Part shown: positions 1 through 57,585 of the stretch, piece by piece | Layout of the letters: each line of letters begins with the position of its first letter | Position numbering within the stretch: position 1 is the first letter of the stretch | Virus record (IMG/VR): IMGVR_UViG_3300013099_000003 | Coordinates: 1 to 57,585 of that record | Length of the DNA: 57,585 nt | Direction: 5' to 3' (one strand) | Source: a virus | Made by a program: the position numbers and the translations under genes | The notes under the pieces: generated by a model | The model's database searches: none | What the model was told of the DNA's origin: nothing | The model's input: the letters and a program-made list of their open reading frames with translations, nothing else

Positions 1-123
1 AAGTTACAAGCAGCTAGAACGGATGTTGAACTATATGGTGGCCAAGTTGATACAGCCCGGAGAGACCTTGGGAACACAGTAGCTGCGAGAGATCAACAGT
101 GGGCAGATATTCACGGTGAGTAC
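1..123. repeat. Terminal overlap: bases 1-123 are identical to 57463-57585 (circular contig closure or short direct terminal repeat)
   Basis: Direct reading: the string aagttacaagcagctagaacgg...attcacggtgagtac opens the window and also ends it. Confidence 0.95.
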
Positions 124-186
124 CAATCCCGTTTAGATACAATGAAGGAAGTCTTTGGAGGATTAAATGCAGAAAGAAAGTACTAA
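1..186 (+). CDS. 3' end of a virion-module CDS that starts at 56809 and runs off the window end (about 280 aa after circularisation)
   Basis: Frame 1 is open from base 1 to TAA at 184-186. It is in frame with the open frame 56809..57585 across the 123-bp overlap. Confidence 0.7.
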   Translation, partial: KLQAARTDVELYGGQVDTARRDLGNTVAARDQQWADIHGEYQSRLDTMKEVFGGLNAERKY

Positions 187-805
187 GCTGCCCGATGGGG
201 CTGAGAAACCAATGCAGGCCCAGAAACAGGATCCTAAATTACAGAAGGAGATTGAGGGATACCTTACAGGGCTCAGTAAACTCTTACATGGAGCCCAGAC
301 TAGTGCAGAAGTAGTGAAGATGCTAGAGACGGGTCCACCCGAGGAGACTATTCCAGAGGCAGCCTTAGCGGTTAACTCTCAGATGGAAGATGCAGTCAGG
401 GAGGCTGGCCGGAGTCCATCCTTAGAGGTTCTCCTGAATGCTGGACTATTCCTCGTGAATGATCTTGCAGAGATAGGAGCAGCTGCTGGTCTCTTCCAGC
501 TTCAGGAAGAAGACTTCAGTCCTATCATCACTGATACTCTACAGAAGTATATAGAGAAGGGTCTGAAGGATGGTACTGTTGATCCTGTTGAACTACAGAA
601 GAAGGTTGAACCTTTGATGAATGATGAACATAAGGCTCTTGGTATGGCTGGTGCAAAGGGTACTGGAATCCCTATGGAAGCTAATCAGAATACTGCTATG
701 CAGGCTTATGGTGATAAGATGCAGAGACGGGGCATGATGAAGGGTGAGAAGGCAGGGGCAGCACCTCCTCAGGCACCACAAGGACAACCACAAGGAGGAG
801 AATAA
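167..805 (+). CDS. hypothetical internal/virion protein, 212 aa, Gln/Pro-rich C-terminus
   Basis: ORF track; start overlaps the previous stop; purine-rich sense strand like its neighbours; no recognisable domain. Confidence 0.7.
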   Translation: MQKESTKLPDGAEKPMQAQKQDPKLQKEIEGYLTGLSKLLHGAQTSAEVVKMLETGPPEETIPEAALAVNSQMEDAVREAGRSPSLEVLLNAGLFLVNDLAEIGAAAGLFQLQEEDFSPIITDTLQKYIEKGLKDGTVDPVELQKKVEPLMNDEHKALGMAGAKGTGIPMEANQNTAMQAYGDKMQRRGMMKGEKAGAAPPQAPQGQPQGGE

Positions 806-1878
806 TGGGTATGCTAGGAGCAATGGCAGGAGCCGGGAAGGGTATGCAGGGCTTTGCTGGACTGATGGGTGAACAGAGGAAGATGGATTGGCAGAGCAAG
901 CAGGATCAGATAAAGCATGAGAGATCTATGAATCTGGAGAATCTCAGGGCTTCTAACACTAGGACTCTAGCACAGGATAAGATGGACTTCCAAGGTGAGC
1001 AGGCTGGAGAACTTAGGGACTACACGACTGAACAGAATGAATTGAATAGGACTTCTGCTGATACTCGTGCAGCTACTGCACAAGGGAATGCACAGTCTAA
1101 TATTAAACTTCAGGATAGTCTAGCTATGGGCCGTCAGGTTGTCGGCAAGGATAAGAGTGGTGTCCAAGTGACTGCCTCTCAGTATGAGACTATGACCCCT
1201 GAGCAACAGAAGGAAGTAGCTAGTCCAGCACAGTGGCAAGCAGAGGAAGCATTGAGACAACAGGATGCCTCCTTCAAACAGCTCCAGTCCTTAAATGCTG
1301 GTGTACGTAACGAGAAGGCTGATAAGCTAGAAAAGATGTGGAGTAAGGATGGGCTGAGTGCTACTGAGCAGACTAAGATCTTTGCACTAAGACAAGGCAT
1401 CGATATAAAGGAATTAGTTGGAACAGCGAAGCCTATGTCTGCTGAGATGGTGAAGAATATAGATAGTCTCTTAGGAACTGATGAGGACTACACTAATGCA
1501 GGGCCTGAGCAGAAGATCGAGATGGTCAGAGATACTTATGCTAGACTTATGGGTGGTGGAGAAGGTGGGGGAGGAACATCTCTCGCAGAAGTCCAGACAG
1601 CATTCCAGAATGGTGAGGTTACGGAAGCTGAGATACAGGCTGAGGTAAAGAAGGGAACAATTACCGTTAAGGATGCTGAGGAGATCACAGGTAAGGTAAC
1701 ACTAGGTAGGACTTCCCCGGATGCCCCTGCTGGAACCCAGCAAGGTATGATGGCAGGGCCCGTTGAGAGAAATTCCATGATGAGTCCCCCTACTGGGCCT
1801 GAACGAGTGGGGCCAAACCTTGGCTCAATGGCCTACGATAAACTGAAGAATACATTCCAAGGATTAAGAGATAAATAA
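805..1878 (+). CDS. hypothetical internal/virion protein, 357 aa
   Basis: ORF track; TAATG stop-start overlap at 803-807. Confidence 0.7.
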   Translation: MGMLGAMAGAGKGMQGFAGLMGEQRKMDWQSKQDQIKHERSMNLENLRASNTRTLAQDKMDFQGEQAGELRDYTTEQNELNRTSADTRAATAQGNAQSNIKLQDSLAMGRQVVGKDKSGVQVTASQYETMTPEQQKEVASPAQWQAEEALRQQDASFKQLQSLNAGVRNEKADKLEKMWSKDGLSATEQTKIFALRQGIDIKELVGTAKPMSAEMVKNIDSLLGTDEDYTNAGPEQKIEMVRDTYARLMGGGEGGGGTSLAEVQTAFQNGEVTEAEIQAEVKKGTITVKDAEEITGKVTLGRTSPDAPAGTQQGMMAGPVERNSMMSPPTGPERVGPNLGSMAYDKLKNTFQGLRDK

Positions 1879-1896
1879 TAGGAGAGTAAGAAGGCT

Positions 1897-4800
1897 ATGG
1901 GATACTTTAGCGAAGACTTTAACGGATTCAATACGGAACCACAAGACTCAATCAGTATGGCCTCGGCTCGTAGTGAGGCTCATGTAGCAGAACGTGGGAC
2001 AACCATGGATATTCTCCATGACTTGTGGGCAGGAACTGGAGAAGCCTTTAAGTTAATAGGTGAGGGTACAGGCTTTGACAAGATGAAGTCTGCCGGAGAA
2101 TACATAGGCTCTACAGAATTCGCTAAGCCGGATACCTCGCAGTACTATGGTACCCAAGATAGACTAGGCAGAGTAGTTGATGGTATCTTTCAGGCAGCCC
2201 CACTGACCTTAGGTCTTGCTGGGACTACTGCCGTAGGTGCACTTGCTGGCCCGGTAGGAGCTGGTATGGCTCTTACTGCTGGCCTCAGTGCAGTTGGCAA
2301 AGGAACCTTCGATATATCTCTGGAGGAAATCCAGAAGGAGAGACCTGAGCTATCCTCTAAGGAGCAGTTTGATTATGCTCTTATTAATGCTGTGAGTGAG
2401 GTTGGATCCGAGGGACTAGGCTTCCTCCTTCCCTTTGGTATAGGTAAGTTAGCCGGTAAGGCTGGTTCCAAGGCAGTACTCAAGGCCTTAGTGGACTCTG
2501 GGAAGATGACAAGTAAGCAAGCTATAGGCTCCGTAGTTAAGGAGGTTGGTGCTAAGAATGTAATGACGGGCCTCTTCGGTGGTGCCGTAGCTGATGGTGC
2601 ATCCGAGGTAGGCAATGAGTTAGTTCAGGCTGCCAATAGAGAAGCTTATGGGATGGAGGGAGAGAAGGCTGATCTTATTGATCTCTTCTTGATCGGTAGT
2701 GCTCCGGGCGGTATCATTGCTGGTGGTACTATGGCAATGGATCAGGGAGTTAAGAGTAAGGTACAGAAGAGCCTAGAGGCTGGTCTTCAGAGTGAGTCCT
2801 TTGGTACTCGGCAGGCAACTGTTGATACTATTACTAGTGCATTATCCCAGATACATCCTGATGTTGGATCAGCATTCAAACAGGATCTCGGACAGAAGGC
2901 CTTAGTTGGTCCAGTGTCCTTGCAGGAGCCTGTAAGAACTCAGGAATCCGTAGTGGAGACTGAGATCCTTAATAAGCCAGAGGAAGTTCTAGCTGAGGTT
3001 GGGATACCAACCAAGGCTGATCCCTTAGGTACTGCTGAAGGAATGGATAGAGCAGACCTAGAGGATACTACTCTGGATTACTCTCAGACTCAGGAAGGCT
3101 TTCTTCCGGATGAACTAACAGCTCTAGAGTTGGAGAATCAGAAGTCTCTAGAGACACAGGAAACTGTAGACTCCTTCATGAAGAATGCTGAGAGATCCGT
3201 GATACCCATACAGAAGAGGGTAGTAACAACGGATGCCAAGGGCAACCAAGTAGAGACGATGGTGGATGGTACGATAGCTGAGACTAGTGTCCCCTTATAT
3301 GATGCCCTTATCCTTGATAACGCTAGAAGCCAAGCCATTAAGGAAGGCATGGAGGCAGTCCTAGTAGATGCTAATAAGTTATCCATGATGGCTGATTTGG
3401 ATGGAAGAGAGAAGTTACAGAAGAGTATAGCTAAGAGGCAGAAACAAATCAACAGTGAGGTACAAGAGCATGTTAAAGAGACTGAAGTTGTGGTTCCTAC
3501 GGAACAAGGAACAGTTGAAGGGATTGCTGAAGTTGTATCTGAAGAGGAAGTAAAGGTAGAGCCAAAGACTCCAGAGGTAATCGCTAAGGAAGTCTTAGAG
3601 GATACCGTTGTGCCTGAGGAAGTCCTTGCTGAACAGCCCGTGGAGCCTGTAGAGGCACCACCACAGCTCGTAGAGGAGGAAGTAATACCTGAGGTCATAG
3701 AGGAACCTGTAGGGCGTGTAGAGGAGGCTTACATATCTCCTGAGACTGATGTACCCATGGACGAGGAGCAGAGCACCTTAGCCATGGAATGGATGGATAA
3801 GGATATACCAGCAGATGATGCGATACTATTAGCTAAGAGGGCTACTCCGGTATCGGATGGCCCTGTCGAAGTGGAGGAATACAGGGATGGTAAGAAGTAC
3901 ACCGGAAGTAGATTCACAGATGGTTCAACTATTGAAGTTGGCAGAAGCACTAAAGGAAAGCAGTTCAAGGTATCTAAGGACGGTAAGGTCTACCGGGCGG
4001 GAAGCCGTAAAGCTGCGAGAGAAGGCATTGAAGGTAAGCGTGAGCTAGAGCTTTGGGAAGATAAGGTTCGAGAGAAGGCTGCTGAGAAGACCAGAGAGAA
4101 GCTGAGTGATAAGCAGAAGACTGAGATAGATGAATTCATAGTGGCTAACAGTGAGAGTGCTGAGGGCCCTAAACAGTATACTGAAGCATACCAGAAGGTT
4201 ACTAAAGGTATGAAGATGGACGACAAGATGGGCATGTTTGCTATGGCCCTAGGTGATGTAGCTCAGGGGCCTAAGGAATTGACTGCCGGGAACATAAGGG
4301 AGAAGATGCAGTCCTTAGCTAAGGCTGAAGAGAACACTACTGATACTGCTAAGATAGCTGATGAGGGTGGCAACGTAGCCATGGTCAGTACTGATACACT
4401 CTTCGAGTCACAGGAGAAGGCTGCCCAGAGTGAGCAGATGACTGAGACACAAGATGAGGACGTAGCATCCGAGTCATCTATGGAGGGTACTAAGGAAGAA
4501 GATGAGAGTACCTTAGCTACAACTGAGGATCCTACACAGTACACTCAGGAAGATAAGGGGAAGTATACCCTGAAGAAGATCTGGTATACCATTAGTGGCA
4601 AGAAGGTTGCTAAGAATAAGAAGGGGTCTGATGCAGTGGAGAGACTTGAGACTCCTGATGGTCGTTACGAAGTAGTCTTAGCTCCCCGGGAGAAGGGAGA
4701 GCCAGCTAAGGTACTCTTACTGAGGAACGGTGAGAATGCTGGGCCAGCCTTTAATAATCCTGATGAGGCTATGGAGTTCGCTAAGATGTCTGATGAGTAT

Positions 4801-7800
4801 GATCTTAGTCCAGATGCTGGTAGTCTTAAGGACTCAATGACTCCTATTGATACTACTATGGAGCGTGATAACCCTGATGTATTCCATGAGAGGTTCAAAG
4901 CATGGGGCCATAATATGGCTAGGGTACATAAGGCATCTAGGGAGATTACCAATATCATTAAGAAGGAAGGTGCAACCCCTGAGAATATTAAGGCCCTGAG
5001 GGATATTAAGGAGCTTCGTAGTGAGATCATGGCTCAGAGGGATTTAGTTATGGGTTCTGTCTTGAGAGACTCTAGTGCCTTAGATACAATAGGGGAAGTC
5101 GATGACATCCTTAAGGCTGCCAATGCTGGTAGGTATAATAATGAATTAGGGACAGAGGACTACAGTCTTGAAGGTGAGGCTATAGCTAATCAGTGGAGGA
5201 AGCAGGACGCAAGGCAGTTAGGTATCGTAAGGTTGCTGGATATGGAGAACAGAAGTCCAGCTAATGAGGATGCCCTTCAGAGTCTACTGAGGGAACGGGA
5301 TGAATTTGAGGTAGATGCTGCTAACTTGAAAGCTAAGTTCCCGGATGGATTATCCTTGCTGGAGTCTGTAGCTAATGAGGTAAGCTCTGGGAAAGTAGAG
5401 AAGTCCTTAGCTAAGATGCTGCTTGCTAATGTTCCTCATGAGAAACTGAAGGCCCTCCAAGTAGTAATGGGCCATAAGAATAGCCATAAGGATGGGCTCA
5501 TAACCTTAAGGAAGGACGTACTACATACCACTAGGTTGCATGAGGTAGTCCATGGTATCACCGTAGCTGAGATGGCAGGTAATAAGGAACTGAATGATAA
5601 GGTTACTAAGTTGAGGAGAGAGGTGAGGGACTATGCCTCGAAGAAGAACTTCCTGAGTCCAGCAGATATCACAGCTCTAAAGGCTCTAGAGACTTCTGAA
5701 GACTTCGTTCAGTCAGAGTTCTCTATAAAGAATAAGGTTGGCCAGAGAGCTTATGGTCTCCTGAATAATAAGGAATTCCTGAGTATGGCATTCGCTAACC
5801 CTGAGTTCCAGAGTATGCTTAAAGGAATTAAGGTTACGGAGAAGAGGAGTCTATGGGATAAGTTAGTGGACTTCATAGGTAATGCCTTAGGACTTAAGAA
5901 GGGTGAGTATAATATGCTTAGCGAAGTACTGACCTTAGGTACTGAGATAGCACAAGCTAAGAGAACTAAGAAGACTCTAACGGAGGAGATGGAAGCTGAC
6001 TTCCCGGTAGACACGGAGAAGGCTACTGCTGAAGTGATGGCTGGTAAGGGCCCTAAGGCTAAGATGGTGACAGGCCTGAAGGAACAGCTGAAGAACATTA
6101 AGAATCTGGCAGAGCATGTAGCTAAGCCGGTGAGTGATATGCTCCTTGAGCTATCTCCTAAGTTACATGGAAATCTCATGAAATTTGAGAGTAAGCTCAT
6201 AAGAAAACAGAAGGAGTACAGTACCAAGGCTGATCCTTTCATGAGGTGGTATAAGAGCCTCTCTGAAAGTGAGCAGACTAGGTATGACTTTGCACTCTTT
6301 AATAGTAACACTAAGCAGAACCAAGAGATTATCAAAGAGATTCCTAAGGAGGCTTATGCTCCCATGAAGGAGATTCTGGATGATCTAAGGAAGAGGCAGG
6401 AGGAAGTAGGCCTCGGTGGTACTCAGAAGGACTTCTACTTTCCGAGGAGAGTGGATGATGTGGTAGGTCTCATGGATCATCTGCTGAAGGATGAGGAGAT
6501 GAAGGGCCCTATTGGATACGCTATGAATCAAGAGGCTAAGAGGTTAGGAGTATCCGTACTGACTGAGGATCAGAAGGCACAGGTAGTAACCGATATGCTT
6601 CAAGCAGGACACTTCAGACAGTTGCCGAGACCCGGAGCTAGTAAGCAGAGGACAATCCCCTTTGTTACTGCTGAGACCAAAGGTTTCTATAGCAATGCAT
6701 CGGAGAGCCTCTTAGGACATATCTTTGAGATGAATGAGAAGATAGGACAGAGGGAATTCATAGGAGGTTCCACAAGGAAGGCTGATATACAGACCTTAAT
6801 GACTAAGTTTAAGGCCATAGAGGGAATGGAGGAAGGTATACCTAGGGAACTAGCTATGGCTGAGTATGATGCTATGGCTGGGAAGCTTGAGGATCTTGAG
6901 GGAGACTTAAGTAATAGGTTGGGTTCCTTAATAAGTGAGGAGATGGGTACTAGAAGTGGTGAGGATCAGCAGGCTGTTACAGATCTTATCAATGCTAGGC
7001 TGAGACAGAAGGGAGCTCACGGTGTCATGGATGCCGTAAGGAACGTAGGCTACATAGCTACAATGGGTAATTTCTTAAGTGCACTGACACAGCTTGGTGA
7101 TATCCCAATACTCTTCTATGCTCATGGGATCAACACGGATTCTATGGGTGCTGTCAAGGATGCCTTCTCGGACGTATTCAAGATTGCTAAGAGGGAGCTT
7201 ACCGGAAAGGGTGGGCCTACTGGAGCATTCGTAGAGGAAGCAGACTTCACTAATCAACTGAGGGAATTCTCCCAAGGTAAGATAACTAATGAATGGGTAG
7301 AGAAAGCCTTTAAGTACAGTGGCTTGAAGTTCACGGATCTTATAGGTAAGGAAGCATTCATGAAGGCTGCCCATAGGAAGTATCAGAGGGCCGGAGAGAA
7401 GGAAGGTTTCATGAAGAAGTATGAGCCATTCTTTGGGAAGGATACGGAGAACGTATGGGATGAGATGCAGACCGGGAAGAAGACTAATGATGTCATGACA
7501 GTCCTCATCTCGGAGCTGAGTGAGTTCCAACCTGTGACACTGAGTCAGCAGTCCAAGGGTTATCTAGGGGCTGGCAATATGAGGATGCTGTATATGCTTA
7601 AGACCTTCACCCTAAGAGCTACCTCAGCAGCAATGCGAGAGGGAGCCAAGGAGATGAAGAAGGGGAATTATGCTAAGGGAGCCATGAAGGTCTCTAGCAT
7701 CCTCATGATCTACGCAGCAGCTGGTGCAGGAGCTGATGAACTGAAGGACCTCATAAGGGGTAAAGATAGTACCTTCACAGATAACACCATGGATAACCTC

Positions 7801-8202
7801 CTTCAGATGCTCTTCATGAGCAAGTATACACTGGAGAAGGGGATGACCTCAGATAGTGTTGTAAAGACTCTGATGGCTAACCTACTGCCTCCAGTGAGGT
7901 ATGCAGACTCTTTCATAGCTGATGTCTATTCCTTAGCTAGTAGTGAGAAGGAGTTCAAGGCTAAGACCCTTAGTTCCGTACCTATGATTGGTACTATTGC
8001 TTACGGTAGATCTAGTGCTGGGCAAAGTACCTATGCAAATCAAGAGAAGCAGAGTATCCTTGATGAAGTGAAGAAGAATAGGAAGAAGGGCAAGGGTGCC
8101 TACAGTGGGAACCTAAGTAAGAAGATAAGGAAGTATAACAAGGGGAAGGCTAAGGAAGACCGTATCACTTCTGATAGTGTCTCTAGAGCCTTTAGGGGAT
8201 AA
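1897..8202 (+). CDS. giant internal virion / ejection protein (2101 aa) carrying an HExxH motif
   Basis: Uninterrupted 6.3-kb ORF with SD aggagag upstream. It lies at the end of the internal-protein gene string, the position T7 gp16 analogues occupy. HEVVH is encoded at 5539-5553. Confidence 0.8.
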   Translation: MGYFSEDFNGFNTEPQDSISMASARSEAHVAERGTTMDILHDLWAGTGEAFKLIGEGTGFDKMKSAGEYIGSTEFAKPDTSQYYGTQDRLGRVVDGIFQAAPLTLGLAGTTAVGALAGPVGAGMALTAGLSAVGKGTFDISLEEIQKERPELSSKEQFDYALINAVSEVGSEGLGFLLPFGIGKLAGKAGSKAVLKALVDSGKMTSKQAIGSVVKEVGAKNVMTGLFGGAVADGASEVGNELVQAANREAYGMEGEKADLIDLFLIGSAPGGIIAGGTMAMDQGVKSKVQKSLEAGLQSESFGTRQATVDTITSALSQIHPDVGSAFKQDLGQKALVGPVSLQEPVRTQESVVETEILNKPEEVLAEVGIPTKADPLGTAEGMDRADLEDTTLDYSQTQEGFLPDELTALELENQKSLETQETVDSFMKNAERSVIPIQKRVVTTDAKGNQVETMVDGTIAETSVPLYDALILDNARSQAIKEGMEAVLVDANKLSMMADLDGREKLQKSIAKRQKQINSEVQEHVKETEVVVPTEQGTVEGIAEVVSEEEVKVEPKTPEVIAKEVLEDTVVPEEVLAEQPVEPVEAPPQLVEEEVIPEVIEEPVGRVEEAYISPETDVPMDEEQSTLAMEWMDKDIPADDAILLAKRATPVSDGPVEVEEYRDGKKYTGSRFTDGSTIEVGRSTKGKQFKVSKDGKVYRAGSRKAAREGIEGKRELELWEDKVREKAAEKTREKLSDKQKTEIDEFIVANSESAEGPKQYTEAYQKVTKGMKMDDKMGMFAMALGDVAQGPKELTAGNIREKMQSLAKAEENTTDTAKIADEGGNVAMVSTDTLFESQEKAAQSEQMTETQDEDVASESSMEGTKEEDESTLATTEDPTQYTQEDKGKYTLKKIWYTISGKKVAKNKKGSDAVERLETPDGRYEVVLAPREKGEPAKVLLLRNGENAGPAFNNPDEAMEFAKMSDEYDLSPDAGSLKDSMTPIDTTMERDNPDVFHERFKAWGHNMARVHKASREITNIIKKEGATPENIKALRDIKELRSEIMAQRDLVMGSVLRDSSALDTIGEVDDILKAANAGRYNNELGTEDYSLEGEAIANQWRKQDARQLGIVRLLDMENRSPANEDALQSLLRERDEFEVDAANLKAKFPDGLSLLESVANEVSSGKVEKSLAKMLLANVPHEKLKALQVVMGHKNSHKDGLITLRKDVLHTTRLHEVVHGITVAEMAGNKELNDKVTKLRREVRDYASKKNFLSPADITALKALETSEDFVQSEFSIKNKVGQRAYGLLNNKEFLSMAFANPEFQSMLKGIKVTEKRSLWDKLVDFIGNALGLKKGEYNMLSEVLTLGTEIAQAKRTKKTLTEEMEADFPVDTEKATAEVMAGKGPKAKMVTGLKEQLKNIKNLAEHVAKPVSDMLLELSPKLHGNLMKFESKLIRKQKEYSTKADPFMRWYKSLSESEQTRYDFALFNSNTKQNQEIIKEIPKEAYAPMKEILDDLRKRQEEVGLGGTQKDFYFPRRVDDVVGLMDHLLKDEEMKGPIGYAMNQEAKRLGVSVLTEDQKAQVVTDMLQAGHFRQLPRPGASKQRTIPFVTAETKGFYSNASESLLGHIFEMNEKIGQREFIGGSTRKADIQTLMTKFKAIEGMEEGIPRELAMAEYDAMAGKLEDLEGDLSNRLGSLISEEMGTRSGEDQQAVTDLINARLRQKGAHGVMDAVRNVGYIATMGNFLSALTQLGDIPILFYAHGINTDSMGAVKDAFSDVFKIAKRELTGKGGPTGAFVEEADFTNQLREFSQGKITNEWVEKAFKYSGLKFTDLIGKEAFMKAAHRKYQRAGEKEGFMKKYEPFFGKDTENVWDEMQTGKKTNDVMTVLISELSEFQPVTLSQQSKGYLGAGNMRMLYMLKTFTLRATSAAMREGAKEMKKGNYAKGAMKVSSILMIYAAAGAGADELKDLIRGKDSTFTDNTMDNLLQMLFMSKYTLEKGMTSDSVVKTLMANLLPPVRYADSFIADVYSLASSEKEFKAKTLSSVPMIGTIAYGRSSAGQSTYANQEKQSILDEVKKNRKKGKGAYSGNLSKKIRKYNKGKAKEDRITSDSVSRAFRG

Positions 8203-8299
8203 TGAGGAAACTTATACAGTTATTCAATGTAGCATTAACTATATTTATCCTATTGTTTATACTAATGAAATCAATAGGAATACTTTAAGTGAGGGATAT

Positions 8300-8866
8300 A
8301 TGAAAGGAAGTAAAGTACTTGTAGTAATCCTTCTGGCAGTCAGTATGGCCCTAATGGGCTGTGCTACCCAGAATACAGTGGACATGGTTGGTGACTATAC
8401 TGAAGCCTACAGTAAGCATCGGGTAGAGAGTACTAAGGCTGTCACCAGTAAGGCTAAGGCTATATCAGAGATGATGAAGTTTGAATGTGAGGAAGACACT
8501 GAAGCTTGTGGTGTTGCTAAGGCACTCAGCAACGTTATAGCCTCACAGGAGATTGCTAGGATACAACCGGATCCATTTGAGATGAAGATGCCAAAGACTG
8601 AGCTGGATGTCCAGAGTCAAGTCTTGACGACTATAGGTAATGGGATTCCCTTCATTACCATGGGTGTAGTCTCTTATAAAAGTATAGCTGAGGACAGAGG
8701 TGAGACCACTAATACTGCAGGTGGAGATATCTCTACGAACTATGATGAAGATCATGCGACTGCTATTGGTGATAAGTCTAGCAGCTCTAATAGCCCTACC
8801 AACAGTGAGCTTGTCATGCCAACAGAGGAACTTGATGGAGCAGAAGGTGGAACAGAGGATAAGTAA
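8300..8866 (+). CDS. putative lipoprotein (188 aa)
   Basis: Starts at Met42 of tracked ORF 8177..8866. MKGSKVLVVILLAVSMALMGC is a signal peptide plus a lipobox-like LMGC. The tracked upstream start lies inside the giant CDS. Confidence 0.6.
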   Translation: MKGSKVLVVILLAVSMALMGCATQNTVDMVGDYTEAYSKHRVESTKAVTSKAKAISEMMKFECEEDTEACGVAKALSNVIASQEIARIQPDPFEMKMPKTELDVQSQVLTTIGNGIPFITMGVVSYKSIAEDRGETTNTAGGDISTNYDEDHATAIGDKSSSSNSPTNSELVMPTEELDGAEGGTEDK

Positions 8867-9356
8867 GGATATAGAGACAGTAGTCTTTAGTCATGCTGAT
8901 CGGCTTGGCATTCCTAGGGAAGTAGCCCTAGAGAATGCCATGAAGTTTGCTGAGACCGTAGGGATCATGGAAAACAGTGGTAAGCTAGTGGGCTTCAATA
9001 AGCCCCAAGCAGGTAAGCCTAAGTCTAGTGCTAAGGGTCTCTACCAGTTTCTAGATGGTTCAGTAGGGCCAGCTAAGGTTCGTCTTGGGAGGCATACGGA
9101 GGTTGGAGAGATTCCTGATGATCCTAATGAGATGAGCTGGGATCAACAGACTTCCTTATTCCTAGCTGATGTACTTGAGAAGACTGCCGTAGTGAATGGA
9201 GAGAAGAAGCCGGGGTTAGGTGATGAGCTGATGAAGAAGGTACTGCAGGATGCTAATGATACAGCAGCAGTCCGGGATGCTTACTATATCCTTCATCATA
9301 CGAAGCCTGATGAGAGGACTAAGGCAATGGCCGAAGGGGTAACAGATGGAACCTAA
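8835..9356 (+). CDS. lytic transglycosylase-like (SLT-type) protein
   Basis: IMENSG (candidate catalytic Glu-Ser) followed by AKGLYQF resembles the SLT E-S...GLMQ motifs. Start chosen at the ATG with SD agaggaa; upstream in-frame ATGs at 8742/8754 are possible alternatives. Confidence 0.5.
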   Translation: MEQKVEQRISKDIETVVFSHADRLGIPREVALENAMKFAETVGIMENSGKLVGFNKPQAGKPKSSAKGLYQFLDGSVGPAKVRLGRHTEVGEIPDDPNEMSWDQQTSLFLADVLEKTAVVNGEKKPGLGDELMKKVLQDANDTAAVRDAYYILHHTKPDERTKAMAEGVTDGT

Positions 9357-9376
9357 GATACAGGAAGGGAGTGCCT

Positions 9377-9724
9377 ATGGAACTTAAGACAATAACTGAG
9401 GGATATGATAAGGAGAGAACCTTAGAGGACTTTACTGCTCATGGGATAACTGTACCGGGGGGATTCCTATTTGATGGAGCGAGTGCTCCTAGGATATTCT
9501 GGGGAATCATACCACCCTTTAAGAGAACTAAGAAGGCAGCAGTGATTCATGATTGGCTCTGTAGAAAGGCTGAGTGTAAGGAGGATCGAATGAAGGCTGA
9601 TGGGCTCTTCTATGAGATGATCCTTGAGTCAGGTATAAGCAGGACTAGGGCTAAGATAGGATATTGGGGAGTAAGGATAGGAGCACTAATAGGAATCGGA
9701 GTACACTATAAAAGAAAGGGATAA
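9377..9724 (+). CDS. DUF1353-like protein
   Basis: GFLFDGASAPRIFW ... AAVIHDWLC matches the DUF1353 signature (xDGAS.P ... HD.L) as I recall it. ATG 9377 is better spaced from SD aggaaggga than GTG 9371. Confidence 0.55.
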   Translation: MELKTITEGYDKERTLEDFTAHGITVPGGFLFDGASAPRIFWGIIPPFKRTKKAAVIHDWLCRKAECKEDRMKADGLFYEMILESGISRTRAKIGYWGVRIGALIGIGVHYKRKG

Positions 9725-9730
9725 AGGATA

Positions 9731-10057
9731 ATGCAGAGTATACCAGATTGCGGCTCCAATACCTGTCAGTACCATGTGCTCACTGAGTCTGTCATTAAGG
9801 ATCTCAAGAGAGCCGTAGAGAAACTGATGGAAGGACAAGACCAGATGAGAGAGACAGTGATACACCTGACAGAAGCCTTCAAGGCTATGGAACGCATTAA
9901 TCATAGAATGGAACAGATGGAAGATTTACAGAGGGAGAAGGATAAGGAGCAGGATACTAAGATAGATGAACTGAAGGCCTTCATGTATAAGTCCATAGGA
10001 TTAGTAGCATCCCTTGGAGTTCTAGGTGGGGTAGTCCTGAAGATGGTGGGGATATAA
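9731..10057 (+). CDS. coiled-coil protein with C-terminal transmembrane anchor
   Basis: Charged heptad-like middle region. C-terminus SIGLVASLGVLGGVVLKMVGI is hydrophobic. Confidence 0.6.
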   Translation: MQSIPDCGSNTCQYHVLTESVIKDLKRAVEKLMEGQDQMRETVIHLTEAFKAMERINHRMEQMEDLQREKDKEQDTKIDELKAFMYKSIGLVASLGVLGGVVLKMVGI

Positions 10058-10058
10058 T

Positions 10059-11399
10059 ATGGGAATTAAGTATGGGAGGCCAATGCCGGGTAATACCATT
10101 AGTCTCTCCGAGACTACCATGGAGACTATTGCATCTGATTCAGTATACATAGCTGATATATGGGTGGAGGAAAGTACATGGGTTGGATGGGAGGATCTGG
10201 ATGCTACCGGGAAGGCAGTCATCTTAGTACCCTTCAATGGATTACATACGAGGATTCAGAATGATGAAGTGACGAGTCCTAAGACCTTACTTGTCCACTT
10301 CGGTAGAACCGTGAGTGCACACCAAGTAGGTATTGGAGCATTCACAGGGGACTTCAGTAATCTGAAGGTAACTCTGCTGGGTTCTGGTGGAGTCTCTAGG
10401 ACACTGCTAGATGAGTCAGGGAATAGTACGAAATACAGTAGTAGAAACTATGAGTTTGCTCCGGAACTATTCAATGCTCTTAAGTTAGAATTCTATACAA
10501 CTGATACAGTAACTGTAAGTAATATAACGATTCAGAAGAGCATCAATGTAACCAGCCAGATCAAGGCAGCTACTCCTGATGGAACCTTAGTGGACATAGG
10601 GGCATCCGAGAGTGGGAACCTTAAGATCACGGATGCCGAGAGTGGCTTAGCTATAAGTAAGGGAGTCGTAATCGGTAGTACCTTTATACATAAGTTTGGG
10701 GCAGCTCCCGACTTTGATACATCAGATGGAGTTGTAACTGTATGGGATGGTGCCGATGATAGTCACCTGAACCAGATGAGGTACGTATATAGTACAGGAG
10801 CTGATATAGATACTATCTCCTCGGAGAGCATAGCAGATACACAGGAGCTGAAGCTACAAGGTCTGGATCTTTCAGGTGCTTTAGTGGAGCAGACGGTTAC
10901 TCTACAGGGTCAGACTAAAGTTACCTTAGATACACCCTTATACCGTATCTTCCGAATGAAGAACAATGGGACTGTAGACAATGTAGGTCACATCTACTGC
11001 TATGAGGATACGGCTACAACCTTAGGTAAACCAACAGATACAACTAAGGTTAGGGCTGTGATACAACCCGGGAACAACCAGACCTTAATGGCAGTCTATA
11101 CAATTCCAGCAGGGAAGACAGGATACATGAGGGATTGGTATGCAGCCACGGCAGGGGCATCCAAGAGTACTAACTATATTATCCAACTGAGAGCTAGAGA
11201 ACCCGGTAAGGTATTCCAACTGAAGCATGTGTCTGCTTTGGCTGATTCGGGGAGCTCCCATATTCAACATGATTACAGTGAGCCTGAGAAGTTTGCTGCG
11301 GGGGTTGACATAGAGATGAGAGTAGAGATGACAGCAGGGGGTGCATCTGGTGCAGCCTTTGCAGCAGGGTTTGATATAGTCCTAGTAGATGATGTGTAA
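10059..11399 (+). CDS. hypothetical structural protein, 446 aa
   Basis: ORF track; tight packing within the structural block. Confidence 0.7.
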   Translation: MGIKYGRPMPGNTISLSETTMETIASDSVYIADIWVEESTWVGWEDLDATGKAVILVPFNGLHTRIQNDEVTSPKTLLVHFGRTVSAHQVGIGAFTGDFSNLKVTLLGSGGVSRTLLDESGNSTKYSSRNYEFAPELFNALKLEFYTTDTVTVSNITIQKSINVTSQIKAATPDGTLVDIGASESGNLKITDAESGLAISKGVVIGSTFIHKFGAAPDFDTSDGVVTVWDGADDSHLNQMRYVYSTGADIDTISSESIADTQELKLQGLDLSGALVEQTVTLQGQTKVTLDTPLYRIFRMKNNGTVDNVGHIYCYEDTATTLGKPTDTTKVRAVIQPGNNQTLMAVYTIPAGKTGYMRDWYAATAGASKSTNYIIQLRAREPGKVFQLKHVSALADSGSSHIQHDYSEPEKFAAGVDIEMRVEMTAGGASGAAFAAGFDIVLVDDV

Positions 11400-11411
11400 G
11401 TCTCTAGAGAC
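11400..11411. repeat. GTCTCTAGAGAC palindrome copy (intergenic, immediately after the stop at 11397-11399)
   Basis: Exact 12-mer read directly. Confidence 0.95.
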
Positions 11412-11443
11412 ATAAGATAAAGAAGAAGAAAAGGAGAAGTAAG

Positions 11444-11641
11444 ATGGCAGTAAGGAAGAAAGTAGTTAAGAAGGCACCAGCTAAGAAGAAGCCAGTAGCT
11501 AAGAAGAAGGTATCAGTTAAGGGAAGTATGTATGATCCGAAGGTAAACATCATGGCAAAGGCAGAGGCCAAGCATAAGGCTGCCGTAGCAAAGAAGAGAG
11601 CTGCATACAAGGCTGCACAGGCTAAGAAAGCAAAGAAATAA
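11444..11641 (+). CDS. Lys/Ala-rich, highly basic histone-H1-like small protein (65 aa)
   Basis: MAVRKKVVKKAPAKKKPVAKKK...AAYKAAQAKKAKK; SD aaaaggagaag upstream. Confidence 0.7.
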   Translation: MAVRKKVVKKAPAKKKPVAKKKVSVKGSMYDPKVNIMAKAEAKHKAAVAKKRAAYKAAQAKKAKK

Positions 11642-11656
11642 GAAAGGAGAATAACG

Positions 11657-11938
11657 ATGGCTAGTATATCAGGCACATTTGTAGCAGATGGTGAGAGTGC
11701 AGTTCTTAGTGATACAAAAGGAAATCTAGATCTTGCTGTGAAGCATCTAGGTGATGCGGTAGGATCAGTGGTAGTCTTAGTATCTTATGATAGTGGGACA
11801 ACCTTCTTTAAGTTGGAGGGTGGAGATGTGGGTCCATTTGGTGGTGATAGAATAGTTGTAGCTGGTGGTGATACTGTCCAGTACAAGCTGAGAGCCGTAG
11901 GTGTAACAGGATCTATCTATTACTTCTTGGGGGCATAG
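11657..11938 (+). CDS. hypothetical protein, 93 aa
   Basis: ORF track; SD aaaggaga upstream. Confidence 0.65.
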   Translation: MASISGTFVADGESAVLSDTKGNLDLAVKHLGDAVGSVVVLVSYDSGTTFFKLEGGDVGPFGGDRIVVAGGDTVQYKLRAVGVTGSIYYFLGA

Positions 11939-11939
11939 T

Positions 11940-13862
11940 ATGAGGGTATTCTTTAAGAACCAACCAAGGGTCTTTGAGACTGTCAAAAGGAAGAAGCCTA
12001 AGAAGGGTAAGAAGGGGAAGGGGAGAGGCCATATAATCTTAGTGCCTCAAGATGAAGGAGGAGGAGGAGTTGATGCCTTTACTACTCTTCTAATTCATTC
12101 AGACACTACTGATGGGGATACTACCTTTACGGATAGTTCTCCAAGTGGACACATCATGACTGTAGGAGAGGGCACTCCTGTTCATAAGGATGCTCAGAGC
12201 CGCTTTGGGGCAACATCTATGTTCTGGAATAATGCCTCAAGGATAGATCTTCCTGAATCAGACGACTTTGTGTTTGATGGAGACTTCACTATTGACGCTT
12301 GGATATACCCCATAGCTGCCGGTGCTCTCTTGATAAGTAATATAACATCAGCTAACTACTTCCACTCACTATACTTATCCTCAACAACGTTAGGTAGGGT
12401 TTATATAGATTCTACCTTAGAGTTGAGCTTTGCAGTAACTCCAAATGAGTGGCAACACTACGCCTTAGTTAGAGAGGGAGATGTATTCAAAGCGTATATT
12501 AACGGCACCTTAATGGACACAGAAACGATAATAGGTGCCGGAAGTGTAAACCTCCCCGCAAACAATGTATATGGGTCAGCTGTATCTGCACAAAGAGGAG
12601 ATGGATATGTTGATGAACTTAGGGTTAGTAAAGGAATAGCCAGATGGACAGAGGACTTCCTTCCACCCACAGCACCATACCCTGAAGAGTATGATGAAGA
12701 GGTTGGGCCTACTGGCCCCGATGCCAACACTGTATTACTAGTACATGGGGATGGTCTTAATGGATCTGTTGATTTCCTAGACTCGTCTGATACTGGAGCC
12801 ATAGTCACACCCACTAGTGCTCAACATGATGATGCTGTGGCTAAGTTTGGTGATACCTCCATAGAACTAACAGGAGGTGGTTACTTAGCGGTTGCTCATG
12901 ATGATGCCCAGAAGTCAAATGGTGGTGCGTATACCATAGACTTCTGGGTTAACTTTCATTCTGGAGGAGACCAGATATTTGCAGGTAAGAACCAAGGGTC
13001 AACACCGTATGCCGGTTGGTATATAAAGATAAACCAGTCTGAGCAGATAATGTTCATAAATAAAACTAATGATAGCATACTATTCAGTTCAGCAGGCAAA
13101 GATCCTAATGTATGGACACACATAGCTATTGTTTGTGATGGTGTTGATTCTTATATGTATGTTGATGGGATCTTAGAGAGCACAGCTCTTGGGGAAACGA
13201 TAACGGATTACTCAGCTCCCCTATGTATTGGTAGGATGGCTACTAATTTTGCCTCTGACCCATCTAATGCACATATAGAGGAATTCAGGCTTAGTAAGGT
13301 AGCTCGGTGGACTGGGGAATTTGTACCTCCGAGAGAACCATATCCTATCCCAGTTCGTGATACTGTAACTGCAAAGAGTGTTATCTTTGATATCCTAAAT
13401 ACTTGGGGAGGAGGATACTCTAGTATAAGATCCATAGAATTCTTACTAAGAGGAGTAGTAATCCCCGTGACTTCAGGATTCACTGCTGATGCTACTACGG
13501 AACACTCCAGTCCATATATACCTGAGAATGCCTTCAACACCTCCCTATCTAGGATAGACACACATGCAGATAGGTCGTGGCACTCGTCTTCAGTCCTCAG
13601 TGGAGAACTTAATAGACTCTTAGTGGTCTTTGATACTCCCATAGAATTTGATCAGATTGTTATAAATAATGGGCATTCCGAAGGTGCTGCCACAAACAGG
13701 GGAGCAAAGGATACTGTAATAACTATATCCAGTGATGAGATTACAGACACAACCTATGGAGCTGCTATTACAAACTCCACTGTACTCTTTGATGGACAGC
13801 TCTCAATACATCCATCTGTTGATGTTCCTGATAACCAAACATACTATTTAGGAGAAGAGTAG
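11940..13862 (+). CDS. tail fibre / receptor-binding protein with two LamG-like (concanavalin A-like) jelly-roll domains
   Basis: Two repeats of the pattern TxLLxHxDG..DSS...KFG.TS...DFTIDxW...W(Q/T)H(Y/I)A...G....Y(I/V)(N/D)G. These are DFTIDAWIYP...WQHYALV...AYINGTL and YTIDFWVNF...WTHIAIV...MYVDGIL. Confidence 0.6.
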   Translation: MRVFFKNQPRVFETVKRKKPKKGKKGKGRGHIILVPQDEGGGGVDAFTTLLIHSDTTDGDTTFTDSSPSGHIMTVGEGTPVHKDAQSRFGATSMFWNNASRIDLPESDDFVFDGDFTIDAWIYPIAAGALLISNITSANYFHSLYLSSTTLGRVYIDSTLELSFAVTPNEWQHYALVREGDVFKAYINGTLMDTETIIGAGSVNLPANNVYGSAVSAQRGDGYVDELRVSKGIARWTEDFLPPTAPYPEEYDEEVGPTGPDANTVLLVHGDGLNGSVDFLDSSDTGAIVTPTSAQHDDAVAKFGDTSIELTGGGYLAVAHDDAQKSNGGAYTIDFWVNFHSGGDQIFAGKNQGSTPYAGWYIKINQSEQIMFINKTNDSILFSSAGKDPNVWTHIAIVCDGVDSYMYVDGILESTALGETITDYSAPLCIGRMATNFASDPSNAHIEEFRLSKVARWTGEFVPPREPYPIPVRDTVTAKSVIFDILNTWGGGYSSIRSIEFLLRGVVIPVTSGFTADATTEHSSPYIPENAFNTSLSRIDTHADRSWHSSSVLSGELNRLLVVFDTPIEFDQIVINNGHSEGAATNRGAKDTVITISSDEITDTTYGAAITNSTVLFDGQLSIHPSVDVPDNQTYYLGEE

Positions 13863-14291
13863 ATGCTTAAGAAATTACTAATAACCATGATGATGGTAGC
13901 CACTATGGTACTAACATCCTTCGCAGCAGATACGAAGCCAGTGGAGATAACCTTCACATGGTCAGGATACTTAGAGCAATGCCCTGAGTGTACTGACTAT
14001 CAAATATTCTTTTACGTAGACACAGATGAGAATGGGCCATACGCTATGATACCAGTGACGGATGATACCTACACTGTACCTTATATAGATGATGGACTCT
14101 CTCATAATTACTGGATACGAGCAGAAGATCATGGGGAACTCAGTGGGAACTCCACTGTAATTACAGTAGACCCATGGTATCCTACCCCGGAGAATCCTCC
14201 GTTACCTGAGACTCCTGAGCCTCCACCTGATAAGCCGGAGGGGATGAAGTACAGACTAATCTTTGAGAATGTAGTGATAGAACAGATGTAG
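13863..14291 (+). CDS. small protein with N-terminal signal-like helix and Pro-rich C-terminus (142 aa)
   Basis: MLKKLLITMMMVATMVLTSFAAD...; last gene of the plus-strand block. Confidence 0.6.
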   Translation: MLKKLLITMMMVATMVLTSFAADTKPVEITFTWSGYLEQCPECTDYQIFFYVDTDENGPYAMIPVTDDTYTVPYIDDGLSHNYWIRAEDHGELSGNSTVITVDPWYPTPENPPLPETPEPPPDKPEGMKYRLIFENVVIEQM

Positions 14292-14296
14292 CAAAG

Positions 14297-14326
14297 AAGG
14301 CCCTATAGAATTAACTATAGGGCCTT
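14297..14326. terminator. bidirectional stem-loop terminator between the convergent blocks
   Basis: aaggccctatag (14297-14308) / aattaa loop / ctatagggcctt (14315-14326): a 12-bp perfect stem with short T/A runs on both sides. Confidence 0.6.
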
Positions 14327-14330
14327 TGCT

Positions 14331-14342
14331 GTCTCTAGAGAC
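14331..14342. repeat. GTCTCTAGAGAC palindrome copy (intergenic, 4 nt after the terminator stem)
   Basis: Exact 12-mer read directly. Confidence 0.95.
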
Positions 14343-14464
14343 TTCCTAGAGATTCTTCTTAGGCCATGAAGGTATACAGTAGACTCGTGTAGGCTCTATC
14401 CGTCTCCCCTTCGCACATGTAAGATAACAGTTCTTATCGGCCTCCTCACATGCACAGATGATGA

Positions 14465-14677
14465 TCACCCCCTTCTTTCTTTTATCTTCCATTGTCTCAG
14501 TTTGAACCTCACTTGTCTCTTTGATACTGGATTAGCAATATGATCTATCTGACAAGCTAGATATATGTACTTACCTTCGTATGTAGCTAGGAGCCTATAG
14601 TAACTTCTACCATCTAGTGGTTGCAACCGTTCATCCTTAATGAAAAGGAACCCTTCCTGCTCCAATACCTCCTTCAT
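14465..14677 (-). CDS. hypothetical protein, 70 aa
   Basis: ORF track; last gene of the minus-strand block. Confidence 0.6.
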   Translation of the reverse strand: MKEVLEQEGFLFIKDERLQPLDGRSYYRLLATYEGKYIYLACQIDHIANPVSKRQVRFKLRQWKIKERRG

Positions 14678-14688
14678 TCCGGCCCTCC

Positions 14689-15162
14689 TTAACCTTCGGC
14701 ATAACCTAGCCCTCTCAGTACGAAGTCCTCGGCTGATCTACATTCCCTGAAAGACCACAGTGGTCCTGTGAAATGCTTAGTACGACCCTCAGGTGTCTCG
14801 ATTACGAACCTGAGTTCTTCCTCGAACTTCATCGCATCCCGGATAACATCAATACGTAACAATGATACATCACCTCCTAGATCTATACTCCCCTCCTTGT
14901 TTACCTGCTTATGTATCCAAGTTACTGCAGTCCTTAACTCGGACTCCTCTCCATCCTTAGACCTAATGGCCCGTGGGCTCATGATGTTCCCCTTTAGGGC
15001 AGCAACAGCCTCATCATGGGCTAACTGAGTATTCTGTATCCTTCTATCAATATCCCGCTGAGCATTCTGCTGGGCTTCCAGCACAGACTCCTTAAGATTT
15101 ACCTTAGCCGCAGCTGCCTCCTCCTGTAATCTCACAGACATCATGGCTTTCTGTGTAAACAT
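14689..15162 (-). CDS. hypothetical protein (about 158 aa; start uncertain)
   Basis: The tracked ORF 14689..15363 overlaps the reductase 3' end by 260 nt. An internal ATG (15162, 15144 or 15141) is more plausible. Confidence 0.5.
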   Translation of the reverse strand: MFTQKAMMSVRLQEEAAAAKVNLKESVLEAQQNAQRDIDRRIQNTQLAHDEAVAALKGNIMSPRAIRSKDGEESELRTAVTWIHKQVNKEGSIDLGGDVSLLRIDVIRDAMKFEEELRFVIETPEGRTKHFTGPLWSFRECRSAEDFVLRGLGYAEG

Positions 15163-16771
15163 TTCCTGTTCGTCCCTTAGCTTCTGTGTAGCTAACCCTT
15201 TCGAGGGGCTGACCTCCTCTGGAGCCATCGGGGTAACAGGTGAATCCTCTAAGTCTTGGGGCAAACTCTGCCAAGACTTCGGCAAATGGCTGAACACTGT
15301 CCTCACAATTCCCATCGGTTCCCCATGCTGGAAGGTTAATAGTTGAACTGATAGCATGATCAACGAAGTCCTGCATGTCAGCTTGGAACTCTATACGTCT
15401 CTTCGGCTCCTTAGCTAAATCTACTGCCGTCTCTATGCTCTCCGGGTCTAGGTTGTGCTTCTGTATGAGACCCTCTGCTGTACTATCTATGACGTACTCG
15501 TACTTCCAATCAGTCCCATCCACCAGATACCTTCTCTTATAGGCAACCGAATAGAGTGGCTCGATTCCCGTAGTTGTTCCAGCAAGGATACCAATAGTTC
15601 CTGTTGGGGCAATAGCTCGGTAGCCCTTAGGACGGTTAAGATAGAGTCTATCGCAATGTTCATTTGCTGATCTTTCGGATTCCTCTTCGTAGGCATACAT
15701 CCACTCCTTCAGCTCATCGTTCATTCCATACTTGTAGCCCCGCTTCAGTAACCATTCATGGACACCCATGAGGCCTACACCTATCCTCCGATTCTCCTCC
15801 CGTACTTGCTCCACTTTCTTATAAGGGAGATCTGCACGGACTGAACCACATACGAGGAACTTAGCTCCCAAGGATACTACCTCACGGAATTCCTCTATAG
15901 TCTCCACGTTAGCCATATTGACTGCACCTAGATTACAGCAGTCACTGTCATCCTCACTGGTAATCTCACAACAGGCATTCCTCAATGTCTCTAGAGACTT
16001 CCTTCCGAAGTTAAAGGAGAACCCGGGCTCACCAGTTCTCATAGCATTCATTACGTTATGCAGATAGATATCAGGTAGCACCCCATCATCCACTCTCTCT
16101 AGGAAGCTGTCGTCGTAGTTCAGAGATATGTTTGTCATATCTAAGGGAGCACGAAAGTTAAAGTCGGCTCTCTTCAGATCACCATAGGTCAGCCCCTTCC
16201 TTATCTCCATGGCATCCCAATCCTTAGCATTGATCCAATCCCAAGCATCATCATGAGACCACAACAGGGAGCCGTATATGGCACTCCTACGGCTTCCACC
16301 CTGCATTACGTTCTGCCCTATACCATTCACTAGTTCGGCCAGTGAGAGGGGCCCTGAGGCTACTCCTCCGGTTCTCCTGATTGGTCTCCCCTTCCCTCTT
16401 AGTATGCTGTAGTCTACGCCTATGCCACCACCCGTCATCAAGCAGCTCGTACTCCTTTGTGCTAATGCTGCCCACTCCTCTCTAGTATCCTCTTCAGCCT
16501 TCAGGCAGAAACAGTTATTGAAGAAGTGGGCATTCCTCCCAGCATAATAGATGTACCGTCCACCGGGCATCCACTTCATCTGAGTCATGAGGGATACTAG
16601 CTCTGACTGATCAGACTGAGAGAGTAGTCTCCTTCTTCTACCATTCATCTCACCTACTACATCCTCAGCTATAGTCCTACATCTCTCTGGCCACGTATCT
16701 GTCTGAGTCAGGGCATACTTATTGTAAAAAACATTACGGGCAATGACGTTTCTAAAGTTATGTTCAATCAT
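15104..16771 (-). CDS. ribonucleotide reductase, probably class II (adenosylcobalamin-dependent) type
   Basis: NACCEI...CCNLGAVNM (active-site N-x-C-x-E and downstream Cys), GGGIGVDYS, APTGTIGILAGTTTGIEP, and a C-terminal Cys pair. The class is inferred: no NrdB gene is present and there is no glycyl-radical C-terminus. Confidence 0.8.
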   Translation of the reverse strand: MIEHNFRNVIARNVFYNKYALTQTDTWPERCRTIAEDVVGEMNGRRRRLLSQSDQSELVSLMTQMKWMPGGRYIYYAGRNAHFFNNCFCLKAEEDTREEWAALAQRSTSCLMTGGGIGVDYSILRGKGRPIRRTGGVASGPLSLAELVNGIGQNVMQGGSRRSAIYGSLLWSHDDAWDWINAKDWDAMEIRKGLTYGDLKRADFNFRAPLDMTNISLNYDDSFLERVDDGVLPDIYLHNVMNAMRTGEPGFSFNFGRKSLETLRNACCEITSEDDSDCCNLGAVNMANVETIEEFREVVSLGAKFLVCGSVRADLPYKKVEQVREENRRIGVGLMGVHEWLLKRGYKYGMNDELKEWMYAYEEESERSANEHCDRLYLNRPKGYRAIAPTGTIGILAGTTTGIEPLYSVAYKRRYLVDGTDWKYEYVIDSTAEGLIQKHNLDPESIETAVDLAKEPKRRIEFQADMQDFVDHAISSTINLPAWGTDGNCEDSVQPFAEVLAEFAPRLRGFTCYPDGSRGGQPLERVSYTEAKGRTGNVYTESHDVCEITGGGSCG

Positions 16772-17120
16772 ATTGACTACCTTTGTGCAAAGTCTTATGG
16801 CAATTAGAGCAGATGAGTATGCACTTATCTACCTCTGCCTGTTGCTTCTTATATGCCATAGTTGAATGACAACCACCTAGTTGGAAACTCTTGGAAGTAG
16901 GCTCTGTATGGTGGAAGTCAAAGCACTCTGGTCTATCAAGATCATTGAACCCACAGACACTACATTCTCCTCCTTTGTACTCTACTAGCCGTAACTTCCG
17001 TCTCCTACCTACCATCAACTGCCTCTCTGCTGCACACCTCATACATCGAGAGGCTCCATGCTTCTTGTTGACATAGTAGAGGGTGATCCCATGCTGAGGG
17101 CATTCTCTTAACTTATACAT
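16764..17120 (-). CDS. HNH endonuclease
   Basis: CSVCGF...FDFHHTEP...CSNCHKTLH (Cys4 plus His-Asn-His-type motif). Confidence 0.75.
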   Translation of the reverse strand: MYKLRECPQHGITLYYVNKKHGASRCMRCAAERQLMVGRRRKLRLVEYKGGECSVCGFNDLDRPECFDFHHTEPTSKSFQLGGCHSTMAYKKQQAEVDKCILICSNCHKTLHKGSQYD

Positions 17121-17323
17121 TATGGAAGCTGTGCTCTATCATCCTGTCCTCTCTTATACATCTTAGCTAACTCCTCATTCAACTGTAGACCACCGATGTC
17201 TATAGTCCCTAGGGAGCCATCATTATTCTTACGGCCATTCCTGTAGTGGTAATGGGCCTTCCGGTACGTGATGAGCTCCCGAATATCATCAGGCAGCCCA
17301 TCAAAGGTTGGTGTCTCTATCAT
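17120..17323 (-). CDS. hypothetical protein, 67 aa
   Basis: ORF track; start/stop overlaps with neighbours. Confidence 0.55.
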   Translation of the reverse strand: MIETPTFDGLPDDIRELITYRKAHYHYRNGRKNNDGSLGTIDIGGLQLNEELAKMYKRGQDDRAQLP

Positions 17324-17492
17324 TCTTCCCCTCCTCGTATGCCCTATCTAGCATCTTTATCATCTTCAAGGATACTCCCTTGCATCCCTCTGGGTTCTGC
17401 TTAGAGAACCAACATCTATAACTAGAGACGGCCACACCCTCCACTGAGAAAAGGTATGGCCCATCCAAGATTATTCTTTCCGTTTCATTCAT
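17301..17492 (-). CDS. hypothetical protein, 63 aa
   Basis: ORF track; ATGA-type coupling with the upstream gene. Confidence 0.55.
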   Translation of the reverse strand: MNETERIILDGPYLFSVEGVAVSSYRCWFSKQNPEGCKGVSLKMIKMLDRAYEEGKNDRDTNL

Positions 17493-17740
17493 AATAAGGA
17501 CTCCAGATCCTTCAAGGCCCTGTCAGCTAAGTCTCTCTGAATGGAGTGGATTACGTGCCTAGTAATTGCCATAGCTAATGGTGGATCTTCAGAGAATGAC
17601 CTATCTAATTTAATGAGACACTCTCGATCCTTAACCACTAACTTCAGGACATCTGAGCCACCCTGCTTACCTAGAGAGGCCACAGCATCATCATGACCTG
17701 TAGCCCTCTCTATACATCTTAACATCTCATTGGTAATCAT
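17489..17740 (-). CDS. hypothetical protein, 83 aa
   Basis: ORF track; 4-nt overlaps at both ends. Confidence 0.6.
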   Translation of the reverse strand: MITNEMLRCIERATGHDDAVASLGKQGGSDVLKLVVKDRECLIKLDRSFSEDPPLAMAITRHVIHSIQRDLADRALKDLESLL

Positions 17741-17982
17741 AAGATCTCATCCAGAATCTTACATGCCTTCATCAACTTCTTAGAAGAGGAGAACTTCAGA
17801 TAGGTATAATCTGTTGTACTGTCCAAGTACAGCTCTAAAGAGAATACCATCTTATCCTTCTCAGGCTTCCTCTTACCACTCTTCCAGTCTCTTCCCTTCT
17901 CCTTATGAGATGTCATCTTGTATCCAATGATGAAATCATCACGAACCTTCAGTACACCACGGTTATGTTCTAAGACTACCAT
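17737..17982 (-). CDS. hypothetical protein, 81 aa
   Basis: ORF track. Confidence 0.6.
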   Translation of the reverse strand: MVVLEHNRGVLKVRDDFIIGYKMTSHKEKGRDWKSGKRKPEKDKMVFSLELYLDSTTDYTYLKFSSSKKLMKACKILDEIL

Positions 17983-18113
17983 ACTAATTTCCTCCCGATC
18001 TTATGATTACAGATTGGACAACAAAGGATTGCTGGTACATCCTTCCCTAATCCCTTCCAATACTTAAAGGTACTTCTCCAATACTCTATACACTCTGGAC
18101 ACCTGAAGCTCAT
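17976..18113 (-). CDS. zinc-ribbon mini-protein, 45 aa (below the ORF-track cutoff)
   Basis: My own translation: MSFRCPECIEYWRSTFKYWKGLGKDVPAILCCPICNHKIGRKLVW. SD gagg lies about 8 nt upstream and the stop overlaps the next start. Confidence 0.5.
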   Translation of the reverse strand: MSFRCPECIEYWRSTFKYWKGLGKDVPAILCCPICNHKIGRKLVW

Positions 18114-18148
18114 ACCTACTGCCTCGGCCTCCCAATCCTCTTCCTTAC

Positions 18149-18388
18149 TCAATAGATTTTCCTCCCGGCCTTGAAGTTTTCCTGATCTCCATAGTGAGTA
18201 CTGTATCCATCTTCAGCCCACCCTACATCTCCTTCCTTACCTAGCCGGAACCCTCCCTTATTTCCTATAGACTTCTGTAGTACACCACCACAGCCCGGGC
18301 AGTCATGCCTCGTATCCCTCTGCTCCACTGTATGCTGGTGCTCTTCTTCATGGCCACAGCTCCTACACTGATAACTGTATATTGGCAT
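18149..18388 (-). CDS. FmdB-family zinc-ribbon protein
   Basis: MPIYSYQCRSCGHEEE...CPGCGG is the classic FmdB N-terminus. The start is moved to this Met, which removes the overlap with the upstream gene. Confidence 0.65.
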   Translation of the reverse strand: MPIYSYQCRSCGHEEEHQHTVEQRDTRHDCPGCGGVLQKSIGNKGGFRLGKEGDVGWAEDGYSTHYGDQENFKAGRKIY

Positions 18389-18389
18389 C

Positions 18390-18638
18390 CTACACCTCCT
18401 CATACGTCTTTAGGAAGATCTCCTCTTTGCAGGGGTACAATTCCCCCTCGATCCCCCTGATTATATAGTCTCCATTATCAACCCTCATGTCACCCTCTAG
18501 GGTCTGGATGTATACACCATCACTGCCATTGTAGAGTATTCCACCCTCTCTAGCCTCGAAGAGCCACTTAGCCCTCATGATATCACCATAGATACATTGT
18601 TCAGCCTCTACTACTATTGGTCTCTTACGATATCTCAT
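18390..18638 (-). CDS. hypothetical protein, 82 aa
   Basis: ORF track. Confidence 0.6.
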   Translation of the reverse strand: MRYRKRPIVVEAEQCIYGDIMRAKWLFEAREGGILYNGSDGVYIQTLEGDMRVDNGDYIIRGIEGELYPCKEEIFLKTYEEV

Positions 18639-18837
18639 TCACTCTCCCCTTCTGGTACGCTAAACCTCTGCCCTTCCGGAACTTACTTGCTTGTCTCCTA
18701 TTAGGCTCTATACCTACAGCCTTACAGGCCTTTATGAATGCAGGGGAAGATAGTACACCAGTATTCTTAGCCTCTGCCTCTAGTCTCCATGGGTTAACAT
18801 CAGGCCCACTCCTTGGATATCTCTTCTTCATTGCCAC
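18625..18837 (-). CDS. hypothetical basic protein, 70 aa
   Basis: ORF track. Confidence 0.55.
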   Translation of the reverse strand: MAMKKRYPRSGPDVNPWRLEAEAKNTGVLSSPAFIKACKAVGIEPNRRQASKFRKGRGLAYQKGRVNEIS

Positions 18838-19094
18838 ATCTCATCCTTTGGTTCTGGGTTACAGAAAATGGTTAATGTATGGTACTCCTTAGAGTGTGCC
18901 ATCTTCTCCATGTGGGGACAGAAGATCGTATCATCACCTAGCTTCTCTATACAGTATGTCCTATCACATTCAGGGACACATACATTACCTTCATCTACGA
19001 ATCCTAGCCCTACGTTCAGGGAGAACTGACGATAGCCACAGTTCTCACAGGTGTTACCATCCATTAGGCAGTCACAGCTTGGGCATTGTTCCAT
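18828..19094 (-). CDS. Cys-rich zinc-ribbon protein, 88 aa
   Basis: MEQCPSCDCLMDGNTCENCG... Confidence 0.6.
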   Translation of the reverse strand: MEQCPSCDCLMDGNTCENCGYRQFSLNVGLGFVDEGNVCVPECDRTYCIEKLGDDTIFCPHMEKMAHSKEYHTLTIFCNPEPKDEMWQ

Positions 19095-19549
19095 AGTACA
19101 CTCCTTACATGGTTCACCTGATTCATACAGTCATCCAAGGCATTATGAGAGTTCTTCTTCTCCATCTTCTTGAATTCATCTAGAGTCCTACAATCCCTCT
19201 CCATCCAGTAAGGGAAGGGGTAGCACCCAGCATCCCGAAGAACAGCAGCATCCATGGAGCCTCTACTCCAGACCTTCTTGATATCATATACTCTTTGGAG
19301 TTCCTTCATCACCTCATTAAGAATCTGTATGGAACCAATGGCTCCAAAGAAGACCTTCCAGTTTCTGCCCTGCTTCTTATGCCAATCCAGTGTGTCTCTA
19401 GAGACAGTTCGGCCATCCACTATCTGCTGGTGCCACCCAAGGTTCATCTCCATAGTCTCTATGTTCTTCTTCCGATTGAATATGACGACACCCACTTGAA
19501 GTATCAAGGCAGTAGCTTTAGTATCCAGAGTCTCTATATCGATCATCAT
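19064..19549 (-). CDS. DEDD-type 3'-5' exonuclease
   Basis: MMIDIETLD (Exo I) ... HNALDDC (Exo III). Start set at the ATG with SD aaggaag, 10 nt after the dUTPase stop. Confidence 0.7.
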   Translation of the reverse strand: MMIDIETLDTKATALILQVGVVIFNRKKNIETMEMNLGWHQQIVDGRTVSRDTLDWHKKQGRNWKVFFGAIGSIQILNEVMKELQRVYDIKKVWSRGSMDAAVLRDAGCYPFPYWMERDCRTLDEFKKMEKKNSHNALDDCMNQVNHVRSVLWNNAQAVTA

Positions 19550-19559
19550 ATGTACTTCC

Positions 19560-19973
19560 TTATTTCCCTGTTGAGCCATACCCATTATCTCCTCTCTCTG
19601 TTCTTCTCAGTTCTTCTACTTCCTCAAAGGTGTGGTGGTTAACACTTACGAATACTATCTGAGCTATCCAATCACCATCCTCAATACGGATGAAGTGCTC
19701 AGGATCATTATTGTAGAGTGTCACATAGATCTCTCCGATGTAATCAGAATCTATCCTACCATATGCTTGTATGCCCTGCTTGGTATTCATCCCGGATCTA
19801 TGAGAGATAGTCCCGGCTTCCCCTCGTGGTACTTCCATATGGATTCCTGTTGGAACCTTAGCATGGCAACCCGGTCTAATGATTAGGGTCTTGGTACTCG
19901 CAAGATCATAACCACATGATCCCTTGGTAGCATGTCGTGGCCTCTTAGCACCCGGCTTAACTATTATCTTCAT
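19560..19973 (-). CDS. dut: dUTP diphosphatase
   Basis: GSCGYDL, RSGMNTKQG, IDSDYIGE, ERGDNGYGSTGK; ATGA overlap with the upstream stop. Confidence 0.9.
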   Translation of the reverse strand: MKIIVKPGAKRPRHATKGSCGYDLASTKTLIIRPGCHAKVPTGIHMEVPRGEAGTISHRSGMNTKQGIQAYGRIDSDYIGEIYVTLYNNDPEHFIRIEDGDWIAQIVFVSVNHHTFEEVEELRRTERGDNGYGSTGK

Positions 19974-20239
19974 ACGATCTCCCAATCATCAGCTAACAGA
20001 TCTGACTGAGATGCTACCCACATCTGGAAGGAACCATCAACACATCTTAGTTGTAGATAAGGTTGTACTGCTACAAGATCTCCATCATGCAACCCATGGA
20101 CTGCTCTCGTCTGCTTGTTAGCTATGATCCCATCAGGGTATCCGGGCTGATAAGCTACATACATTCCCCTCCCATTCCATCCTGCCCTAGCAACGTGGCA
20201 GCCACCCTTAGCCATTTCTATAGCTTCACTTATATCCAT
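19970..20239 (-). CDS. DUF2829-family protein (the family that includes the Thoeris anti-defence protein Tad2)
   Basis: MDISEAIEMAKGGCHVARAGWNGRGMYV...SQSDLLADDWEIV matches the DUF2829 pattern (EA...K.G..V.R.GWNGKG ... D.LAEDW). Confidence 0.65.
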   Translation of the reverse strand: MDISEAIEMAKGGCHVARAGWNGRGMYVAYQPGYPDGIIANKQTRAVHGLHDGDLVAVQPYLQLRCVDGSFQMWVASQSDLLADDWEIV

Positions 20240-20424
20240 TATCTTCTCTGCTCCTTCTCTAAGTTGTATGCTATCTGCTCCTTCAGCTCAGCTCTCCTAG
20301 AATCTGTCAGACCATTATGCAATTCAGCTAGTAACATGAGGAACTCATCCCCGGTCAAGGAGACCACTACGGTCCCTTGACCCGGACCAAATACCTCAAG
20401 TACTGGCTCGTCTCCATGTGTCAC
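20239..20424 (-). CDS. hypothetical protein, 61 aa
   Basis: ORF track. Confidence 0.5.
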   Translation of the reverse strand: MTHGDEPVLEVFGPGQGTVVVSLTGDEFLMLLAELHNGLTDSRRAELKEQIAYNLEKEQRR

Positions 20425-20449
20425 CCTTATAGTTGCGAATGTAGTTGTC

Positions 20450-20896
20450 TTAATGGGACACCTCCAGATATCTTACTGCCTTCATTACAGACTCCGCTGT
20501 ATCTCCTAGTAATCCAATAGCACTATTACATGACCAACACAATAGTCCTCTTACCTTCCCTGTGATATGGTCATGATCTACTGCTAAGGATACTCCTGAA
20601 GGATTCCCACAGATAGCACAGCTCCCTCCTTGTTCTTCAAACATAGTCTCATACTCCTCCAATGTAATCTTATATAATCTCCTGTATCGGAGATCTCTTT
20701 GTGTACGTCTGTAAGAGTCCTTACTTCTCACTGACCTCTCATTGAAGCATATGATACACATGCCTCGCCTACCATCAGGCATCTCCTTCTGCTTGTGGTA
20801 CTCACTAAATATCTTATGTGATCCACAGATATTACAAGTCTTACTTCCCTGCCTAATATCCTCAGCTACTTCTACGGCACTCCTTCGTACCCTCAT
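20450..20896 (-). CDS. recombination endonuclease VII
   Basis: CAICGNPSGVSLAVDHDHITGKVRGLLCWSCNSAIG is the Endonuclease_7 signature. Confidence 0.85.
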   Translation of the reverse strand: MRVRRSAVEVAEDIRQGSKTCNICGSHKIFSEYHKQKEMPDGRRGMCIICFNERSVRSKDSYRRTQRDLRYRRLYKITLEEYETMFEEQGGSCAICGNPSGVSLAVDHDHITGKVRGLLCWSCNSAIGLLGDTAESVMKAVRYLEVSH

Positions 20897-21267
20897 CAGT
20901 ATTCTAACTGAAGCAACAGCTTTGCATAATGAATTACCTTCTCCACATCCTCTCTTCCGTTCTTATTCTCATGACGGCTGATGTACTTCACGATGTTACC
21001 CTCACACCAACCCATCTTATTCCTCTGGATATACTCAGTGGGCTGGATGGCCATACTCTTGTAATGCTGGCCACCTACTTGGTCATCCATTGGATTACCT
21101 AGGACAGCATCGTCCACCCTAGGATCAACATCCTCTTCCCAATGTGTATCTCCCCTGTACCCTACGGCACCACAGGAGGGACACTTAGGTCCCGACACTG
21201 CCATGTTGTAGACATAGTTGCAGTTCTTACATTCTCTATACACTGGATTAATATTAACGAATGTCAT
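20896..21267 (-). CDS. DUF3310-family protein with N-terminal zinc ribbon
   Basis: GGQHYKSMAIQPTEYI...GNIVKYISRHENKNGREDVEKVIHYAKLLL. ATG 21267 has SD gggagg 8 nt upstream. Confidence 0.65.
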   Translation of the reverse strand: MTFVNINPVYRECKNCNYVYNMAVSGPKCPSCGAVGYRGDTHWEEDVDPRVDDAVLGNPMDDQVGGQHYKSMAIQPTEYIQRNKMGWCEGNIVKYISRHENKNGREDVEKVIHYAKLLLQLEY

Positions 21268-22030
21268 CGAAGGTACCTCCCTCACTCAGTAGTTGAGCTA
21301 ATGGTTTGTCTCTAGAGACAGCCTTTGGGACAGTACAACAGGGGCCTACTGATCCATAAGGTAATACACGACTACACTTAGGACATCTATTAGGCTTCAG
21401 GTAGTAATGCCTCACTGCCTCCATGGTATCCTCAGCCATTCCCTCGACCTCATGTTCCTTGAAGGGCTGACGGAACTCACAGGATGCTATGTTCTTATTG
21501 TAGAACTGGTAGTAACCCTCGTCCGTGAGGGCCTCCAGAACATTCTCCTCTACCATCAGGAATATCTCAGATAGGTGCAAGTCTAACTTATCCTTACACA
21601 TCCTCTCGATCTGGAAGTAGAACATGTGGGCACCTTGGGCCTTAACGTCAGCCGTTAAGTCCCTGCTGGAACCACAGTACTCCTTCCATCCTGAGTACTT
21701 CCATGCCTTCTCATCCCACTTAGGACTCTCCAGATCACAGCACTTGTACCCAGCAGGAGGCCCATCCCAATGATAGAACTGTTTACTGCCTATATACATC
21801 TTACCTGTTACCTTATGGGTAATCCGGTAGATGAATCCAAAGTATGGCCCATCAATCAAGCCGTACCAGTGGTGGCCATTCTTAGCTACAGCTAAGGCAT
21901 ACTCTGCTTCCTCCTTAGTATCATACCGACCTACGTTCTTCTTCCTTTGGCCATCCCAATAGTAGGTACGATATCTTCCTGAGGGAGTCAGGTACACACT
22001 CTCAGGGATCTCCTTATTCTTCTTTCTCAT
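21254..22030 (-). CDS. GIY-YIG-type homing-endonuclease-like protein with AP2-like N-terminal domain
   Basis: FIYRITHKVTGKMYIGS (GIY-9aa-YIG spacing). N-terminal SGRYRTYYWDGQRKKNVGRYDTKEEAEYA resembles AP2-type DNA-binding modules. Confidence 0.5.
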   Translation of the reverse strand: MRKKNKEIPESVYLTPSGRYRTYYWDGQRKKNVGRYDTKEEAEYALAVAKNGHHWYGLIDGPYFGFIYRITHKVTGKMYIGSKQFYHWDGPPAGYKCCDLESPKWDEKAWKYSGWKEYCGSSRDLTADVKAQGAHMFYFQIERMCKDKLDLHLSEIFLMVEENVLEALTDEGYYQFYNKNIASCEFRQPFKEHEVEGMAEDTMEAVRHYYLKPNRCPKCSRVLPYGSVGPCCTVPKAVSRDKPLAQLLSEGGTFDDIR

Positions 22031-22325
22031 CTTTCTCCATCCGTATTAAGGCAGTTGTGGCTATTGCCATTACAGTCAGTGTGAACTCATGATAGCTTGT
22101 GGCTGGTACATTAGTACCTGAGCCAGCAGCTAAGGCTATAAGAGTGAAGGCTCCAAAGTAAGCTCCAGCTGCGAAGGCGGGATCATTACTCGCTGCTATT
22201 ACCTCACCACCTACAGGACTTATCTTCTTCATCATTTCAACAATGCGCTGTCCTCTCTCGTCCTTATCAGTGGACTTGAGGATCTCCCTCACCTCATTCT
22301 GCAGATCACCTATGTTCTTATCCAT
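22014..22325 (-). CDS. hypothetical protein, 103 aa, hydrophobic C-terminal half
   Basis: ORF track. Confidence 0.6.
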   Translation of the reverse strand: MDKNIGDLQNEVREILKSTDKDERGQRIVEMMKKISPVGGEVIAASNDPAFAAGAYFGAFTLIALAAGSGTNVPATSYHEFTLTVMAIATTALIRMEKDEKEE

Positions 22326-22758
22326 TCCTCTTCTTTGCTCCTCTCTTAGCCTTTCTCTTATCTATGATCTTACGAGTCTTCTTCAGTTTGATATGGGTAT
22401 ACTCCTTGCCCTTATCTACGATATACTTGTGGATAACTATGGTTACTATCTGCCTATCATTGAACCCATAGTACTCTGAGATACAGTCCTCTATACCTTT
22501 CACGCTATTACTAGCATCACTTAAGGGAGAACTGAAGCCTACCTCCAGCTCCATCACAAGGTTGCCTGTGAGGGACACCGGAGTACTATAGTTATCATCC
22601 AAGAACTGAAGGACTTGCTTCCGATAGTTCTTATATACGTAGGAACGTACCTTCCTTCCGGAGTACAGCTTGTTGGTACTGATAGCCTTGATAGGTATCT
22701 TAAGGTGTAGGCTCCTCTTTACCCTAGTCTTCTTGGGACTTCCATTACCGGTTGGCAT
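22318..22758 (-). CDS. possible RusA-like Holliday-junction resolvase (weak)
   Basis: AISTNKLYSGR...SDASNSVKGIEDCI loosely resembles RusA motifs. Start trimmed to MPTGNGS to limit the overlap. Confidence 0.35.
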   Translation of the reverse strand: MPTGNGSPKKTRVKRSLHLKIPIKAISTNKLYSGRKVRSYVYKNYRKQVLQFLDDNYSTPVSLTGNLVMELEVGFSSPLSDASNSVKGIEDCISEYYGFNDRQIVTIVIHKYIVDKGKEYTHIKLKKTRKIIDKRKAKRGAKKRNG

Positions 22759-23638
22759 GATCCTCCTGTGTAGGTGCTTCCCATCCATCATCCTCTGAAC
22801 GGAGTAGGTAAAGTAGTCTCGCATGAACCCTTACGGTAGCAATCATACGGCTCTGGAAATCCTCTTGGGTTTCCCCTTCCTCTGGCTTATGTCTCTGTAG
22901 GTACTCCTTCAGTACCACACAGTACATCATGAAGGGGCTATGAACATCCTTCAGTAACTTCTTAGCAGTAACTGCCCCAACCCCTTTGATTCCGGGGATA
23001 CCATCCGTAGCATCTCCTGTTAACATCTGGCTATATAGACTCCTATTTCCCTGCTCCTCAGTCACCTCCGAGAAGATCTTCTTGACAAAGTTGAAGTGGT
23101 GCCCGGGAACTTGGAGGAGATCCTTATCAATCGAACAGATCACGGTATCCTCTCCTTGGCCCATAGCCATCATGTCGTCAGCTTCGAGGAGACCGGGCTT
23201 ACTCTTGGCACCATACTTACTCACTAGGTAATCCTTCATGGCATTAAGGTGGTGAGGTCTCCGAAGATCCTTCCGGTTACTCTTGTATTCAGGGAACTCT
23301 TGCTCCCGGAAAGAACCCTCTATACTTAGGAAGAACTGTAGGGATATCTTACATCCATAGTGTTCCTCACAATCCATCTTGATACCATGCACTATCTTAG
23401 TGATTAAGTACTTAGCATTCTTCTCAGGCTCTGGGTCAAACTCTAGATCTAAGGTACAGGGAAAACCCTCCGTCTCTAGAGACTTCTTCAGGATGTCTGC
23501 ATCCTTCTTATACTCTTCAAAGAGGGTGACTGCTTGGCCCTCTCTCATATACCTAAGAGCATACTGCCTTCCATCACAGACAGCAGCAGCTCTATAGGCT
23601 ACGATGTCTCCATCTATCAGGAGAACCTTAGAAGTCAT
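22745..23638 (-). CDS. 5'-3' exonuclease / flap endonuclease (T7 gp6 / PolI 5' nuclease family)
   Basis: LLIDGDIVAYRAA, EADDMMA, SIDKDLLQV, TGDATDGIPGIKGVGAVTAKKLL. Confidence 0.85.
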   Translation of the reverse strand: MTSKVLLIDGDIVAYRAAAVCDGRQYALRYMREGQAVTLFEEYKKDADILKKSLETEGFPCTLDLEFDPEPEKNAKYLITKIVHGIKMDCEEHYGCKISLQFFLSIEGSFREQEFPEYKSNRKDLRRPHHLNAMKDYLVSKYGAKSKPGLLEADDMMAMGQGEDTVICSIDKDLLQVPGHHFNFVKKIFSEVTEEQGNRSLYSQMLTGDATDGIPGIKGVGAVTAKKLLKDVHSPFMMYCVVLKEYLQRHKPEEGETQEDFQSRMIATVRVHARLLYLLRSEDDGWEAPTQEDHANR

Positions 23639-24125
23639 TGGTGTCTCCAGAGACATCATCAAATCCACCGAACTCTACTCCATCAACCACCTGAACTCCG
23701 TCGAGGTATGCTGAGAGAATCCATGTGCCCTTGATGGGCCATGCCTTAGCACTCAGATTCAGGTTGCAAATAGAACCATTACCTATTTGCTCAGTGTGGG
23801 GAGTCCGACCATCTGCCCCGACTACCTGAGGTGGCTTGTTCTCTACACCTTTAGCAGTCCGTACCTTCTTTGTGACCTTGAAGAGATTCTTAATTACTGT
23901 GCCATCCTTCAGAGTCTTATCATTCACAGCGAACCCAAGCTTCTTCAGCTCACCAGCTAAGCCATCCTCAAGATGACAATCAACTGACCACTTATGTTCA
24001 AACTTAGTATCTGGCTCATGAACCTTAGCCCAGAAGACCTTGATGTTAGTCAGCTTGAACTTCACGTAACCATCAGCATACTTCTGATCAATGTTGATAC
24101 CATCTTTAGTTAAATTCTCAGCCAT
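23628..24125 (-). CDS. ssDNA-binding protein, T7 gp2.5-like
   Basis: Size, position between polymerase and nuclease genes, and an acidic C-terminal tail ending in Phe (GGFDDVSGDTNDF), as in gp2.5. Confidence 0.6.
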   Translation of the reverse strand: MAENLTKDGINIDQKYADGYVKFKLTNIKVFWAKVHEPDTKFEHKWSVDCHLEDGLAGELKKLGFAVNDKTLKDGTVIKNLFKVTKKVRTAKGVENKPPQVVGADGRTPHTEQIGNGSICNLNLSAKAWPIKGTWILSAYLDGVQVVDGVEFGGFDDVSGDTNDF

Positions 24126-24175
24126 CTTTACTTCTCCTTTAAATAAGTTTAGCCCTTTTACTTAGGCCATAGTAA

Positions 24176-24204
24176 GTTATACCAACTCAGGTCCTACTTG
24201 TCAA
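24176..24204 (-). promoter_or_regulatory. sigma-70-type promoter upstream of the SSB gene
   Basis: Minus strand reads ggggTTGACA-17 nt-TATAAC with TGg extended -10. It is nearly identical to the promoter at 41564..41592. Confidence 0.6.
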
Positions 24205-24412
24205 CCCCTTCAGACTTCTGCTCCTCCGCTTCCTCCTTTAGTTTCTCCATCTTAGCTTTTATCCTTTCCTTAGCTGCCTCTAAGGCAGCATCAGTTGTTA
24301 CCTTATCCCTTACTTTATTCTTTACCTTAGTATGTACTGGTGAATCTAAGATAGCATCCCTTAGCATCCACCCAGCTATACCACAGAGTATTAATGATAA
24401 CCATATACCCAT
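24194..24412 (-). CDS. small membrane protein, 72 aa
   Basis: N-terminal TM helix MGIWLSLILCGIAGWML followed by a charged helix. Confidence 0.6.
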   Translation of the reverse strand: MGIWLSLILCGIAGWMLRDAILDSPVHTKVKNKVRDKVTTDAALEAAKERIKAKMEKLKEEAEEQKSEGVDK

Positions 24413-24576
24413 TAGATTCCTTCCTCCCTTACCTCAATTAACTGAAAGATGAAGAGGATTTCCTGACGACACTCCTCACACTTACAGTAGTCATGTCTCT
24501 TATCATCCTCTGTAGATAAGTTCCCATAATAATCAAAGGGGCCTGTTGACCCACACTTAGGACACTTGTATTTCAT
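24412..24576 (-). CDS. zinc-ribbon mini-protein, 54 aa (below the ORF-track cutoff)
   Basis: My own translation: MKYKCPKCGSTGPFDYYGNLSTEDDKRHDYCKCEECRQEILFIFQLIEVREEGI. TAATG overlaps at both ends. Confidence 0.6.
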   Translation of the reverse strand: MKYKCPKCGSTGPFDYYGNLSTEDDKRHDYCKCEECRQEILFIFQLIEVREEGI

Positions 24577-24770
24577 TAGGTCTCCTGTATCTTAATTACT
24601 TGATCATGGAATTGATAAGTCACCTTCTTTCCATAGCTTATTGTCACCTTCTTTGGAGAGATCTTAGTGATTACTCCCTTAAGAAGTCCACGGTAGCTTA
24701 CCTCCATGAATACTATTGCATCTCCGACCTTACATGTCTTACCTAAGAAGTCTTTCATTCCTTCTCCCAT
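24576..24770 (-). CDS. hypothetical protein, 64 aa
   Basis: ORF track. Confidence 0.6.
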   Translation of the reverse strand: MGEGMKDFLGKTCKVGDAIVFMEVSYRGLLKGVITKISPKKVTISYGKKVTYQFHDQVIKIQET

Positions 24771-24937
24771 CTCTGGTTAAGACCACAGCCACCCATAGAT
24801 ACCATACCACATACCTCAAGATCCTCATGGATACACCCCTTACATGCTTCCTCATCTTTAGGTACATCCACTAAGATGTACCCCTCTCTAGTACCAACGA
24901 ACTTCTCCATCCTCTCTACCTTCTCACCCTTATTCAT
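24755..24937 (-). CDS. hypothetical Cys-containing protein, 60 aa
   Basis: ORF track. Confidence 0.55.
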   Translation of the reverse strand: MNKGEKVERMEKFVGTREGYILVDVPKDEEACKGCIHEDLEVCGMVSMGGCGLNQRWEKE

Positions 24938-25412
24938 ACTTAACCCTCACCTTTAGTAATAGTTTAGAGGCTCTCTGTCTACTGATACCTACCTCAACTG
25001 CTGCCTCAGATTGGGTATAGCCTTGCATCATACACCCAATGAGGTCTCTCGTAGTTCCTTCCTCACCCTCCAGCATCCTCTCCATATCCAGTCGAGCATC
25101 TACTGCTGCCTCATGACTCTCATGGGAAGCCTCAAGGTATACGGCATGATCCCTCATGCCATTCATATTGTATTCCTTCAGTACTACTCTCTGGATATAG
25201 TGTTGCAATCTTCCGAGGATTCTTCCGTACAGGTAGGTACTTAAGGAAGCTCCCCTCTTTCCATCATACTTATCTATGTCCTCCGTTATGATCAGCCATG
25301 CTTGTGATTCAAGATCATCCCACTCTACATTAGGGTACTGTTTGTATAACCTAGCTACAACACCACTAATTAACCTCTCATAATCTTTATGTCTCAATGT
25401 GTGTCTCCCCAA
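24930..25412 (-). CDS. sigma-70-family (ECF-sized) RNA polymerase sigma factor
   Basis: Region 2-like DDLESQAWLIITEDIDKYD...YLYGRI and region 4 HTH YTQSEAAVEVGISRQRASKLL. Confidence 0.75.
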   Translation of the reverse strand: MGRHTLRHKDYERLISGVVARLYKQYPNVEWDDLESQAWLIITEDIDKYDGKRGASLSTYLYGRILGRLQHYIQRVVLKEYNMNGMRDHAVYLEASHESHEAAVDARLDMERMLEGEEGTTRDLIGCMMQGYTQSEAAVEVGISRQRASKLLLKVRVKYE

Positions 25413-27367
25413 TTCTCCCCAATCTTAGCCTCAGCCTCAATGGGTACGAGTATTCCTAATTGCTTACCTATATCTAAGGCAGCACCCTCACATTCACTGG
25501 CCCAGTTCACTGCTACGTAGTAAGCTAGATAACCATCAGCAGGCCCCACCTCAAACTGTAGCTCATCATGGTACGCTATAACCTGTTGGATATTACTATA
25601 CTCCAGACATGCTGCCTTCTTGGCAGCTATGAGTACCATCCACTTCTTAAAGACATAAGCAGCAGATGCTTGTAGCAGACTATTGAGTAACTTATTGGTT
25701 CCCCTTATGTATAAGGGACGACCATCTATACCCTTAACGTGTCCACCATTCCTAGCTAAGCCTGTCTCAAGATCATCAATGAGTTCCTTGATACCAGGAT
25801 GAGCTGAGAAGAAAGCCTTCTTCAACTTGGCTCCCATCTTCTCATCCTTACCTAAGGTATTCGCTAACTTCTTAGCTCCGGCCCCATACAGTAGAGCATA
25901 GAGACCATTCTTTGCGATGTCTCTAGAGACTCCCCACTGCTTAGCGTTATAGCTATGGAAATCATTAGTCTTATCCGGGCTCAGTATGAGATCCGCAGTC
26001 TTCTGTGCACTTAAGTACTTACCACGGAGGAGGAAGTGGGCAAGCATACGGGCCTCAATGCCTGAGAGGTCTACACCTACTAGGAGTCTACCCTCTGGTA
26101 CACAGAAGAGGCTCCTGATCTGCTTACCGTATGCAGAGGAAGGTCTCGGTATATTACATACGACTCCCTTGTGTCTATACCGTGAGGTCGGAGTACCACA
26201 AGTGAATCCATCAGCAGTGACCCGACCATCCCCTCTCTCAGCTACAGCAACCAAGGCACCCTTCTTCTCCCCTTGCTTATTCACATTGTATATCGTCCGT
26301 CTCCTATGGGTCATCATGTAGTACTCAGCTATAGTCTTACCGAGACCTTCAGGCAGGGTATGGTAGCTATCCTCTGTTAGCTTAGGACTCGTAGGGATCA
26401 ACTGATTGTTGTGATCCTTCATGAAGCCACCACCCTTATCCTTCTTGAAGTTCCATTCGGTAGGCTTCCATCCTAAAGAGAGGAGGAACTTCTTGACCTC
26501 ATCATTACTATCTATATTGAAGTCCCGTACCTCTATCTTAGTGTATGGCCCCCGAACTCTTCTGTAATTCTCCACCATCACCTTCCGGTTATTCTCATAC
26601 ATACCGGGGAAGTATTTCATAGTAGCAACAGAGTAGTTTCCATCCTTCTTATAGGGCTTCACTGTCCCCTTAGGTATGAACCCCTCATCCACATCAATCT
26701 TCCTGTATTGCCTCTCAGCTACCTGCCTACTCTTCGGTATATTAGGGAGGAAGGTATACTTAGGTGCATCCCTTGTTATAGTCTCACGGCCAACCTCTAG
26801 CTTCTCATCCAGTTCCTTCATCAATGCTAAGGCACCTACTACATCATACTTAACTCCCACCATAGTCTGTTGGACATGGATCATGGCTACTGACTGCTCA
26901 ACTGCTAGGGCCTCATTAATCATACCTGACTGGGGACATTGGCATAACTTCTGGTATACCTCATGTGTCAACACCACATCCTCACGACACCTTATAGCCA
27001 TCTGTTCGGAGTACTTAGTCCAATCATCATGCTCTACTTTGATACCCTTAAGCTCGCTCTGCCAATCTTTAAGTGACTTAATGCCATCCTCAGGATACAG
27101 TATGCAACCCATCAGCAACGTGTCTATCAGCTCAGCATCAGTATTCCAACTCTCATACAGTAGCTTAATGGCTGGGATATCGAACCCACATATGTTATGA
27201 CCTATGAGTACATCAGCCTGAGCTAGTTTCCAGAGACCCCGATTAACCATACCGGGATTATAGTGGATCATCTTATCTTGATCTATATCATACACATGGA
27301 TACAGTGGATCTTAGTGATGGTATCTAAGAGCCCATCAGTCTCTATGTCGAACACTAATCTACTCAC
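25394..27367 (-). CDS. family A DNA polymerase with 3'-5' exonuclease domain (T7 gp5-like)
   Basis: Exo motifs FDIETDG and HNICGFDIP; Pol motif A VGVDLSGIEARML; motif B RDIAKNGLYALLYGAG; motif C AYHDELQFE. Confidence 0.92.
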   Translation of the reverse strand: MSRLVFDIETDGLLDTITKIHCIHVYDIDQDKMIHYNPGMVNRGLWKLAQADVLIGHNICGFDIPAIKLLYESWNTDAELIDTLLMGCILYPEDGIKSLKDWQSELKGIKVEHDDWTKYSEQMAIRCREDVVLTHEVYQKLCQCPQSGMINEALAVEQSVAMIHVQQTMVGVKYDVVGALALMKELDEKLEVGRETITRDAPKYTFLPNIPKSRQVAERQYRKIDVDEGFIPKGTVKPYKKDGNYSVATMKYFPGMYENNRKVMVENYRRVRGPYTKIEVRDFNIDSNDEVKKFLLSLGWKPTEWNFKKDKGGGFMKDHNNQLIPTSPKLTEDSYHTLPEGLGKTIAEYYMMTHRRRTIYNVNKQGEKKGALVAVAERGDGRVTADGFTCGTPTSRYRHKGVVCNIPRPSSAYGKQIRSLFCVPEGRLLVGVDLSGIEARMLAHFLLRGKYLSAQKTADLILSPDKTNDFHSYNAKQWGVSRDIAKNGLYALLYGAGAKKLANTLGKDEKMGAKLKKAFFSAHPGIKELIDDLETGLARNGGHVKGIDGRPLYIRGTNKLLNSLLQASAAYVFKKWMVLIAAKKAACLEYSNIQQVIAYHDELQFEVGPADGYLAYYVAVNWASECEGAALDIGKQLGILVPIEAEAKIGENWGDTH

Positions 27368-27549
27368 TTGATTTCCTCCCAGCTTGCCTTACTAGATGCT
27401 AAGAACTTGCCTAACGTAGTACTGCCGGGACACCATCCATCAGGTGCACATCCCGGCCTATTCAAATCACACTCTGTGCACCCTACTGTGGGTACAAGGG
27501 CATACATCTTCCCAGCCCTCTTCATGATCATCTTATCGTCCCACTTCAT
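27364..27549 (-). CDS. Cys-rich mini-protein, 61 aa
   Basis: The tracked ORF is trimmed to the ATG forming an ATGA overlap with the upstream stop. Sequence MKWDDKMIMKRAGKMYALVPTVGCTECDLNRPGCAPDGWCPG. Confidence 0.5.
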   Translation of the reverse strand: MKWDDKMIMKRAGKMYALVPTVGCTECDLNRPGCAPDGWCPGSTTLGKFLASSKASWEEIK

Positions 27550-28241
27550 AACCAAGTCCACCATCTGTGTCCATGCCCCGGATAATCCAAGGAGATAACT
27601 GTTGTGTCTCCAGAGACACACTCAGAAGAGGAGTGCCAATGACCATGGAATAAGTGAGTAGGCTTATGATGATCCATTATCTTTCTAAGCATCAAAGTGG
27701 TGGGATCATTGGCCTTCGAGGCAGACGCATACTCCTTAGGGAATGCTCCGTTGGGGCACGTATGGCTTATGATGATGTCTACCTTATCTACATCCATAGC
27801 TCTATCGAACTCAGCATAGTTTGGTATCTCCCTATGGAACCAATCGAATCCCGGTGTTCTCATGGCCCTATCTACGGACTCTGCACCTCCAAAGAATAAG
27901 ATGCGACGACCATCCTTCAGGGTATGTACTGAACCCCTCGGTTGATAGATGACATTCTCATAGCACCATACAGAATCCTTAGCCTGTCTCCCAAGACTAT
28001 CCAGATCCTCATGATCCTCATGATTGCCATCACACCACCTTATGATAGAGGAGCCCGGCTTGAGTCCATGGAGCTTCCATGACTTCTGACCATAGAGAAC
28101 ATTAGATCTAACCTCCATCTTAGGCCACCACCCAAAGTCTCCACACTGTAACACTAAGTCCGGTCTCTTCTTAGTGATTAGCTGGTTGAGTCGTCCCCAA
28201 TCTCCATGGAGATCTCCAACGATTAGTACTTTCTCATACAT
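27546..28241 (-). CDS. calcineurin-like metallophosphoesterase
   Basis: VGDLHGDW, CGDFGWW, GNHEDHE, HGHWH. Confidence 0.8.
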   Translation of the reverse strand: MYEKVLIVGDLHGDWGRLNQLITKKRPDLVLQCGDFGWWPKMEVRSNVLYGQKSWKLHGLKPGSSIIRWCDGNHEDHEDLDSLGRQAKDSVWCYENVIYQPRGSVHTLKDGRRILFFGGAESVDRAMRTPGFDWFHREIPNYAEFDRAMDVDKVDIIISHTCPNGAFPKEYASASKANDPTTLMLRKIMDHHKPTHLFHGHWHSSSECVSGDTTVISLDYPGHGHRWWTWL

Positions 28242-28510
28242 CAGTCCTCCTCCTCCTTATTACTTAGGACTATAACATCAGTCTCTGGTAAGTATGTCCA
28301 CATGCTATCCCCTGCATCCGCCCAAGTATCAGTGAAGTGGCCTATAGTATAGTCAGCAGAATCTATGGTACCTGTCACTGTGACTCCCCTACCGGTGGAT
28401 ATGAAGAGTACAATCATCTCATCAGGAGTCCCAATCTTATGCACCATGAGTACTGGGTACTGACCATTCCACTTCCCTTCCCTCTCCGTTGAAATCCTCT
28501 CAGCCTTCAT
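28241..28510 (-). CDS. hypothetical protein, 89 aa
   Basis: ORF track. Confidence 0.6.
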   Translation of the reverse strand: MKAERISTEREGKWNGQYPVLMVHKIGTPDEMIVLFISTGRGVTVTGTIDSADYTIGHFTDTWADAGDSMWTYLPETDVIVLSNKEEED

Positions 28511-28538
28511 ATTAACTCCTTATCAAATTCATAACTCA

Positions 28539-30221
28539 TCAGAATATCCCTCCTGTTGGCTCAAGGTAGCCTTGGTTCATCATGTCGTAGAACACGGGGA
28601 ACTTAGCAGTGTTCCCAAAGTTCCTATCCTCCAGCAATACGAAGGTGCTGGTGTTAATCTCATCATCACTCAAGTCTGGATCTTTATTCCTCTCGATCCC
28701 CATCATATAGTAGGTGTTCTCCATCATGGCTCTAGAGCCTCGGTACTGATACGACTGCACCTTCCCTCCTCTCTCATGTGGCGGCCCTGTAGTGGGTGCT
28801 TTCAGGTGACAGGTAACAATGTAGAAGAAGCCCATGTCCTGCGCCATACAAGCCAGCTCATCTGATAGAGTCCGTAACTCATTCTCGGTTTCACTACTAT
28901 TCAGATGATTAGTCAGCTTAGTAACAGGGTCAACTATCACAGTCTCAGCACCCCATAAGGCGGCATACCTTATGAACTCCTTAGTAGTCTCCCATGTAGC
29001 CTTCCCAAACGCAGGGTACATCAGTAGATAATCTTCCATACCCTGAGAGGTTGCCGTCAAAGCAGCATCAGAGTAGGTCACACCCGGTCTGTGATAGAAT
29101 ATCCCATCGAGTTTACCGGCCACTCTCTTCACCGTCATGAAGGGTGGCTCCTCGTACTTCAGTACAGCTATCTTCTTCTTCCTACTGATATCAAATGCTA
29201 CAACCTGATTGATGAACTCAGACTTCCCTATCTTAACACCAGCACCAACGTAAATACCTTGGCCCGGATTCCTACCATATGTCTTATCGGTTAACGTATC
29301 CCATGGCCACGGCTCACCCATCGTAGGCTTAAGGAGAACCTTATCCATTACATCAGATACTCTTACGATTGTATCAGGTGTATAGATCTGGGCATCCCAG
29401 AAGGATGATACGAACTCTGTCTGCTTGCCCTCAGTGAGCATATCATTAGCATCCTTCTCCGTGAACTCAAGGAACTTAGCATTGGGCACCAAGTTTGCTA
29501 TGTCTCTAGAGACTTTCTGTCCGGCATCATCACTGTCCATGCTTATGTATACTTCCTTAAATCCTTTGAGGTAATCCGCATTACTCATCAGTGCCTTCAC
29601 GTTACTACCTAAGGGCAAACTCACACAAGCAACACGGTACTTCTCTAGCATCTGGTATGCACTCATGGCATCCAGCTCACCCTCGGTTATAAGCAACCGC
29701 TTAGCCCTAGGGAATGTCTTCTGACCAAAGAACTGTATGTCCGTACCCTTACCTGTACTCTGAGAACAGTAGAAATCCTTTGGTAACTTCCTAATCTTAT
29801 GTGCTAATACCTTATCTGTCTTACTCTCTAGTAACTCATATTGTATGGCTGTGAGTTTTCCACTACTATCCATCAGCCCTTCATACTTGAACTTCTTATA
29901 TACATCTGCTCGTATCCCTCGGTACTCTCCTACTGCCCCGATTGATGAGCTACCATCAGCCACGGCAATAGGTACACCATCAGTATCCTCAGGAGGAACT
30001 GTAGATTCTCCTGAGAGGAGAGTAACAAGTGATTGCTTACCCTCGTAAGTTTCCTCATCCGTCTCCTTCTTACCAATGAACTCATAGTATGCCTCTCCAC
30101 TCTCATGGTATTCCTCCCGCTTACAGCACCAAGACTTACCATCGGCCATTAACCAAAGGTGATCCTGCTTGCTATCATGATTATTCTTCTGGCATTCAGG
30201 ACATGCCTTAGTTAGTGCCAT
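28539..30221 (-). CDS. bifunctional primase-helicase (T7 gp4-like)
   Basis: N-terminal Zn finger CPECQ...CCK; TOPRIM ITEGELDAMS and SMDSDDAG; Walker A GAGVKIGKSEF; DnaB-type C-terminal half. Confidence 0.88.
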   Translation of the reverse strand: MALTKACPECQKNNHDSKQDHLWLMADGKSWCCKREEYHESGEAYYEFIGKKETDEETYEGKQSLVTLLSGESTVPPEDTDGVPIAVADGSSSIGAVGEYRGIRADVYKKFKYEGLMDSSGKLTAIQYELLESKTDKVLAHKIRKLPKDFYCSQSTGKGTDIQFFGQKTFPRAKRLLITEGELDAMSAYQMLEKYRVACVSLPLGSNVKALMSNADYLKGFKEVYISMDSDDAGQKVSRDIANLVPNAKFLEFTEKDANDMLTEGKQTEFVSSFWDAQIYTPDTIVRVSDVMDKVLLKPTMGEPWPWDTLTDKTYGRNPGQGIYVGAGVKIGKSEFINQVVAFDISRKKKIAVLKYEEPPFMTVKRVAGKLDGIFYHRPGVTYSDAALTATSQGMEDYLLMYPAFGKATWETTKEFIRYAALWGAETVIVDPVTKLTNHLNSSETENELRTLSDELACMAQDMGFFYIVTCHLKAPTTGPPHERGGKVQSYQYRGSRAMMENTYYMMGIERNKDPDLSDDEINTSTFVLLEDRNFGNTAKFPVFYDMMNQGYLEPTGGIF

Positions 30222-30223
30222 GC

Positions 30224-30454
30224 TTATTCTCCTATCTTGAATCTATCGAGGCAGCTCTTATCACTCTCTATCATCCATAAGAACACAAGGATAGGCCACA
30301 CTATAGGAAGGAAGAATCCCTCTGAACCACTCATGCTATATCCACTCCCTAAGGATCTGACTGTTGCCTTACATATCTGTCGGCCTACCCACCACCATCC
30401 TAAGATACAAGCTAATACTATTACCCAAGTTACCATCACTCCTCCTCGGCCCAT
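30224..30454 (-). CDS. small membrane protein, 76 aa (two TM helices)
   Basis: VTWVIVLACILGWWWVG and FFLPIVWPILVFLWMI. Confidence 0.6.
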   Translation of the reverse strand: MGRGGVMVTWVIVLACILGWWWVGRQICKATVRSLGSGYSMSGSEGFFLPIVWPILVFLWMIESDKSCLDRFKIGE

Positions 30455-30582
30455 TCATCAGCCATAAAGATATCTTCGAGGGCATCCATCTCATCATAGA
30501 TACGCCCCATCTCATCGTCCATCTCATCAACTTCCATAGCTAACTCATCATACTTCTTCCTTGCTTCATCTTCCTTACTCAT
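30436..30582 (-). CDS. acidic mini-protein, 48 aa
   Basis: Trimmed to MSKEDEARKKYDELAMEVDEMDDEM..., 8-nt overlap with the upstream stop. Confidence 0.5.
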   Translation of the reverse strand: MSKEDEARKKYDELAMEVDEMDDEMGRIYDEMDALEDIFMADEWAEEE

Positions 30583-30745
30583 TCTTCTCCTCCGTCCACT
30601 CTGATTCATGATCATCACCCATATCCCAAGGACATCTATCCGGGATATCTACTGATCGGTTATTAGTTAGCTTAACTACAAGGTAGCACTCATCCCCGGC
30701 ACAGTCCCTATAGCATCTAAAGACCTGTACCTCTTCCTTACTCAT
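30575..30745 (-). CDS. Cys-containing mini-protein, 56 aa (below the ORF-track cutoff)
   Basis: My own translation: MSKEEVQVFRCYRDCAGDECYLVVKLTNNRSVDIPDRCPWDMGDDHESEWTEEKNE. ATGA overlap with the upstream gene. Confidence 0.5.
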   Translation of the reverse strand: MSKEEVQVFRCYRDCAGDECYLVVKLTNNRSVDIPDRCPWDMGDDHESEWTEEKNE

Positions 30746-30942
30746 ATCAATTCTCCCCCTCGTTTACAATCAGGGCACACCATGTAATAGTGGGTATACT
30801 CAGGGCCTACATGAACAGGATGCTTCTTCAGTGCTACGATGGAAGTCTCTAGAGACATATCTTCCCTAGCTACCAACTCATTACAGATGAAGCAGATGGG
30901 TGTCACTCGATCTAGTATGTCCTTCTTCTTTTCCTCTCTCAT
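30742..30942 (-). CDS. zinc-ribbon protein, 66 aa
   Basis: CFICNE ... CPDCKRG. Confidence 0.6.
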   Translation of the reverse strand: MREEKKKDILDRVTPICFICNELVAREDMSLETSIVALKKHPVHVGPEYTHYYMVCPDCKRGGELI

Positions 30943-31481
30943 ATCTCTAAGATCTCCACGGTTATGGTTGTACCCTCGGAACCCTTCTTCAGTGGCCCCA
31001 GCTTAATAGCCTTGACAGCATCAACTATATTCTGAAGAGCACCATGCTCAGGCGGGAAGAACCCTGCCATATCCATAGTCCGGGCATCCAGTGCCTCAAT
31101 AAGATTCTTCCGGTACTTCTTCTTCATACATGGTGCCTTCCGCCAGATAGTCTCATGGATATACACAGCTACGAACCCATCATCCCTCTTAGCTATAGCG
31201 AAAGGATGTTCTCTATCCAAGTTCCGATAGACCTCAGTGTATGAGACCATAGTCTTACATGGTGCTACAAAGGTGTACGTATTATCCTTTACTTCCTTCA
31301 GGTCATGCTTCTCTCCCGGTAGTAAGGCATAATACTCTGGATTGTACCACCCAGAATGGCCTACCAGTTGTACTCTCTCATCGTCAGCCTGCTCTACTAC
31401 AGTATGATAAGTACCTATCTTATGAGAACCACAATCTACTACCGTCCTCACTACTAGATCACCCTTCTTAAATCTAGGCAT
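30939..31481 (-). CDS. hypothetical protein, 180 aa
   Basis: ORF track; 4-nt overlap with the downstream gene. Confidence 0.65.
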   Translation of the reverse strand: MPRFKKGDLVVRTVVDCGSHKIGTYHTVVEQADDERVQLVGHSGWYNPEYYALLPGEKHDLKEVKDNTYTFVAPCKTMVSYTEVYRNLDREHPFAIAKRDDGFVAVYIHETIWRKAPCMKKKYRKNLIEALDARTMDMAGFFPPEHGALQNIVDAVKAIKLGPLKKGSEGTTITVEILEI

Positions 31482-31731
31482 CTTCTATCACCTCCTCAAT
31501 ATAAAAGGCAAAGAAGTGATTGCTCTTGGCATAACTATCCCGGACATCAGTGAAGAAGTTCTCCATGTACTCAAGGTCTACGTGACCATCCAGAATCTCA
31601 TCAATCTCAAGGATTACAGTAAGTTCATTACCATTCCACTTTGTAATCTTCTCCATGAAGGCAAGGTTAACACTTTCTAATTCTTCCAAGGGTTTCTTGT
31701 CACCTGTTAGTACTGCTAAATACTTACTCAT
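31474..31731 (-). CDS. hypothetical acidic protein, 85 aa
   Basis: ORF track. Confidence 0.6.
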   Translation of the reverse strand: MSKYLAVLTGDKKPLEELESVNLAFMEKITKWNGNELTVILEIDEILDGHVDLEYMENFFTDVRDSYAKSNHFFAFYIEEVIEDA

Positions 31732-32917
31732 AGTTTCTCTCCGTACAGTTTGTAATGTGCCGGGGTAATCCCCTCTTCGTGTATTCTCTGAACTCTAATG
31801 TCCAGAGGGTTCCTATGTATTTCTCAGGCTTATAGTAGTACCTCTCCCAGATCTGTGCTCTCTCTTCCTTACTCTTGTTAGGTACATAGAGGAAGGTATC
31901 ACCTACCTTATCACAAGTGAACTCGAACTTAGCAAGAGAGCCATACTTATCATCCTGATCTGATACCATAGCAGATAAACGGTACTCATTATGGATAATG
32001 TCCTTGACCTTCAGGATACCATAGCTCCTGCTATCCCACTCATAAGGACAATCCAAGGCATGTACTACGGCACCATCCATACCATCCATCTCCTTCAGGA
32101 TAGCAAAGGAATCTAGTACCTGCTCAGCACTCTGCACTACAGCCATAGGTGATACCTTCAGGTACTTATAGTTACCCTCATTAATCTTCCGGATAACAGG
32201 GGCCATCCTCTCAGCATAGTTATCTTCCTCACAGGGATGCTCGAAGATGTAGAAGTATACCTTACCACGCCCTGCCTTGACTGCTGAGACTATATCCTCC
32301 AGCTCCATCATGTCATTCCACAATTCACCATGGACATCCAAGCCTAACTGCCTCAATTCCCTCTGGATGTACTCCAGCTTCTCAAAGGGATTCCTCTTCC
32401 GGCTCATCAGGATATCCTTAGCCTCTAGGTATACACCACAGATACCATTCATCTTACCCATGATGATGGCCGGGTAACTCATCTTCTCTTGATGAAGATC
32501 CCAATGGTGTAGCAGCATGGGCTCCCTAAGAGGCTGATCCTTAGAGTCTCTAGAGACAGCCCAACCATCCCTCTCTTTCTTCTTCGTCCACTTCGAGAGG
32601 ATTCTCTCCTGCATTACCGTAGAGAATGCCTTAGAGTTCATCATCTTCAAGGGAGTACGGTACATACGAGGGCTACCTGCTCCCTCCATCATCTCAATGG
32701 CTGAACATAAGATAGCCCCATCACCTACCTCTAGCCAGAATAACATCTTCTGCCACTGTCCCTTCTTGTTCTGCTTATACAGGGGCGGACAACTTGGTGT
32801 CTCTAGAGCCACGGTGCTGTCCCCCTCTATCCGGAAGGAACAGTTACAGAACTCAAGAGTATCCTCACTCTCGGTCTCCACTGCTCCTATACTCTTACCA
32901 TTCCATATGAAATCCAT
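31724..32917 (-). CDS. ATP-dependent DNA ligase-like nucleotidyltransferase
   Basis: GKMNGI (motif I with Asn replacing the usual Asp of KxDG), HGELW (motif III), DGAVVHA (motif IV), GILKVKD (motif V). Start at ATG 32917 with SD gggagg. Confidence 0.55.
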   Translation of the reverse strand: MDFIWNGKSIGAVETESEDTLEFCNCSFRIEGDSTVALETPSCPPLYKQNKKGQWQKMLFWLEVGDGAILCSAIEMMEGAGSPRMYRTPLKMMNSKAFSTVMQERILSKWTKKKERDGWAVSRDSKDQPLREPMLLHHWDLHQEKMSYPAIIMGKMNGICGVYLEAKDILMSRKRNPFEKLEYIQRELRQLGLDVHGELWNDMMELEDIVSAVKAGRGKVYFYIFEHPCEEDNYAERMAPVIRKINEGNYKYLKVSPMAVVQSAEQVLDSFAILKEMDGMDGAVVHALDCPYEWDSRSYGILKVKDIIHNEYRLSAMVSDQDDKYGSLAKFEFTCDKVGDTFLYVPNKSKEERAQIWERYYYKPEKYIGTLWTLEFREYTKRGLPRHITNCTERNYE

Positions 32918-33102
32918 CAGTCGTCCTCCCATATCACATGGTGAGGAATGAAGACTGCCTGATAGTCCTCACCACAACCATCACACATCATCAGGAAATA
33001 AGCTGAGTCATTATCAGGGTCAGCCTGTGAATCATTCCAGTAGGTGTCCTCACTACCACACCGAGGACAGGTCTGGATCTCTTTAGTTATCTTCTCTTTC
33101 AT
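32917..33102 (-). CDS. zinc-ribbon protein, 61 aa
   Basis: CPRCGS ... CDGCGE. Confidence 0.6.
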   Translation of the reverse strand: MKEKITKEIQTCPRCGSEDTYWNDSQADPDNDSAYFLMMCDGCGEDYQAVFIPHHVIWEDD

Positions 33103-33110
33103 TGTGCCTC

Positions 33111-34274
33111 CTATATACAGCTGTTGATGAATCCATTGGCAGTCTTCAGCTCAATGTCATCACTCAGCTTATTAACATAAGCCATCTTCAGTGCCTTGTC
33201 AAGAGGGACATTCTTCCCTAATAACTCACAGGCTACCATCACACCCCTCGGACTCATCGTTAAGCTCAGCTCTCCACCAGAGAGGAAGGAATTACGGACA
33301 AGGTTGGCCATACTTACTACCTTACTGATTACCTTCTTATCAAGTGAAGGGAATCTCTTAACAAACATAGCTATCTCCTCTCTCTTAGGGAGATAAGGGA
33401 CATCAGTAGTGATACCCCATCTATCCAGAGTGGAAGTATCCTGCATCTGACCAGCACCATACTTATCCAGATCATCACCAGTACCCTTGGTATTATCTGT
33501 ACCAATGATCCGGAACTCCTTGCGAGGATAGATGTGCTTATCCTTAATGGTCCCCGGCTTCTCATCCAGCATGAGGAACCCATCCTTCTCATATAGGCTC
33601 TGTAAAGCCATCTGAATTCCCGGAGGTAACTTGAAGACCTCATCGATACATGTGAGGTATCCATTAGCTACAGCCTGAGGCATCAGGCCATCCTGCCAGA
33701 TCATACCTTCCTTAGTTGCCCAAGGATATCCGAGGAAGGATGCTGGTTCAATACCATCCTTCCCGTTGAATCTTGCGAAGGGCTGACGTAACCATGCTGC
33801 TAATTGCTTAGCGCATGAAGACTTCCCTGTACCTGGAGGACCAGTACCTAGCCAATTCTCATTGAGGCTATAGGCCAACCAGATATCCTCCAGTACATCA
33901 GCATCCCAGAAGAAGAAGGGATCTACCTCAGGGATATCCTCATCAAACTCAGGGTCCCATGTCCCTACAGGGTACTGGAACATCACATGATTTACGCCAC
34001 TCTTCGGCAGCCTACCCTCTGTCATGTCAGTAAAGAGAAACTGATCAGTCGTAAGGGAATCCTTCAGCTTCCTGGCTTCATCCTTCTTCTTATCCACCTC
34101 AGCCTTCAGCAAGGCTGCAGCATTCTTCCGCTTAGCCTCATCAGCTTCCTTATCCAGTGTACTTTGGAACCCTGCATTACTTCCAGAGATAAACTCAAGA
34201 GCTGACGACTCAGCAGTGGAGAGTCCTTTGGAATTACTTCCCTTGATTGCTGCGATTAACTTACTGTTATCCAT
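33111..34274 (-). CDS. cobS: CobS-like / MoxR-type AAA+ ATPase
   Basis: Walker A GPPGTGKSSCAKQLA, Walker B CIDEV, size about 390 aa, directly upstream of a CobT-like VWA protein. Confidence 0.7.
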   Translation of the reverse strand: MDNSKLIAAIKGSNSKGLSTAESSALEFISGSNAGFQSTLDKEADEAKRKNAAALLKAEVDKKKDEARKLKDSLTTDQFLFTDMTEGRLPKSGVNHVMFQYPVGTWDPEFDEDIPEVDPFFFWDADVLEDIWLAYSLNENWLGTGPPGTGKSSCAKQLAAWLRQPFARFNGKDGIEPASFLGYPWATKEGMIWQDGLMPQAVANGYLTCIDEVFKLPPGIQMALQSLYEKDGFLMLDEKPGTIKDKHIYPRKEFRIIGTDNTKGTGDDLDKYGAGQMQDTSTLDRWGITTDVPYLPKREEIAMFVKRFPSLDKKVISKVVSMANLVRNSFLSGGELSLTMSPRGVMVACELLGKNVPLDKALKMAYVNKLSDDIELKTANGFINSCI

Positions 34275-34283
34275 TGTACTCTC

Positions 34284-36200
34284 CTACTTCAGAATGTTCT
34301 TCTTCAGGAGACCCAGCAGGACTCCCTCCAATTCGGTCAGCTCATTGATGACCTTTGACTCACTATAATAATGAGTGATGTTGTGGGTCTGTATGCCTAC
34401 CCCAATGATATGCATCAGGCCACTATCTTCTATACTCTTCACGGTATCTACGAGGAACTGTTCATCATCTCCTCTGCCATATGCTGGGTTCCCATCACTC
34501 AGCACGATCAGTATCTTATTCTTCTCGGGTCTCCTTGCGAGAACCTGAGCAGCGGCAGTGACTGCCTCACCATCTGCATTGCATCCCATATAAATCTTAC
34601 CGTTACCATATCTATCAATCAGCTTGTCTCTAGAGACATACCGTTCCTCAAAGTGTTTCATGATGTAATGAGCACGGCCACGGCCCCCTGTGCTGAACTG
34701 CATCATGCTATGTGGTATCTTTAAGGTCTGCATGACCTCACTCATGGCTATCTGGCAGCTGGCTGAAGTATAGTACCTCTCATTGCTCATGCTACCAGAG
34801 ACATCACCCAGCATAAAGAGTGCAGTATCCTGTTCAATCTTAGCGGTTAACCTCTGCTTAAAGATACGGGGCTGGTTGTGTCCCGCATAGATACGGCTGA
34901 CTGACTTGGAGCAGAGCTTACCTCTCTTCATACCATACTGATACCCTATTTGGGATACTGATATGAGATACTTCTTCACCTTCTTACTGAGAGTGAAGGT
35001 TCCTAAGGTTTTCTTGATACCCTCACCATAGGCACAGTTATTAACCTGCCACTTAGTTACATCGAACTCCTCCAGATCATTACTCCTTGGTTGGTATGGA
35101 GTCCGGGGCTCTCTTGCAGATAGCTCTGTGGTACTCTCAATGGGCTTCTGAGTGAGGCCCATATTCTCCAGCATAGTACCACCTTGGCCAGCACCTACAC
35201 TATTATCTGGTGTGCCAGCAGCCGACTGTTGGTCTCCATCGTCTCCCTCAGGGTTATCACTGCGTTGTTCCTCTCCTGTGTCATCGTCTTCACCTTCCAC
35301 TTCAGGGTCTCGTTGACTCTCAGGAGATTGTCCCTCTCCGTCTTCACTATCTTCAGTATCCTCAGGAGATCCTTCTCCTTCTCCTTGTTGTTCTTCATCC
35401 TCAGATTCGGGGGAGCTGTCTTCACCTGATTGGCCACTGCCTCCATCATCTCCTTCTCCAGCCTCATTATCGTCTTGGCTTGAGTCATCAGTGCTTCCCG
35501 GATCTCCTTCTCCTCCACCTCCAGATCCTCCACCCTTCCCGTCAGATCCATCAGATCCATCTCCATCGTCGCCTTCTCCATCTCCTTCCTCCGGTGGTGG
35601 TGGAGGCTCATGCTCCACCCTATGTAGTAAAGTTCTTAGGTCATCCTCTGTCTCTAGAGACAACCACTCTTCATCAATGAACTGGAGCCGACGTACCTCC
35701 TCCTCCAGTTCATCAGGACATTCACAGTGCTCGTAGCCCTGCCATTCATTCCTCATCTCATTGCCTATGAACATCATAGCAGCAAGAGTAGGATTAACCT
35801 TAGTCATCTCATCCACGATATGAGGCACTCCACCAGCAGCCTGTACTGTACGGCTATATGAGTCCGAGAGTATCCTATCTCTTCCCTCATATTCTCCGTG
35901 CATATGGTACTCAGTCCTCTGAGCTTGGATGAAGTCCTTCGCCACTGCCTGAAGGCTATCAGGTTCTAGCTCTACCTTATGGAAGAAGGACATATCCTTA
36001 GTCTGCTTACTGATCTCCTGATGGAGTGAACCCATGTACTCATCATGATTGTAGATACTCGGGACTCCGATGTGGATATTCCCTCGCTTATCACTGATAG
36101 GTGTGGAAGCTCCTTCTGACTGCTTAACAGTGATGCCTTCTGATCTGGCCACAGCCTTAGCGAACTTGGTACTCTCTTCGATCCCGAATATATCCGTCAT
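34284..36200 (-). CDS. cobT: CobT-like protein with central poly-acidic tract and C-terminal VWA domain
   Basis: Long D/E/G/S tract (about 35200-35600) and MIDAS-like GDVSGSM in the C-terminal domain. Confidence 0.65.
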   Translation of the reverse strand: MTDIFGIEESTKFAKAVARSEGITVKQSEGASTPISDKRGNIHIGVPSIYNHDEYMGSLHQEISKQTKDMSFFHKVELEPDSLQAVAKDFIQAQRTEYHMHGEYEGRDRILSDSYSRTVQAAGGVPHIVDEMTKVNPTLAAMMFIGNEMRNEWQGYEHCECPDELEEEVRRLQFIDEEWLSLETEDDLRTLLHRVEHEPPPPPEEGDGEGDDGDGSDGSDGKGGGSGGGGEGDPGSTDDSSQDDNEAGEGDDGGSGQSGEDSSPESEDEEQQGEGEGSPEDTEDSEDGEGQSPESQRDPEVEGEDDDTGEEQRSDNPEGDDGDQQSAAGTPDNSVGAGQGGTMLENMGLTQKPIESTTELSAREPRTPYQPRSNDLEEFDVTKWQVNNCAYGEGIKKTLGTFTLSKKVKKYLISVSQIGYQYGMKRGKLCSKSVSRIYAGHNQPRIFKQRLTAKIEQDTALFMLGDVSGSMSNERYYTSASCQIAMSEVMQTLKIPHSMMQFSTGGRGRAHYIMKHFEERYVSRDKLIDRYGNGKIYMGCNADGEAVTAAAQVLARRPEKNKILIVLSDGNPAYGRGDDEQFLVDTVKSIEDSGLMHIIGVGIQTHNITHYYSESKVINELTELEGVLLGLLKKNILK

Positions 36201-36203
36201 GAT

Positions 36204-36383
36204 CTACCCCCTTTCTACAGGTTTCCCGTTGTCATCCTCATACCAGTGGAAGAGGTGGCAGTGAGGGCAAGGTACGTTGTACTGTTTGTCCTCTGGATAC
36301 TTAAAGGAATCACTATCAGGCCATCCATCTCCATTCCACTTGGTCCTTGCATTACAATCACATACTACTCTATGCTCATCCAT
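36204..36383 (-). CDS. Cys/His-rich mini-protein, 59 aa (below the ORF-track cutoff)
   Basis: My own translation: MDEHRVVCDCNARTKWNGDGWPDSDSFKYPEDKQYNVPCPHCHLFHWYEDDNGKPVERG. TAATG overlap with the upstream gene. Confidence 0.55.
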   Translation of the reverse strand: MDEHRVVCDCNARTKWNGDGWPDSDSFKYPEDKQYNVPCPHCHLFHWYEDDNGKPVERG

Positions 36384-36562
36384 TACTTTCTCCTCATTGA
36401 TACGAGGGGACTTCCGAAGACTGCATTAACAATCTTATTGACTCCAAAGGCTACCCATATGAGTCCACCAAGAGTCAGGATTACCTGAATTGGCATGAGG
36501 TAGAACCCAACTGACATACATACGATGCCCAGCAGTACACTCTTAATGAATTGTCTGTCCAC
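36383..36562 (-). CDS. small two-TM membrane protein, about 59 aa, probable GTG start
   Basis: SD gggagg lies 6 nt before GTG 36562. The tracked longer ORF overlaps the upstream gene by 110 nt. Confidence 0.45.
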   Translation of the reverse strand: MDRQFIKSVLLGIVCMSVGFYLMPIQVILTLGGLIWVAFGVNKIVNAVFGSPLVSMRRK

Positions 36563-36794
36563 CTTCGGCCTCCCTCTCTCGGAACATCTTATCCAGTAGC
36601 ATGATTGCTCGGACTGCCATACCTTCCTCATCTGTAAGCTCCAGTCCATCCTCACTGGCTGTCTTTAAACACTTAGCTTGGAGTGTCTCTAGAGACTTAA
36701 TGGCATCCTCTGGTTTATCCTCCTTATCCTCAAGAAGCATCTCACATATCAGTGCCAGTGTTCTCTTGTTCTCTACATCGACTTCCCATTTCAT
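36543..36794 (-). CDS. hypothetical acidic protein, 83 aa
   Basis: Trimmed to MKWEVDVENK; ATGA overlap and SD ggaggag. Confidence 0.6.
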   Translation of the reverse strand: MKWEVDVENKRTLALICEMLLEDKEDKPEDAIKSLETLQAKCLKTASEDGLELTDEEGMAVRAIMLLDKMFREREAEGGQTIH

Positions 36795-37042
36795 GATTTC
36801 TCCTCCATTATTCTTCTTATGACTTCCATGATGGCCATGAGGGCAGCTTGACACTCATATGTCTCTATCTTCACGGTATCCTTACTTGCCTTCTCGATTG
36901 CTTCGGTCAATTCTACAAGAGCATCCAAGGCAGACTGGTCCTCTACTGCCTCAGTCTCAATGATCTTCAGGATTACCTTCAGAATCATCTCTTGTAGTTG
37001 TGTATTAATTGGATAATCTACTGGTTTATTTAAGCGCATCAA
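36791..37042 (-). CDS. hypothetical protein, 83 aa
   Basis: ORF track. Confidence 0.6.
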   Translation of the reverse strand: MMRLNKPVDYPINTQLQEMILKVILKIIETEAVEDQSALDALVELTEAIEKASKDTVKIETYECQAALMAIMEVIRRIMEEKS

Positions 37043-37181
37043 AGTCTCCCATTGCTAAGGCTACACAGTTCCAATAGGAAGGCTTCAGTCCCATCTTACG
37101 GAGCTTCCGCTTCAATGACCGGCCTTCCTTCACATTTAACTCCTGTCCTAAGCTATTCCTTAGGAATTTCCTCTCGTTCAT
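37026..37181 (-). CDS. basic mini-protein, 51 aa
   Basis: Trimmed to MNERKFLRNS with SD ggaggagaagg. Confidence 0.45.
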   Translation of the reverse strand: MNERKFLRNSLGQELNVKEGRSLKRKLRKMGLKPSYWNCVALAMGDFDALK

Positions 37182-37320
37182 CCTTCTCCTCCGGTAATAT
37201 TGAGCCATAGAGTACAGCACAGAAGACTACTATAGCAATTAAGAATATGGTTCCCGCTACTCCAGTTGGTATCATCCCCATAGGGCTACACATCTCACCC
37301 ATCAAGGCTATCCCTAGCAT
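37153..37320 (-). CDS. possible TM mini-protein, 55 aa
   Basis: My own translation: MLGIALMGEMCSPMGMIPTGVAGTIFLIAIVVFCAVLYGSILPEEKDEREEIPKE. Confidence 0.4.
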   Translation of the reverse strand: MLGIALMGEMCSPMGMIPTGVAGTIFLIAIVVFCAVLYGSILPEEKDEREEIPKE

Positions 37321-37865
37321 CCCTTCACCTCCTTTTGTGCTTCTACTACACAGCCCCTACACTTTTCATCCAGTAACAGTAGAACATCCTCAGGAACCGG
37401 GCAGCTATCTTGGATCTCGAAGATCTGTATCCTATGGAAGACTGAGGTATCAATCATAAGGGTGTCTACAATATCCGGATCAATATTCAGTCGATGTCTA
37501 TTGCCATGTCCATTAGCATCACTCATGAATTGCTCAAGCATATCATTATCATCCGGACTGAAGGGAGCATGGAGACTGTATGTAATACCAGTGAATGCCT
37601 GTATCAGTTGCTCACCCACCCATTCAGGCCAGATGGTAGTATTAAGGTACACCTTAGCTCCTTGATCCTTGAGGTACGTGGCTATCTCTAAGGTATATCC
37701 GGGGTACAGGAGAGGCTCACCACCTGTTAGTGTTACCCTCTCATACTTTAGGAGATCCTTTCGGTTCCGGCATGTCTCTAGAGACTCCTTAGTTCCCTCA
37801 TGCTTATTACAGCAGTACCAGCAGTCTCTCGGACAGCTCTCCGTTATGAGTACCCTAGCATCCAT
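37314..37865 (-). CDS. small radical SAM protein (NrdG/QueE-like activase size class)
   Basis: CPRDCWYC (CxxxCxxC cluster motif) and VTLTGGEPLL. Confidence 0.75.
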   Translation of the reverse strand: MDARVLITESCPRDCWYCCNKHEGTKESLETCRNRKDLLKYERVTLTGGEPLLYPGYTLEIATYLKDQGAKVYLNTTIWPEWVGEQLIQAFTGITYSLHAPFSPDDNDMLEQFMSDANGHGNRHRLNIDPDIVDTLMIDTSVFHRIQIFEIQDSCPVPEDVLLLLDEKCRGCVVEAQKEVKGC

Positions 37866-38034
37866 GGTACTCACCACAGGTATGCTTCCGACCTACATAT
37901 TGCTTTAAGTTCCGGCAGTAAGAGGGCTTATTTGTGTGGTATTTACAGGTTGCACAAGGCTTCTTAGGTGCCTTGAAGGTACTACTCTCTGCTCTCCATC
38001 CGGCTTCCTCTTTCTTCATCTCTTTAGTCTTCAT
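37855..38034 (-). CDS. basic Cys-containing mini-protein, 59 aa (below the ORF-track cutoff)
   Basis: My own translation: MKTKEMKKEEAGWRAESSTFKAPKKPCATCKYHTNKPSYCRNLKQYVGRKHTCGEYHGC. ATGA overlap with the upstream gene. Confidence 0.5.
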   Translation of the reverse strand: MKTKEMKKEEAGWRAESSTFKAPKKPCATCKYHTNKPSYCRNLKQYVGRKHTCGEYHGC

Positions 38035-38393
38035 ATGTGCTCTCCCGGCTTAGTAAAGGTTACATTCTTCTCACTCCATTCCTTAGATTCCTTCAGTCCC
38101 CATCCAGTAGCATCACGGACTGCCTTGATCACCTTGATCTTATTCAGTGCATAATCAGCTACTCCATATGCTGCCGCCTTAGCTAGTGTCTCTGGAGACA
38201 GAGGCAATATCCTCAGGTCATCATACCTCTCTATAGCATCAGCCATAGTCCGGAAGTGATCTCCACAGGTCAGGAGGAGAGCCTTATTGGTATCCTCCAC
38301 ATTTATCAGATCATCCTCACATTTCTGGAGGATTACAGCTATACTCTCATGGAATCCCCTTGCATTTATCCTCCGGCCACCATAGATATTCAT
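38031..38393 (-). CDS. protein with a ribosomal L7/L12 C-terminal-domain-like segment
   Basis: NKIKVIKAVRDATGWGLKESKEW compared with E. coli bL12 [23 protein letters not shown]. Start trimmed to an ATGA overlap. Confidence 0.6.
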   Translation of the reverse strand: MNIYGGRRINARGFHESIAVILQKCEDDLINVEDTNKALLLTCGDHFRTMADAIERYDDLRILPLSPETLAKAAAYGVADYALNKIKVIKAVRDATGWGLKESKEWSEKNVTFTKPGEHI

Positions 38394-38758
38394 ATGGAGA
38401 TACCACATCGAGCTACGGCAAGGAGCTGTTGATCTTCAGTATAATACTCAGCTTGTACCTTGATGCCAAACTCAGCCAGTATCTTGAACTTAGGATTCTT
38501 ACAGACTGTTTCCGTGACTACCTTATCCGCTTCCTCAGGATTATCACTGAAGATCGTGGCTACTATCCCATTGTCAACCTTATAGACAAAGTATGCAGTA
38601 TTATCCTTGCATCCAGCAGTGATGAAGGTAGTGATCTCATCTATACGGATGCCGGGTTCCATCTTTGAGAGACTCTCATTCAACTCCTGACATGGTGTAG
38701 AGAGGGCTGGTGTCGCTAGAGACAGCAAGAGTGCTGTCGTAAGTATACTTTTATACAT
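38390..38758 (-). CDS. secreted protein, 122 aa
   Basis: Signal peptide MYKSILTTALLLSLATPALSTP. Confidence 0.65.
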   Translation of the reverse strand: MYKSILTTALLLSLATPALSTPCQELNESLSKMEPGIRIDEITTFITAGCKDNTAYFVYKVDNGIVATIFSDNPEEADKVVTETVCKNPKFKILAEFGIKVQAEYYTEDQQLLAVARCGISI

Positions 38759-38773
38759 TTCTTTATTCTCCTG

Positions 38774-38875
38774 TTATCGTTTATTTCCTCTTTTCTTATC
38801 ATCAAGATTGCACCATACACAGAGGATTGTGAAGATTATGATACATAAACCGAGTGCCTCGAGTGGATATTCCAT
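38774..38875 (-). CDS. possible TM peptide, 33 aa
   Basis: My own translation: MEYPLEALGLCIIIFTILCVWCNLDDKKRGNKR. It fills the gap between neighbouring genes. Confidence 0.35.
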   Translation of the reverse strand: MEYPLEALGLCIIIFTILCVWCNLDDKKRGNKR

Positions 38876-38876
38876 C

Positions 38877-39233
38877 TCATTCTCCTATGAAGTACATAAA
38901 AGGAGTGCCTACTTTGCTGAAGTCCTTACTTCTGTGAACTTCACCACATCTCATCCATCTCTTTATCCTACCTTCGGATACCTTAGAACCAAGACCATCT
39001 CGAAGCTCCTCAAGGGTCGGACGAAACTTCGCAATGTATGCGAGGATATCATCCTTCGCAATAGTGAGTCTCGAACAGTCTCTAGAGACATCACTTGTGG
39101 TATCATCGGAGATCTCCTCCGGATTCACCATCTTATCAAATCCATCCATGATATGTGGGAAGTCTCTCAGTACAACTTCCGGAATTGAATCTACTGCATT
39201 AATTATGTTACGTAACTCACTGATACTGGGCAT
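38877..39233 (-). CDS. hypothetical protein, 118 aa (possible DNA-binding protein)
   Basis: Trimmed to MPSISELRN with SD ggaggtaaag; first gene after the 39.27-39.48 kb palindrome cluster. Confidence 0.6.
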   Translation of the reverse strand: MPSISELRNIINAVDSIPEVVLRDFPHIMDGFDKMVNPEEISDDTTSDVSRDCSRLTIAKDDILAYIAKFRPTLEELRDGLGSKVSEGRIKRWMRCGEVHRSKDFSKVGTPFMYFIGE

Positions 39234-39273
39234 TTCTTTACCTCCATCTGGCATAATTGCCGACTTCTTCGGT

Positions 39274-39285
39274 GTCTCTAGAGAC
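39274..39285. repeat. GTCTCTAGAGAC palindrome copy (intergenic)
   Basis: Exact 12-mer. Confidence 0.95.
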
Positions 39286-39424
39286 TTAGAGGATGCGGAG
39301 TCTAGGGATATACCCTAATGTCAGTACCTTAGGACTAAACTTTAACTTCCCAGAAGGGAGAGCGAGTCCCGCTATTGCCTAACATCTATTCCGTATTGGA
39401 CATGCTCCATTGTACCTCATAAGT

Positions 39425-39460
39425 GTCTCTAGAGACTCTCTTTGGAAAGTCTCTAGAGAC
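39425..39460. repeat. two GTCTCTAGAGAC copies separated by 12 nt (39425-39436 and 39449-39460)
   Basis: Exact 12-mers read directly. Confidence 0.95.
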
Positions 39461-39481
39461 ACCTAGGAAATCCTAGGTGTC
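39458..39481 (-). terminator. 10-bp stem-loop just downstream of the 243-aa gene, sharing 3 nt with a palindrome copy
   Basis: gacacctagg / aaat / cctaggtgtc. Confidence 0.5.
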
Positions 39482-39489
39482 AGTGGTAT

Positions 39490-40221
39490 CTATGCGAAAT
39501 GCTTAGTGGCCATTTTCAGGAGATCTGCTTGAACATCGGCTTTCTCTGTATCATCGGCAATATCCAGCAGGGAGCCGAGCTGAGCAATGAGATCTCTCAT
39601 TTCTACGGTAATATCAAGGTTATTCACACAGATGGCTGTGGTGAGCTTATGGGCTTCGAGAATATCCGCCTGCTCAGTCATCTTATCCGCAGCAGTCTGC
39701 AATCCCTCACAATGCCTTCGGACGGCCTCAATAGGAACTTCCTCAGTCGTACATCTCTTCAGCAAATCACACCTTGCACCTACCTTGAACTGCTCAGGAT
39801 AGAGAGAAGAGGAGAGACCGAAGCTCAGGATCTTTGCGATAGTTCCGGCATAATCCCACATCCGTCTTGTCTCTGCCCAGCTACTCCATTGAACCTTTCC
39901 GTCTTTCACGATATCGAAGGAAGCACCCTGACGATTCTTCCCTGTGAGTGGTAAGGTGTCCAGTTCAGCATGGATATGGTTAGCGAGTACACCTTTCAGG
40001 TAGGTACCGTTCTTCTTTATGGATTCCTTAGAGGTATCCATCTCAATCTGGGTGAGATCCACACGTTCCATCAGTATGGAGACAGTTTGGTCCCAGACTA
40101 TCGAATCATTCTTCTTTACGGTTCTTCCAGCAGTCGTACTTTTATCACTTGCTTTCATCGCAGCTACTACGTCTTCACCTTTAATGATGCTGTAGGTTAT
40201 GTCGTCACTTTTCTTACTCAT
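39490..40221 (-). CDS. hypothetical early protein, 243 aa
   Basis: ORF track; isolated gene bracketed by palindrome copies. Confidence 0.7.
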   Translation of the reverse strand: MSKKSDDITYSIIKGEDVVAAMKASDKSTTAGRTVKKNDSIVWDQTVSILMERVDLTQIEMDTSKESIKKNGTYLKGVLANHIHAELDTLPLTGKNRQGASFDIVKDGKVQWSSWAETRRMWDYAGTIAKILSFGLSSSLYPEQFKVGARCDLLKRCTTEEVPIEAVRRHCEGLQTAADKMTEQADILEAHKLTTAICVNNLDITVEMRDLIAQLGSLLDIADDTEKADVQADLLKMATKHFA

Positions 40222-40370
40222 AATAATACCCCTTTGTTCTGGTTTAGGTAAAATCCCCGGTTATCCGGTGTCTCTAGAGACTTCAGATAGCCTGAAGCCT
40301 TAATTTCAGCATTCTTCCGCCTAGATTGGGCAGCCTGTACATCCGATCTCTTGATACGGATAATAGTCAC
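40218..40370 (-). CDS. basic mini-protein, 50 aa, GTG start (below the ORF-track cutoff)
   Basis: SD gaggagg lies 6 nt before GTG 40370. My own translation: (M)TIIRIKRSDVQAAQSRRKNAEIKASGYLKSLETPDNRGFYLNQNKGVLL. The stop forms an ATGA overlap with the 243-aa gene. It contains the palindrome copy at 40270-40281 in the SLET frame. Confidence 0.5.
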   Translation of the reverse strand: MTIIRIKRSDVQAAQSRRKNAEIKASGYLKSLETPDNRGFYLNQNKGVLL

Positions 40371-40710
40371 AGTACACCTCCTCTAAGTTTATGTAGAACA
40401 GCCACACTAATCCATTGTTTTCCATAGTTACTATCATATTACCACCTCTCAGTTCTTGTATATACCCAGTGTACTACCATAAGTATAAGATTTACGATTC
40501 TCTCTTGCATAATTCCTCCAAGGTTATAGGTTAAGGAATGCTCAGGTTAGTGCTACGGTTCCTGAGCAGACCTTAATCGGTATCCTCATTGCTATTATGT
40601 GCTCCATGCAGCTATAGTTCACCCTCAGGCAGCCTGTCGTATCCCAGCTAGGATATCCTCCGCATTCTTAAGTCGGAATTCAGGTAATCAGGTGCTATAA
40701 TCAATCGGTT

Positions 40711-40722
40711 GTCTCTAGAGAC
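40711..40722. repeat. GTCTCTAGAGAC palindrome copy (ORF-poor region)
   Basis: Exact 12-mer. Confidence 0.95.
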
Positions 40723-41276
40723 TCCGAATAATCAGTATGGACTCTTCATTGGGAGGCCCATTTGCTCCCATCACTACACTTGTTTATCGTGCCAAGTTCA
40801 CCTTAAGATATTTAGTACCCCTCTCAGTCGGGTGTAGACGTTCGGCTAGGTTTCCTAAGGGTTGCCCCTTTATCCCAACCTTTCCCGGGAGATCGTACTC
40901 CGGAAGGTCGTCAATGCTCTCTATTCAAGCCCATTTGGGTGATTCCCGTTCCCTATAGTTCCGGATTCCTAGCGGTATCTTGTAGACTACCCTTTCAGCG
41001 TATCCTATGATTCTTTCGACTCTCCCGTAAGCTCTCCGAGGTTTCCGTTGGCTACTCTCTTGAGAGAATCTTCTATCCCTCTGGCGAGTGGCCATCCGCC
41101 TCAGTGAACCCCTTTCAGGTCTCGCTGTCCGACTTGCTCTGTCAGGTTGGCTTGCGTATTTATTGTTTTTAGGTGCTCCTTTTAGATTGCCATGTTTTCC
41201 TTGTGGTGTCTAGTGTTTATCTTGTCGAGGTCTCTACTTCCCTCAATAGTTTACTCTTTGGCACCCTTTTGTCTGT

Positions 41277-41288
41277 GTCTCTAGAGAC
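41277..41288. repeat. GTCTCTAGAGAC palindrome copy (ORF-poor region)
   Basis: Exact 12-mer. Confidence 0.95.
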
Positions 41289-41563
41289 TTAGCCCAGATC
41301 GAAGTAGGTACCCCGGAGTCATCTCAGGATTGGAATCCGGCTGAGCCATGGAGGCCCCCGGGGAGTGGAGGTAGCCCCTCCGTATCTTGTAGCCATTTCT
41401 GAGAATAAGTACCTGCTCCATCCCTCTGCTACACCTTCCAGAAATACCTATGCACAAACCTTGCACACTTCGCACAAGCAGGAGAATGAACCCCATCCCT
41501 GACATTAAGCACCAATAAAGAGCCTAGGAATACTATAGGAATCTCCATGACTTAGACTAGGGG

Positions 41564-41592
41564 TTGACAAAAGGGCTTCGAGATGGTATAAC
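41564..41592 (+). promoter_or_regulatory. sigma-70-type promoter in front of the plus-strand (packaging/structural) block
   Basis: ggggTTGACA (41564-41569), 17-nt spacer ending TGg, then TATAAC (41587-41592). Confidence 0.65.
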
Positions 41593-41671
41593 TACATAAG
41601 AGCAAGAGACTTAAAGGTGGGAATCTAAAAGATCCGGGGGAACCTAGGGTCTTTCTTTAGGTCTAACCTAT

Positions 41672-41748
41672 CTACTTATACTTTACTACTTATACTTAGG
41701 TAATACTATAAAGGAATATATAAAGGAATAACCTAAGGCTAACCTAGG
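41672..41748 (+). repeat. cluster of short direct repeats in the AT-rich leader
   Basis: tacttatactt at 41673-41683 and 41687-41697; tataaaggaata in perfect tandem at 41707-41718 and 41719-41730; taacctaagg at 41729 and taacctagg at 41740. Confidence 0.85.
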
Positions 41749-41759
41749 AGGACTAAAGA

Positions 41760-42557
41760 TTGTCTGAAGTTATCGTAAGAAAACCTAAGCCACCCTTAAC
41801 AGATCAAGAGAAGTACCAAGTAATACTAAAGTACTCTGAAGGTGTTCCAGTTACTCAGATAGCCTCTGAAGTCTCTAGAGACATAGGGATTATAAATAAG
41901 CTAATCAGTAAGACCCACAATGGCATGACGGCAGTAAAGGAAACCAATGCACTTCTCCAAGCTACCCATAAGGGAGCCGTAACACAGTACTACGGGAAGA
42001 ACCCATCCAAGTTCATAACGACTGCCTTCCTAGCCGAGATAGATACCTTGGCTGAGATCTATGCTTACTACTTTGCCCAGACAGGGGACAATAGATTTGC
42101 CCTCATACAAAGTGGGATGGATATGGGAATCCCTAAGAACATGCGTAAGAATACCAAGGACTACGTATATAAGATCCGTGGTCAATTCCTCAGAGATATC
42201 CCACAGGTCAAGGATATCATAAAGCTAGTCCACGATAAGAGGATCAAGGAATATCATATAGAGAAGCCCCAGATCCAGATGGAACTGGTAGCCCAGATAG
42301 AGGAACTGAAGGAAGCAGTAAAGGATGATCCTAAACAACGGGTGAACCTCTTGAGAGCTGTAGAGATGCTAGGCCGTACAATCGGATCCTTCACGGACAG
42401 AGTACAAGTTGAGGAGGTTGATGCTAAGAGTGGCTTAGAGATTCTTATGGAGAGAGCTAAAGGAGAAGCTAAATTGACGTATGTCCCCGAGGAGGAGCAT
42501 GGCGAAGAAGACTCAGAAGCAGAAGCTCCTGGAGACTGCCCAGATATATTACAATGA
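41760..42557 (+). CDS. small-terminase-like protein with HTH (TTG start)
   Basis: SD aggagg lies 8 nt before TTG. HTH-like GVPVTQIASEVSRDIGIINKLI. Immediately upstream of the large terminase. Confidence 0.5.
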   Translation: MSEVIVRKPKPPLTDQEKYQVILKYSEGVPVTQIASEVSRDIGIINKLISKTHNGMTAVKETNALLQATHKGAVTQYYGKNPSKFITTAFLAEIDTLAEIYAYYFAQTGDNRFALIQSGMDMGIPKNMRKNTKDYVYKIRGQFLRDIPQVKDIIKLVHDKRIKEYHIEKPQIQMELVAQIEELKEAVKDDPKQRVNLLRAVEMLGRTIGSFTDRVQVEEVDAKSGLEILMERAKGEAKLTYVPEEEHGEEDSEAEAPGDCPDILQ

Positions 42558-43902
42558 TAAACCTATGGAATTCTTCACTGATATCCTCCAAGTTGAACTG
42601 GATGAACAACAGGAGGAATTCCTCTCAGCAGTCGTAGGTGGCTGCAGAATATGTTGCAAGTCAAGCAAGGGTACAGGTAAGACGTTCCTGATCGCAGGAC
42701 TAACTCTCTGGTTTCTTACCTGTCACCCTAGAGTAACCTTAAGGACTCTGAGCCCCTCTTATGATCAACTCATAGATGTCTACATGAGGGAGGTCAATCT
42801 ACATCACGGAAGGATGCTTCCAGAGTTCGCAGACTTAGTAGAGATAAAGTATGATAAGATAACTCTGAAGGATGATCCTACGAACATGGCAGTCTGTGTG
42901 AGTGCTAAGAGTACGAAGAGGGAGAGACAGTCAGGAGTCCACTCATTTACTCAGGTGTACCTCTTTGATGAGGGCTCTGGTATCCCAGACGATACATACA
43001 GTAATGCAATCGGATCCTTAGGAACTGCCCATAAGGGTGGCTACGTAATTGTCGTCAGTAATCCGGAGAGGGGCTCTGAACCTTTCTACACTGATCTCTT
43101 CACTAAGAAGCCTAAGGGTTGGCAGCTATTTACCTTCACAGCCTTCAAGTCCAAACAGACTACCCCGGACTTCATAGAGGAGATAAGGGAACTGTACGGC
43201 GAAGATAGTGATGAATGGCGTGTAATGATCATGGGAGAATTCCCCAGATCAGATGGATCTATGTATATTCCAATGAGTCTCGTAGAAGAAGCCTCGGGAC
43301 GTATTGTAGCCATGCCTTTGTATATCCGTCATCCAATCATTATAGGTGCTGACATAGCGAGAAGCAAGACAGGTGATAGTACAGTCTTCGTAGTTAGACA
43401 AGGTGCTAAGATCTTAGATATGTATATGATACAAACGGATGATACTATGGAATCCGTCACTATGCTACGGGATATCTATAAGTCAGTAACAGCCTCAGCA
43501 ATCTTCATGGATGCTGATGGTGTCGGTGGACCTGTAGCAGATAGATGTAGAGAGGTAGGCTTACCAGTCTATGATGTTAGAAGTGGACTACCTTCCTCGG
43601 ATCCTCGGCAGTATGCTAATATGCGTACTCAGTTATGGGGAGAGATGAGGGAGTGGTTAGTAACAGGAAGCATACCAGATCATCATGAACTTAAGAGAGA
43701 GCTAGGGACAATGACATGGGGTTACTCAAGGAAGATGGCAGAGCAACTGACAGCAAAGAGGAAGCTAACAGATGCACAAGGGAAGAAGATAAGTAGCCCC
43801 GACCATGCAGATGCCTTAGCTTATACCTTCTTTGATAGTACGCTCTCCATGACTAGAAGAAATACTAAAGCAAGGCCAGTGAGGAAAGCAGCCTGGATAT
43901 AG
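42502..43902 (+). CDS. terL: terminase large subunit
   Basis: Walker A SSKGTGKTF, Walker B VYLFDEGSG, nuclease-domain acidic motifs IGADIA and FMDADGVGG. Start at the ATG with SD gaggagg. Confidence 0.85.
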   Translation, partial: AKKTQKQKLLETAQIYYNDKPMEFFTDILQVELDEQQEEFLSAVVGGCRICCKSSKGTGKTFLIAGLTLWFLTCHPRVTLRTLSPSYDQLIDVYMREVNLHHGRMLPEFADLVEIKYDKITLKDDPTNMAVCVSAKSTKRERQSGVHSFTQVYLFDEGSGIPDDTYSNAIGSLGTAHKGGYVIVVSNPERGSEPFYTDLFTKKPKGWQLFTFTAFKSKQTTPDFIEEIRELYGEDSDEWRVMIMGEFPRSDGSMYIPMSLVEEASGRIVAMPLYIRHPIIIGADIARSKTGDSTVFVVRQGAKILDMYMIQTDDTMESVTMLRDIYKSVTASAIFMDADGVGGPVADRCREVGLPVYDVRSGLPSSDPRQYANMRTQLWGEMREWLVTGSIPDHHELKRELGTMTWGYSRKMAEQLTAKRKLTDAQGKKISSPDHADALAYTFFDSTLSMTRRNTKARPVRKAAWI

Positions 43903-43913
43903 GAGAGTAACTT

Positions 43914-46169
43914 ATGGACATTGGAGTTGAGGTAGCGAGTATAGATCAGATGGTGAGAGCCCATATAGAAGGACTAGATAGTGTTACTCAGGAAGTAGAA
44001 CCTGCAGCTAACTCATCCCTTCGTAATCATATAGTACATGCCTTCCAAGAGAACCGGGATGCCCGGGAATCTGGAGGAGTCAATAAGTTGATGCTTGATT
44101 CTCTTAGGGCCTACAATGGTCAGTATGATCCAGAGGATTGGTCTAAGATAAGGGATGAGGGTGGCTCAACGATATATATGAACCTCACTAGTACAAAAGT
44201 GAGAGCTGCTATAAGTTGGATTAAGGATATCCTCCTAGCAGGTAGAGAGGATGCCTTCAGTATTGAACCTACACCAGTTGTTACGCTACCAGCCACAATG
44301 ATCCAGATGATCAATGAGAAGGTAGCCTCGGACTTTGAGGTTATGACAAAGCCACCTCAGGCACCAGAGGGACAACCACAGGAACAACCTGATATAGCTG
44401 AGACCCTTAAGGAATCTCAGGAGTATAAGAGAGATCTACATGCATCTGTCCTAGAGGAAATTAATAAGGAGGCCCAGTATGCCTTCAGAATCATAGAGAC
44501 TGAGATCAAGGATCAGATGAAGGAGGGTAAGTGGGAACTAGCCCTCTCTGAATTCATCGATGACTTCTGTATATTCCCGACTGCATTCATTAAGGGACCC
44601 ATCATTACCAAGAAGAAGAGACTGAAGTGGGTCGATGGCAAAGTAGAAGCTACCAATGAGTATGTAATGCTTAATAAGAGGATAAGCCCACTGGATGTCT
44701 ATCCATCTCCAGAGGCTACCTCAGTAATGGATGGTAACTTCATAGAGCATCTTAGGATGTCCCGTATGGAAGTAGCCTCCTTAGTTGGTGCTAAAGGTTA
44801 TGATAAGGCTGCCCTTAAGAGAGTCTTAGAGAATAACGAAGGTAAGGGCTACCCGACAGCCTTAGATACCAATATAGAAGACGAGAAGGCCCGGGAAGAG
44901 ATGCGGGAAGATACTCACCGAGCTAACCAGAACGTATTCCACGGACTACACTTCTTTGGTACTGCCCCTATTAAGATGCTTAGAGAGTGGGGAGTCCCCG
45001 AAGATAAGCTAGGCTCTCTGGATGAGATGGAGGAAGTAAACATTGAGGCTATCCTCGTGGGCAAAGAGATCATCAAAGCAGTGATCAATGATGATCCCCT
45101 CGGTAGACGACCTTATTACTCTGCATCTTTCCAGAAGAGACCTGGAAGTATATGGGGTACAGCACCTCCCTTCCTTATGAGGGACATACAGAAGATGTGT
45201 AATGCTTGTGCTAGGAGCCTCAGCAATAATATGGGACTCTCATCTGGGCCCATCATGGAGCTAAACGTAGATCGTCTAGCTGATGGCCAAGATGTCTCGC
45301 AGCTTAGGCCACGAGATGTAGTTCAGGTTACTGCTGATCCAGCAGGTGGTCAAGGCAAGGCAGTAAACTTCTTCGCAATACCCTCTGTAGCTAATGAGTT
45401 GCTTGCAGTATATAAGGAATTCGAGGTTAAAGCGGATGATGTCACTATGATTCCGAGATATGCCTACGGGAATGAGAGAACGGGTGGGGCAGCACAGACA
45501 GCCTCAGGACTCTCCATGCTCCTAGAGTCAGCCTCGAAGGGAATCAAGGATGCCATCAGACATATAGATGAGGGAGTAATTATTCCCCGAGTCGAACAGG
45601 AATTCTACATGACTATGCTCAAGAGGAAGCATGAGTTCTCTGGTGATATCAATGTAATTGCTAGAGGTTCACAGAGCCTCACCTTAGCAGGTGCTGAGCA
45701 GATGAGACGTACAGAGTTCCTCCAGATTACTGCGAACCCCATCGATCAAGGTATCATGGGTGCGGAAGGTAGAGCTGAGATTCTCCGCATTATGGCTGAG
45801 GACTTAGGTCTCGGATCCAATATCATACCTAATAGACAAGAACTGAAGAGCAAAGCCAAGAAAGCAGAGGCAGCAGCAGGAGAGCCCTCACAGCAAGTAC
45901 AGGCAGCTGAGATTCAGAATAAGACTAACATGGCTATAGCTCAGGAGAGAAATCAACTGACAGCTGAGGAAATCAAGAGGAAGCAAGCTAAGGATCAGGC
46001 AGACGTACAGTTGAAGGCACAGGAGCAGGAGCAGAGTGCCCGTTCTGATGCTGCCCGGGTCACGGCATCCTTGCAGGATACTAAGATGAAGACGGACTCT
46101 GAAGAGCTTCAAAGTAACCAAGCAATAGCTCTGAGTCTCCGCACTGGAGATAAAGCCAACAATGTATAA
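43914..46169 (+). CDS. portal protein
   Basis: 751 aa, directly after terL and before scaffold and capsid. Confidence 0.7.
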   Translation: MDIGVEVASIDQMVRAHIEGLDSVTQEVEPAANSSLRNHIVHAFQENRDARESGGVNKLMLDSLRAYNGQYDPEDWSKIRDEGGSTIYMNLTSTKVRAAISWIKDILLAGREDAFSIEPTPVVTLPATMIQMINEKVASDFEVMTKPPQAPEGQPQEQPDIAETLKESQEYKRDLHASVLEEINKEAQYAFRIIETEIKDQMKEGKWELALSEFIDDFCIFPTAFIKGPIITKKKRLKWVDGKVEATNEYVMLNKRISPLDVYPSPEATSVMDGNFIEHLRMSRMEVASLVGAKGYDKAALKRVLENNEGKGYPTALDTNIEDEKAREEMREDTHRANQNVFHGLHFFGTAPIKMLREWGVPEDKLGSLDEMEEVNIEAILVGKEIIKAVINDDPLGRRPYYSASFQKRPGSIWGTAPPFLMRDIQKMCNACARSLSNNMGLSSGPIMELNVDRLADGQDVSQLRPRDVVQVTADPAGGQGKAVNFFAIPSVANELLAVYKEFEVKADDVTMIPRYAYGNERTGGAAQTASGLSMLLESASKGIKDAIRHIDEGVIIPRVEQEFYMTMLKRKHEFSGDINVIARGSQSLTLAGAEQMRRTEFLQITANPIDQGIMGAEGRAEILRIMAEDLGLGSNIIPNRQELKSKAKKAEAAAGEPSQQVQAAEIQNKTNMAIAQERNQLTAEEIKRKQAKDQADVQLKAQEQEQSARSDAARVTASLQDTKMKTDSEELQSNQAIALSLRTGDKANNV

Positions 46170-46356
46170 AGTTAAGACAGATGGAATTACTAAGGATGCT
46201 CTAAGACGGGGAGATACCAAACTATTAATCACCCTCTTAGAGCGTTCTAATCATAATATAATCAGGGAGCTTAAGATTCCCGGCAGTAACACGGCCTACC
46301 TCCAAGGTAGCTCCCGGGTTATTGATGAACTACTAAAGATCTATAAGGATGTCTAA
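46162..46356 (+). CDS. hypothetical protein, 64 aa
   Basis: ORF track. Confidence 0.55.
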   Translation: MYKVKTDGITKDALRRGDTKLLITLLERSNHNIIRELKIPGSNTAYLQGSSRVIDELLKIYKDV

Positions 46357-46386
46357 GCAGAAGCTTACCCACATCCATGGAGAATT

Positions 46387-47349
46387 ATGAAAGATACTAT
46401 TGAGTCACTGAAGAAAGAAGAGAAAGAGCTGGAAGCACTACTGGCTGGCACACCTTTACCCAACGATACCAAGAAGGGTGAAGCTGCCGAGCCTAAGGTT
46501 GATACAGAGGGAACACCCGCAGAAGCTAAGGAGCCGGTAACTCCGAAGCCCACGCCTGTAACGGACGAACAACCTAAGGTACAGACAGAGGATTGGGAGA
46601 AGAGGTATAAGAACTTAAGGGCTGGTCGTGATGAGAAATTGTATCAGACCAAGAACCAACTAAGTGCAGCCTTAGCTACCATCAACACTCTGCAGTCACA
46701 AGTCGATCAGTTACGTACAGCAGTACCCAAAGTGGACCCACTCGCAGGAGTCTTCACTCAGGAAGATACCGATAATCTCGGAGATGCCACCATCGATGCA
46801 ATGAAGCGTGTAACTCAGAAGGCAACTAAGGCAGCCACCGAACCTCTCCAAGCACAGCTTAATGAGGAACGAAGGTTGCGGAAGGTACAGAATGAGGAAC
46901 AAGCAGCAAATGCTAAGGTGGATGCGTATCAGATCTTCTTAGGTCGAGTCGCACAAGCTGTACCAGATTGGGAAGCAGTTAACTTCGATGATGACTTCGT
47001 GGCCTTTATGGACGGACCAGATCTCGATGGAACTCCCCGAAAGACTTACTTCGCACAAGCAGAGGCTCAAGGCAATTCTGCCCTAGTCATTCGATACATG
47101 AATGAGTTTAAGGTTCAGAAGGCCGCCAAGGTTGATCCCTTAGAGGACAAGATCACCCCAACAGGTGAGAATGCGGGAGCCGACCAAGACCAAGAGAAGA
47201 AGCCTACGGTTAAAGTGTTGACACAGGCTTACGTACATAAATTCTATGACGACCTGAATAGAGGTAGATACAAAGGTCGATATACCGAAGCCCAAGCTAT
47301 TGAGGCTGAGATCGACAAAGCTACTATGGAGGGCCGCATAGCACCATAA
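46387..47349 (+). CDS. scaffolding protein
   Basis: Charged, helix-prone 320-aa protein directly upstream of the capsid gene. Confidence 0.6.
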   Translation: MKDTIESLKKEEKELEALLAGTPLPNDTKKGEAAEPKVDTEGTPAEAKEPVTPKPTPVTDEQPKVQTEDWEKRYKNLRAGRDEKLYQTKNQLSAALATINTLQSQVDQLRTAVPKVDPLAGVFTQEDTDNLGDATIDAMKRVTQKATKAATEPLQAQLNEERRLRKVQNEEQAANAKVDAYQIFLGRVAQAVPDWEAVNFDDDFVAFMDGPDLDGTPRKTYFAQAEAQGNSALVIRYMNEFKVQKAAKVDPLEDKITPTGENAGADQDQEKKPTVKVLTQAYVHKFYDDLNRGRYKGRYTEAQAIEAEIDKATMEGRIAP

Positions 47350-47361
47350 GAGGAAAATGTT

Positions 47362-48336
47362 ATGGGAGATATTCGTCCAATTACTACTGGCACAGGTGGC
47401 GGAGAGCCATATGAAGGTATCACTGGTTCTTACTATGATACTACTAAGTTCGTACCTGAGTTGTACTCTAAGAAAGTTCTTCGTAACTTCTATGAGTCTA
47501 CAATCTACAATGAGTGCTTCAACACTGATTACGAGGGAGAAATCTCTGGTCAGGGAGCAAAGGTACATATCCGTAAAACCCCAGAGATCACTGTAAATGA
47601 TTATGCAATCGGTGATGTACTGGATTATGAAGTTCCAACTAAGGATGCTACGAGCCTGAGCATCGACCAAGGCGTTTACTCTGCCTTTCAGGTTGATGAT
47701 ATCAATAAGGCTCAGGCTGACATTGAGTTGGTTAATATGTTCGCTAAGGATGCTGCTCTGCGGATTAAGATCAATGTTGATACAGAGGTTCTTGCATACA
47801 TCGCAACTCGTGCAGACTCCAGTAATGCTGGTGTTGCAGCCGGTGCAGTTTCTGGATCTATCAACTTGGGTGATATCGTAGGTGCAGGACTGTCTGTAGA
47901 CATCTCTACAGATAATGCTATCGAGAAGATTGTTGATCTTAACAGTGTTCTTGATGAAGCCAATATCCCCTCAGAGGGACGTTGGGTAATTCTTCCTGCA
48001 TGGTATTGTGCTATGCTGAAAAAAGGTGATCTGAAGTCTGCTGATATCACTGGTGATGCTACTGGCGTTATCCGTAATGGTATCGTAGGCATGATCGACC
48101 GTACTACCATCTATCAGTCCAATCTCATCCATAGTGCAGAGGATGGAGATACTGAGACCAGCTGGTATGTTCAGGCTGGAACCAAAGAGGCTGCTACTTT
48201 TGCCTCTCAGGTAGACAAGGTAGATACTCTCAAGATTCAGGACTCCTTCGGTGAGTACTGGAGAACCTTGTTTGTATATGGTCGTGCTGTAGTTCAGACA
48301 ACCGCACTTACTACTTTGGTTTGTAAGCCTGCGTAA
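47362..48336 (+). CDS. major capsid protein
   Basis: Position after the scaffold, 324 aa, followed by a hairpin. Its codon usage differs from the rest (fewer AGR codons), as expected for a highly expressed gene. Confidence 0.7.
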   Translation: MGDIRPITTGTGGGEPYEGITGSYYDTTKFVPELYSKKVLRNFYESTIYNECFNTDYEGEISGQGAKVHIRKTPEITVNDYAIGDVLDYEVPTKDATSLSIDQGVYSAFQVDDINKAQADIELVNMFAKDAALRIKINVDTEVLAYIATRADSSNAGVAAGAVSGSINLGDIVGAGLSVDISTDNAIEKIVDLNSVLDEANIPSEGRWVILPAWYCAMLKKGDLKSADITGDATGVIRNGIVGMIDRTTIYQSNLIHSAEDGDTETSWYVQAGTKEAATFASQVDKVDTLKIQDSFGEYWRTLFVYGRAVVQTTALTTLVCKPA

Positions 48337-48343
48337 ATACTCT

Positions 48344-48367
48344 CCCCTAGGCCTCCGGGTCTAGGGG
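48344..48367 (+). terminator. stem-loop after the capsid gene (possible attenuator)
   Basis: cccctag / gcctccgggt / ctagggg; no clear U-tract. Confidence 0.35.
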
Positions 48368-48387
48368 AATTGCTATAGGAGAATAAG

Positions 48388-48894
48388 ATGGCACAAGAAC
48401 TATTAACAGGAGGTGACTTCTGGACTGCCACTCGCAGGAAAGTAAATGCTAACATGACAGCACTAACAGCTGCCCTTCAGGGAGCCTTCATGGTATCCCT
48501 GCCGGGACTCGCTATTGGGTCCACTAAGACTGCCGTGAGTAATGCTGCATTTACCTACACTGTTGGAGGCGTACAGTATAGTAAGGCAGCTGTAGCTGCT
48601 GGAACCGCACCCGGGAATGATGTAATTCCTGAAGGACTCTTCGGAGCAGTTGCATTTGATATAGATGCAGCCGGTACAATCACAGCTGTAGAGGCTGCTG
48701 ACAATGCTACAGGGTATGCTACTGCTGCCTTGGCAATCGCAGGAATTCCTGCAGCTGCTTCTACTAAGGCCCGTATGGGCACCGTAACAGCAACCATCAG
48801 CTCTGGTACATTCACATTTGGTACTACCCTGTTCGATGCAGCTAACACTACTGTAGCTTATACAGATGGTGATACTGCTGCTAATTCATTATAG
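48388..48894 (+). CDS. Ala/Thr/Gly-rich capsid-associated protein, 168 aa
   Basis: ORF track; SD aggagaa; adjacent to the capsid gene. Confidence 0.6.
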   Translation: MAQELLTGGDFWTATRRKVNANMTALTAALQGAFMVSLPGLAIGSTKTAVSNAAFTYTVGGVQYSKAAVAAGTAPGNDVIPEGLFGAVAFDIDAAGTITAVEAADNATGYATAALAIAGIPAAASTKARMGTVTATISSGTFTFGTTLFDAANTTVAYTDGDTAANSL

Positions 48895-48936
48895 ACGGGA
48901 GGCCAGTCATTCGTGCAGGCGAGTGAGTAGACCTCT

Positions 48937-48974
48937 TGTCTCTAGAGACATCTTAATTGGTGTCTCTAGAGACA
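48937..48974. repeat. two 14-bp extended palindromes TGTCTCTAGAGACA (48937-48950 and 48961-48974), 10 nt apart
   Basis: Read directly. Confidence 0.95.
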
Positions 48975-48976
48975 AT

Positions 48977-49056
48977 CTTACTGATCGGAAGATACACCCT
49001 TAGAATCGTGTCGAGTAACTTCGGCTCGGAGTCAAGTGTATCTTCCGATCAGTAAG
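48977..49056 (+). terminator. long hairpin with a 21-bp perfect stem, followed by a T-rich tract
   Basis: cttactgatcggaagatacac (48977-48997) pairs with gtgtatcttccgatcagtaag (49036-49056). The loop is 38 nt; gtatcttttgtatcttctttg follows. Confidence 0.6.
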
Positions 49057-49229
49057 GTATCTTTTGTATCTTCTTTGCCCTTATAGCTCAGATCCCACTG
49101 AATAATCTAGATGTAGGAAAGAGATAGTAAGGAAGGAGCACTCCCATAGATTAGGGGAGAGGTCGGGAGAACTAGGGAAAATCCCTTAGGGCCAAGAGGA
49201 TACAAGTAGGAAGGATGACAGAGAATTAA

Positions 49230-49304
49230 TGCGGAGTATTTCAGAGGTAGAAAACCAGCCTCATAAGCTGGAAGTCGTGGGTTCGAGTCCCTCCTCCGCT
49301 CCCA
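49230..49304 (+). tRNA. tRNA with anticodon CAT (Met, or Ile if lysidine-modified), CCA encoded
   Basis: Hand-folded. Acceptor TGCGGAG/CTCCGCT (1:72 T-T mismatch). D arm TTTC-AGAGGTA-GAAA. Anticodon arm CCAGC-CTCATAA-GCTGG. Variable loop AAGTC. T arm GTGGG-TTCGAGT-CCCTC (one mismatch). Discriminator C, then CCA. Confidence 0.75.
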
Positions 49305-49324
49305 AATTAAACAAAGGAAAGTAT

Positions 49325-49576
49325 ATGGCTAAGCTCGTAAGAGTTCTGATTGAACAGACTGGAGTAGAGACAGTAGTATCACAGAAGTATTATGACAAGT
49401 ACTCCAGAGAGGGCATCAGATACCTCGGTGATGCAGGTGGTACAAAAGAGGATCCCTTCACAAAGATGAGCTACAAGCAGTTGAAGGATGCAGCTACCTT
49501 GAAGGGCATAGATTATCCCGGGAACGTATCTGCCAAGGGCTTGAAGGTATTACTGAGAGAAGAAAGAGAAGAATAA
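49325..49576 (+). CDS. hypothetical protein, 83 aa
   Basis: Trimmed to MAKLVRVLIEQ with SD aaaggaaag. The tracked N-terminal extension overlaps the tRNA. Confidence 0.6.
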   Translation: MAKLVRVLIEQTGVETVVSQKYYDKYSREGIRYLGDAGGTKEDPFTKMSYKQLKDAATLKGIDYPGNVSAKGLKVLLREEREE

Positions 49577-49587
49577 GGAGAGTATAG

Positions 49588-50265
49588 ATGGCAACCTACT
49601 TAGAGCTATGCAGAGTTACGAGACTCATGGTGGGTATGCAAGGAACAGGGCCCTCTTCTATAGCTGGAGCACAGGGTATAGAAGAGGTTCTAGTAAGATT
49701 CGTAAGAGATGCTTATGTTGATGTCCAGAATATGAGGGAGGAATGGAATTGGTTACGGACTGATGGTTCCTTCAGCACTAACATTGGACAAGATGAGTAT
49801 AACTTCCTTGCAATATTCCTAAGTGAGACCCCAGAGTTCAAGAAGTATAAATTAGATTCCTTTAGAATAACTAATGCAAGTGGTAAGAAGACTTACCTAC
49901 GTTATATAGACCATGATGTACTTGAGGCTCGGTATCTGAATACAACAGAACAGAAGCTCCCAACACAGTACACAGTAGATCCCTCCACTAACAGCTTGAC
50001 CTTTAAGGCGATCCCTGATGGAGTATATGCTGTGGACTTTCGGTACTGGAAGAGCCCAGAGATCCTATCTACTGATGCTCAAGTACCTTCCCTCCCCATA
50101 TCATTCCACAACCTGATTGCTTATAAAGCTGTTGAGAAGATGGCAGTATACCTTGGAGCACCTGAGGTTTACGGACGCTACTCTATGGAGGCTGCCAAGA
50201 TGGCTGGCCAATTAATGCGTATCGAAATACCTAAGATGCGAATGACAGCAGGAGCACTAGTCTAA
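49588..50265 (+). CDS. putative head-tail adaptor / tail tubular protein A-like (call by position only)
   Basis: 225 aa, first gene of the post-capsid tail cluster. Confidence 0.4.
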   Translation: MATYLELCRVTRLMVGMQGTGPSSIAGAQGIEEVLVRFVRDAYVDVQNMREEWNWLRTDGSFSTNIGQDEYNFLAIFLSETPEFKKYKLDSFRITNASGKKTYLRYIDHDVLEARYLNTTEQKLPTQYTVDPSTNSLTFKAIPDGVYAVDFRYWKSPEILSTDAQVPSLPISFHNLIAYKAVEKMAVYLGAPEVYGRYSMEAAKMAGQLMRIEIPKMRMTAGALV

Positions 50266-50266
50266 T

Positions 50267-52156
50267 ATGAAATCAACACCAATAAGATTTGGGTCTTACA
50301 AGACAGCCATTGTCGAGCTGAAGAAGGGCATTAATGAAAATGTCTCTTCTTTAGAACTTGAGGGTGGTGAATTGATAGACTGCAAGAACTATATGATAGC
50401 CGAGGGTGGCTATGGTGGCTACACTTCTCTTCCCGGGTATGAGAGATTTGATGGACTTATCACGCCCTCTCGCTTTGAATCAGTGGTATTAACTGTTGAT
50501 AATTGTGATGCTGCTATCTTAATTGGAAACCTCATTACTGGAGGAATCTCTCTGGCCACAGCTACACCTCTAGAAGATGGAGAATTAATAAGTGGTGCAT
50601 ATGTGGATGGAGATGCTCAGGTAATTGTAGAGTGCCTGATAGCTACAGGCTCCTTCGATACTGGAGAAGCCCTTAGTTGGGTAGGTGGAACAGGCACACT
50701 ATTCAATGCAACTGTAATGGAGGGTGGATCAGTAGATTATCACCTAGCCTTGGACTTTGCTAGAACTCAGGTAACTGAAGTTCCCGGCGAGGGACCAATA
50801 CTCGGCCTCCATATATATGAGAAGAGAGCTTACGTATTCCGGAAGAAGATATCACTAGATGAAGTAGGGATGTATGGAGAGGATATCACAGGGTGGATCG
50901 AGATTGATACATCTGCTGATCCTCTAGTCTACTCCATCTCCTCTAATAGATTCAAGTTCTCTAACTATAACTTCTATGCTACCGAGGGCACCTTTAATAT
51001 GTACTGGGTAGACAGTGTGAACCAAGCTAGAGAGTATAATATAGCTACTGATACAGTAAGTACCATAGATAACTTTGGAATGTCCGATATAGGTGATGAT
51101 GCCCCTACAGACATAGCTGCACATAACTTTCATCTCTTCCTCGGATATCGAGGAGGATCTCTACAGCATTCCCAACTGGGTGAACCCTTTGTATGGGATG
51201 GTGTCTTAGGAGCCTCAGAGATAGGCTGTGGTAATACGATAACTAATCTGGTGCCCGGAGTCCAGTCATCACTCTTAGTGTACCTTACAGAAGGGATTAG
51301 GATACTCCACGGTAATACTATAGATGACTTTGTACTGGAAGTATTCAGTGAGACCTCTGGTGCATTCGTAGATACAGCTAAAAGATTACTAGGTACAGCC
51401 TTCTTCGTGGATGATAGAGGATTAAGTACCATGGAAGCTGTACAGGACTTTGGAGACTATGCAGCTAACAGTATAAGCCAGAGATTCAAGCAGACACTCC
51501 TTAGCACAGGACATAGAATTACCCAATGTACTGTCTCTAGAGACTTGAATCAGTACCGGATCTTCTTTGATGATAGACAGGGTATCATAGTATCCTTTGA
51601 GGGGCGTGAGTTCCAAGGGGCTACCTTCATGGAGTATCCAGTAGTAGTCAATGTGGCTGGTCAGGGAGAGGACGAGGAGAAGAGGGACTACATAATCTTT
51701 GCCTCAGGGGAGGATTCAGGCTTTGTATATAGAATGGACTCTGGAACATCCTTTGATGGTACAGCAATTACCTGTAGACTATCTACAGCATTCTACCATT
51801 ATGGTTCCCCAAGGAACTATAAGGCATTCAAGAGAGCAACCATTGAGATAGCCGGACAGAGTGGCCAAGAGTTTGATGTAAAGGTAGACTTTGACTATAA
51901 TGAGCTGGGAGCCGCTAGAACAATCTGGTACTCTGCTGCTGTATATACCACGGAAGGTGGTGCAGTCTACAGTGAGGGCCTATGGGGTATAATGCAGTAT
52001 GGTACAGGTATCGTAGCAACCAATAGAGTTCCTGTGTATCTACAGGGAGTTGGGACCAACATGAGCTATAAGATAATCAGTAATGAGACATATAGACCAC
52101 AGCATGTAATCCAGAATATCATCACAGACTATGAGCTAGTAGGCCGAAGAATATAA
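50267..52156 (+). CDS. putative tail tubular protein B-like / nozzle protein (call by position only)
   Basis: 629 aa, adjacent to the previous gene with no gap. Confidence 0.4.
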   Translation: MKSTPIRFGSYKTAIVELKKGINENVSSLELEGGELIDCKNYMIAEGGYGGYTSLPGYERFDGLITPSRFESVVLTVDNCDAAILIGNLITGGISLATATPLEDGELISGAYVDGDAQVIVECLIATGSFDTGEALSWVGGTGTLFNATVMEGGSVDYHLALDFARTQVTEVPGEGPILGLHIYEKRAYVFRKKISLDEVGMYGEDITGWIEIDTSADPLVYSISSNRFKFSNYNFYATEGTFNMYWVDSVNQAREYNIATDTVSTIDNFGMSDIGDDAPTDIAAHNFHLFLGYRGGSLQHSQLGEPFVWDGVLGASEIGCGNTITNLVPGVQSSLLVYLTEGIRILHGNTIDDFVLEVFSETSGAFVDTAKRLLGTAFFVDDRGLSTMEAVQDFGDYAANSISQRFKQTLLSTGHRITQCTVSRDLNQYRIFFDDRQGIIVSFEGREFQGATFMEYPVVVNVAGQGEDEEKRDYIIFASGEDSGFVYRMDSGTSFDGTAITCRLSTAFYHYGSPRNYKAFKRATIEIAGQSGQEFDVKVDFDYNELGAARTIWYSAAVYTTEGGAVYSEGLWGIMQYGTGIVATNRVPVYLQGVGTNMSYKIISNETYRPQHVIQNIITDYELVGRRI

Positions 52157-52168
52157 GGAGAGGAAAGA

Positions 52169-53884
52169 ATGAGCACATACTATACACCACCACCACAAGT
52201 CATAGATGGAGATGTGGCATATGCTAAGGATGTTAATGATGTAAATAATGAGGCGAATACAGCCTTCACCTTAGTCGAGGCAGACATAGATGCACTCCCA
52301 GCAACTGTCGCAGCTTATACTGAGTTAGCTAGGAAGTGGGCTGAGGAAGTTGAGGATACTCCCGTAGAGCCCGGGCAGTTCTCAGCATTCCATTGGTCAT
52401 CTAAGTCTATAGAATCAGCCGAGGCCGCAGCAGCTTCAGCAGCCTCAGCCTTGGCATACACAGTAGCCGCAGGAGCCTCTGAGGTAGCAGCAGGAGTATC
52501 AGCAGCAGCAGCCCTTGTCTCTGAGGGTAATGCATCAGATTCTGAAGTAGCAGCTGCAGCCTCCGAGACAGCCGCAGGACTGAGTGAAGTAGCAGCAGGA
52601 CTGAGTGAAGTAGCCGCAGGACTTAGTGAGAGTAATGCAGCAGACTCTGAGACAGCTGCAGGACTTAGCGAAGTAGCAGCTGCTCTAAGTGAGACCAATG
52701 CTGAGACTGCTGAGACTAATGCAGCAACTTCGGAGACCAATGCAGCAACTTCAGAGACTAATGCTGGGAATTCTGCTGCTGCTGCCTTTAGTAGCCAAAC
52801 AGAGTCGGGTCTATCTGAGGCAGCTGCAGCAGTTTCTGCTTCTGAGGCCCTTGCCTCCGAGATTGCTGCTGCTGCCAGTGCTGCATCTATAGAGCTTCCA
52901 GATTATTCCACAGGAGCAGACCAACAGCCTATCGTTAGGAATGCTGCAGGGGATGGCTGGGAGCTTGGTGCTAAGTTTAATAGGAAAAACTATATACTTA
53001 ATGCAGACTTCGGTTTGTGGCAGAGAACCACTACACTGTCCCTAGATGGTTTTTCTGCTGACAGGTGGTATCACACTCGGGTAAATCAAGACTCAACTAT
53101 ATCCAGACAGATATTCACAATAGGAACAACTGACTCCATGAACAATAGTTACTACTTTTTAAGGAGTGTCATATCCAATACCGGTGGTGAGTTTAATTAC
53201 AACAGGGTACTCTTATCTCAAAAAATAGAGAACGTTGTCATATTATCTGGTAGGACTGTTGCGATATCCTTTTGGTTGAGGACGGACGCTGACCAAGATA
53301 TAATGATTCATATGGGCCAGAATTTTGGCAGTGGTGGAAGTACTTCTGTAGCTGATATAAGCCCTACACTGGTAACCAACACAGGGACTAATGAGTGGAA
53401 GAAGCATACAGTTGTTATAGACATCCCAAGTGTAAGTGGAAAGACAATCGGTGGTGGTTCTTATACCACACTCAATATCTCATTTTCGGCTGGGTCAGAC
53501 TGGGCTGGCCCAGGATTACAGACTGGAACCTTTGATATCTCAGATGTTCAAGTTGAGAGAGGTTCGAAGGCTACTGAGTTCGAGTTTAGGAAACCTGGAA
53601 AGGAACTGGCATTGTGTCAAAGATATTTTCAGTTACTTTACTTCGGCATAAGGTTTTTTGACTACGATGGGCAGCATACTCACGGTCATGGAGTACAATT
53701 CGTTACAAATATGAGGGAGATTCCATCTTCTACTTTGAGATCAGTAGGAACCGTTGTTAACGTTTCGTCAGTAAGTTGCAATCCAAGCAGTCCACAAAGT
53801 GCTAGGATGGATGTACTTACACTCAGCCCTGTTGCTGATACATACGTACTTGTAAGAGTATATGAACTAGACGCTGAACTTTAA
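52169..53884 (+). CDS. tail fibre protein with Ala/Ser/Glu heptad-repeat shaft
   Basis: Conserved fibre-like N-terminus (YTPPPQVIDGDVAYAKDVNDVN), a repeat shaft, and a beta-rich C-terminal domain. Confidence 0.65.
   Translation: MSTYYTPPPQVIDGDVAYAKDVNDVNNEANTAFTLVEADIDALPATVAAYTELARKWAEEVEDTPVEPGQFSAFHWSSKSIESAEAAAASAASALAYTVAAGASEVAAGVSAAAALVSEGNASDSEVAAAASETAAGLSEVAAGLSEVAAGLSESNAADSETAAGLSEVAAALSETNAETAETNAATSETNAATSETNAGNSAAAAFSSQTESGLSEAAAAVSASEALASEIAAAASAASIELPDYSTGADQQPIVRNAAGDGWELGAKFNRKNYILNADFGLWQRTTTLSLDGFSADRWYHTRVNQDSTISRQIFTIGTTDSMNNSYYFLRSVISNTGGEFNYNRVLLSQKIENVVILSGRTVAISFWLRTDADQDIMIHMGQNFGSGGSTSVADISPTLVTNTGTNEWKKHTVVIDIPSVSGKTIGGGSYTTLNISFSAGSDWAGPGLQTGTFDISDVQVERGSKATEFEFRKPGKELALCQRYFQLLYFGIRFFDYDGQHTHGHGVQFVTNMREIPSSTLRSVGTVVNVSSVSCNPSSPQSARMDVLTLSPVADTYVLVRVYELDAEL
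52560..52770 (+). repeat. 21-bp (7-aa) periodic tandem repeats inside the fibre gene
   Basis: gcaggactgagtgaagtagc(a/c) repeated (AGLSEVA x3-4), then gagac(c/t)aatgcagcaacttc (ETNAATS x2). Confidence 0.85.
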
Positions 53885-53899
53885 AAGGAGAACTAACTG

Positions 53900-54382
53900 A
53901 TGGCAAAATATAAGTTTGTAGGCCCGGATAGGTCTACTGGAGTGAAGGACGGCAACCGTACAATACCTGAGGCAATAGGTAATAGGCATTGGGATGAATT
54001 TCTCGTGTGGGAGTCTGAGGGAAACGTAGCTGACCCCTGGAGAGATGCCGAGGAAGAAGCCGAAGCTGCCAAGCAGGAAGAACTCCATGAAGTCGATGTG
54101 GCCTTCATGACAGCCGAAGCCGAGCCGGTACTCGTAACTATTGACGATATAATATATTCCTTCAAGGCTGGCTATGAGAGTTCCCAGATGATTGACTCTG
54201 CCAGGACACTTGCTGATAACCTTAATGAAAACGATGTAGAGCTTTGGGACTTCTATGATAACCCCTGGATCTTCAGTAAGAGTAACGCAAACGATATTGC
54301 TATTGCTGTTGGGTTATCCTTTAGAACAAACTACAGCACAGCCAAACATGCTAAGAAAGTAATTAACGATAGTGAGGTATAA
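53900..54382 (+). CDS. hypothetical virion protein, 160 aa
   Basis: ORF track; SD aaaaggaga. Confidence 0.65.
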   Translation: MAKYKFVGPDRSTGVKDGNRTIPEAIGNRHWDEFLVWESEGNVADPWRDAEEEAEAAKQEELHEVDVAFMTAEAEPVLVTIDDIIYSFKAGYESSQMIDSARTLADNLNENDVELWDFYDNPWIFSKSNANDIAIAVGLSFRTNYSTAKHAKKVINDSEV

Positions 54383-54420
54383 GGATGGCTCTTGATGCAG
54401 AGCTTTAAAAGGAGATAGAT

Positions 54421-55536
54421 ATGGGACCATATATAATAGCACCAGGAGAGGTTGGGAGCATGACAGCAGCCGAGGCGGAGGCTCTAAAGGAGTCTCAATC
54501 AGGCGTAGATGGAGGGAATATGATGCCCGATGGAAGTACATATGAGGACTTAGCTTCTCAGGGGACAGGTGGGGTCCTTCTGCCTCAGCCTATAACACCA
54601 GATCCTGTAGCCGGAGGAGATGATCTGGTTCCCACGGATCCAAGCACGGATCTCTTAGGTATCACGGGAAGAGCTGATGATACCTCACAGAAAGCTAAGG
54701 ATAACTATGCTGGCCTTGGAGATACCGAGCTCCCTACTTATGATGCCTATGATGCAGGGGCTGTAGAGGGGGAGATTGGGGAGCATACTGGAGTCCTTGC
54801 AGGAGCTGATACGGTCACAGATAAGAGCCTTGTGTCTAACCAGATAACCTCCTTGCTTGATCAGGATAGTCCCTATATCCAACAGGCTAGGCTACAAGGT
54901 CAGAGAGATGCAGCTGGTAGAGGAATGCTGAACTCTAGCATGGCTGCAGGAGCCTCAGAGGCAGCCGCCATTAAAGCAGCAGCTCCCCTAGCCATGCAGG
55001 ATGCCCAAACCTACGCTACAGCTGAGGGAAAGACACAGGCAGGTGAGATAGAGAAGGATAAGATCCAGACGGAGGGTATCGTATCTGGAGGATTGACTAC
55101 ATTGGGTGCTGATATATCTGCTAAGGATAAAAAGATAGATAATATGTTTAAGGCGAGTATGGAAGGTGCCTCAGACGCTAATAATATAATCTTTGAGGGG
55201 ATGCGACAGAGCAACCAAGCATTCATGCAGGAGATGGGCGAGATTCACCAGAGGAATTTCCAGAGAGAGGACATAAGTGCTAAGAAGGCAGCAGCTTTAG
55301 GGATATTTACACAATCTGTCTTGACTAACTTCCAGATCACAGTTGAGAACTTCATGAAAGACCCAGATATGCTGAAGTTAGGGCCTACAGCCATGAATAA
55401 TGCCATTGAGGTAGCACAAACGAGAGCAACTAATATCATTGGGTATGCTAATGCATCTGCTGGTGTTGATCTCACTGATCAACTTGATTATTACCTGCCT
55501 CCAATGGAAGATGTGGACTTTACTTATGCAGCATAA
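54421..55536 (+). CDS. hypothetical internal virion protein, 371 aa
   Basis: ORF track; SD aaaggaga. Confidence 0.65.
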   Translation: MGPYIIAPGEVGSMTAAEAEALKESQSGVDGGNMMPDGSTYEDLASQGTGGVLLPQPITPDPVAGGDDLVPTDPSTDLLGITGRADDTSQKAKDNYAGLGDTELPTYDAYDAGAVEGEIGEHTGVLAGADTVTDKSLVSNQITSLLDQDSPYIQQARLQGQRDAAGRGMLNSSMAAGASEAAAIKAAAPLAMQDAQTYATAEGKTQAGEIEKDKIQTEGIVSGGLTTLGADISAKDKKIDNMFKASMEGASDANNIIFEGMRQSNQAFMQEMGEIHQRNFQREDISAKKAAALGIFTQSVLTNFQITVENFMKDPDMLKLGPTAMNNAIEVAQTRATNIIGYANASAGVDLTDQLDYYLPPMEDVDFTYAA

Positions 55537-55957
55537 GCCATGTACTATACTAGATTATGCTGAACTCATGGGTGTTCTCATAACCTTCTTCGATGAGGAT
55601 GAGATAGCCCTAAGAATTCGTAATGATCTAGTAGGGATAGTGCCAAAGATGAAGTGGTTCGTCCAAGATGATTACTGTATGTGCTATGAGCCCTTAGGTT
55701 TCTCTAAATACCAAGCACATATCTACTGTGTCTCTAGAGACAACCGGGGAAAGTTGCTGAGGGACTTCGCAGTAAGTACAGGTAGATGGATGTTAGATAA
55801 TACGGACTGTATATCCATACTGAACTTCGTTAAGAAGGATAGGAGGGATATACAGTTCTTCATGAGGGTAATTGGAAGTAAGAAAGTAGGAATAATCCCG
55901 GGGACTGACGATATCCTCTACGTCTCTACAGGGGATATGGGAATCAAGGAGAAATAA
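55526..55957 (+). CDS. hypothetical protein, about 143 aa (start uncertain)
   Basis: The tracked ORF 55439..55957 overlaps the previous gene by about 100 nt. ATG 55526 or 55568 is more plausible. Confidence 0.5.
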   Translation: MQHKPCTILDYAELMGVLITFFDEDEIALRIRNDLVGIVPKMKWFVQDDYCMCYEPLGFSKYQAHIYCVSRDNRGKLLRDFAVSTGRWMLDNTDCISILNFVKKDRRDIQFFMRVIGSKKVGIIPGTDDILYVSTGDMGIKEK

Positions 55958-55958
55958 T

Positions 55959-56819
55959 ATGGGAATTGAGGTAGCCTTAGCAGGCATAGCAACATTTGTA
56001 ACAACTCTAGGATCAGCAGTCTCCTTCGGTGCATTCGCAATCGGATCTATTGGAGCTGGTGTGATCGGTGGAGCAATCGTAGGGGCAGCTATTGGTGGCC
56101 TCACTTCTGCTATAACAGGTGGAGATATCGGAAAAGGTATCCTCTACGGAGCAGTAGGTGGAGCCGTAACAGGTGGCCTAGGAGCTTGGGCTCAGGGTGG
56201 ATCGCTAATGCAAGGCCCAATGACAGCACCGGGAACAGCTATGGCTAATGTATCACAGGCAGCTGTGGATTATGAGTTAGGTGTAGGTACTGCTGATGCT
56301 GTAACTAAGAGTAGTGGCTCATTACTCTCCGGAGGTGGTGGAGGCATGGGAAATGTCTCTCAGGGGACCGGAATGCTTGGCCAAGGTGCCATGGATATTG
56401 GTGGTAAAATGATAGAAGGCTCAGCCATGGAAGATATGGGTAAGGAGAACCGTGCGGCTGCTGCAGTAGCTGCTGAGAAAGCCGCAGAGAATGCTTCTAA
56501 GATGACCGATAAGCAGGGTGATATCCAGAAGGCTCTAGCTGGAATGAACAATGCGAGCAGGGAGAAGACTGCCTTGCTGAGTGCTAATGTCCAGAGAGAG
56601 GGTATCCGTACTAAGTATAAGACTGATAGTGAGGCCTTAGCTTTCCAGAGAAGTGTGTATGATACTAATAACCTTATAAAGAAGAAAGAGTTAGATACTC
56701 AGAGAGGAGCCTTGGAAGGTGTAAGGGCTAAGAGAGCAGGCTCGGGTCCTGTAGGTCCAGCAGCCCCCACTGCACATGAACAGATCCAAGCAAAGGAGGG
56801 TAAGATCTATGCCGCCTAA
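55959..56819 (+). CDS. glycine-zipper membrane-active internal virion protein, 286 aa
   Basis: GIATFVTTLGSAVSFGAFAIGSIGAGVIGGAIVGAAIGG... followed by a charged helical C-terminus. Confidence 0.65.
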   Translation: MGIEVALAGIATFVTTLGSAVSFGAFAIGSIGAGVIGGAIVGAAIGGLTSAITGGDIGKGILYGAVGGAVTGGLGAWAQGGSLMQGPMTAPGTAMANVSQAAVDYELGVGTADAVTKSSGSLLSGGGGGMGNVSQGTGMLGQGAMDIGGKMIEGSAMEDMGKENRAAAAVAAEKAAENASKMTDKQGDIQKALAGMNNASREKTALLSANVQREGIRTKYKTDSEALAFQRSVYDTNNLIKKKELDTQRGALEGVRAKRAGSGPVGPAAPTAHEQIQAKEGKIYAA

Positions 56820-57585
56820 TGAGGGGATGCTCAGTGGAGAGGCTCTCAGAACTAAGAGGGATGAAGTGGATACCGGCACAGGAATTCAGAGGCTTGATCA
56901 AGGTCGGACTGAACATCTAAGCCGGGGTGACTTCGTAAACTTCTATGATGATCTTGGTATCTCCACAACTCAGTGGCAAGCTGATGAGATGAGAGCACAA
57001 GAGGCTGCCTTCCAAGGAGCCAAAGCTGATCAAGAGGGAGTCTTAAGTTCTGCCCAAGGTAAGTATGAGAGTGCTGAGGGGGATATAGCAGATCAACAGG
57101 CTCTCTTAGATAAGGCCTATAAGGATATGCCTGAGTTCCAGACTGCTCTAGATGATTCATGGGGAGAGCATAAGAATACTCTTACTAACTTCTCTGTAGT
57201 CGATAAGAATAATAATGTCCTAGGAAGTTACTACCTCCCTGATAAGGTTGGGGAGAACTTCATGGGACAGCCCGGGGTCTGGGGTAATAAGGTAGATGGC
57301 ACCTTTTATGTAGGGACAAAGGGAGGAGAGGCCTATGAGGCCTTGATGACTAGCTTGGATACTGGAGCACTAGAGTATAGAACTCAGTATATGTCTCAGG
57401 CTGGACCAGCAATAGCTAAGCAATTAGGTATTGGTCTGTCTTCCTTAGGTGATGCATCCTCTAAGTTACAAGCAGCTAGAACGGATGTTGAACTATATGG
57501 TGGCCAAGTTGATACAGCCCGGAGAGACCTTGGGAACACAGTAGCTGCGAGAGATCAACAGTGGGCAGATATTCACGGTGAGTAC
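56809..57585 (+). CDS. virion-module protein, 5' part (open to the window end; continues at 124..186 after circularisation)
   Basis: ATG 56809 with SD aaggaggg 8 nt upstream. 259 codons are open to the last base, so it is absent from the ORF track (no stop in the window). Confidence 0.7.
   Translation, partial: MPPNEGMLSGEALRTKRDEVDTGTGIQRLDQGRTEHLSRGDFVNFYDDLGISTTQWQADEMRAQEAAFQGAKADQEGVLSSAQGKYESAEGDIADQQALLDKAYKDMPEFQTALDDSWGEHKNTLTNFSVVDKNNNVLGSYYLPDKVGENFMGQPGVWGNKVDGTFYVGTKGGEAYEALMTSLDTGALEYRTQYMSQAGPAIAKQLGIGLSSLGDASSKLQAARTDVELYGGQVDTARRDLGNTVAARDQQWADIHGEY
57463..57585. repeat. Second copy of the 123-bp terminal overlap
   Basis: Identical to 1-123 by direct comparison. Confidence 0.95.

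Follow-up and report, generated by a model that had tools for sequence, protein, structure and literature searches.

Dispersed invariant palindromes are known in few phage groups, and a function is known only for the stoperators. The cluster O mycobacteriophages carry a 17-bp dyad repeat, TGTTCGGNNNCCGAACA, with 34 invariant copies in Corndog; a copy is occasionally lost through a one-base change, copies also recombine with each other, and the authors, who infer a dimeric binding protein, leave the function open (PMC4351075). The stoperators of cluster A phages (L5, Bxb1), 20–30 dispersed 13-bp sites per genome located mostly off promoters, are asymmetric, oriented with transcription and recognized by a monomeric immunity repressor of temperate phages, and when bound they block elongation (PMC6550527, PMC9283540). 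Their motifs vary by sub-lineage, tracking the divergence of the repressor (PMC6550527).

The DNA analysed here is a stretch of 57,585 nt (the window), a contig, circular or permuted, whose ends overlap by 123 bp. Its source is an uncultured tailed phage of an SU10-like podovirus clade, apparently lytic. It contains 27 exact copies of GTCTCTAGAGAC, a perfect 12-bp palindrome, i.e., about one per 2 kb. All 27 had been located in the original prediction and were recovered at the same coordinates, as were the seven copies extending to the 14-bp form TGTCTCTAGAGACA, and the excess over chance claimed there was borne out, 100 dinucleotide-preserving shuffles giving a mean of 0.02 copies and a maximum of 1. 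Only seven near-copies with one mismatch and three with two mismatches were found, so the motif family shows very little spread around the exact sequence. The one-mismatch copies comprise the centre variants GTCTCCAGAGAC (23643..23654 and 27606..27617), of a centre type that is the norm in some relatives, and GTCTCTGGAGAC (38188..38199), as well as GTCGCTAGAGAC (38712..38723) and the remaining arm variants at 5682, 8179, and 32799. All occurrences of TCTCTAGAGA in the window fall within the 12-mer copies. In the flanks, W at −1 and +13 is conserved and nothing further, and the element is therefore the 12–14-mer alone, without a −35/−10 partner. At the level of the clade its form is (GT)GTCTC-YR-GAGAC(AC).

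Among known systems, the cluster O repeat and the cluster A stoperators come closest to the motif. The window phage resembles cluster O in having tens of invariant inverted repeats with very few one-mismatch copies, located both between and within genes, mostly off promoters and more densely in the leftward non-structural region. It falls into the same descriptive class, which is not a homology family, with more than 25 invariant copies, nine intergenic and 18 intragenic, and seven one-mismatch copies. The cluster O sequence itself, TGTTCGG-N3-CCGAACA, is not the window motif, which differs in sequence and has no spacer. Cluster O phages are actinobacterial siphoviruses unrelated to the SU10-like podovirus clade, and their repeat, with its 3-bp spacer, occupies positions mostly conserved among very close genomes. 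In the window, by contrast, intragenic copies make up two thirds of the total, site positions change among relatives with even spacing retained, and the motif drifts across a deep clade. With the stoperators the window motif shares the number of dispersed short sites (27 exact copies) and, on the motif side, the divergence by lineage (TA, CG, and YR centres, a 4-bp spacer, altered arms). It differs from them in being a perfect palindrome, with centre variants in both orientations, and in lying mostly inside ORFs; moreover, no repressor, integrase, or parABS was found in the ORF scans of the window phage.

One protein acting at many dispersed 12–17-bp sites throughout a whole replicon is also the arrangement of the P1 C1 operators, the phiC31 conserved inverted repeats, and the RK2 KorA/KorB operators; the KorA and KorB sites are 12–13-bp perfect palindromes whose binders are of the HTH or ParB type. 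These sites lie at or near promoters or centromeres, while those of the window lie mainly in coding sequence, and a binder of the HTH or ParB type was not detected in the scans of the window ORFs. The motif resembles ParB/KorB sites in being palindromic, present several times per replicon and tolerated inside genes. A ParB/parS or KorB/OB system was rejected, both the ParBc + HTH protein and the ParA partner being absent from the scanned ORFs. The sites parS (ParB), NBS (Noc), SBS (SlmA), and matS (MatP) are 12–16-bp palindromes in coding DNA with dimeric readers, and it is their regional density that counts, not their exact position. They belong, however, to cellular chromosomes, at a density about 10–100-fold lower than in the window phage, in which none of the ParB, Noc, SlmA, and MatP families was found.

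Eighteen copies are located wholly within called ORFs and nine in the non-coding 8.4% of the sequence, which amounts to a ca. 4-fold enrichment in non-coding DNA; the prevalence of sites in ORFs, where two stop-free frames are used, read as VSRD or SLET, follows from the genome being 92% coding. ORF and site coordinates reveal no preferred relative position of the 18 copies within their ORFs. Synonymous-codon shuffling of all ORFs, a check proposed together with the original prediction, abolished the intragenic excess, with a mean of 8.5 copies remaining, essentially the non-coding ones. The peptide VSRD occurs 10 times in the proteome (0.23 expected) and SLET nine times (0.39 expected). This excess is an imprint of the DNA motif on the proteome, and selection acts on the DNA and not on the protein, since two frames are used, synonymous shuffling removes the intragenic copies, and VSRD is replaced by VSGD in the relative L002. 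The copies match orthologues lacking them codon-for-codon, with no indels; they arose via point substitution rather than insertion, altering the protein sequences. The earlier view that the element is neither a transposon nor a CRISPR repeat holds, as the sites overlie aligned codons. A REP/MITE-like mobile palindrome was likewise ruled out, there being no insertions relative to empty orthologous sites and 18 of the 27 copies being intragenic.

The element, or a variant specific to the lineage, recurs at a similar density in at least 15 contigs of related phages in other metagenomes, and the motif and its variants are found at orthologous positions in independent assemblies (JGI, ENA, NCBI, Logan). 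The possibility of an artefact, raised originally, has thus given way to real biology. At the seven sites common to the window and L020, 84 of 84 nucleotides are identical against a background of 77% (chance 0.77^84 ~ 3e-10), and purifying selection on the shared sites is strong. The centre of the motif is TA in the window, L020, L005-phage, and L027, CG in L002 and L013, and mixed YR in L021–L026, L041, and L073; L003 and L004 have a TCTCTAGAGA core, and the motif takes the form TTTCYCTCTAGAGRGAAA in L028 and TGTCTC-N4-GAGACA in L029. The GTCTC arms are separated by 2 bp in the window, 4 bp in L029, and 2–6 bp in L003/L004. Phages whose TerL is ca. 75% identical differ in the motif, as do contigs from similar habitats, in a clade whose TerL identity goes down to about 37%. 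The motif co-evolves across the lineages, drifting as repressor/operator pairs do. Variants with an asymmetric centre (CA/TG) point either way along the direction of transcription (about 9 versus 4 by our own count over the listed sites), as would be expected of a symmetric reader acting on duplex DNA. Within IMG/VR, several copies of the 14-mer per contig are found only in this phage clade; about 70 other stretches each have one. In the unrelated element L001 the same palindrome forms a triple operator-like array beside an Xre-HTH gene.

The distribution given in the original prediction stands in that 21 of the 27 copies start at 14331–41871 and that the spacing shrinks, to 24–821 bp, between 39.0 and 41.9 kb. 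The early half of the window has 0.73 sites per kb, compared with 0.23 in the late half, a ca. 3-fold difference; across five relatives, 41 sites were counted upstream of TerL, as against 16 located at TerL or downstream. The early-half sites are evenly spaced, with a CV of 0.44 in the window (P about 0.001), 0.42 in L005-phage (P 0.0013), and 0.55 in the pooled relatives, where none of 20,000 simulations was as even. Many intragenic sites shift position among relatives and many are non-orthologous, yet the spacing remains even, and so it is the density that is maintained.

In the early/replication half, copies in the VSRD frame are located in the genes for an Rv2179c-like exonuclease (19394..19405 in ORF 19064–19585(−); displaced in L005-phage), a GIY-YIG endonuclease (21308..21319, close to the 3′ end of ORF 21254–22030(−)), DNA polymerase A (25919..25930 in ORF 25394–27367(−); orthologous site in L050), a primase/helicase (29502..29513 in ORF 28539–30221(−)), an ATP-dependent DNA ligase (32546..32557 in ORF 31724–32932(−); in L002 the site is elsewhere in the gene), and a CobT-like VWA protein (34626..34637 in ORF 34284–36200(−)). 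Those in the SLET frame are in the ORFs for ribonucleotide reductase (15987..15998 in 15104–16771(−)) and a 5′–3′ exonuclease (23472..23483 in 22745–23668(−)), a 66-aa ORF (30845..30856 in 30742–30942(−)), again the CobT-like ORF (35650..35661; in L004 and L102 the site is found 6 codons downstream instead), a 103-aa ORF (36685..36696 in 36543–36854(−)), and a radical-SAM ORF (37774..37785 in 37314–37877(−)). The ribonucleotide reductase orthologue of L005-phage has motif sites at different positions, and the primase/helicase of L102 has VARD at the position of the 29502 copy and a site elsewhere. L002, L004, L026, L102, and L028 retain the site orthologous to 34626, each in the variant of its own lineage.

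In the structural half and at its borders, copy 3144..3155 lies in the ORF for a 2101-aa virion protein (1897–8202(+)), read K-SLE-T, copy 51533..51544 in a tail-tube-B-like ORF (50267–52156(+)), which in L051 has no site there, and copy 55730..55741 in ORF 55439–55957(+), the latter two in the VSRD frame. Two copies are intergenic: 11400..11411 directly follows the TAA stop of 10059–11399, the next ATG (11444) being 32 nt on, and 14331..14342, at a convergent junction, adjoins a strong hairpin at ca. 14291–14330 (z −3.6). A tandem pair, 48938..48973 (48938–48949 and 48962–48973, 24-bp pitch), sits between ORF 48388–48894 and the tRNA-Met gene 49230–49304; L002, L005, L026, L028, and L089 retain a site or a pair 3′ of the capsid gene.

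The control region includes ca. 1.4 kb without a convincing ORF (40371..41759) between the divergent early and late operons; relatives have a gap of the same size at the same place, without sequence similarity. The 1.4-kb stretch contains the non-coding copies 40711..40722 and 41277..41288, both kept in L020, and is flanked by those at 40270 and 41871. Copy 40711 lies 9 nt downstream of a putative extended −10-like sequence, TGcTATAAT (40693–40701, +; read by eye), and the similarity between the window and L020 breaks exactly at this site. Copy 40270..40281, kept in L020 and adjoining a small hairpin (40281–40297), is in the SLET frame of a 50-aa basic ORF (40218–40370(−)). Further leftward are a tandem pair, 39425..39460 (39425–39436 and 39449–39460, 24-bp pitch), located 30–65 nt downstream of the stop of a 243-aa gene and kept in L020, with most relatives keeping a site at that position, copy 39274..39285, 20 nt upstream of the ATG at 39254 and with a counterpart in L020, and copy 39078..39089 in the VSRD frame of a 125-aa ORF (38877–39254(−)). 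On the other side, copy 41871..41882 in the small-terminase ORF (41760–42557(+)) is read as VSRD at residue 38, in a putative N-terminal HTH segment; it has the same position in L020, L005, and L026, and the L002 counterpart is a CCGG variant, giving VSGD instead of VSRD.

Several products of this region are candidate binders. The 50-aa basic protein (40218..40370, −), of pI 10.4 and encoded by the first ORF of the leftward early operon, is conserved in L020, L002, L004, L026, and L028, and family searches gave no match for it. The small terminase (41760..42557, +), so named from its position and synteny beside TerL, is a candidate owing to its N-terminal HTH-like segment, and family scans of this product gave no assignment. 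The 243-aa orphan (39490..40221, −) is a candidate by association only: it is mildly acidic, is present in all motif-bearing relatives whose control region is available, and is the sole conserved control-region protein large enough to model; the model is of high confidence, yet it gave no fold match and no recognizable DNA-binding fold. When nearly all ORFs were scanned against Pfam, PHROGs, and NCBIfam, no repressor, ParB/KorB, methyltransferase, or recombinase was found. The same scans of the ORFs found no integrase, ParA, or partition genes, and a classical immunity-repressor role is therefore unlikely.

On balance, GTCTCTAGAGAC is probably the recognition site of a clade-specific, two-fold-symmetric (homodimeric) DNA-binding protein acting genome-wide, which may silence the early half in a stoperator-like manner or organize it; we infer the binding, its encoding by the phage and its outcome. 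The array of sites for a dimeric protein, densest at 39–42 kb, that was originally proposed is thus favoured by the invariance, symmetry, lack of orientation bias, lineage drift, and purifying selection. Of the three products named with it, that of 41760..42557 is a small terminase with an HTH-like N-terminal segment, that of 39490..40221 is a conserved orphan showing no recognizable DNA-binding fold, and that of 38877..39254 is not conserved among motif-keeping relatives. The half-site of such a dimer would be (T)GTCTCY. The phage maintains about one site per 1–3.5 kb over the early/replication half (leftward genes, 14.3–41.5 kb); the sites crowd together at the early control region (39.0–41.9 kb) and are fewer in the structural half. 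Selection acts on local site density and not on fixed position, and intragenic sites therefore turn over among relatives. The key intergenic ones, located in the control region and 3′ of the capsid gene and of the first early genes, remain stable. The most likely job is genome-wide control or organization of the early half: dimers bound at the control region may regulate the divergent early promoters, and dispersed intragenic ones may serve as orientation-independent roadblocks or anchoring points, stoperator-like, in an apparently lytic phage. Counting against this reading, the ORF scans revealed no binder, the arm spacing differs between lineages, roadblocks within essential replication genes would require tight timing, the pairs form strong hairpins, and several conserved intergenic sites lie at places usual for terminators or RNA processing, 3′ of the capsid gene and of the first early gene.

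A more far-reaching version, possible but speculative, regards the palindrome as a fast-evolving 'genome identity code' of an apparently lytic clade, continually re-created within coding sequence at regular ca. 1–3-kb intervals, even where this alters amino acids, and read by a so far unrecognizable protein. That protein could be the 50-aa basic product, or else one that partners the 243-aa protein of novel fold. It might silence the early half, which would enter first, or compact or protect it, and it might perhaps also exclude co-infecting relatives with another variant or tell them apart.

It is rather doubtful that the sites instead load or organize a DNA-transaction machine, whether as packaging sites of the small terminase, as loading sites of a ParB/KorB- or Noc/SlmA-like sliding or bridging protein by which phage DNA is compacted or marked, or as sites of replication initiation or priming. 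Even spacing and a maintained density would suit a factor of limited reach per site, drift of the motif by lineage is typical of packaging, partition, and origin specificities, and one conserved site lies inside the terS gene, where pac sites are often located (P22, SPP1). That site, however, is missing in L004, L027, L028, L029, L041, L056, and L089, which keep the motif elsewhere, ParB, ParA, and KorB-like domains were not found in the scanned ORFs, and packaging or compaction does not account for the 3-fold bias to the early half. As to priming, the extended form in several lineages contains GTGTC, a T7-type primase recognition sequence, and the phage encodes a T7 gp4-like primase/helicase, but a trinucleotide suffices for a primase, so that the invariance of 12–16 bp is left unexplained.

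Less probable still is an RNA or ssDNA hairpin with a 4–7-bp stem and a 4-nt loop (CUAG, CCGG, CYRG, UAUG) that has a nuclease or an RNA-binding protein as its reader; the tandem pairs would then act as long hairpins that end or stabilize transcripts. The original prediction allowed the element a 4-bp stem only, which is right for single copies (4–5 bp) but not for the pairs 39425/39449 and 48938/48962, folding into ca. 16-bp (the latter 16–17-bp) hairpins with z = −5.7 and −4.8, respectively. An intrinsic terminator was rejected, single copies being no stabler than shuffles and the pairs being followed by no U-tract. Besides the stable pairs, a hairpin would accord with the conserved sites just 3′ of the capsid, portal, and first early genes, often beside the next ribosome-binding site, with the presence of a palindrome in the transcript from either strand, and with the fact that every lineage variant, whatever its arm spacing, can be represented by a pyrimidine arm followed by a 4-nt loop and a purine arm; the differing spacings suit a hairpin reader better than a rigid dimer. 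On the other hand, local folds at single window copies have z of −1.2 to +1.5 relative to shuffles, no stem co-variation is seen within the genome, where it is the sequence and not merely the pairing that is invariant, 18 copies lie inside essential ORFs with no preferred position, and asymmetric centres show no sense-strand preference.

A host-determined signal is quite improbable, be it a Chi-like stop for a host end-processing nuclease, a site for a host transcription factor or nucleoid protein, or a HIP1/DUS-like element, the last being unlikely in itself. A high density at a possibly first-entering end, backed up by further sites at regular intervals, would be a suitable arrangement for shielding the DNA from an exonuclease, and lineage differences could mirror different hosts, but variation between phages with ca. 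75% identical TerL and between contigs of similar habitats, and the restriction of the multi-copy 14-mer in IMG/VR to this clade, argue otherwise; Known Chi sites, moreover, are 5–8 nt long and asymmetric. Programmed nicking or cleavage by a phage nuclease at inverted GTCTC half-sites around a central TA is very improbable. The phage does encode GIY-YIG, Endo VII-type, and RusA nucleases and a DNA ligase, and GTCTC is a type IIS recognition sequence, but cutting a symmetric site on both strands would produce 27 double-strand breaks, the sites of known nicked phage genomes (T5, tf, phiKMV-like) are asymmetric and strand-specific, and the arm spacing varies among lineages, unlike the fixed type IIS geometry. 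A reading of the copies as by-products, whether as a micro-element that moves, as linkers for recombination, or as an artefact of sequencing or assembly, is largely refuted and scarcely credible, since, although the similarity break at 40711 and the duplicated pair region of L020 suggest occasional recombination between copies, as in cluster O, the sites overlie aligned codons without associated indels, 12 bp has no mobility functions, orthologous sites recur in independent assemblies, and purifying selection is strong.

For the biology of these phages there is clear evidence that the density of the sites, not their position, is under selection, with a measurable imprint on protein sequence; in annotation, the VSRD and SLET peptides of these proteomes should be treated with caution, as by-products of a DNA signal. 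The deep clade offers natural specificity variants (TA, CG, and YR centres, arm spacings), which makes the system experimentally tractable, and the motif variants could yield orthogonal protein/operator pairs. The reader protein, if found, would probably represent a new DNA-binding family and a mechanism of genome-wide control or organization in lytic podoviruses.

The 12-bp palindrome GTCTCTAGAGAC occurs in the window exactly 27 times, against a mean of 0.02 and a maximum of 1 in 100 dinucleotide-preserving shuffles, which confirms both the 27 positions and the excess over chance claimed in the original prediction; the extension of seven of the 27 copies to the 14-bp form TGTCTCTAGAGACA was also found as predicted. 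There are just seven near-copies with one mismatch and three with two, and all occurrences of TCTCTAGAGA in the window fall within 12-mer copies, so the family centres tightly on a single sequence. The sole conserved flanking positions are W at -1 and +13, and comparison of the flanks of the window copies revealed no promoter-like partner element. A promoter for an ECF-like sigma factor or another polymerase was ruled out, since nothing is conserved beyond the 12-14-mer and the site is symmetric; a sigma-70 scan gave fewer matches than in shuffles. An ECF-like sigma factor (regions 2 and 4) is encoded at 24930-25412(-).

Eighteen copies are intragenic and nine are non-coding, non-coding DNA making up 8.4% of the sequence. 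Ten of the intragenic copies encode VSRD and eight SLET, both stop-free frames of the palindrome being used, and because two frames are in use a peptide motif does not explain the copies. In a codon-preserving count, a check suggested with the original prediction, synonymous-codon shuffling of all ORFs left a mean of 8.5 copies; these are essentially those in non-coding DNA, the intragenic copies being essentially lost. VSRD is found in the proteome 10 times versus 0.23 expected, and SLET 9 times versus 0.39. The array is real and under strong selection, and the phage proteins are shaped by a DNA signal.

The phage is best placed, on sequence grounds, as an uncultured SU10/phiEco32-like podovirus, since the adaptor and portal of its relatives belong to SU10-type families. 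Its TerL is at most 32% identical to the best matches from cultured phages, and it thus has no characterised relative; megablast of the window against GenBank phages gave no match. The structural genes (TerS, TerL, portal, capsid, tail tube proteins, fibre, and a 2101-aa virion protein) lie on the plus strand from 41.7 kb across the contig end to 14.3 kb. The early and replication genes run on the minus strand from 41.5 kb down to 14.3 kb, with products that include a class II ribonucleotide reductase, dUTPase, Endo VII-type nuclease, GIY-YIG, RusA, 5'-3' exonuclease, the ECF-like sigma factor, PolA, primase/helicase, ATP-dependent ligase, and a CobS/CobT-like pair. Notable among the products, encoded in 19970-20239, 20450-20896, 21254-22030, and 33111-36200, are a Tad2-like (anti-Thoeris) domain protein, the nuclease of Endo VII type, the GIY-YIG protein as a SegE-like homing endonuclease, and the CobS/CobT-like MoxR-AAA and VWA pair. 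No integrase or partition genes were found in the phage. Positions 1-123 and 57463-57585 form an exact direct overlap of 123 bp and one gene spans the junction, so the contig was assembled as circularly closed or permuted, and a physical terminal repeat cannot be read from the overlap. A tRNA-Met gene (anticodon CAT; 49230-49304(+)) lies immediately 3' of the second tandem pair of palindromes (48938-48973); it was the only match in an Rfam scan of the window, which gave no known RNA family for the palindrome. The listed ORF 49229-49576 overlaps the tRNA gene, its 5' end being probably spurious.

TerL-based and motif-based searches, in line with the suggestion that related contigs be surveyed, brought in at least 15 contigs of related phages, drawn from independent metagenomes, and every one covering enough sequence has an iterated palindrome of the same family; a PolA-based search for longer relatives gave just one distant contig. 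The sequence GTCTCTAGAGAC itself is used by L020, about 77-78% identical to the window in nucleotides (10 copies in 6.4 kb), by the L005-phage (20 copies in 29 kb of its early contig), and by L027 (12 copies in 21 kb and one TG-centre copy). The variant GTGTCTCCGGAGACAC is found in L002 (seven exact copies and one TG-centre copy in 21 kb) and L013 (three copies in 8.4 kb), and mixed CG/CA/TG/TA centres in L021-L025 (2-4 copies per short contig), L026 (11 in 21 kb), L041 (9 in 13.9 kb), and L073 (11 in 11.4 kb). L003 and L004 carry a TCTCTAGAGA core with TC/GA extensions (10-11 copies in about 15 kb), L028 carries TTTCYCTCTAGAGRGAAA (13 in 21 kb), and L029 TGTCTC-N4-GAGACA (13 in 21 kb, spacer variants counted). 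TerL identity to the window drops to about 37% (L041, L073). Several copies of the 14-mer are found in IMG/VR in contigs of this clade only. An apparent orientation bias of the CCAG centre in L021 disappeared once more contigs were included. Matches to structural genes are split in the portal of L003 (9669-12908, by about 1 kb) and the capsid of L002 (15106-17069, by about 0.9 kb), and a LAGLIDADG ORF adjoins the capsid gene of L027 (14957-15733); these interruptions are probably introns, inteins, or homing elements. L001, an unrelated 66%-GC integrative element with an integrase fragment, has three CGTCTCTAGAGACG copies in 1297-1410, between an HTH gene of Xre type (1512-1787, -) and the gene following it (915-1355, -); this array of the same palindrome looks, from its layout, like a classical operator arrangement.

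Some sites are orthologous across lineages, each lineage having its own variant: the VSRD sites of the CobT-like protein and PolA, the site immediately 3' of the 243-aa early gene, and the site or pair after the capsid gene. At residue 38 of TerS the orthologous site gives VSRD in the window, L005, and L026, and VSGD in L002, an amino-acid change matching the CCGG motif of that phage. The seven sites shared by the window and L020 are identical at 84 of 84 nucleotides, against a background of 77% (chance about 3e-10). Among the remaining intragenic sites many are lineage-specific, and in most such cases the orthologue has a site at another position, as in the reductase, exonuclease, 5'-3' exonuclease, and primase genes, and the SLET site of CobT is shifted by six codons.

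The early half of the window has 0.73 sites per kb and the structural half 0.23, and in five relatives 41 sites lie upstream of TerL versus 16 at or downstream of it. This bias, together with the turnover of positions, indicates that selection keeps local density in the early half, not particular positions. The 13 intervals between 14.3 and 39.1 kb measure 1.0 to 3.6 kb (CV 0.44), an evenness reached by about 0.1% of uniform placements; the early contig of the L005-phage has the same pattern (CV 0.42, P 0.0013), and for the pooled relatives (CV 0.55) 0 of 20,000 simulations were as even.

Between the divergent early and late operons lies a region of about 1.4 kb (40371-41759) with no convincing ORF, and a similar-sized gap occupies the same place in L002, L004, and L026-L029. 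No DNA similarity of this region to the relatives, no notable repeats other than the palindrome, and no Rfam match at gathering thresholds were found in it; the origin, the termini of the genome, or an ncRNA may lie there. The equivalent region of L021 (250-1560) has about ten iteron-like 'TTGTACC' direct repeats. One control-region copy lies a short way downstream of a -10-like element of the extended type. Facing the terminase/structural operon is a sigma-70 promoter close to consensus, TTGACA-17-TATAAC (41564-41592(+)), with no palindrome copy near it.

Scans of nearly all ORFs against Pfam, PHROGs, and NCBIfam gave no repressor, ParB/KorB, methyltransferase, or recombinase domain, and profile searches for a binder against PDB sequences and Pfam were empty; searching PDB sequences with TerS and the 125-aa protein gave nothing informative. 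TerS, a conserved control-region protein, carries an HTH-like segment at its N terminus. The leftward early operon opens with an ORF (40218-40370(-)) for a basic 50-aa protein (pI 10.4) that is conserved in five relatives at 36-80% identity. This ORF overlaps the 243-aa gene at the latter's start and contains a palindrome copy; its product is a plausible candidate for a small DNA-binding regulator. The 243-aa orphan (39490-40221(-)) sits at the head of the early operon and occurs in all motif-bearing relatives with an available control region; a set of 1.8 billion representative proteins holds 68 homologues of it. It is mildly acidic and belongs to no Pfam family. It was modelled twice (pLDDT 68, then 94), and the model had no match at E 0.001 or better in PDB and BFVD; as modelled, it appears to be a new fold, to which no match assigns a function. 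When orthologue identity was tabulated by motif type, no protein stood out: in none did divergence track the motif type.

Invariance, two-fold symmetry, lineage drift with concerted genome-wide change, purifying selection, and asymmetric centre variants without orientation preference point to a symmetric reader that recognises a specific sequence in duplex DNA and co-evolves with the sites. Repressor/operator systems follow this logic, and divergence of stoperator motifs is documented to track repressor divergence (PMC6550527). The array of dimeric-protein sites originally proposed, densest at the control region, is thus the favoured reading, but no binder was found among the scanned ORFs. That the early half is controlled or organised genome-wide is suggested by the bias of sites towards it, by their clustering at the divergent control region, and by the even spacing; as its mechanism we favour bound sites that would serve as orientation-independent roadblocks or anchoring points.

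A hairpin in RNA or ssDNA fits in part, as it accommodates arms that lie 2, 4, or 6 bp apart and the tandem pairs at 39425-39460 and 48938-48973, which have a 24-bp pitch and form hairpins of about 16 bp (z -5.7 and -4.8). Single copies, in contrast, have weak stems that fold no more stably than shuffles (z -1.2 to +1.5), and the stems lack co-variation. The short stem given in the original prediction holds for single copies but not for the tandem pairs; neither hairpin of the two pairs is followed by a U-tract. In L028 (16079-16118) a 24-bp-pitch pair after the capsid gene is kept despite a different motif sequence. A role in loading, packaging, or priming would agree with the even spacing, but it leaves the early bias unexplained, and the terS site is missing in many relatives. 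A host-derived signal is unlikely, given that the motif drifts between lineages and is clade-restricted in IMG/VR, and the palindromic form makes nick or cleavage sites, also proposed originally, implausible. Mobile elements are excluded, as are artefacts: sites overlie aligned codons of orthologues with no indels or insertion signature, which bears out the claim that the element is not a transposon, and palindromes at orthologous positions in the independent assemblies of relatives rule out a sequencing or adapter origin.

As to the duplex-DNA reader favoured here, the mechanistically nearest characterised system is the stoperator array of cluster A phages, from which the palindrome array differs in asymmetry and orientation, repressor, and temperate lifestyle; it does not belong with ParB/KorB-type systems either, as no such proteins were found in the scanned ORFs. 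A literature search for the palindrome sequence returned cloning primers only. The nearest descriptive match is the 17-bp dyad repeat of cluster O mycobacteriophages, present in 34 invariant copies, both intergenic and intragenic, of unknown function and with dimeric binding inferred (PMC4351075). The palindrome array belongs to a kind of phage genome feature already known; newly documented are its mostly intragenic placement, its imprint on the proteome, the density-maintaining turnover, the even spacing, and the deep drift of the motif across the clade.

Follow-up and report, generated by a model that had tools for sequence, protein, structure and literature searches.

Distribution of the palindrome among the phage genes

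The window (the whole stretch of viral DNA analysed, 57,585 nt) contains 27 copies of the palindrome GTCTCTAGAGAC, spanning positions 3144 to 55730. Dinucleotide-preserving shuffles of the 57-kb window gave an expectation of 0.02 copies; the excess is about 1000-fold for a 12-mer. The original prediction located the array at 15987-37785; 12 of the 27 copies do lie there and the remainder fall outside. Three further copies with a CA or TG centre (at 23643, 27606 and 38188) look functional. Placed on a strand-block gene map, 18 copies are wholly within ORFs, ten read as VSRD and eight as SLET, in the same proteins as first listed. The family annotations of ribonucleotide reductase, exonuclease, GIY-YIG protein, FEN, family-A DNA polymerase (PolA), primase-helicase, CobT and radical-SAM protein were confirmed; that of the 402-aa ORF as a ligase is weak. 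The nine non-coding copies (11400, 14331, 39274, 39425, 39449, 40711, 41277, 48938 and 48962), which include two tandem pairs, are 3.8 times as many as the 8.7% of the sequence that is non-coding would predict (P = 3e-4).

The leftmost site (3144..3155) is read as KSLETQ in a 2101-aa giant ORF (1897-8202, plus strand). The copy at 11400..11411 is intergenic; it abuts the TAA stop of 10059-11399 and lies 32 nt before the ATG at 11444. That at 14331..14342, also intergenic, sits at the junction of the convergent plus- and minus-strand gene blocks. The minus-strand block holds 20 of the 27 sites (P = 0.007), and the replication module is about three times denser in sites. On the minus strand the palindrome is read as KSLETL in ribonucleotide reductase (site 15987..15998; gene 15104-16771), TVSRDT in an Rv2179c-like 3'-5' exonuclease (19394..19405; 19064-19585), AVSRDK in a SegE-like GIY-YIG protein (21308..21319; 21254-22030) and KSLETE in the FEN / 5'-3' exonuclease (23472..23483; 22745-23668). 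The FEN gene also carries a central-variant site, GTCTC-CA-GAGAC at 23643..23654 (TG on the sense strand), read as MSLET. The polymerase (25394-27367, minus) has its site at 25919..25930, giving GVSRDI at motif B; the orthologous site is exact in locus L022 and has a CA centre in L220. A second central variant, at 27606..27617 in the metallophosphoesterase gene (27546-28241, minus; TG on the sense strand), encodes VSGD. The primase-helicase (28539-30221, minus) reads KVSRDI at 29502..29513, where L074 has VARD (GTG GCT CGG GAT). Further minus-strand copies encode MSLETS in a 66-aa Zn-ribbon ORF (30845..30856; 30742-30942) and AVSRDS in the ligase-like ORF (32546..32557; 31724-32932). The CobT-like protein (34284-36200, minus) has two sites, YVSRDK at 34626..34637, with an orthologous exact site in L074, and LSLETE at 35650..35661, with an orthologous TG-centre site in L045. 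KSLETL is found in a small ORF (36685..36696; 36543-36854, minus) and ESLETC in the radical-SAM protein (37774..37785; 37314-37877, minus). The third central variant (38188..38199) lies in ORF 38031-38408 (minus), with CA on the sense strand and SPET as the peptide.

Gene 39490-40221 has sites on both sides and is syntenic with a pair in L205. Just downstream of it is a tandem pair (39425..39460; copies 39425-39436 and 39449-39460, with a 12-bp spacer) that is conserved in the 78%-identical relative L217. Between the stop codon of the gene and this pair is a stem-loop, CACCTAGG-AAAT-CCTAGGTG (39461..39480, minus strand), in which compensatory changes in L217 preserve the pairing. On the other side, 49 nt upstream of the ATG of the gene, the copy at 40270..40281 is read as KSLETP in a 50-aa mini-ORF (40218-40370, minus); it is conserved in L217, as are those at 40711..40722 in a 1.3-kb non-coding region and at 41277..41288, also non-coding. 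The 118/125-aa ORF 38877-39254 (minus) contains DVSRDC (39078..39089), and 19 nt upstream of its ATG is a non-coding copy (39274..39285) that forms a conserved island in L217 between flanks only 47% identical. Plus-strand copies are found in a TerS-like HTH protein (41871..41882; 41760-42557), as EVSRDI, with orthologous exact sites in L217 and L023, in a 629-aa tail protein (51533..51544; 50267-52156), as TVSRDL, and in ORF 55439-55957 (55730..55741), as CVSRDN, with an orthologous exact site in L023. The tail-protein site is exact in L061; L071 and L023 have TSRD or SSRE there by other codons. The second tandem pair (48938..48973; copies 48938-48949 and 48962-48973) is located between 48388-48894 and tRNA-Met at 49230.

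Symmetry of the site and folding of the tandem pairs

The window contains only seven one-mismatch copies, three of which are of the CA/TG centre type. The exact sites are flanked by A or T in 26 of 27 cases on one side and 27 of 27 on the other, the sole exception being the copy at 23472. The functional unit is a 14-bp dyad, W-GTCTC-YR-GAGAC-W, whose centre is always pyrimidine-purine. In the window together with 22 loci that are related or bear the motif, the centres of GTCTC-NN-GAGAC are TA (99), CA (12), TG (9) and CG (1) with no others, the arms are separated by 2 bp only, and self-complementary AT or GC centres are absent. Sister lineages use GTCTC-CG-GAGAC instead. Many of the centre variants are non-synonymous. 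In the ±70 bp around 103 sites, no positional signal was detected beyond the ±1 flanks. Enrichment of half-sites alone is marginal and no orientation bias was found for them, so that the unit is the full palindrome. The site is symmetric and autonomous, requiring no nearby sequence.

Both tandem pairs in the window fold as hairpins at gene 3' ends, of 16 bp for the 39425 pair and 17 bp for the 48938 pair. Complementarity runs past the 12-mers, and the minimum free energies of the folded segments are -31 to -37 kcal/mol (z about -6). A pair from a genomic island likewise folds into a hairpin at a gene 3' end. Pair spacings vary (22, 24, 25, 34, 35 and 45 bp), which indicates that there is no fixed cooperative geometry. 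These hairpins would suit a role in RNA, the self-complementary 12-mer pairing within or between transcripts to form hairpins for processing or stability, or sites recognised by a nuclease or small RNA, and variable spacing is what would be expected of loops. However, most copies are single and a single copy has no significant structure (z = -0.3). CA and TG centres break self-complementarity yet keep the conserved flanks, and their sense orientations are balanced (10 TG to 8 CA), whereas RNA pairing tolerates only the UG wobble. The lack of AT and GC centres and the location of site 14331 between convergent blocks also tell against pairing in RNA, which we regard as improbable.

Encoded peptides, conservation and origin of the sites

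Relative to L217, site bases are identical at 84 of 84 positions and the flanks at 68%; site islands are perfectly conserved amid diverged non-coding DNA. Within the proteome, all ten VSRD peptides are encoded by the one 12-mer, for which the codon-usage chance is about 0.003 each, and eight of nine SLET peptides are, the ninth being a central-variant site. In lineages with a CG centre the encoded proteins read VSGD or SPET instead, and a single sigma-factor column has, by lineage, VSRD (TA), VSRD (CA) or VSGD (CG). On these comparisons selection is shown to act on DNA and not on peptides, which upholds the original prediction that DNA-level selection dictates the residues; the two checks proposed with it, recruitment against insertion and conservation at the level of DNA, both support it. 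The prediction also noted that coding copies avoid the frame of the palindrome that contains TAG. This is true but trivial, since a copy in that frame ends the ORF and a fixed 12-mer gives fixed peptides in the other two; it is a logical necessity and no evidence of selection.

In alignable homologues the residues are swapped without a four-residue gap (VARD, TSRD, TDRN and similar). A few sites are in indel-prone loops, where gaps are of one to three residues. The polymerase site had been proposed to be built onto conserved codons of motif B, and indeed alignment of 113 PolA homologues shows V-[S/D/T]-R-[D/N] at this column and no indel. VSRD occurs there in 26 of the 113, and a distant homologue spells it GTG TCT AGG GAT, indicating that the site was built on a spot tolerated by the protein. 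As far as the alignments allow a judgement, the sites arise by point substitution at tolerant columns and not by 12-bp insertion. The tolerance of VSRD in PolA, its different codons in one homologue and the few sites in loops count in favour of a protein-level motif (selection for VSRD or SLET themselves) or of a mobile in-frame mini-insertion. Having tested both, we find them unsupported and barely credible: every copy has the same codon string, nine copies are non-coding, the CG centre shifts the peptide, and no site with an alignable homologue shows the four-residue gap.

Spacing, candidate readers and a possible operator array

In this uncultured phage and its relatives an exact copy of the palindrome recurs every 1-3 kb, in most cases within an essential gene. 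The intervals are significantly regular in the window (CV 0.44, P = 0.001) and in six loci from relatives: L220 (CV 0.24, P = 1e-4), L221 (P = 0.003), L074 (P = 0.007) and L076, L045 and L067 (P < 0.05 each). Relatives have 0.64-0.76 sites/kb in replication loci versus 0.1-0.3 in structural loci. Only 6 of 17 sites in relatives are also present in the window; individual positions change, but density and even spacing persist. Even spacing, positional turnover and lineage-specific variants are all direct observations.

Such a pattern is reminiscent of a cis-acting maintenance signal for replication, recombination or packaging, be it bidirectional priming by a T7-type primase-helicase, Chi-like protection or multiple pac sites. 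Range-limited spacing of 1-2.5 kb resembles that of Okazaki fragments or Chi, and turnover at constant density is seen with Chi or uptake sequences. The motif begins with GTC on both strands, GTC being the T7 primase trinucleotide, and the motif of the L222 lineage contains TGGTC on both strands. One site lies within the TerS-like gene, a frequent pac location, and sites cluster at the GC-skew minimum. Against this, 3-5 nt are enough for a primase and half-sites are neither enriched nor oriented; the threefold density gap between the two arms follows gene class and not replication; the TerS HTH does not covary with the motif; and copies beside an Abi gene in host islands (below) are left unexplained. 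We consider a maintenance signal possible but unlikely.

Iterated palindromes may also be functionless, a by-product of mutational or repair bias or of a host genome signature. HIP1 of cyanobacteria (GCGATCGC), an 8-mer found in cellular genomes and associated with orphan methyltransferases, pervades coding DNA with no known role (PMC5861425). Like HIP1, the present element is an over-represented palindrome of unknown function, quasi-regularly distributed and kept in ORFs beyond codon or peptide constraints, and an origin by point substitution would be compatible with a HIP1-like drive. Unlike HIP1, it is a 14-mer confined to one phage family and a few islands, and no methyltransferase was found. 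The scale of the excess, the perfect islands in diverged non-coding DNA, the recurrence of even spacing in the window and six loci from relatives and the non-synonymous changes accepted to keep the site all oppose a neutral origin, and a genome scan gave no cellular genome with many copies among the matches listed. A neutral by-product is thus highly improbable.

Scans of essentially all phage ORFs against Pfam, PHROGs and NCBIfam revealed no repressor, ParB/KorB, RHH or methyltransferase; neither an integrase nor a restriction-type enzyme was found in the phage. The two conserved phage HTH proteins, sigma-like and TerS-like, fail a covariation test as readers, their recognition helices varying among lineages with identical motif. 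The model of the product of gene 39490-40221 has no DNA-binding fold match. Outside the phages, a Desulfopila genomic island has three copies flanking an Abi_alpha / PDC-S47 (abortive-infection) gene, a second Desulfobacterales island has four in a non-coding segment, and an unrelated integrative element has three in a region of divergent promoters.

The site might be the target of an enzyme and not of a passive binder, either an endonuclease, nicking or restriction-like, that introduces programmed interruptions of the kind found in nicked T5-type genomes, or an enzyme that marks phage DNA by modification. A near-perfectly exact symmetric 14-bp site with a strict central YR step is what dimeric nucleases typically recognise, the inner TC-NN-GA is similar to known type II specificities, and even spacing would suit entry points for repair or replication. 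Among the phage gene products are GIY-YIG, HNH, Endo VII and RusA nucleases and a radical-SAM enzyme. However, the GIY-YIG protein belongs to the SegE homing type, which reads long asymmetric sites, and the searches found no methyltransferase or restriction-type enzyme. Cleavage of both strands would break the genome into pieces, phages are normally depleted of restriction-type palindromes and not enriched in them, and the identical site occupies regulatory-looking intergenic positions in host islands. An enzyme target therefore seems doubtful.

KorB operators (OB) and ParB-parS sites are near-perfect 13-16-bp palindromes, about a dozen per roughly 60-kb replicon, some inside genes or far from promoters, at which a dimer acts over kilobase distances. 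The present sites share this form and placement but are more numerous and more evenly spaced, in a phage without a detected ParB/KorB-family protein. Cluster O mycobacteriophages (Corndog) carry 34 copies of a 17-bp dyad repeat, 5'-TGTTCGGNNNCCGAACA, one-third of them in ORFs (two-thirds here); its function is unknown and a dimeric binder was predicted by the authors (PMC4351075). In both, an invariant inverted repeat with a short variable centre occurs in dozens of copies, which are spread over a lytic-looking genome, denser in one non-structural operon, partly in ORFs and not tied to promoters; sequence and phage lineage are unrelated. Cluster A mycobacteriophages (L5, TipsytheTRex repressor) have >20 stoperators per genome (PMC9283540), likewise high-fidelity sites over the whole genome. 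They stop elongation away from promoters and are a plausible model for an intragenic array. Stoperators are, however, asymmetric 13-mers that depend on orientation, occupy the short gaps between genes of temperate phages and are bound by a repressor monomer; the present sites are palindromic and mostly intragenic, with neither repressor nor integrase found. The array is analogous to Cluster O repeats and stoperators and is a member of neither, and the description of such selection as unusual for a phage was overstated. What is new relative to Cluster O is the statistically even spacing, the positional turnover between relatives, the lineage-specific centre variants that alter encoded residues and the copies in host genomic islands.

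Our preferred reading, to which we assign a probability of roughly 45% in the absence of binding data, is a distributed operator array, in which the 14-bp dyad is a high-affinity dsDNA site for a homodimeric sequence-specific DNA-binding protein. The original prediction proposed no mechanism. Typical transcription-factor regulons are more degenerate and mostly intergenic, whereas here two-thirds of the sites lie within genes and nearly all are exact, a pattern that would suit an enzyme as well; the copies in host islands and the integrative element have a regulatory-looking, operator-like placement. That a protein dimer reads the site is inferred, as is the identity of the protein, for which we lean slightly towards a factor encoded by the host rather than a phage protein that escaped recognition. 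The two WGTCTC arms would each be read by one monomer, on either side of a deformable pyrimidine-purine step at the centre. A bound site would act over a limited length of DNA, and the phage family would keep about one site per 1-2.5 kb over the early/replication module, with fewer in structural modules and a cluster in the control region between divergent operons. The likeliest role would be genome-wide control of the early/replication module, through a block to transcription, its silencing, or compaction of DNA from many internal positions, in a manner comparable to stoperators or KorB operators; with no transcript or binding data, a roadblock or silencing role is inferred by analogy. Coding sequence makes up about 91% of the genome, so sites have to be accommodated in ORFs. 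They would emerge by point substitution where the protein tolerates a near-cognate peptide (V-[SDT]-R-[DN] or S-L-E-T), and selection would then hold them, dragging the protein sequence along. Upkeep of the palindrome within genes forces the same four amino acids into unrelated proteins.

The palindrome, its selection and its origin

The 12-mer GTCTCTAGAGAC occurs in 27 exact copies in the window, against 0.02 expected, and together with three centre-variant copies these span positions 3144 to 55730. Eighteen of the 27 are internal to open reading frames (ten encoding the peptide VSRD and eight SLET) and nine are non-coding. The original prediction had listed ten VSRD and eight SLET copies in named proteins, and the same proteins were recovered here. 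The coordinates given there, 15987-37785, take in only 12 of the 27. It had also described a constraint on reading frame; the third frame does contain TAG, but this is a logical necessity only. An invariant 12-mer can only yield invariant peptides in the two open frames.

All ten VSRD peptides in the proteome have the codon string GTC TCT AGA GAC, the chance of which is 0.003 per peptide given the phage's own codon usage; VSRD itself is found ten times against 0.23 expected from amino-acid composition. The 12-mer is used in eight of the nine SLET peptides, the ninth being a centre-variant copy, and the Thr codon following SLE is ACA or ACT in seven of the eight copies and ACG in one. The bases flanking the 12-mer are A or T in 26 of 27 copies on one side and in 27 of 27 on the other, which coding does not demand. 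In L217, a 78%-identical relative, all seven control-region sites match base for base (84 of 84), against 68% identity in their flanks. The single codon string and the intact L217 sites amid diverged flanks bear out the selection at the DNA level that had been proposed from the sequence alone. Purifying selection acts on the DNA and not on the peptides. A protein-level motif, with VSRD and SLET themselves selected, was rejected in view of the identical codons in every copy, the non-coding copies and the replacement peptides VSGD and SPET in lineages with a CG centre. Neutral mutational drive receives the lowest weight of the alternatives. We note that opposite the 40711 site L217 (reverse complement, ~1930-1965) has 22 additional bp ending in a second GAGAC (GTCTCTAGAGAC-tttctccgtctcatctt-GAGAC), so that direct GAGAC repeats bound an indel beside the site.

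In relatives without a given site, the residues at the corresponding positions may or may not resemble those of the window, but the alignments are ungapped. The primase column reads VARD (GTG GCT CGG GAT) in such a relative, the tail-protein column TSRD or SSRE, the CobT column T-RD and the column of the DNA polymerase, PolA, TDRN. Site alignments are ungapped for PolA, primase, CobT, tail protein, TerS and sigma. Across 113 PolA homologues the column is V-[S/D/T]-R-[D/N] with no indel, VSRD being present in 26, and the distant homologue in locus L222 spells VSRD as GTG TCT AGG GAT in 22 kb with zero palindromes of the window type. The claim that the polymerase site was built onto existing conserved codons therefore holds, in that the site occupies a spot already tolerated by the protein. 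A few sites in variable loops are accompanied by gaps of 1-3 residues only, and a clean four-residue insertion was seen at no site examined. The ungapped alignments with homologues refute a 12-bp in-frame miniature insertion; what they display is replacement without any four-residue addition. Judged by these alignments, the sites originate by recruitment and not by insertion.

When the window is pooled with 22 related or motif-bearing loci, the centre of GTCTC-NN-GAGAC is TA in 99 cases, CA in 12, TG in 9 and CG in one, with none other, and the spacer between the arms is exclusively 2 bp. Asymmetric centres are balanced on the sense strand (10 TG to 8 CA) and many TG/CA variants are non-synonymous (SPET, VSGD), which together favour symmetric recognition of duplex DNA and disfavour RNA pairing. 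An element acting at the RNA level, third in weight among the alternatives, can draw on the folding of both tandem pairs as 16-17-bp hairpins, but single copies form none and the centre statistics are contrary to it. A separate stem-loop, CACCTAGG-AAAT-CCTAGGTG at 39461-39480, directly follows the stop codon of gene 39490-40221, and its pairing is retained in L217 by compensatory changes (CACCCAAG...CTTGGGTG).

Among 103 non-redundant sites no position beyond ±1 is conserved within ±70 bp, and half-sites outside palindromes are near Markov expectation (GTCTC 79 against 62, GAGAC 71 against 67). The unit is therefore an autonomous 14-bp dyad, W-GTCTC-YR-GAGAC-W. The lack of conserved context rules out a promoter or activator site of fixed geometry, and a sigma-70 scan of the control region gave matches at the shuffle level. 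A Chi-like or oriented half-site was likewise discarded, since half-sites alone are not enriched. Arms of 6 bp across a flexible pyrimidine-purine step are, by inference, the expected signature of a site at which a dimer bends or kinks DNA.

Genome layout, spacing and lineage variants

The window begins and ends with the same 123 bp (1-123 and 57463-57585), so it represents a circular assembly, a complete phage genome of 57,462 bp. It is organised in three strand blocks. The first (+, 1-14.3 kb) encodes a giant 2101-aa protein and tail or baseplate genes; the giant protein was considered as a virion RNA polymerase and rejected, PDB and Pfam matches both being absent. The second (-, 14.3-41.5 kb) is a replication/early block with ribonucleotide reductase, 3'-5' exonuclease, dUTPase, Endo VII, RusA, GIY-YIG and HNH nucleases, FEN, an ECF-like sigma factor, family-A DNA polymerase, T7-type primase-helicase, a ligase-like protein, CobS, CobT and a radical-SAM protein. 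The third (+, 41.7-57.5 kb) holds a TerS-like protein, terminase, portal, capsid and tail genes. Accessory genes lie at 19970-20239, 32917-33102, 38031-38408, 20450-20896 and 22318-22824; their products are a Tad2-like anti-Thoeris protein, assigned via its homologue in the related locus L223, a Lar-like zinc ribbon, a protein with a ribosomal L7/L12 C-terminal-like domain, and Endo VII and RusA, so that a single genome has two Holliday-junction resolvases. A tRNA-Met (CAT) at 49230-49304 (+), 3' of the capsid-side tandem palindrome pair, was the only Rfam match, and the 115-aa ORF that overlaps it (49229-49576) is probably not a real gene. The interval 40371-41759, which separates the divergent blocks and lies where cumulative GC skew reaches its minimum, comprises ~1.3 kb without convincing genes, conserved only in patches in L217 and including a conserved promoter-like TTGACA-17-TATAAC at 41564-41593. 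This stretch is a candidate origin or control region, or untranslated RNA. GenBank contains no phage of closely similar DNA, nucleotide similarity being absent except for one 263-bp patch. By capsid, the nearest cultured relative is Rhizobium phage RHph_TM3_14A (41% identity), which has no iterated palindrome.

The minus-strand replication/early block holds 20 of the 27 copies (P = 0.007), and seven of the 27 are crowded at 39.2-41.9 kb, around the non-coding DNA that separates the divergent blocks. Neighbouring copies from 14.3 to 39.1 kb are 1.0-3.6 kb apart, a spacing far more regular than chance would give (CV 0.44, P = 0.001; P = 1e-4 for the minimum gap). This test was chosen post hoc and was therefore repeated on relatives, where even spacing was again found in L220 (CV 0.24, P = 1e-4), L221 (P = 0.003), L074 (P = 0.007) and L076, L045 and L067 (each P < 0.05). 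Density follows the module there too: replication loci carry 0.64-0.76 sites/kb and structural loci 0.1-0.3. Only 6 of the 17 relatives' sites that fall inside alignments with window proteins are shared with the window. Positions turn over while density and spacing persist, and it is therefore density and spacing, not particular positions, that are under selection. The pattern argues for a function exerted in cis, each site reaching over ~1-2 kb.

A PolA search placed the phage in a large group whose genomes measure 50-62 kb. The TA centre is used by clade A, which comprises the window, L217 and several IMG/VR contigs; clade B is more distant, with CobS 44-47% identical, and has mixed TA, CA, TG and CG centres. 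The sister genomes L220 and L221 (PolA 53-54% identical) carry T-GTCTC-CG-GAGAC-A, and their proteins have VSGD and SPET. At PolA motif B, where the Arg is essential, the CG lineage has a CA centre and VSRD is kept. A single sigma-factor column is VSRD with TA in the motif-bearing locus L022, VSRD with CA in L221 and VSGD with CG in L220. The L221 primase-helicase (7519-9696) is a 725-aa protein with a Hom_end_hint (intein-type) insertion that the window protein does not have.

Other relatives carry different elements. L223 (Ga0645780_04631, PolA 47%) has none of these sites; it has ten copies of the quasi-palindrome TTCC-CTCTAGAG-AGAA between 1146 and 21096, all intragenic, in both orientations and encoding SLE or SRE. 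Its central 8-mer is common to the window motif and its outer bases differ. L222 (Ga0452204_003588, PolA 43%) has seven copies of TGGTCG-ATAAC-CGACCA (154, 1228, 2136, 9546, 11849, 15366 and 20520), of which six lie between called genes and the seventh overlaps the last codons of one gene; six of the seven share an orientation, and the T7-type primase word TGGTC is present on both strands of the element. By CobS identity clade B is farther from the window than L223 and L222, yet it retains the motif, so motif class is not a simple match to phage phylogeny.

Candidate readers and copies outside the phages

The best-supported reading is that the palindromes form a distributed operator array for a dimeric DNA-binding protein. 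Its observed basis is DNA-level purifying selection, symmetry and autonomy of the unit, even spacing with turnover, module bias and lineage variants; binding, the identity of the protein and the functional outcome are inferred. The dimer would act on the early/replication module from many internal positions, possibly as a transcription roadblock or silencer, or by organising the DNA.

Scans of essentially all window ORFs against Pfam, PHROGs and NCBIfam found no repressor, ParB/KorB, RHH or methyltransferase; the same databases gave no integrase family in the window, and a novel repressor or integrase fold is not excluded. An enzyme target, where the palindrome would be nicked or modified, is the heaviest of the alternatives, although the family scans yielded no methyltransferase family in the phage. 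The sigma-like and TerS-like proteins are the two conserved HTH proteins of the phage, and both fail as reader of the palindrome because their recognition helices vary widely among lineages with an identical motif. For TerS this lack of covariation argues against packaging through a pac site, as the near-Markov half-sites do against a Chi-type signal; a replication, recombination or packaging signal ranks second in weight among the alternatives. The early gene 39490-40221 encodes a 243-aa product and is bracketed by sites, and a 25%-identical, syntenic homologue adjoins a palindrome pair in the motif-bearing locus L205. It is unsupported as reader, with no family match and an AlphaFold model (pLDDT 68) without a PDB fold match. 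A literature search for the 12-mer returned cloning primers as sole matches, and a metagenome scan for tandem pairs returned mostly unrelated satellite-type tandem repeats.

Among the matches listed from a scan of 185,579 genomes with the 14-mer, most were single chance matches, the exceptions being two Desulfobacterales islands: one with three copies in Desulfopila aestuarii DSM 18488 (L136, 1892-2972) and one with four in a Desulfobacterales MAG (L137, 5429-5664). Both are small, integrase-bearing and near tRNA-SeC and tRNA-Leu, with a P4-like integrase as their sole shared feature. In D. aestuarii the copies flank an Abi_alpha/PDC-S47 defence-candidate gene, and a stretch of 20 nt is common to one island site and the 39449 site of the window. 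The motif is thereby a hint, not proof, of a host in the Desulfobacterales. An unrelated high-GC integrative element, L202 (IMG/VR 2911330653_000003, GC 66%), has three copies of the 12-mer with G/C flanks in a divergent promoter region (1297-1410). These copies fall within a 146-aa gene and immediately 5' of it, next to an XRE-like HTH gene, in an operator-like layout. The 146-aa protein was discarded as a ribbon-helix-helix model of the reader, being unconfirmed by Pfam and without homologue in the window or the islands.

The copies in the islands and L202 look like operator use and suggest a trans-acting factor, which the host may encode or the infecting phage may bring. The data do not discriminate between the two; we weight a host factor slightly higher because phages with only 30-60% protein identity have an identical motif, the search for a conserved phage reader found none and the motif is also in unrelated host elements. 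It is conceivable, though we consider it improbable, that the array provides the cis component of signalling between phage and host, in which island copies beside abortive-infection genes switch defence on upon infection. The reader would then be brought by the phage, or a host regulator would be titrated by ~30 sites per replicating genome. Desulfobacterales genomic islands would have placed the same operator beside abortive-infection genes, so that infection by this phage family would switch defence on; the phage would be unable to discard its sites, as control of its own genome would need the evenly spaced array. If real, the link would reveal how islands of this kind recognise one particular phage family.

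Relation to known systems and significance

The closest published phenomenon to the proposed operator array is a 17-bp dyad repeat, itself unexplained, that Cluster O mycobacteriophages carry in 34 copies, a third of them intragenic and with a higher density in one operon (PMC4351075). The window is alike in its invariant arms, YR centre, 20 of 27 copies in the minus-strand block and 18 of 27 in ORFs; motif and spacer length differ (TGTTCGG-N3-CCGAACA in Cluster O) and the phage is unrelated, the major capsid being only ~31% identical to those of mycobacteriophages. Cluster A stoperators are asymmetric 13-bp sites bound by a monomeric two-domain repressor with orientation-dependent function; more than 20 near-identical sites lie genome-wide, at promoters and in short intergenic gaps, in temperate phages with an immunity repressor and an integrase (PMC9283540). 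The 27 exact and three centre-variant copies are similarly genome-wide, but the window site is perfectly palindromic, with W on either flank and no sense-strand bias in its centres, lies inside ORFs in 18 of 27 cases and is accompanied by no repressor or integrase detectable by family scans (a novel fold is possible). Stoperators are a mechanistic analogue differing in symmetry, location and lifestyle. HIP1 is a cellular analogue of selection on a palindrome inside ORFs, hyper-abundant across the cellular genome and with a core recognised by cognate orphan methyltransferases (PMC5861425). Among the matches listed from the genome scan, those to the 14-mer are mostly single chance ones, with 3-4 copies in two Desulfobacterales islands; no methyltransferase family was found in the window.

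ParB-parS and KorB-OB systems have palindromic 13-16-bp sites, several per replicon and some intragenic, with the ParB/KorB protein on the same replicon. The window sites are also palindromic, multiple and partly intragenic, but no window ORF has a ParBc or KorB family match. Chi and uptake-type motifs are short asymmetric words, enriched alone and strand-biased; the palindrome half-sites, unlike these, are not notably enriched alone. The array belongs to none of Cluster O, stoperators or HIP1. New relative to known systems are the predominantly intragenic sites, the even spacing replicated in relatives, lineage variants that rewrite residues in essential proteins, and a motif adjoining an abortive-infection gene in a candidate host clade.

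The phage offers a natural case of DNA selection overriding protein, in which a non-coding signal fixes four residues in unrelated proteins (polymerase, primase, reductase, ligase-like and structural) and these residues switch between lineages with the centre, VSRD to VSGD and SLET to SPET. Iterated palindromes such as those of Cluster O and HIP1 are unexplained, and this family is a tractable example, with graded relatives, lineage-specific motif variants and replicated even spacing as comparative handles. That comparative evidence points to a range-limited, cis-acting function, and the motif provides a compact marker for this uncultured phage group.

Follow-up and report, generated by a model that had tools for sequence, protein, structure and literature searches.

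Dispersed sites of a single sequence by which a replicon as a whole is organised are known from few systems, namely stoperators, KorB operators, matS, NBS and SBS. The KorB operator O_B of plasmid RK2 is a 13-16-bp palindrome present in a dozen or more copies over 60 kb, and these lie at promoters, far away from them or within genes. MatP-matS, Noc-NBS, SlmA-SBS and RacA-ram are pairs in which a dimer binds 13-16-bp palindromes in coding and non-coding DNA, the sites being confined to or enriched in one domain of the replicon. REP/BIME elements are palindromic units, frequently paired, that follow operons on the 3' side and can stabilise mRNA and bind proteins. RacA is also cited in PMC12266134 (refs 21-22), one part of which deals with the stoperators of the cluster A mycobacteriophages L5 and D29; their presumed target is elongating RNA polymerase, and they are kept in the lytic phage D29. 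Stoperators are asymmetric, oriented with transcription and -35-like, and they are read by the HTH immunity repressor of a temperate phage (PMC12266134). In our phrase-based literature searches, the stoperator and D29 context was the only relevant return.

In the present study, a dispersed palindrome was analysed in the window, that is, the whole stretch of 57,585 nucleotides, which is the complete circular genome (57.5 kb) of an uncultivated phage. The gene content includes a T7-like replication module and a sigma factor, and an RNA polymerase of its own is absent. No isolated phage matched the window at the nucleotide level, and its TerL shares at most 32% identity with that of any isolate phage; the relatives compared (lineages numbered with L) are metagenomic contigs only. 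Essentially every ORF was scanned against Pfam and PHROGs; no repressor-type HTH, RHH or ParB domain and no integrase or repressor domain was detected, and the scanned ORFs of the window contained neither a ParBc match nor a transposase. In the Rfam search of the window, tRNA alone reached the gathering threshold, and 39200-41800 gave no credible match at E<=1.

The preliminary description had placed three palindrome copies in an intergenic island and a further one about 50 nt upstream of a 243-aa gene, and all four were located exactly. GTCTCTAGAGAC stands at 39274-39285 (copy 1), 39425-39436 (copy 2), 39449-39460 (copy 3) and 40270-40281, the last being 48 nt before the start codon of the 243-aa gene (39490-40221, minus strand). 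Copies 2 and 3 are separated by a 12-nt spacer, as had been claimed, and have a 24-bp pitch. The fused stem-loop GACACCTAGG/aaat/CCTAGGTGTC was likewise found at 39458-39481 on the minus strand, where GAC (39458-39460) is common to the end of copy 3 and the beginning of the 10-bp stem, and its position right after the 243-aa gene holds, since it ends 8 nt from the stop codon. The island is indeed the densest motif cluster of the genome. Two statements needed revision. The length of 235 nt is obtained only with an upstream ATG at 39254; with the next gene start at 39233, which has a GGAGG ribosome-binding site and agrees with the 118-aa product in the protein database, the gap is 256 nt. Furthermore, the 243-aa gene is not isolated, because the stop of a conserved 50-aa ORF (40218-40370) overlaps its start codon, and the 40270 copy sits within this ORF.

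This anatomy was observed directly, and it extends beyond the island. Three copies in the 256-bp gap compare with 0.39 expected from the non-coding motif density (P=0.007), an extra copy at 39078 lies within the 118-aa gene, and eight exact copies are found in 39.0-41.9 kb. Copy 1, which precedes the 118-aa gene by 40 nt, adjoins a short stem (CCGA cttct TCGG) and is missing at the aligned position in lineage L023, and at copy 2 a stretch of 37 nt, GTCTCTAGAGACACTTATGAGGTACAATGGAGCAT (minus strand), is identical in L023. Read as an inverted repeat (39423-39462, minus strand), the doublet of copies 2 and 3 gives, in the minus-strand transcript, a perfect stem of 14-15 bp that closes a loop of 10-12 nt, the pairing continuing past the 12-mers. 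The copy at 40270 has short stems on both flanks. Beyond the 50-aa ORF, an ORF-free region of about 1.2 kb (40440-41560), with patchy conservation in L023, separates divergent transcription units and holds motif copies at 40711, directly preceded by TGCTATAAT, and at 41277. A rightward sigma70-like TTGACA-N17-TATAAC at 41565-41593 is kept in L023.

Genome-wide, the site is a 14-bp dyad, W-GTCTC-YR-GAGAC-W, symmetric and without orientation. By direct count, the window holds 27 exact and 7 near copies, or 34 at <=1 mismatch, against 0.53 expected for the 12-mer, and none of 100 shuffles reached 34. Two-thirds of the exact copies (18/27) are intragenic, always in the two frames without an internal TAG, and the other 9 lie in the non-coding DNA, which is enriched in them (about 10% of the genome, P=0.001). 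The early/replication block (14300-39100, minus strand) has 14 exact copies with a mean gap of 1.9 kb, at 14331, 15987, 19394, 21308, 23472, 25919, 29502, 30845, 32546, 34626, 35650, 36685, 37774 and 39078, every one of which except 14331 is intragenic. Their spacing along about 25 kb of early/replication genes is even, about every 1-2 kb (CV 0.42, P=0.001), and the motif density is threefold higher in the early arm (0.69 per kb) than in the structural arm (0.23 per kb).

To judge from protein alignments, the intragenic copies are made by codon choice, in place rather than by insertion. In RNR, the motif-encoded K-SLET lies in a loop no longer than that of the solved homologue, and in PolA, the motif-encoded V-S-R-D overlaps the R-x-x-x-K...YG segment. 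The copy at 41871-41882, in the segment coding for the N-terminal HTH of a TerS-like gene (41760-42557), is orthologous in three lineages, and the same codons give V-S-R-D with a TA centre in the window and L023 and V-S-G-D with a CG centre in L002; this orthologous site has changed its centre in place. A mobile-element origin, be it REP/BIME-RAYT or other mini-palindromes, was rejected because the copies are not insertions, as seen in the RNR, PolA and TerS-like gene alignments. In addition, W flanks occur in 53/54 half-sites of the exact copies, yet they are mostly non-complementary, the outer S positions of the two half-sites vary independently in L034, and asymmetric-centre variants are present in both orientations in the window and L035. 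These three features argue that the motif is read as duplex DNA and not as a hairpin. A promoter role was also rejected, as 60 half-site flanks have no common -10 or -35 signal and a sigma70 scan of 38.7-42.1 kb stayed at chance level. Two copies were seen in repressor-like positions beside -10-like hexamers, which is not general.

The coupling of the motif to hairpins was observed directly at several places. Each of the three strong non-motif intergenic hairpins of the window lies against a motif copy; among random positions, the share with a copy no more than 60 nt away is 6%. Besides the island, these places include a 12-bp perfect hairpin (14297-14326) 4 nt from the copy at 14331-14342, which lie together between convergent blocks (14297-14342), and a second doublet (48938 and 48962; 48938-48973, plus strand) with the same 24-bp pitch and a 16-bp stem. 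Directly after this doublet, a 23-bp stem and then a U-rich tail (48975-49058, plus strand) form a putative late-operon terminator cluster following the capsid genes, and this cluster folds at -92 kcal/mol (z = -10.4). Doublets fold to perfect RNA stems of 13-16 bp, or of 20 bp in L023. The island RNA folds with z = -4.0, and its 10-bp stem is, as in intrinsic terminators, a G+C-rich stem-loop directly after a gene; this terminator-type hairpin is followed by UCUCUAGAGACUUUCC, a U-tract is absent and the terminator scan made no call. A strong stem-loop lies directly 3' of the orthologous 243-aa gene in 8/9 lineages, with sequences that are non-homologous between lineages (hairpins of unrelated sequence at the same position in L023, L034, L035, L040, L024, L025 and L031). 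In L040, this position has a canonical hairpin with a U-tract (CTAGGGTTTTGCTT), and in L023, the same hairpin arms as in the island (motif plus ACCTAGG) are about 90 nt apart. The coupling is frequent but not obligatory, since the CG-type relative has no copy within about 800 nt of its orthologous 243-aa gene.

The conservation of the motif and its lineage-specific drift were observed directly as well. The same core was found in at least 10 related lineages, with lineage-specific centres (TA, CG, CA/TG) and flanks; L023, L030, L024, L025, L035, L034, L040, L067 and L072 each carry it with their own centre and flanks. Named by centre, flank or arm, the lineages include a CG-type (IMGVR_UViG_3300031741_000018), an S-type (3300014206_000030), a GGG-type (Logan SRR31660261) and a GTCGA-type (3300027985_000156). 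The palindrome is lengthened to 16-18 bp in L072 and L030, and a one-arm variant in L067 has a weak orientation bias only. Even spacing was also detected in L040 (P=0.0004) and L034 (P=0.026), with values of about 0.055 in L030 and L035. In the CG-type genome, the sole CA-centred site encodes the invariant V-S-R-D of a CobT-like protein, in which this Arg cannot change. A more distant relative, L076, has 15 copies of a different dyad, GTCGA-N3-TCGAC, at the same pitch, with a T-run before and an A-run after the sites; the bases common to both motif classes are the outer GTC...GAC only. Private dispersed motifs were not found in L005, L013, L026 and others, most of these loci covering structural genes only. 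The identical doublet was not found in IMG/VR, where the generalised doublet gave as its sole find a local three-site cluster in a GC-rich prophage; this prophage is unrelated and was retained for comparison.

Among the proteins beside the island, the 118-aa protein (38877-39233, minus strand, downstream of it), whose gene encodes V-S-R-D at the 39078 copy, had been proposed for a check for DNA-binding folds. It is a singleton with no homologue even in motif-bearing relatives, and it was rejected as the reader on this ground. The 243-aa orphan protein is the product of the last gene of the first leftward operon and belongs to a family of 68 representatives, which is a marker of the phage clade with dispersed dyad motifs. 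It had no match in Pfam, PHROG or PDB, either as a single sequence or as a 48-sequence profile, and the structure check proposed in the preliminary description gave an AlphaFold model (pLDDT 68.5) without a Foldseek match in PDB or BFVD. IMG/VR scans with family alignments, used as a negative control, were non-exhaustive, and one of them missed known members. The 50-aa protein (40218-40370, minus strand) is very basic (pI 10.4), starts with GTG behind AGGAGG and has K-SLET encoded at the 40270 copy; in a single-sequence AF2 model of low confidence, it forms one basic helix (residues 8-30). Besides the 243-aa and 50-aa proteins, the candidate readers are a 66-aa zinc-ribbon protein (30742-30942), a sigma-like protein (24930-25412) and the TerS-like protein (41760-42557).

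The reading that we favour, though tentatively, is that the island is a reinforced transcript boundary carrying a genome-wide binding site for a putative dimeric protein. The first leftward operon, which comprises the 50-aa and 243-aa genes and is presumably immediate-early, would have its 3' boundary here. The strong stem-loop right after the stop codon would be the backbone of the island, on which the three dyad copies would sit. We infer that each copy would be bound by a dimer of one sequence-specific protein, probably phage-encoded, and that, once bound, this protein may serve along the early arm as a roadblock, an insulator or a shut-off device for transcription. At operon ends, the site would be coupled to terminator hairpins, and the tandem pair could also fold to a 13-16-bp RNA stem. 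The hairpin coupling and the doublet stems together suggest that the island, as a reinforced terminator or insulator, may separate the first operon from the early genes that lie downstream. Even spacing of 1-2 kb inside genes, for which a roadblock has no obvious need, argues against that version of the mechanism. The earlier idea of an operator or insulator cluster around a single gene survives in its insulator-like half, for which the stem-loops in 8/9 lineages and the hairpins abutting motif copies speak. A single-gene operator does not agree with 27 genome-wide copies, 18 of them in ORFs, with even spacing over about 25 kb, or with the lack of copies near the gene in the CG-type lineage; in lambda-type operators, the sites are confined to the promoter of the regulated gene.

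Other explanations bear on the same evidence. In an extended form of the earlier idea, the reader might be the 243-aa protein, either on its own or jointly with the basic 50-aa protein, the copies near the 243-aa gene being autoregulatory operators and the dispersed copies further targets. Wherever a lineage offers sufficient sequence, the family is found together with a dispersed dyad, including in L072 (E 4e-48) and in L076, the other-motif lineage (E 1e-43), and L013, L019 and L020, which cover the syntenic position, lack both the family and such a motif. Its members conserve K-W-S-S-W-x-x-T-(R/K), R97, K130 and R150, and the homologous 50-aa genes in L023, L025, L034 and L040 each hold 1-2 motif copies, at different, non-orthologous codons. 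We nevertheless regard this as unlikely. Shared ancestry confounds the co-occurrence, and the protein, which has a mildly acidic pI of 5.6, showed no DNA-binding domain or fold in the Pfam, PHROGs, PDB profile and Foldseek searches. Moreover, it falls to about 20% identity across lineages while the DNA motif core stays the same, the 50-aa and 243-aa genes are not neighbours in L040, and no copy lies near the gene in L030. A role in RNA only, with the hairpin and doublet stems as terminators, RNase III-type processing sites or 3' stabilisers and the single copies as weak hairpins or functionless, would account for the perfect doublet stems with pairing beyond the 12-mers, for the doublets at operon ends beside other strong hairpins and for the extended palindromes of L072 and L030. 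It is improbable, however, as single copies give stems of 4-5 bp only, the flanks in the window are mostly non-complementary and the outer positions in L034 do not covary. RNA 3'-end function also leaves the 18/27 intragenic, evenly spaced copies unexplained, and the T-run before and A-run after the L076 sites are the reverse of a terminator.

Replication offers a further explanation, in which the 39-42 kb cluster beside the 1.2-kb ORF-free region would be an origin with iteron-like sites and the dispersed copies would be orientation-independent priming or fork-control signals for a gp4-like primase-helicase. The length of Okazaki fragments is comparable to the 1-2-kb pitch, GTC is the recognition triplet of T7 primase, and GGGTC and GTGTC are its preferred sites. 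The phage encodes a T7-like replication module, only the outer GTC...GAC is common to both motif classes, and the lineage flanks yield GGGTC (L072) and GTGTC (L030, L067). GTC/GAC is mildly depleted (obs/exp 0.73), but about 1,200 GTC sites remain in the genome, which makes a 12-18-bp palindrome unneeded for priming, and the primase-site idea was kept as a low-probability rival only on this account. In addition, GTC would be base-paired if in a hairpin, no initiator protein was found and the idea does not account for the threefold lower density of the structural arm. It is very unlikely that the reader is a nucleoid-associated protein or regulator of the host exploited by the phage, in which case the lineage-specific centres and flanks would mirror differences between hosts, or the mutational or restriction pressure that hosts put on CTAG. 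In favour of this, the ORF scans turned up no classical DNA-binding regulator encoded by the phage, no clade-specific phage protein is as conserved as the core, and the TA, CA/TG and CG centres are linked by single transitions; very-short-patch repair in E. coli converts CTAG to CCAG/CTGG. A doublet scan of 185,579 species genomes, however, gave unrelated local tandem arrays only, with no regulon-like pattern and no prophage, and the dyad of the sister lineage L076 has the same pitch but a wholly different sequence, for which a phage-encoded reader co-evolving with its sites is the easier explanation. Packaging (pac/TerS) signals, or Chi-like protection against exonucleases entering from a genome end near the terminase genes, are scarcely credible even though a conserved copy lies within the TerS-like gene, the densest cluster adjoins the terminase genes and the density declines with distance along the early arm. 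Known Chi sequences are asymmetric words of 5-8 nt, and the site, a 12-18-bp dyad without orientation, does not have the form of a Chi or DNA-uptake-type word (5-10 nt, asymmetric, strand-biased). Sites spread over 25 kb at an even pitch are not expected of such signals, multiple pac sites would break up a headful series and the circular assembly shows no genome ends.

Returning to the reinforced boundary with its putative dimeric protein, a wider proposal that we put forward with clear doubt is that a clade of uncultivated T7-like, sigma-encoding phages may share a genome-punctuation system. A dyad placed in essential genes through codon choice, at an even 1-2-kb pitch along the early/replication arm (centres TA, CG or CA, or GTCGA-N3-TCGAC in the sister lineage), would be read by a co-evolving, clade-specific orphan early protein, the 243-aa family, possibly with the 50-aa protein. 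It would divide the arm for transcriptional shut-off or insulation or for replication or compaction, and fusion with hairpins at operon ends would produce protein-assisted terminators. The lineage series is a natural co-variation set from which the reader, and the code of its specificity, could be found. Annotators may take from this case that what looks like a conspicuous operator cluster at one place can be the visible part of an element spread over the genome.

Compared with the known systems, the window is like the stoperator genomes in having dozens of 12-14-bp sites of the protein-binding type (the binding here being putative) across a phage genome of about 50 kb, with copies both between and within transcription units. 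It differs in that its many dispersed copies are a non-oriented dyad, mostly intragenic and evenly spaced, and a repressor and an integrase were not found in the ORF scans. Several 13-16-bp palindromic sites per replicon are also a feature of KorB O_B and ParB-parS, but these need a ParB-family CTPase, a ParB-like domain is absent from the ORFs of the window, and neither O_B nor parS is known for an even spacing of 1-2 kb. MatP-matS, Noc-NBS, SlmA-SBS and RacA-ram resemble the present case in palindromes dispersed through coding and non-coding DNA; they are cellular, with sites tens of kb apart and RHH, ParB-like, TetR and MerR-like readers, whereas the window is phage-scale with a pitch of about 1-2 kb and no detected homologue of those readers. 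REP/BIME elements share the repeated palindromes at operon 3' ends, often in pairs, but they are imperfect, 20-40 nt long, strictly extragenic and tied to RAYT transposases, whereas two-thirds of the copies here are intragenic, the copies are not insertions and no transposase was seen. As with intrinsic terminators and T7-type hairpins (T-phi, RNase III sites), strong stem-loops follow directly on the first operon and on the capsid genes and also stand between convergent blocks, positions that parallel T7 TE and T-phi; the differences are that the island hairpin is without a U-tract and that the motif to which the hairpins are fused, or of which they consist, is also present as single copies inside genes. 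Overall, four features are distinct here: the perfect dyad, the placement of two-thirds of the copies in coding sequence, where even conserved catalytic residues are covered, the statistically even spacing in several independent genomes, and the concerted drift within lineages together with a sister lineage using another dyad at the same pitch. The combination of these features points to a strong constraint on phage genomes and to a putative reader.

The palindrome GTCTCTAGAGAC was confirmed at 39274, 39425, 39449 and 40270, together with the 12-nt spacer between the 39425 and 39449 copies and the fused hairpin, a 10-bp stem-loop (39458-39481) which has GAC in common with the third copy and is separated by 8 nt from the stop of the 243-aa gene (39490-40221, minus strand). 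The 256-bp gap between this gene and the 118-aa gene (38877-39233, minus strand) carries three copies against 0.39 expected at the non-coding motif density (P=0.007). In addition, a copy at 39078 lies within the downstream 118-aa gene, and a second doublet at 48938/48962 has a 24-bp pitch, as in the island. The 243-aa gene had been described as isolated, which is incorrect, because its start codon overlaps the stop of a conserved 50-aa ORF (40218-40370), in which the 40270 copy sits. Alignment with the metagenomic relative L023, whose 243-aa homologue is 87% identical and which carries the identical TA-centred 12-mer in 10 copies over 6.4 kb, showed that the island is an indel hot spot with breakpoints at motif copies. 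L023 has no counterpart of the 39274 copy, but an additional cassette, about 350 bp long and containing a 47-aa ORF, is present there, flanked by the 21-bp direct repeat GTCTCTAGAGACACTTATGAG. Its doublet spacer is 33 nt versus 12 nt in the window, and two inverted motif+ACCTAGG units about 90 nt apart correspond to the window's fused hairpin.

We found 27 exact and 7 one-mismatch occurrences of the motif in the window, against about 0.53 expected, and none of 100 shuffles came near this number. The preliminary description had proposed an operator or insulator around a single gene; the insulator-like idea was retained, as a putative transcript boundary, but not the single gene, as the site is genome-wide and 18 of the 27 exact copies are intragenic. 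The intragenic copies are always read as V-S-R-D or x-S-L-E-T, and the TAG-containing frame is never used. Non-coding DNA, about 10% of the genome, holds the other nine and is thus enriched (P=0.001). The copies are not insertions, since the K-SLET loop of RNR is not longer than in the solved Thermotoga enzyme and the V-S-R-D of PolA overlaps an R-x-x-x-K...YG segment, which we take to be motif B of family A polymerases. In 53 of the 54 half-sites of the exact copies the flanking base is A or T, hence the site is a 14-mer; no conservation was seen beyond it, in particular no common -10 or -35 signal. Between 14.3 and 39.1 kb the copies are spaced more evenly than random (mean gap 1.9 kb, CV 0.42, P=0.001), and copies are denser in the early/replication arm (0.69 per kb) than in the structural arm (0.23 per kb), with a peak at about 39-42 kb. 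Over the whole window, GTC/GAC (observed/expected 0.73) is among the most depleted trinucleotides, after GCG/CGC and AAA/TTT.

The window ends in a repeat of its first 123 bp and thus represents a circular assembly that is complete at 57,462 bp; judged by its gene content it is a phage. No isolated phage near it was found by blastn, and its TerL is at most 32% identical to that of any isolate. Plus-strand genes running from about 41.7 kb past the window origin to 14.3 kb encode terminase, portal, major head protein and tail proteins; a 2101-aa structural-module protein (1897-8202, plus strand) without Pfam or PHROG match may, by its position, be an internal virion or ejection protein. The minus-strand block at 14.3-40.4 kb carries genes for a small sigma-70-family protein, a radical-SAM protein and CobS/CobT-like proteins, alongside those for RNR, dUTPase, EndoVII, GIY-YIG, RusA, FEN, ligase, PolA, a gp2.5-like SSB and a gp4-like primase-helicase. 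Also on the minus strand are an 89-aa ORF (19970-20239) matching the Pfam Tad2-like (Thoeris anti-defence 2) domain (E 2.4e-22) and a 125-aa early protein (38031-38408) with a segment like the ribosomal L7/L12 C-terminal domain (E 4e-7, above the Pfam cut-off), of which the relative L030 has a weak homologue. Pfam/PHROG scans of the window ORFs found no phage RNA polymerase, integrase, repressor or ParB. The two divergent units are separated by about 1.2 kb without ORFs (40440-41560). This stretch, possibly an origin or a non-coding RNA, shows patchy conservation with L023 and gave no Rfam match; it holds two motif copies, with TGCTATAAT immediately before the one at 40711. A rightward sigma70-like promoter, TTGACA-N17-TATAAC (41565-41593), is conserved in L023. 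Given this divergent layout, the island stands at the head of the leftward, presumably early, arm, preceded there by only two or three genes.

Searches guided by protein sequence yielded many relatives from metagenomes. L040 (243-aa homologue 40% identical) has GTCTCTAGAGAC 13 times in 18 kb, and L034 (TerL 75% identical) has the core TCTCTAGAGA 16 times, with C or G as outer base and gaps of about 1 kb. The centres are CA in L024 (243-aa homologue 44% identical) and mixed TA, TG and CA in L035 (35%), while L002/L030, a single contig, carries TGTCTC-CG-GAGACA, often GTG...CAC, every 1-2 kb. In a distant family member, L067, one arm is changed (GTCTC-TA-GCGAC, 8 copies in 3.3 kb), and L072, matched by a marker protein only at E about 2e-8, has (A)GGGTCTC-TA/CA-GAGACCC(T) 10 times in 11 kb. 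The window-type motif is absent from L076 (MCP 50%, PolA 36% identical), which carries GTCGA-N3-TCGAC 15 times in 20 kb, at about 1-kb pitch and in both orientations. Every centre observed is a pyrimidine-purine step, and even spacing was replicated in L040 (P=0.0004), L034 (P=0.026), and L030 and L035 (both P about 0.055). The copy in the TerS-like gene uses the same codons in three lineages, V-S-R-D with TA in two and V-S-G-D with CG in the third; the sole CA-centred site of the CG-type genome is the invariant V-S-R-D of the CobT-like protein, where only the synonymous half of the switch is possible. Both copies indicate that the sites evolve in place and directionally.

Other features of these relatives were also observed. 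The major head protein gene of L002 appears split by about 900 bp (8835-10798; tblastn pieces 8835-9098 and 10001-10798), which may be an intron, intein or homing-endonuclease insertion. In L034 two separate pieces, 15712-16728 and 17692-18369, match the primase-helicase gene (15712-18369), and the gap of about 960 bp between them may be an intervening element; an EndoVII-like gene (15315-15695) lies just upstream. An EndoVII-like gene also lies between the TerS-like and TerL genes of a more distant relative (L005, 1102-1533), and the early-arm head gene of L076, of the 243-aa family, contains about 10 units of the tandem 9-nt repeat GAACCTTCC (9734-9830).

A strong stem-loop right after the 243-aa stop is kept, with unrelated sequence, in L023, L034, L035, L040, L024, L025 and L031. 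L034 has two hairpins there, L040 has a canonical hairpin with U-tract and a motif copy overlapping the stop codon, and only L030 has a weak stem-loop. All three strong non-motif intergenic hairpins of the window abut a motif copy: that of the convergent block (14297-14326) is 4 nt from the copy at 14331, that of the island is fused, and a 23-bp stem with U-rich tail (48975-49058) directly follows the second doublet behind the capsid genes, this cluster folding with z = -10.4. Only 6% of random window positions are within 60 nt of a motif. From the conserved post-stop hairpin and the hairpins abutting motif copies, the island is best described as a putative transcript boundary (terminator or insulator) decorated with a genome-wide site. 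The terminator scan made no call at the island hairpin, which is without a U-tract; we infer, as a possibility, that the pause might be supplied by a protein on the downstream copy. The sole tRNA-Met (CAT; 49230-49304, plus strand) lies just 3' of the late terminator cluster.

We tentatively favour, at somewhat less than even chances, a model in which a dimeric sequence-specific protein would bind each site and act as a roadblock, insulator or shut-off device for transcription along the early arm; at operon ends it would cooperate with hairpins, and the island would be the reinforced boundary of the first operon. A purely RNA-level role is quite unlikely, and where a copy stands alone the evidence points to a duplex DNA site for a symmetric dimer rather than a hairpin. 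A lone copy can form a stem of just 4-5 bp, the W...W flanks in the window are largely non-complementary (t,t 12 times; a,a 7; t,a 7), the outer positions in L034 vary independently between half-sites, and the motif tolerates asymmetric centres as well as a one-arm variant. Any two copies are complementary to each other, and in all three doublets examined (two in the window, one in L023) pairing runs past the 12-mers to give 13-20-bp stems. A replication role, with an origin and priming or fork signals, would agree with the 1-2-kb pitch, the GTC...GAC ends common to the motif classes and the GGGTC or GTGTC flanks, as T7 primase prefers GGGTC and GTGTC; however, GTC is abundant elsewhere in the genome, and we consider this role distinctly improbable. 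A host-factor site is more improbable still, and pac or Chi-like signals are the least likely.

That the 243-aa or 50-aa protein is itself the reader, with autoregulatory local copies, is rather unlikely. The 243-aa protein had no Pfam, PHROG or PDB sequence match as a single sequence or 48-member profile; its AF2 model, of moderate quality (pLDDT 68.5), consists mainly of helices, which form a bundle at the C-terminus, plus one beta-hairpin, and matched nothing in PDB or BFVD. Exhaustive profile search gave 68 family representatives, all uncharacterised, with conserved K-W-S-S-W-x-x-T-(R/K), R97, K130 and R150. The family HMM found a member in every dyad-motif locus covering the head of the early arm, including L076 with its different motif (E 1e-43), and none in the motif-less loci spanning the syntenic position (L013, L019, L020), nor in L026 or L036. 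We regard this co-occurrence with dispersed dyad motifs as real, yet it is confounded by descent. The 50-aa protein is conserved and very basic (pI 10.4), with C-terminal F-Y/F-L/I-N-Q-N-K/R-G and a low-confidence model of one basic helix; its gene always carries one or two motif copies, in codons differing between lineages. The 118-aa protein is excluded as reader, as homologues were found nowhere. Conservation across the clade also extends to the sigma-like protein, the TerS-like HTH protein and a 66-aa four-Cys zinc ribbon (30742-30942). As regards a host reader, a doublet scan of 185,579 species genomes gave only unrelated tandem arrays; L050, L051 and L054, three contigs of one Bacteroidota MAG (Lewinellaceae HK-STAS-BACT-43) unrelated to the phage, carry arrays of 21/42-nt units containing ACGTCTCTGGAGACGT. 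In an unrelated GC-rich prophage (L027, IMGVR_UViG_2911330653_000003), three CGTCTCTAGAGACG copies occur within 115 bp (1297-1410) at the 5' end of a 146-aa gene without Pfam domain, adjoining an integrase, and there the same 12-mer serves as a local operator-like cluster.

The genome-wide phenomenon revealed by the island is a more interesting result than the island itself. The closest known systems are stoperators (for D29, see PMC12266134), KorB O_B, ParB-parS and the chromosomal organiser sites matS, NBS, SBS and ram; for the hairpin aspect, ordinary terminators and REP/BIME elements are closest. Stoperators are oriented, whereas the phage site is symmetric and the window has no repressor or integrase. 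In contrast to ParB and KorB systems, the window encodes no ParB-family protein; unlike REP/BIME elements, the phage copies are not extragenic insertions, and unlike an intrinsic terminator the island hairpin is without a U-tract. Since each known system fails on at least one defining feature, we consider the site a variant of dispersed replicon-wide protein sites, unusual in that its copies are placed in coding sequence, are evenly spaced, drift in concert within each lineage and are fused with terminator hairpins.

Follow-up and report, generated by a model that had tools for sequence, protein, structure and literature searches.

A conserved gene-free region between the early and packaging gene blocks of a metagenomic phage family: a candidate control and terminal region

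The window, i.e., the whole 57,585-nt stretch of viral DNA that was analysed, represents a complete phage with a genome of ~57.5 kb, assembled as a circle whose first and last 123 nt are identical. Its genes lie in two oppositely oriented blocks: rightward genes begin at 41760, continue across the end of the window, and finish at 14291, and leftward genes extend from 40510 to 14689. Products of the leftward block are a T7-type primase-helicase, PolA, a gp2.5-like SSB, an exonuclease, a ligase, CobT/CobS-like proteins, and a sigma factor, and no phage RNA polymerase is present among the encoded genes. The rightward block opens with a 265-aa protein, followed by the large terminase. The phage is lytic, with T7-like replication, an SU10-like portal and adaptor, and a sigma factor of its own. 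Exactly at the boundary between the two blocks is a gene-free gap, 40511-41759, which is the largest non-coding stretch of the whole genome; the limits of 40371 and 41563 given in an earlier note, made from the sequence alone, are thus revised at both ends. The features of the gap and its flanks are collected in Table 1.

Table 1. Coordinates of the gene-free gap, its predicted elements, and the flanking genes
Feature	Position	Strand	Description
243-aa early gene	39490-40221		
50-aa early ORF	40218-40370	minus	GTG start, SD GGAGGTG; translationally coupled to the 243-aa gene
38-aa early ORF	40321-40437	minus	Other frame; 50-nt overlap with the 50-aa ORF
23-aa hydrophobic early ORF	40439-40510	minus	MQERIVNLILMVVHWVYTRTERW; SD GGAGGAA; first of the early operon
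Promoter-distal leader	40511-40870	minus	Conserved hairpin set
Hairpin H1	40540-40567	minus	GCUCAGG/CCUGAGC, extended by UUAAG/CUUAA
Branched domain	40611-40703	minus	Outer helix: 40693-40703 with 40611-40629
Hairpins inside branched domain	40640-40655; 40659-40677	minus	UAUCC/GGAUA; UCCG/CGGA
Palindrome copy	40711-40722		GTCTCTAGAGAC; inside the leader; kept in L007
Hairpin GGGAG/CUCCC	40751-40769		Kept in L007
Variable spacer	40871-41154	minus	Purine-rich, ~280 nt, indel-rich
Promoter-proximal leader	41155-41247	minus	~90 nt, near-identical in window and L007; 5' stem-loop 41245-41225
Putative leftward early promoter	41248-41275	minus	CAGACA, 16 nt, TAAACT (-10 at 41253-41248)
Palindrome copy	41277-41288		Between leftward promoter and GC-rich core
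GC-rich core	41300-41412		~110 bp; plus strand CCCCGGAGTC ... GGTAGCCCC ... GAGAAT; single copy in genome
Counterpart of (C)TGCCCCCGG/GTC motif	41308-41320		Candidate genome end or packaging cut site
Three GCACA repeats	41450-41480		TGTGC on minus; spacing 9-11 nt; iteron-like
Predicted rightward promoter	41564-41592	plus	TTGACA, 17 nt, (TGg)TATAAC; sigma-70-type
Rightward leader	41593-41759	plus	First ~55 nt conserved, then AT-rich with short tandem repeats
265-aa gene	41760-42557	plus	Putative small terminase, judged from position only; just upstream of the large terminase gene, with overlap
Large terminase gene	42481-43902		PF03237

The large terminase has ~66 metagenomic relatives at 46% identity or more, none of which is an isolate, and its best identity to an isolate phage is only about 30%. 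DNA comparison covers 13 distinct lineages whose contigs include this stretch, with terminase identities of 62-89%. In each of the 11 relative lineages that have spanning contigs, a gene-free gap of 1.1-1.8 kb is found at the corresponding position, flanked by the last leftward early gene on one side and by the gene that precedes the terminase on the other. The sequence of the gap diverges fast: blastn aligns the window only with lineage L007, its closest relative, at 70-80% in patches, and nhmmer links it to L040 and L009 in the right part only, while L001, L009, and L040 align mutually over most of the gap. A nucleotide search of isolate phages with the region gave no match, a search of a viral contig collection with both flanking proteins gave none, and a scan of a genome collection yielded no additional lineage. 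Homologues of the 243-aa early protein occur only in the window, L007, and four distant short contigs; the clade of the window cannot be enlarged.

The left edge of the gap is set by small early ORFs. The 23-aa ORF, which has no family match, recurs in L007 with equal length and stop and with 18 of 23 residues identical. The 38-aa ORF likewise keeps its length and stop in L007, along with the C-terminus GLVWL.FINLEE.YCDYYPYQEIG.TGCPI, and the 50-aa ORF is kept there at full length (80.8% identity over 52 aa); the DNA in which these two overlap is near-identical in the window and L007. Since the 23- and 38-aa ORFs are conserved in the closest relative, the non-coding part starts at 40511, and the earlier view that no credible ORF is present fails for 40371-40510 but holds for 40511-41759. 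A 3-codon ORF with an SD (AAGGAAAACAUGGCAAUCUAA) is also kept in L007.

Across 40511-41759, no ORF is common to the relatives in any frame, and a six-frame comparison with them gives only short matches of equal strength on both strands. The indels between the window and L007 have lengths that are not multiples of three, the ORFs of the gap match no Pfam or PHROG family, and no intact gene is present in the gap of any relative examined. The ORF list agrees with the earlier note that 40371-41563 holds only two ORFs of at least 60 aa, at 40737-40958 (plus) and 41281-41505 (minus), and that the latter ends at the TAG within the palindrome copy at 41277-41288. The frames are indeed full of stops, with 17-30 in each of the six. 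TAA, TAG, and TGA are all present in every frame, which rules out an alternative genetic code and leaves recoding as no explanation.

On the right side of the gap, conserved hexamers spaced within the 16-18 nt of sigma-70 promoters mark a predicted host-type promoter at 41564-41592. Its GGGGTTGACAAA...TGCTATATA elements are kept in L007, L009, and L040, and extended -10 elements of the form TGnTATAAY occupy this position in further lineages. In the leader that follows, the AT-rich part falls to a GC content of 0.29 (41650-41749). The sole family signal of the 265-aa protein encoded next is a weak HTH_23 match (E = 0.047).

The GC-rich core is conserved across the family. A profile HMM of the core finds it in 13 of 13 lineages and in none of 120 unrelated viral loci; these loci had been returned by a loose DNA pattern for the core, and none was true by profile search. 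Exact-block searches with the core found nothing new. GGTAG is invariant across the core alignment, the core is the GC maximum (0.60), and the sign of the AT skew changes there. RNAalifold predicts no pairs on a 14-sequence core alignment, single-sequence folds differ among lineages, and pairing registers drawn by eye each fit some lineages only. A tRNA- or tmRNA-like reading was dropped because ARAGORN finds none, and GGTAG...AGAAT as a repeated promoter was rejected because it occurs once. The invariant core sequence together with a variable spacer suggests recognition of the DNA by a protein, and we infer that the core is such a recognition site. Its likeliest role is in packaging or as a genome terminus, beside the terminase genes; alternatively or additionally, it may be part of a replication origin.

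The ends of contigs bear on the same point. Three independent contigs from different projects (L006, L248, and L050) have their starts in columns 38, 37, and 46 of the alignment, i.e., within 9 columns on the left side of the core, where the conserved (C)TGCCCCCGG/GTC motif lies. Two other contig starts are ~80 nt from those at the core motif, and the rest are scattered. Among contigs of at least 9.9 kb, 11 cross the whole gap and 10 break off within it or at its edge. The contig of the window was itself assembled as a circle. About 450 nt separate the core from the putative small terminase gene to its right, and boundaries of cos or terminal-repeat type are typically located a few hundred bases ahead of terminase genes. 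The contig ends at the core motif are suggestive of a genome terminus or packaging site, and could instead reflect assembly breaks at a GC-rich palindromic motif, or strain variability. If the genome ends in the gap, the virion map would consist of two gene blocks read inward from both ends, and a terminus at the core motif would place the early promoter ~60 nt from one end.

To the left of the core, the putative leftward promoter block AGAGTAAACTATTGAG matches 8 of 12 consensus positions and is absent from the list of a standard promoter scan. The block AGAGTAnACT..TGAG is kept across clades, and in 8 of 10 lineages a stem-loop follows 2-4 nt past the conserved TGAG, with stem sequences that differ. 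These patterns point to a putative early promoter, with the early transcript presumably starting just past it. The -10 block as a repeated phage-sigma promoter was rejected, as it occurs once in the genome.

The palindrome GTCTCTAGAGAC is present in exact copies at 40270, 40711, 41277, and 41871, and the earlier note gave both these positions and the segments of 429, 554, and 582 nt between them correctly. With one mismatch or fewer, the genome has 34 copies against 0.5 expected. A GTCTC..GAGAC-type palindrome aligns at the place of the 41277-41288 copy in all relatives, in lineage-specific variants. A general promoter role for the palindromes, with GAGACA as -35, was set aside because no consistent -10 is seen downstream by eye. 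Likewise, their apparent polarity, with A after 26 of 34 copies, was judged explainable by A-rich coding strands.

The leftward leader is ~730 nt long from its presumed start at ~41242 to the first ORF at 40510, and no terminator-like site on the minus strand from 41245 to 40511 separates it from the early ORFs. The plus strand here is pyrimidine-rich, as had been reported, with a purine fraction of 0.40 in 40511-41240 and 0.37 in 40723-41276, compared to 0.57-0.58 for coding strands elsewhere. Covariation is read from two sequences per clade, and the leaders of both clades are mutually unalignable. In the leader of the window, compensatory pairing above that of column-shuffled alignments is found for 40511-40870 only, where folding the window/L007 alignment gives column-shuffle z values from -4.2 to -5.6 for the minus strand and from -3.2 to -4.4 for the plus strand. 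The minus-strand consensus fold has 59 pairs, 15 of them compensatory and 9 using G-U, at -51.1 kcal/mol, and the plus-strand fold has 47 pairs, 10 compensatory, at -42.9 kcal/mol. Over the variable spacer, z is near 0 on both strands, and large non-triplet indels separate the window from L007. In the clade of L001 and L040, whose leader is unalignable with that of the window, the last ~430 nt ahead of the first early gene reach z values of -4.5 to -9, with 23-28 compensatory pairs (23 of 67 in one fold). The compensatory substitutions that the earlier note proposed to look for by alignment with relatives are thus found both in 40511-40870 and in the L001/L040 clade.

Individual helices illustrate this conservation. 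H1 corresponds to a 7-bp stem listed in the earlier note, which is kept in the relative but lies three bases to the left of the 40543-40570 given there; L007 has GCUUAGAAGG/CCUUCUAAGC at the same position, with C-G to U-A and G-C to A-U changes. A copy of the palindrome is present within the loop of H1 in L007. In the hairpin at 40640-40655, four consecutive pairs are altered in L007 with pairing preserved, the hairpin at 40659-40677 is a further clear case, and the outer helix of the branched domain has two compensatory pairs. Within this helix is the extended -10 sequence TGCTATAAT, present at 40693-40701 as had been noted, and taken at that time for a possible plus-strand promoter. It forms an arm of the predicted minus-strand helix, and its change from TATAAT to TATGAT in L007 is matched by the partner arm, which argues for the helix and against a plus-strand promoter. 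The other three hairpins listed previously have stems of ~3 bp by eye and lie in a stretch with large indels in the relative. A long-range pairing of 41179-41197 with 41613-41631 was discarded, as the change in L007 is uncompensated. We infer that the hairpins of the leader act in RNA, in the processing, stability, or read-through of the early message.

Taken together, the gap is best explained, with a probability of about 0.6, as a composite non-coding region that combines early/late control with a probable genome terminus and includes a structured leader of the early mRNA. It is neither a single giant RNA nor a set of dead genes. The analysis shows that the gap, the motifs, and the small ORFs are conserved and that compensatory changes occur; transcription, promoter use, and the roles of the hairpins and core are proposed. 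The strong host-type promoter on the right would drive the putative small terminase, large terminase, and structural genes through the AT-rich leader. The single-copy core, at the switch in strand composition, would be the site bound by a protein. On the other side, the palindrome copy and the weak conserved leftward promoter would start the early transcript, which would carry in order a stem-loop, the ~280 nt of fast-evolving spacer, and the ~350 nt of conserved hairpins in 40511-40870. These hairpins would lie just ahead of the 23-, 38-, and 50-aa ORFs and the 243-aa early gene.

An alternative is that the main function of the gap is that of a replication origin, composed of divergent promoters, a protein-bound GC-rich core, iterons, and an AT-rich unwinding stretch. 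The primary origin of T7 likewise consists of promoters followed by an AT-rich region, and T7-like replisome genes and a stretch of low GC in the rightward leader are present here. The sign of the AT skew switches at ~41400, and the minimum of the cumulative GC skew also falls in the gap. However, this switch coincides with the switch in gene orientation and is therefore confounded as evidence for an origin. The three GCACA repeats find a similar CGCACA run in L007 and different short repeats at the same place in other lineages, but they are short, weak, and unconserved between lineages. Moreover, nothing links the core to a replication protein, and a packaging or terminal site would better account for the contigs that end at the core. 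An origin as the main function is thus a possible but unlikely reading.

Two further readings assign the leader an RNA function of its own. In the first, the leftward transcript of ~0.7-0.9 kb would be a family-wide structured RNA evolving so rapidly that no more than its helices persist, possibly active in host takeover or anti-defence at the start of infection, with the core (CUACC on the minus strand) being either part of the RNA or a new packaging or origin signal. This is doubtful. In the second, the minus strand would encode one self-standing structured non-coding RNA of ~0.8-1.2 kb, similar to GOLLD or ROOL and distinct from an mRNA leader. The purine-rich minus strand, compensatory changes in two clades, and conserved gap length are in line with such an RNA. 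However, a scan with Rfam 15, which includes GOLLD, ROOL, introns, and ribozymes as the earlier note had advised, as well as riboswitches and sRNAs, gives no match in the gap at the gathering threshold, neither for the window nor for 10 relatives; elsewhere in the window it finds a single match, a tRNA-Met at 49230. A permissive scan of 40100-41900 returned only snoRNA noise with E > 0.7. Single-sequence folds of four segments are no better than dinucleotide shuffles (z = -1.34, -0.57, +1.49, and -0.22). The supposed enrichment of GAAA loops on the minus strand dissolves into chance, with 7 observed against 7.2 +/- 2.4 in shuffles, and the GAAA hairpins listed earlier can mostly be put down to the high purine content. 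The structure signal is limited to ~350 nt beside the first ORF, the middle is indel-rich without signal, no terminator lies ahead of the early ORFs, and the sequence is unalignable between clades. A self-standing RNA is improbable on this evidence. What survives of the large structured RNA proposed earlier are the ~350 nt with compensatory changes, which favour the minus strand; for the rest of the region the proposal fails.

It is about equally improbable that the hairpins and palindromes act in DNA, as cruciforms, single-strand structures, or operator sites serving genome entry, replication, or packaging close to a genome end. Local hairpins can form on either strand, copies of the palindrome are found within or next to them, including the one in the H1 loop of L007, and the region may be terminal. 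On the other hand, the signals are stronger on the minus strand and include G-U pairs, and longer-range helices such as that between 40611-40629 and 40693-40703 are more plausible in RNA.

It is very unlikely that the entire stretch encodes a series of tiny early peptides, as was also suggested earlier. The idea applies to the left edge, with its three conserved ORFs of 23, 38, and 50 aa, and the 3-codon ORF described above would fit it as well; past 40510, however, no small ORF keeps start, stop, and sequence in L007, and the indels are of the non-coding type. Decayed genes, or genes in a non-standard code, to which the pair of 73-74-aa ORFs and several shorter ones (30-56 aa) might be assigned, are hardly credible and are rejected, given the lack of an intact gene or shared ORF in the relatives, the short six-frame matches equal on both strands, the non-triplet indels, the absence of family matches, and the three stop codons in every frame.

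As a composite control and probable terminal region, the gap may be compared to several known systems. The left end of T7 reportedly has a terminal repeat, the early promoters A1-A3, and the RNase III site R0.3 before gene 0.3. The gap appears to resemble this left end or concatemer junction in kind, with ~1 kb of gene-free DNA beside a presumed genome end, predicted host-type early promoters and a structured leader followed by small early genes, short repeat arrays nearby, and a T7-like replisome encoded in the genome. In contrast, early genes and packaging genes here point away from the region in opposite directions, whereas T7 genes all run in one direction; a sigma factor is present instead of a phage RNA polymerase, and sequence similarity is absent. 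The sequences, divergent layout, and core motif of the gap are new.

In lambda-type cos, cosQ, cosN, and cosB lie just upstream of the small terminase gene. Similarly, the core is GC-rich, conserved, and present once, lies a few hundred bases ahead of the terminase genes, and is a place at which contigs of relatives begin. However, the contig starts differ by up to 9 columns, and the site lies between divergent promoters.

Podophages of the LUZ24-like and tf type have two blocks converging from the genome ends, short direct terminal repeats, and dispersed consensus nick sites (PMC3517423). If the genome ends in the gap, two convergent blocks would be present here as well. A short motif is also dispersed through the genome. 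Unlike the tf nick sites, which occur on one strand only, the motif here is a palindrome on both strands; moreover, the large terminase is only ~30% identical to that of any isolate.

The Kuravirus-like group of phiEco32, 7-11, and SU10 encodes a phage sigma factor, and the early sigma-70 promoters of 7-11 are at the extreme right genome end (PMC8948821). Shared features are the SU10-type portal and adaptor domains in the relatives, the phage sigma factor, and putative early promoters that adjoin a presumed genome end. The genome here is smaller (~57 kb compared to 77 kb) and has different replication genes, and its leftward promoter block occurs only once instead of recurring as a phage-sigma motif would. 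The likeness to GOLLD, ROOL, and group I/II introns is limited to the size range and phage context, with no covariance-model match at gathering or permissive thresholds.

The analysis maps the control region of a phage family that is known from metagenomes only, and supplies positions for the early and rightward promoters, the first micro-ORFs, a covarying leader, and a candidate genome end. If the motif at which contigs start is the true terminus, it allows linear maps to be oriented for genomes of the whole family. Should the leader hairpins serve as signals for processing or read-through, they would provide a compact case of RNA structure outlasting alignable sequence.

The first and last 123 nt of the window are identical, which, together with the 57,603-nt length of the source contig, is consistent with an assembler overlap of 141 nt; this leaves a unique genome of ~57,462 bp, assembled as a circle. 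A 160-aa protein carrying a Sigma-70 region 2 domain (cut-off 24 bits) and a weak HTH at its C-terminus is probably a phage sigma factor; no promoter motif of this putative factor was found. The window has a single tRNA-Met and is devoid of the manA RNA, group I intron, and LAGLIDADG-like ORFs seen in related metagenomic contigs, where manA RNA adjoins a tRNA cluster and LAGLIDADG-like ORFs occur in the capsid region.

Coordinates of features in the window and in contigs of related phages (L numbers)
Feature	Sequence	Position	Strand	Remark
Identical ends	Window	1-123; 57463-57585		123 nt
Palindrome GTCTCTAGAGAC	Window	e.g. 3144, 11400, 14331, 39425, 39449, 48938, 48962		34 sites
Convergent junction	Window	14291-14689		
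160-aa protein	Window	24930-25412	-	Sigma-70 region 2, 28.5 bits
Motif GG(C/G)AATCTAAAAG	Window	41179-41197; 41613-41631	transcribed strand of each promoter	similar copies
Three-codon ORF AAGGAAAACAUGGCAAUCUAA	Window	41192-41212	-	Shine-Dalgarno sequence; conserved promoter-proximal leader
tRNA-Met	Window	49230-49304		
Repeat-bearing sites	L044; L015	~4700-4770; 1-260		L044 site just left of its core
Apparent core-like elements	L005	6523-6672; ~220 nt further right		
manA RNA, group I intron, LAGLIDADG-like ORFs	L044; L019; L040; L044	13195-13389; 8492-8721; 11433-12203; 10957-11733		

The motif GG(C/G)AATCTAAAAG lies ~15-60 nt downstream of each of the two divergent promoters, a pairing that by analogy recalls the paired sites of divergent early transcripts. 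In L007, the closest relative, the leftward copy is changed, and the three-codon ORF of the putative early-mRNA leader is retained as AUGGCAAGCUAA.

In some relatives, short tandem or dispersed repeats adjoin the GC-rich conserved core or the rightward promoter: GGAGGGCTTTT occurs in arrays, and CCCTATAGGAACCTCC is present five times. The L045 contig breaks inside an array of the same kind. L005 seems to have two core-like elements: one is of the common type, and the other (GGGCACTAGCGCCCCCC...CAGTAGCC) is similar to the single core of L019.

The palindrome GTCTCTAGAGAC occurs 34 times in the window against 0.5 copies expected, a ~60-fold excess. Every copy is bordered by A or T, most are intragenic, and 13 of the 34 fall within 35-42 kb. 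Relatives possess lineage-specific variants (CTCTCTAGAGAG, GTCTCCGGAGCC, and GTCGTTGGAGAC), and one copy always separates the leftward promoter from the GC-rich core. Another copy (14331) is located where the leftward early/replication and rightward packaging/structural blocks converge, and precedes a perfect hairpin of considerable length, GCAAAGGCCCTATAG...CTATAGGGCCTTCTTTGC; the arrangement looks like a bidirectional terminator. The palindrome itself might serve as operator, nick site, or primase site.
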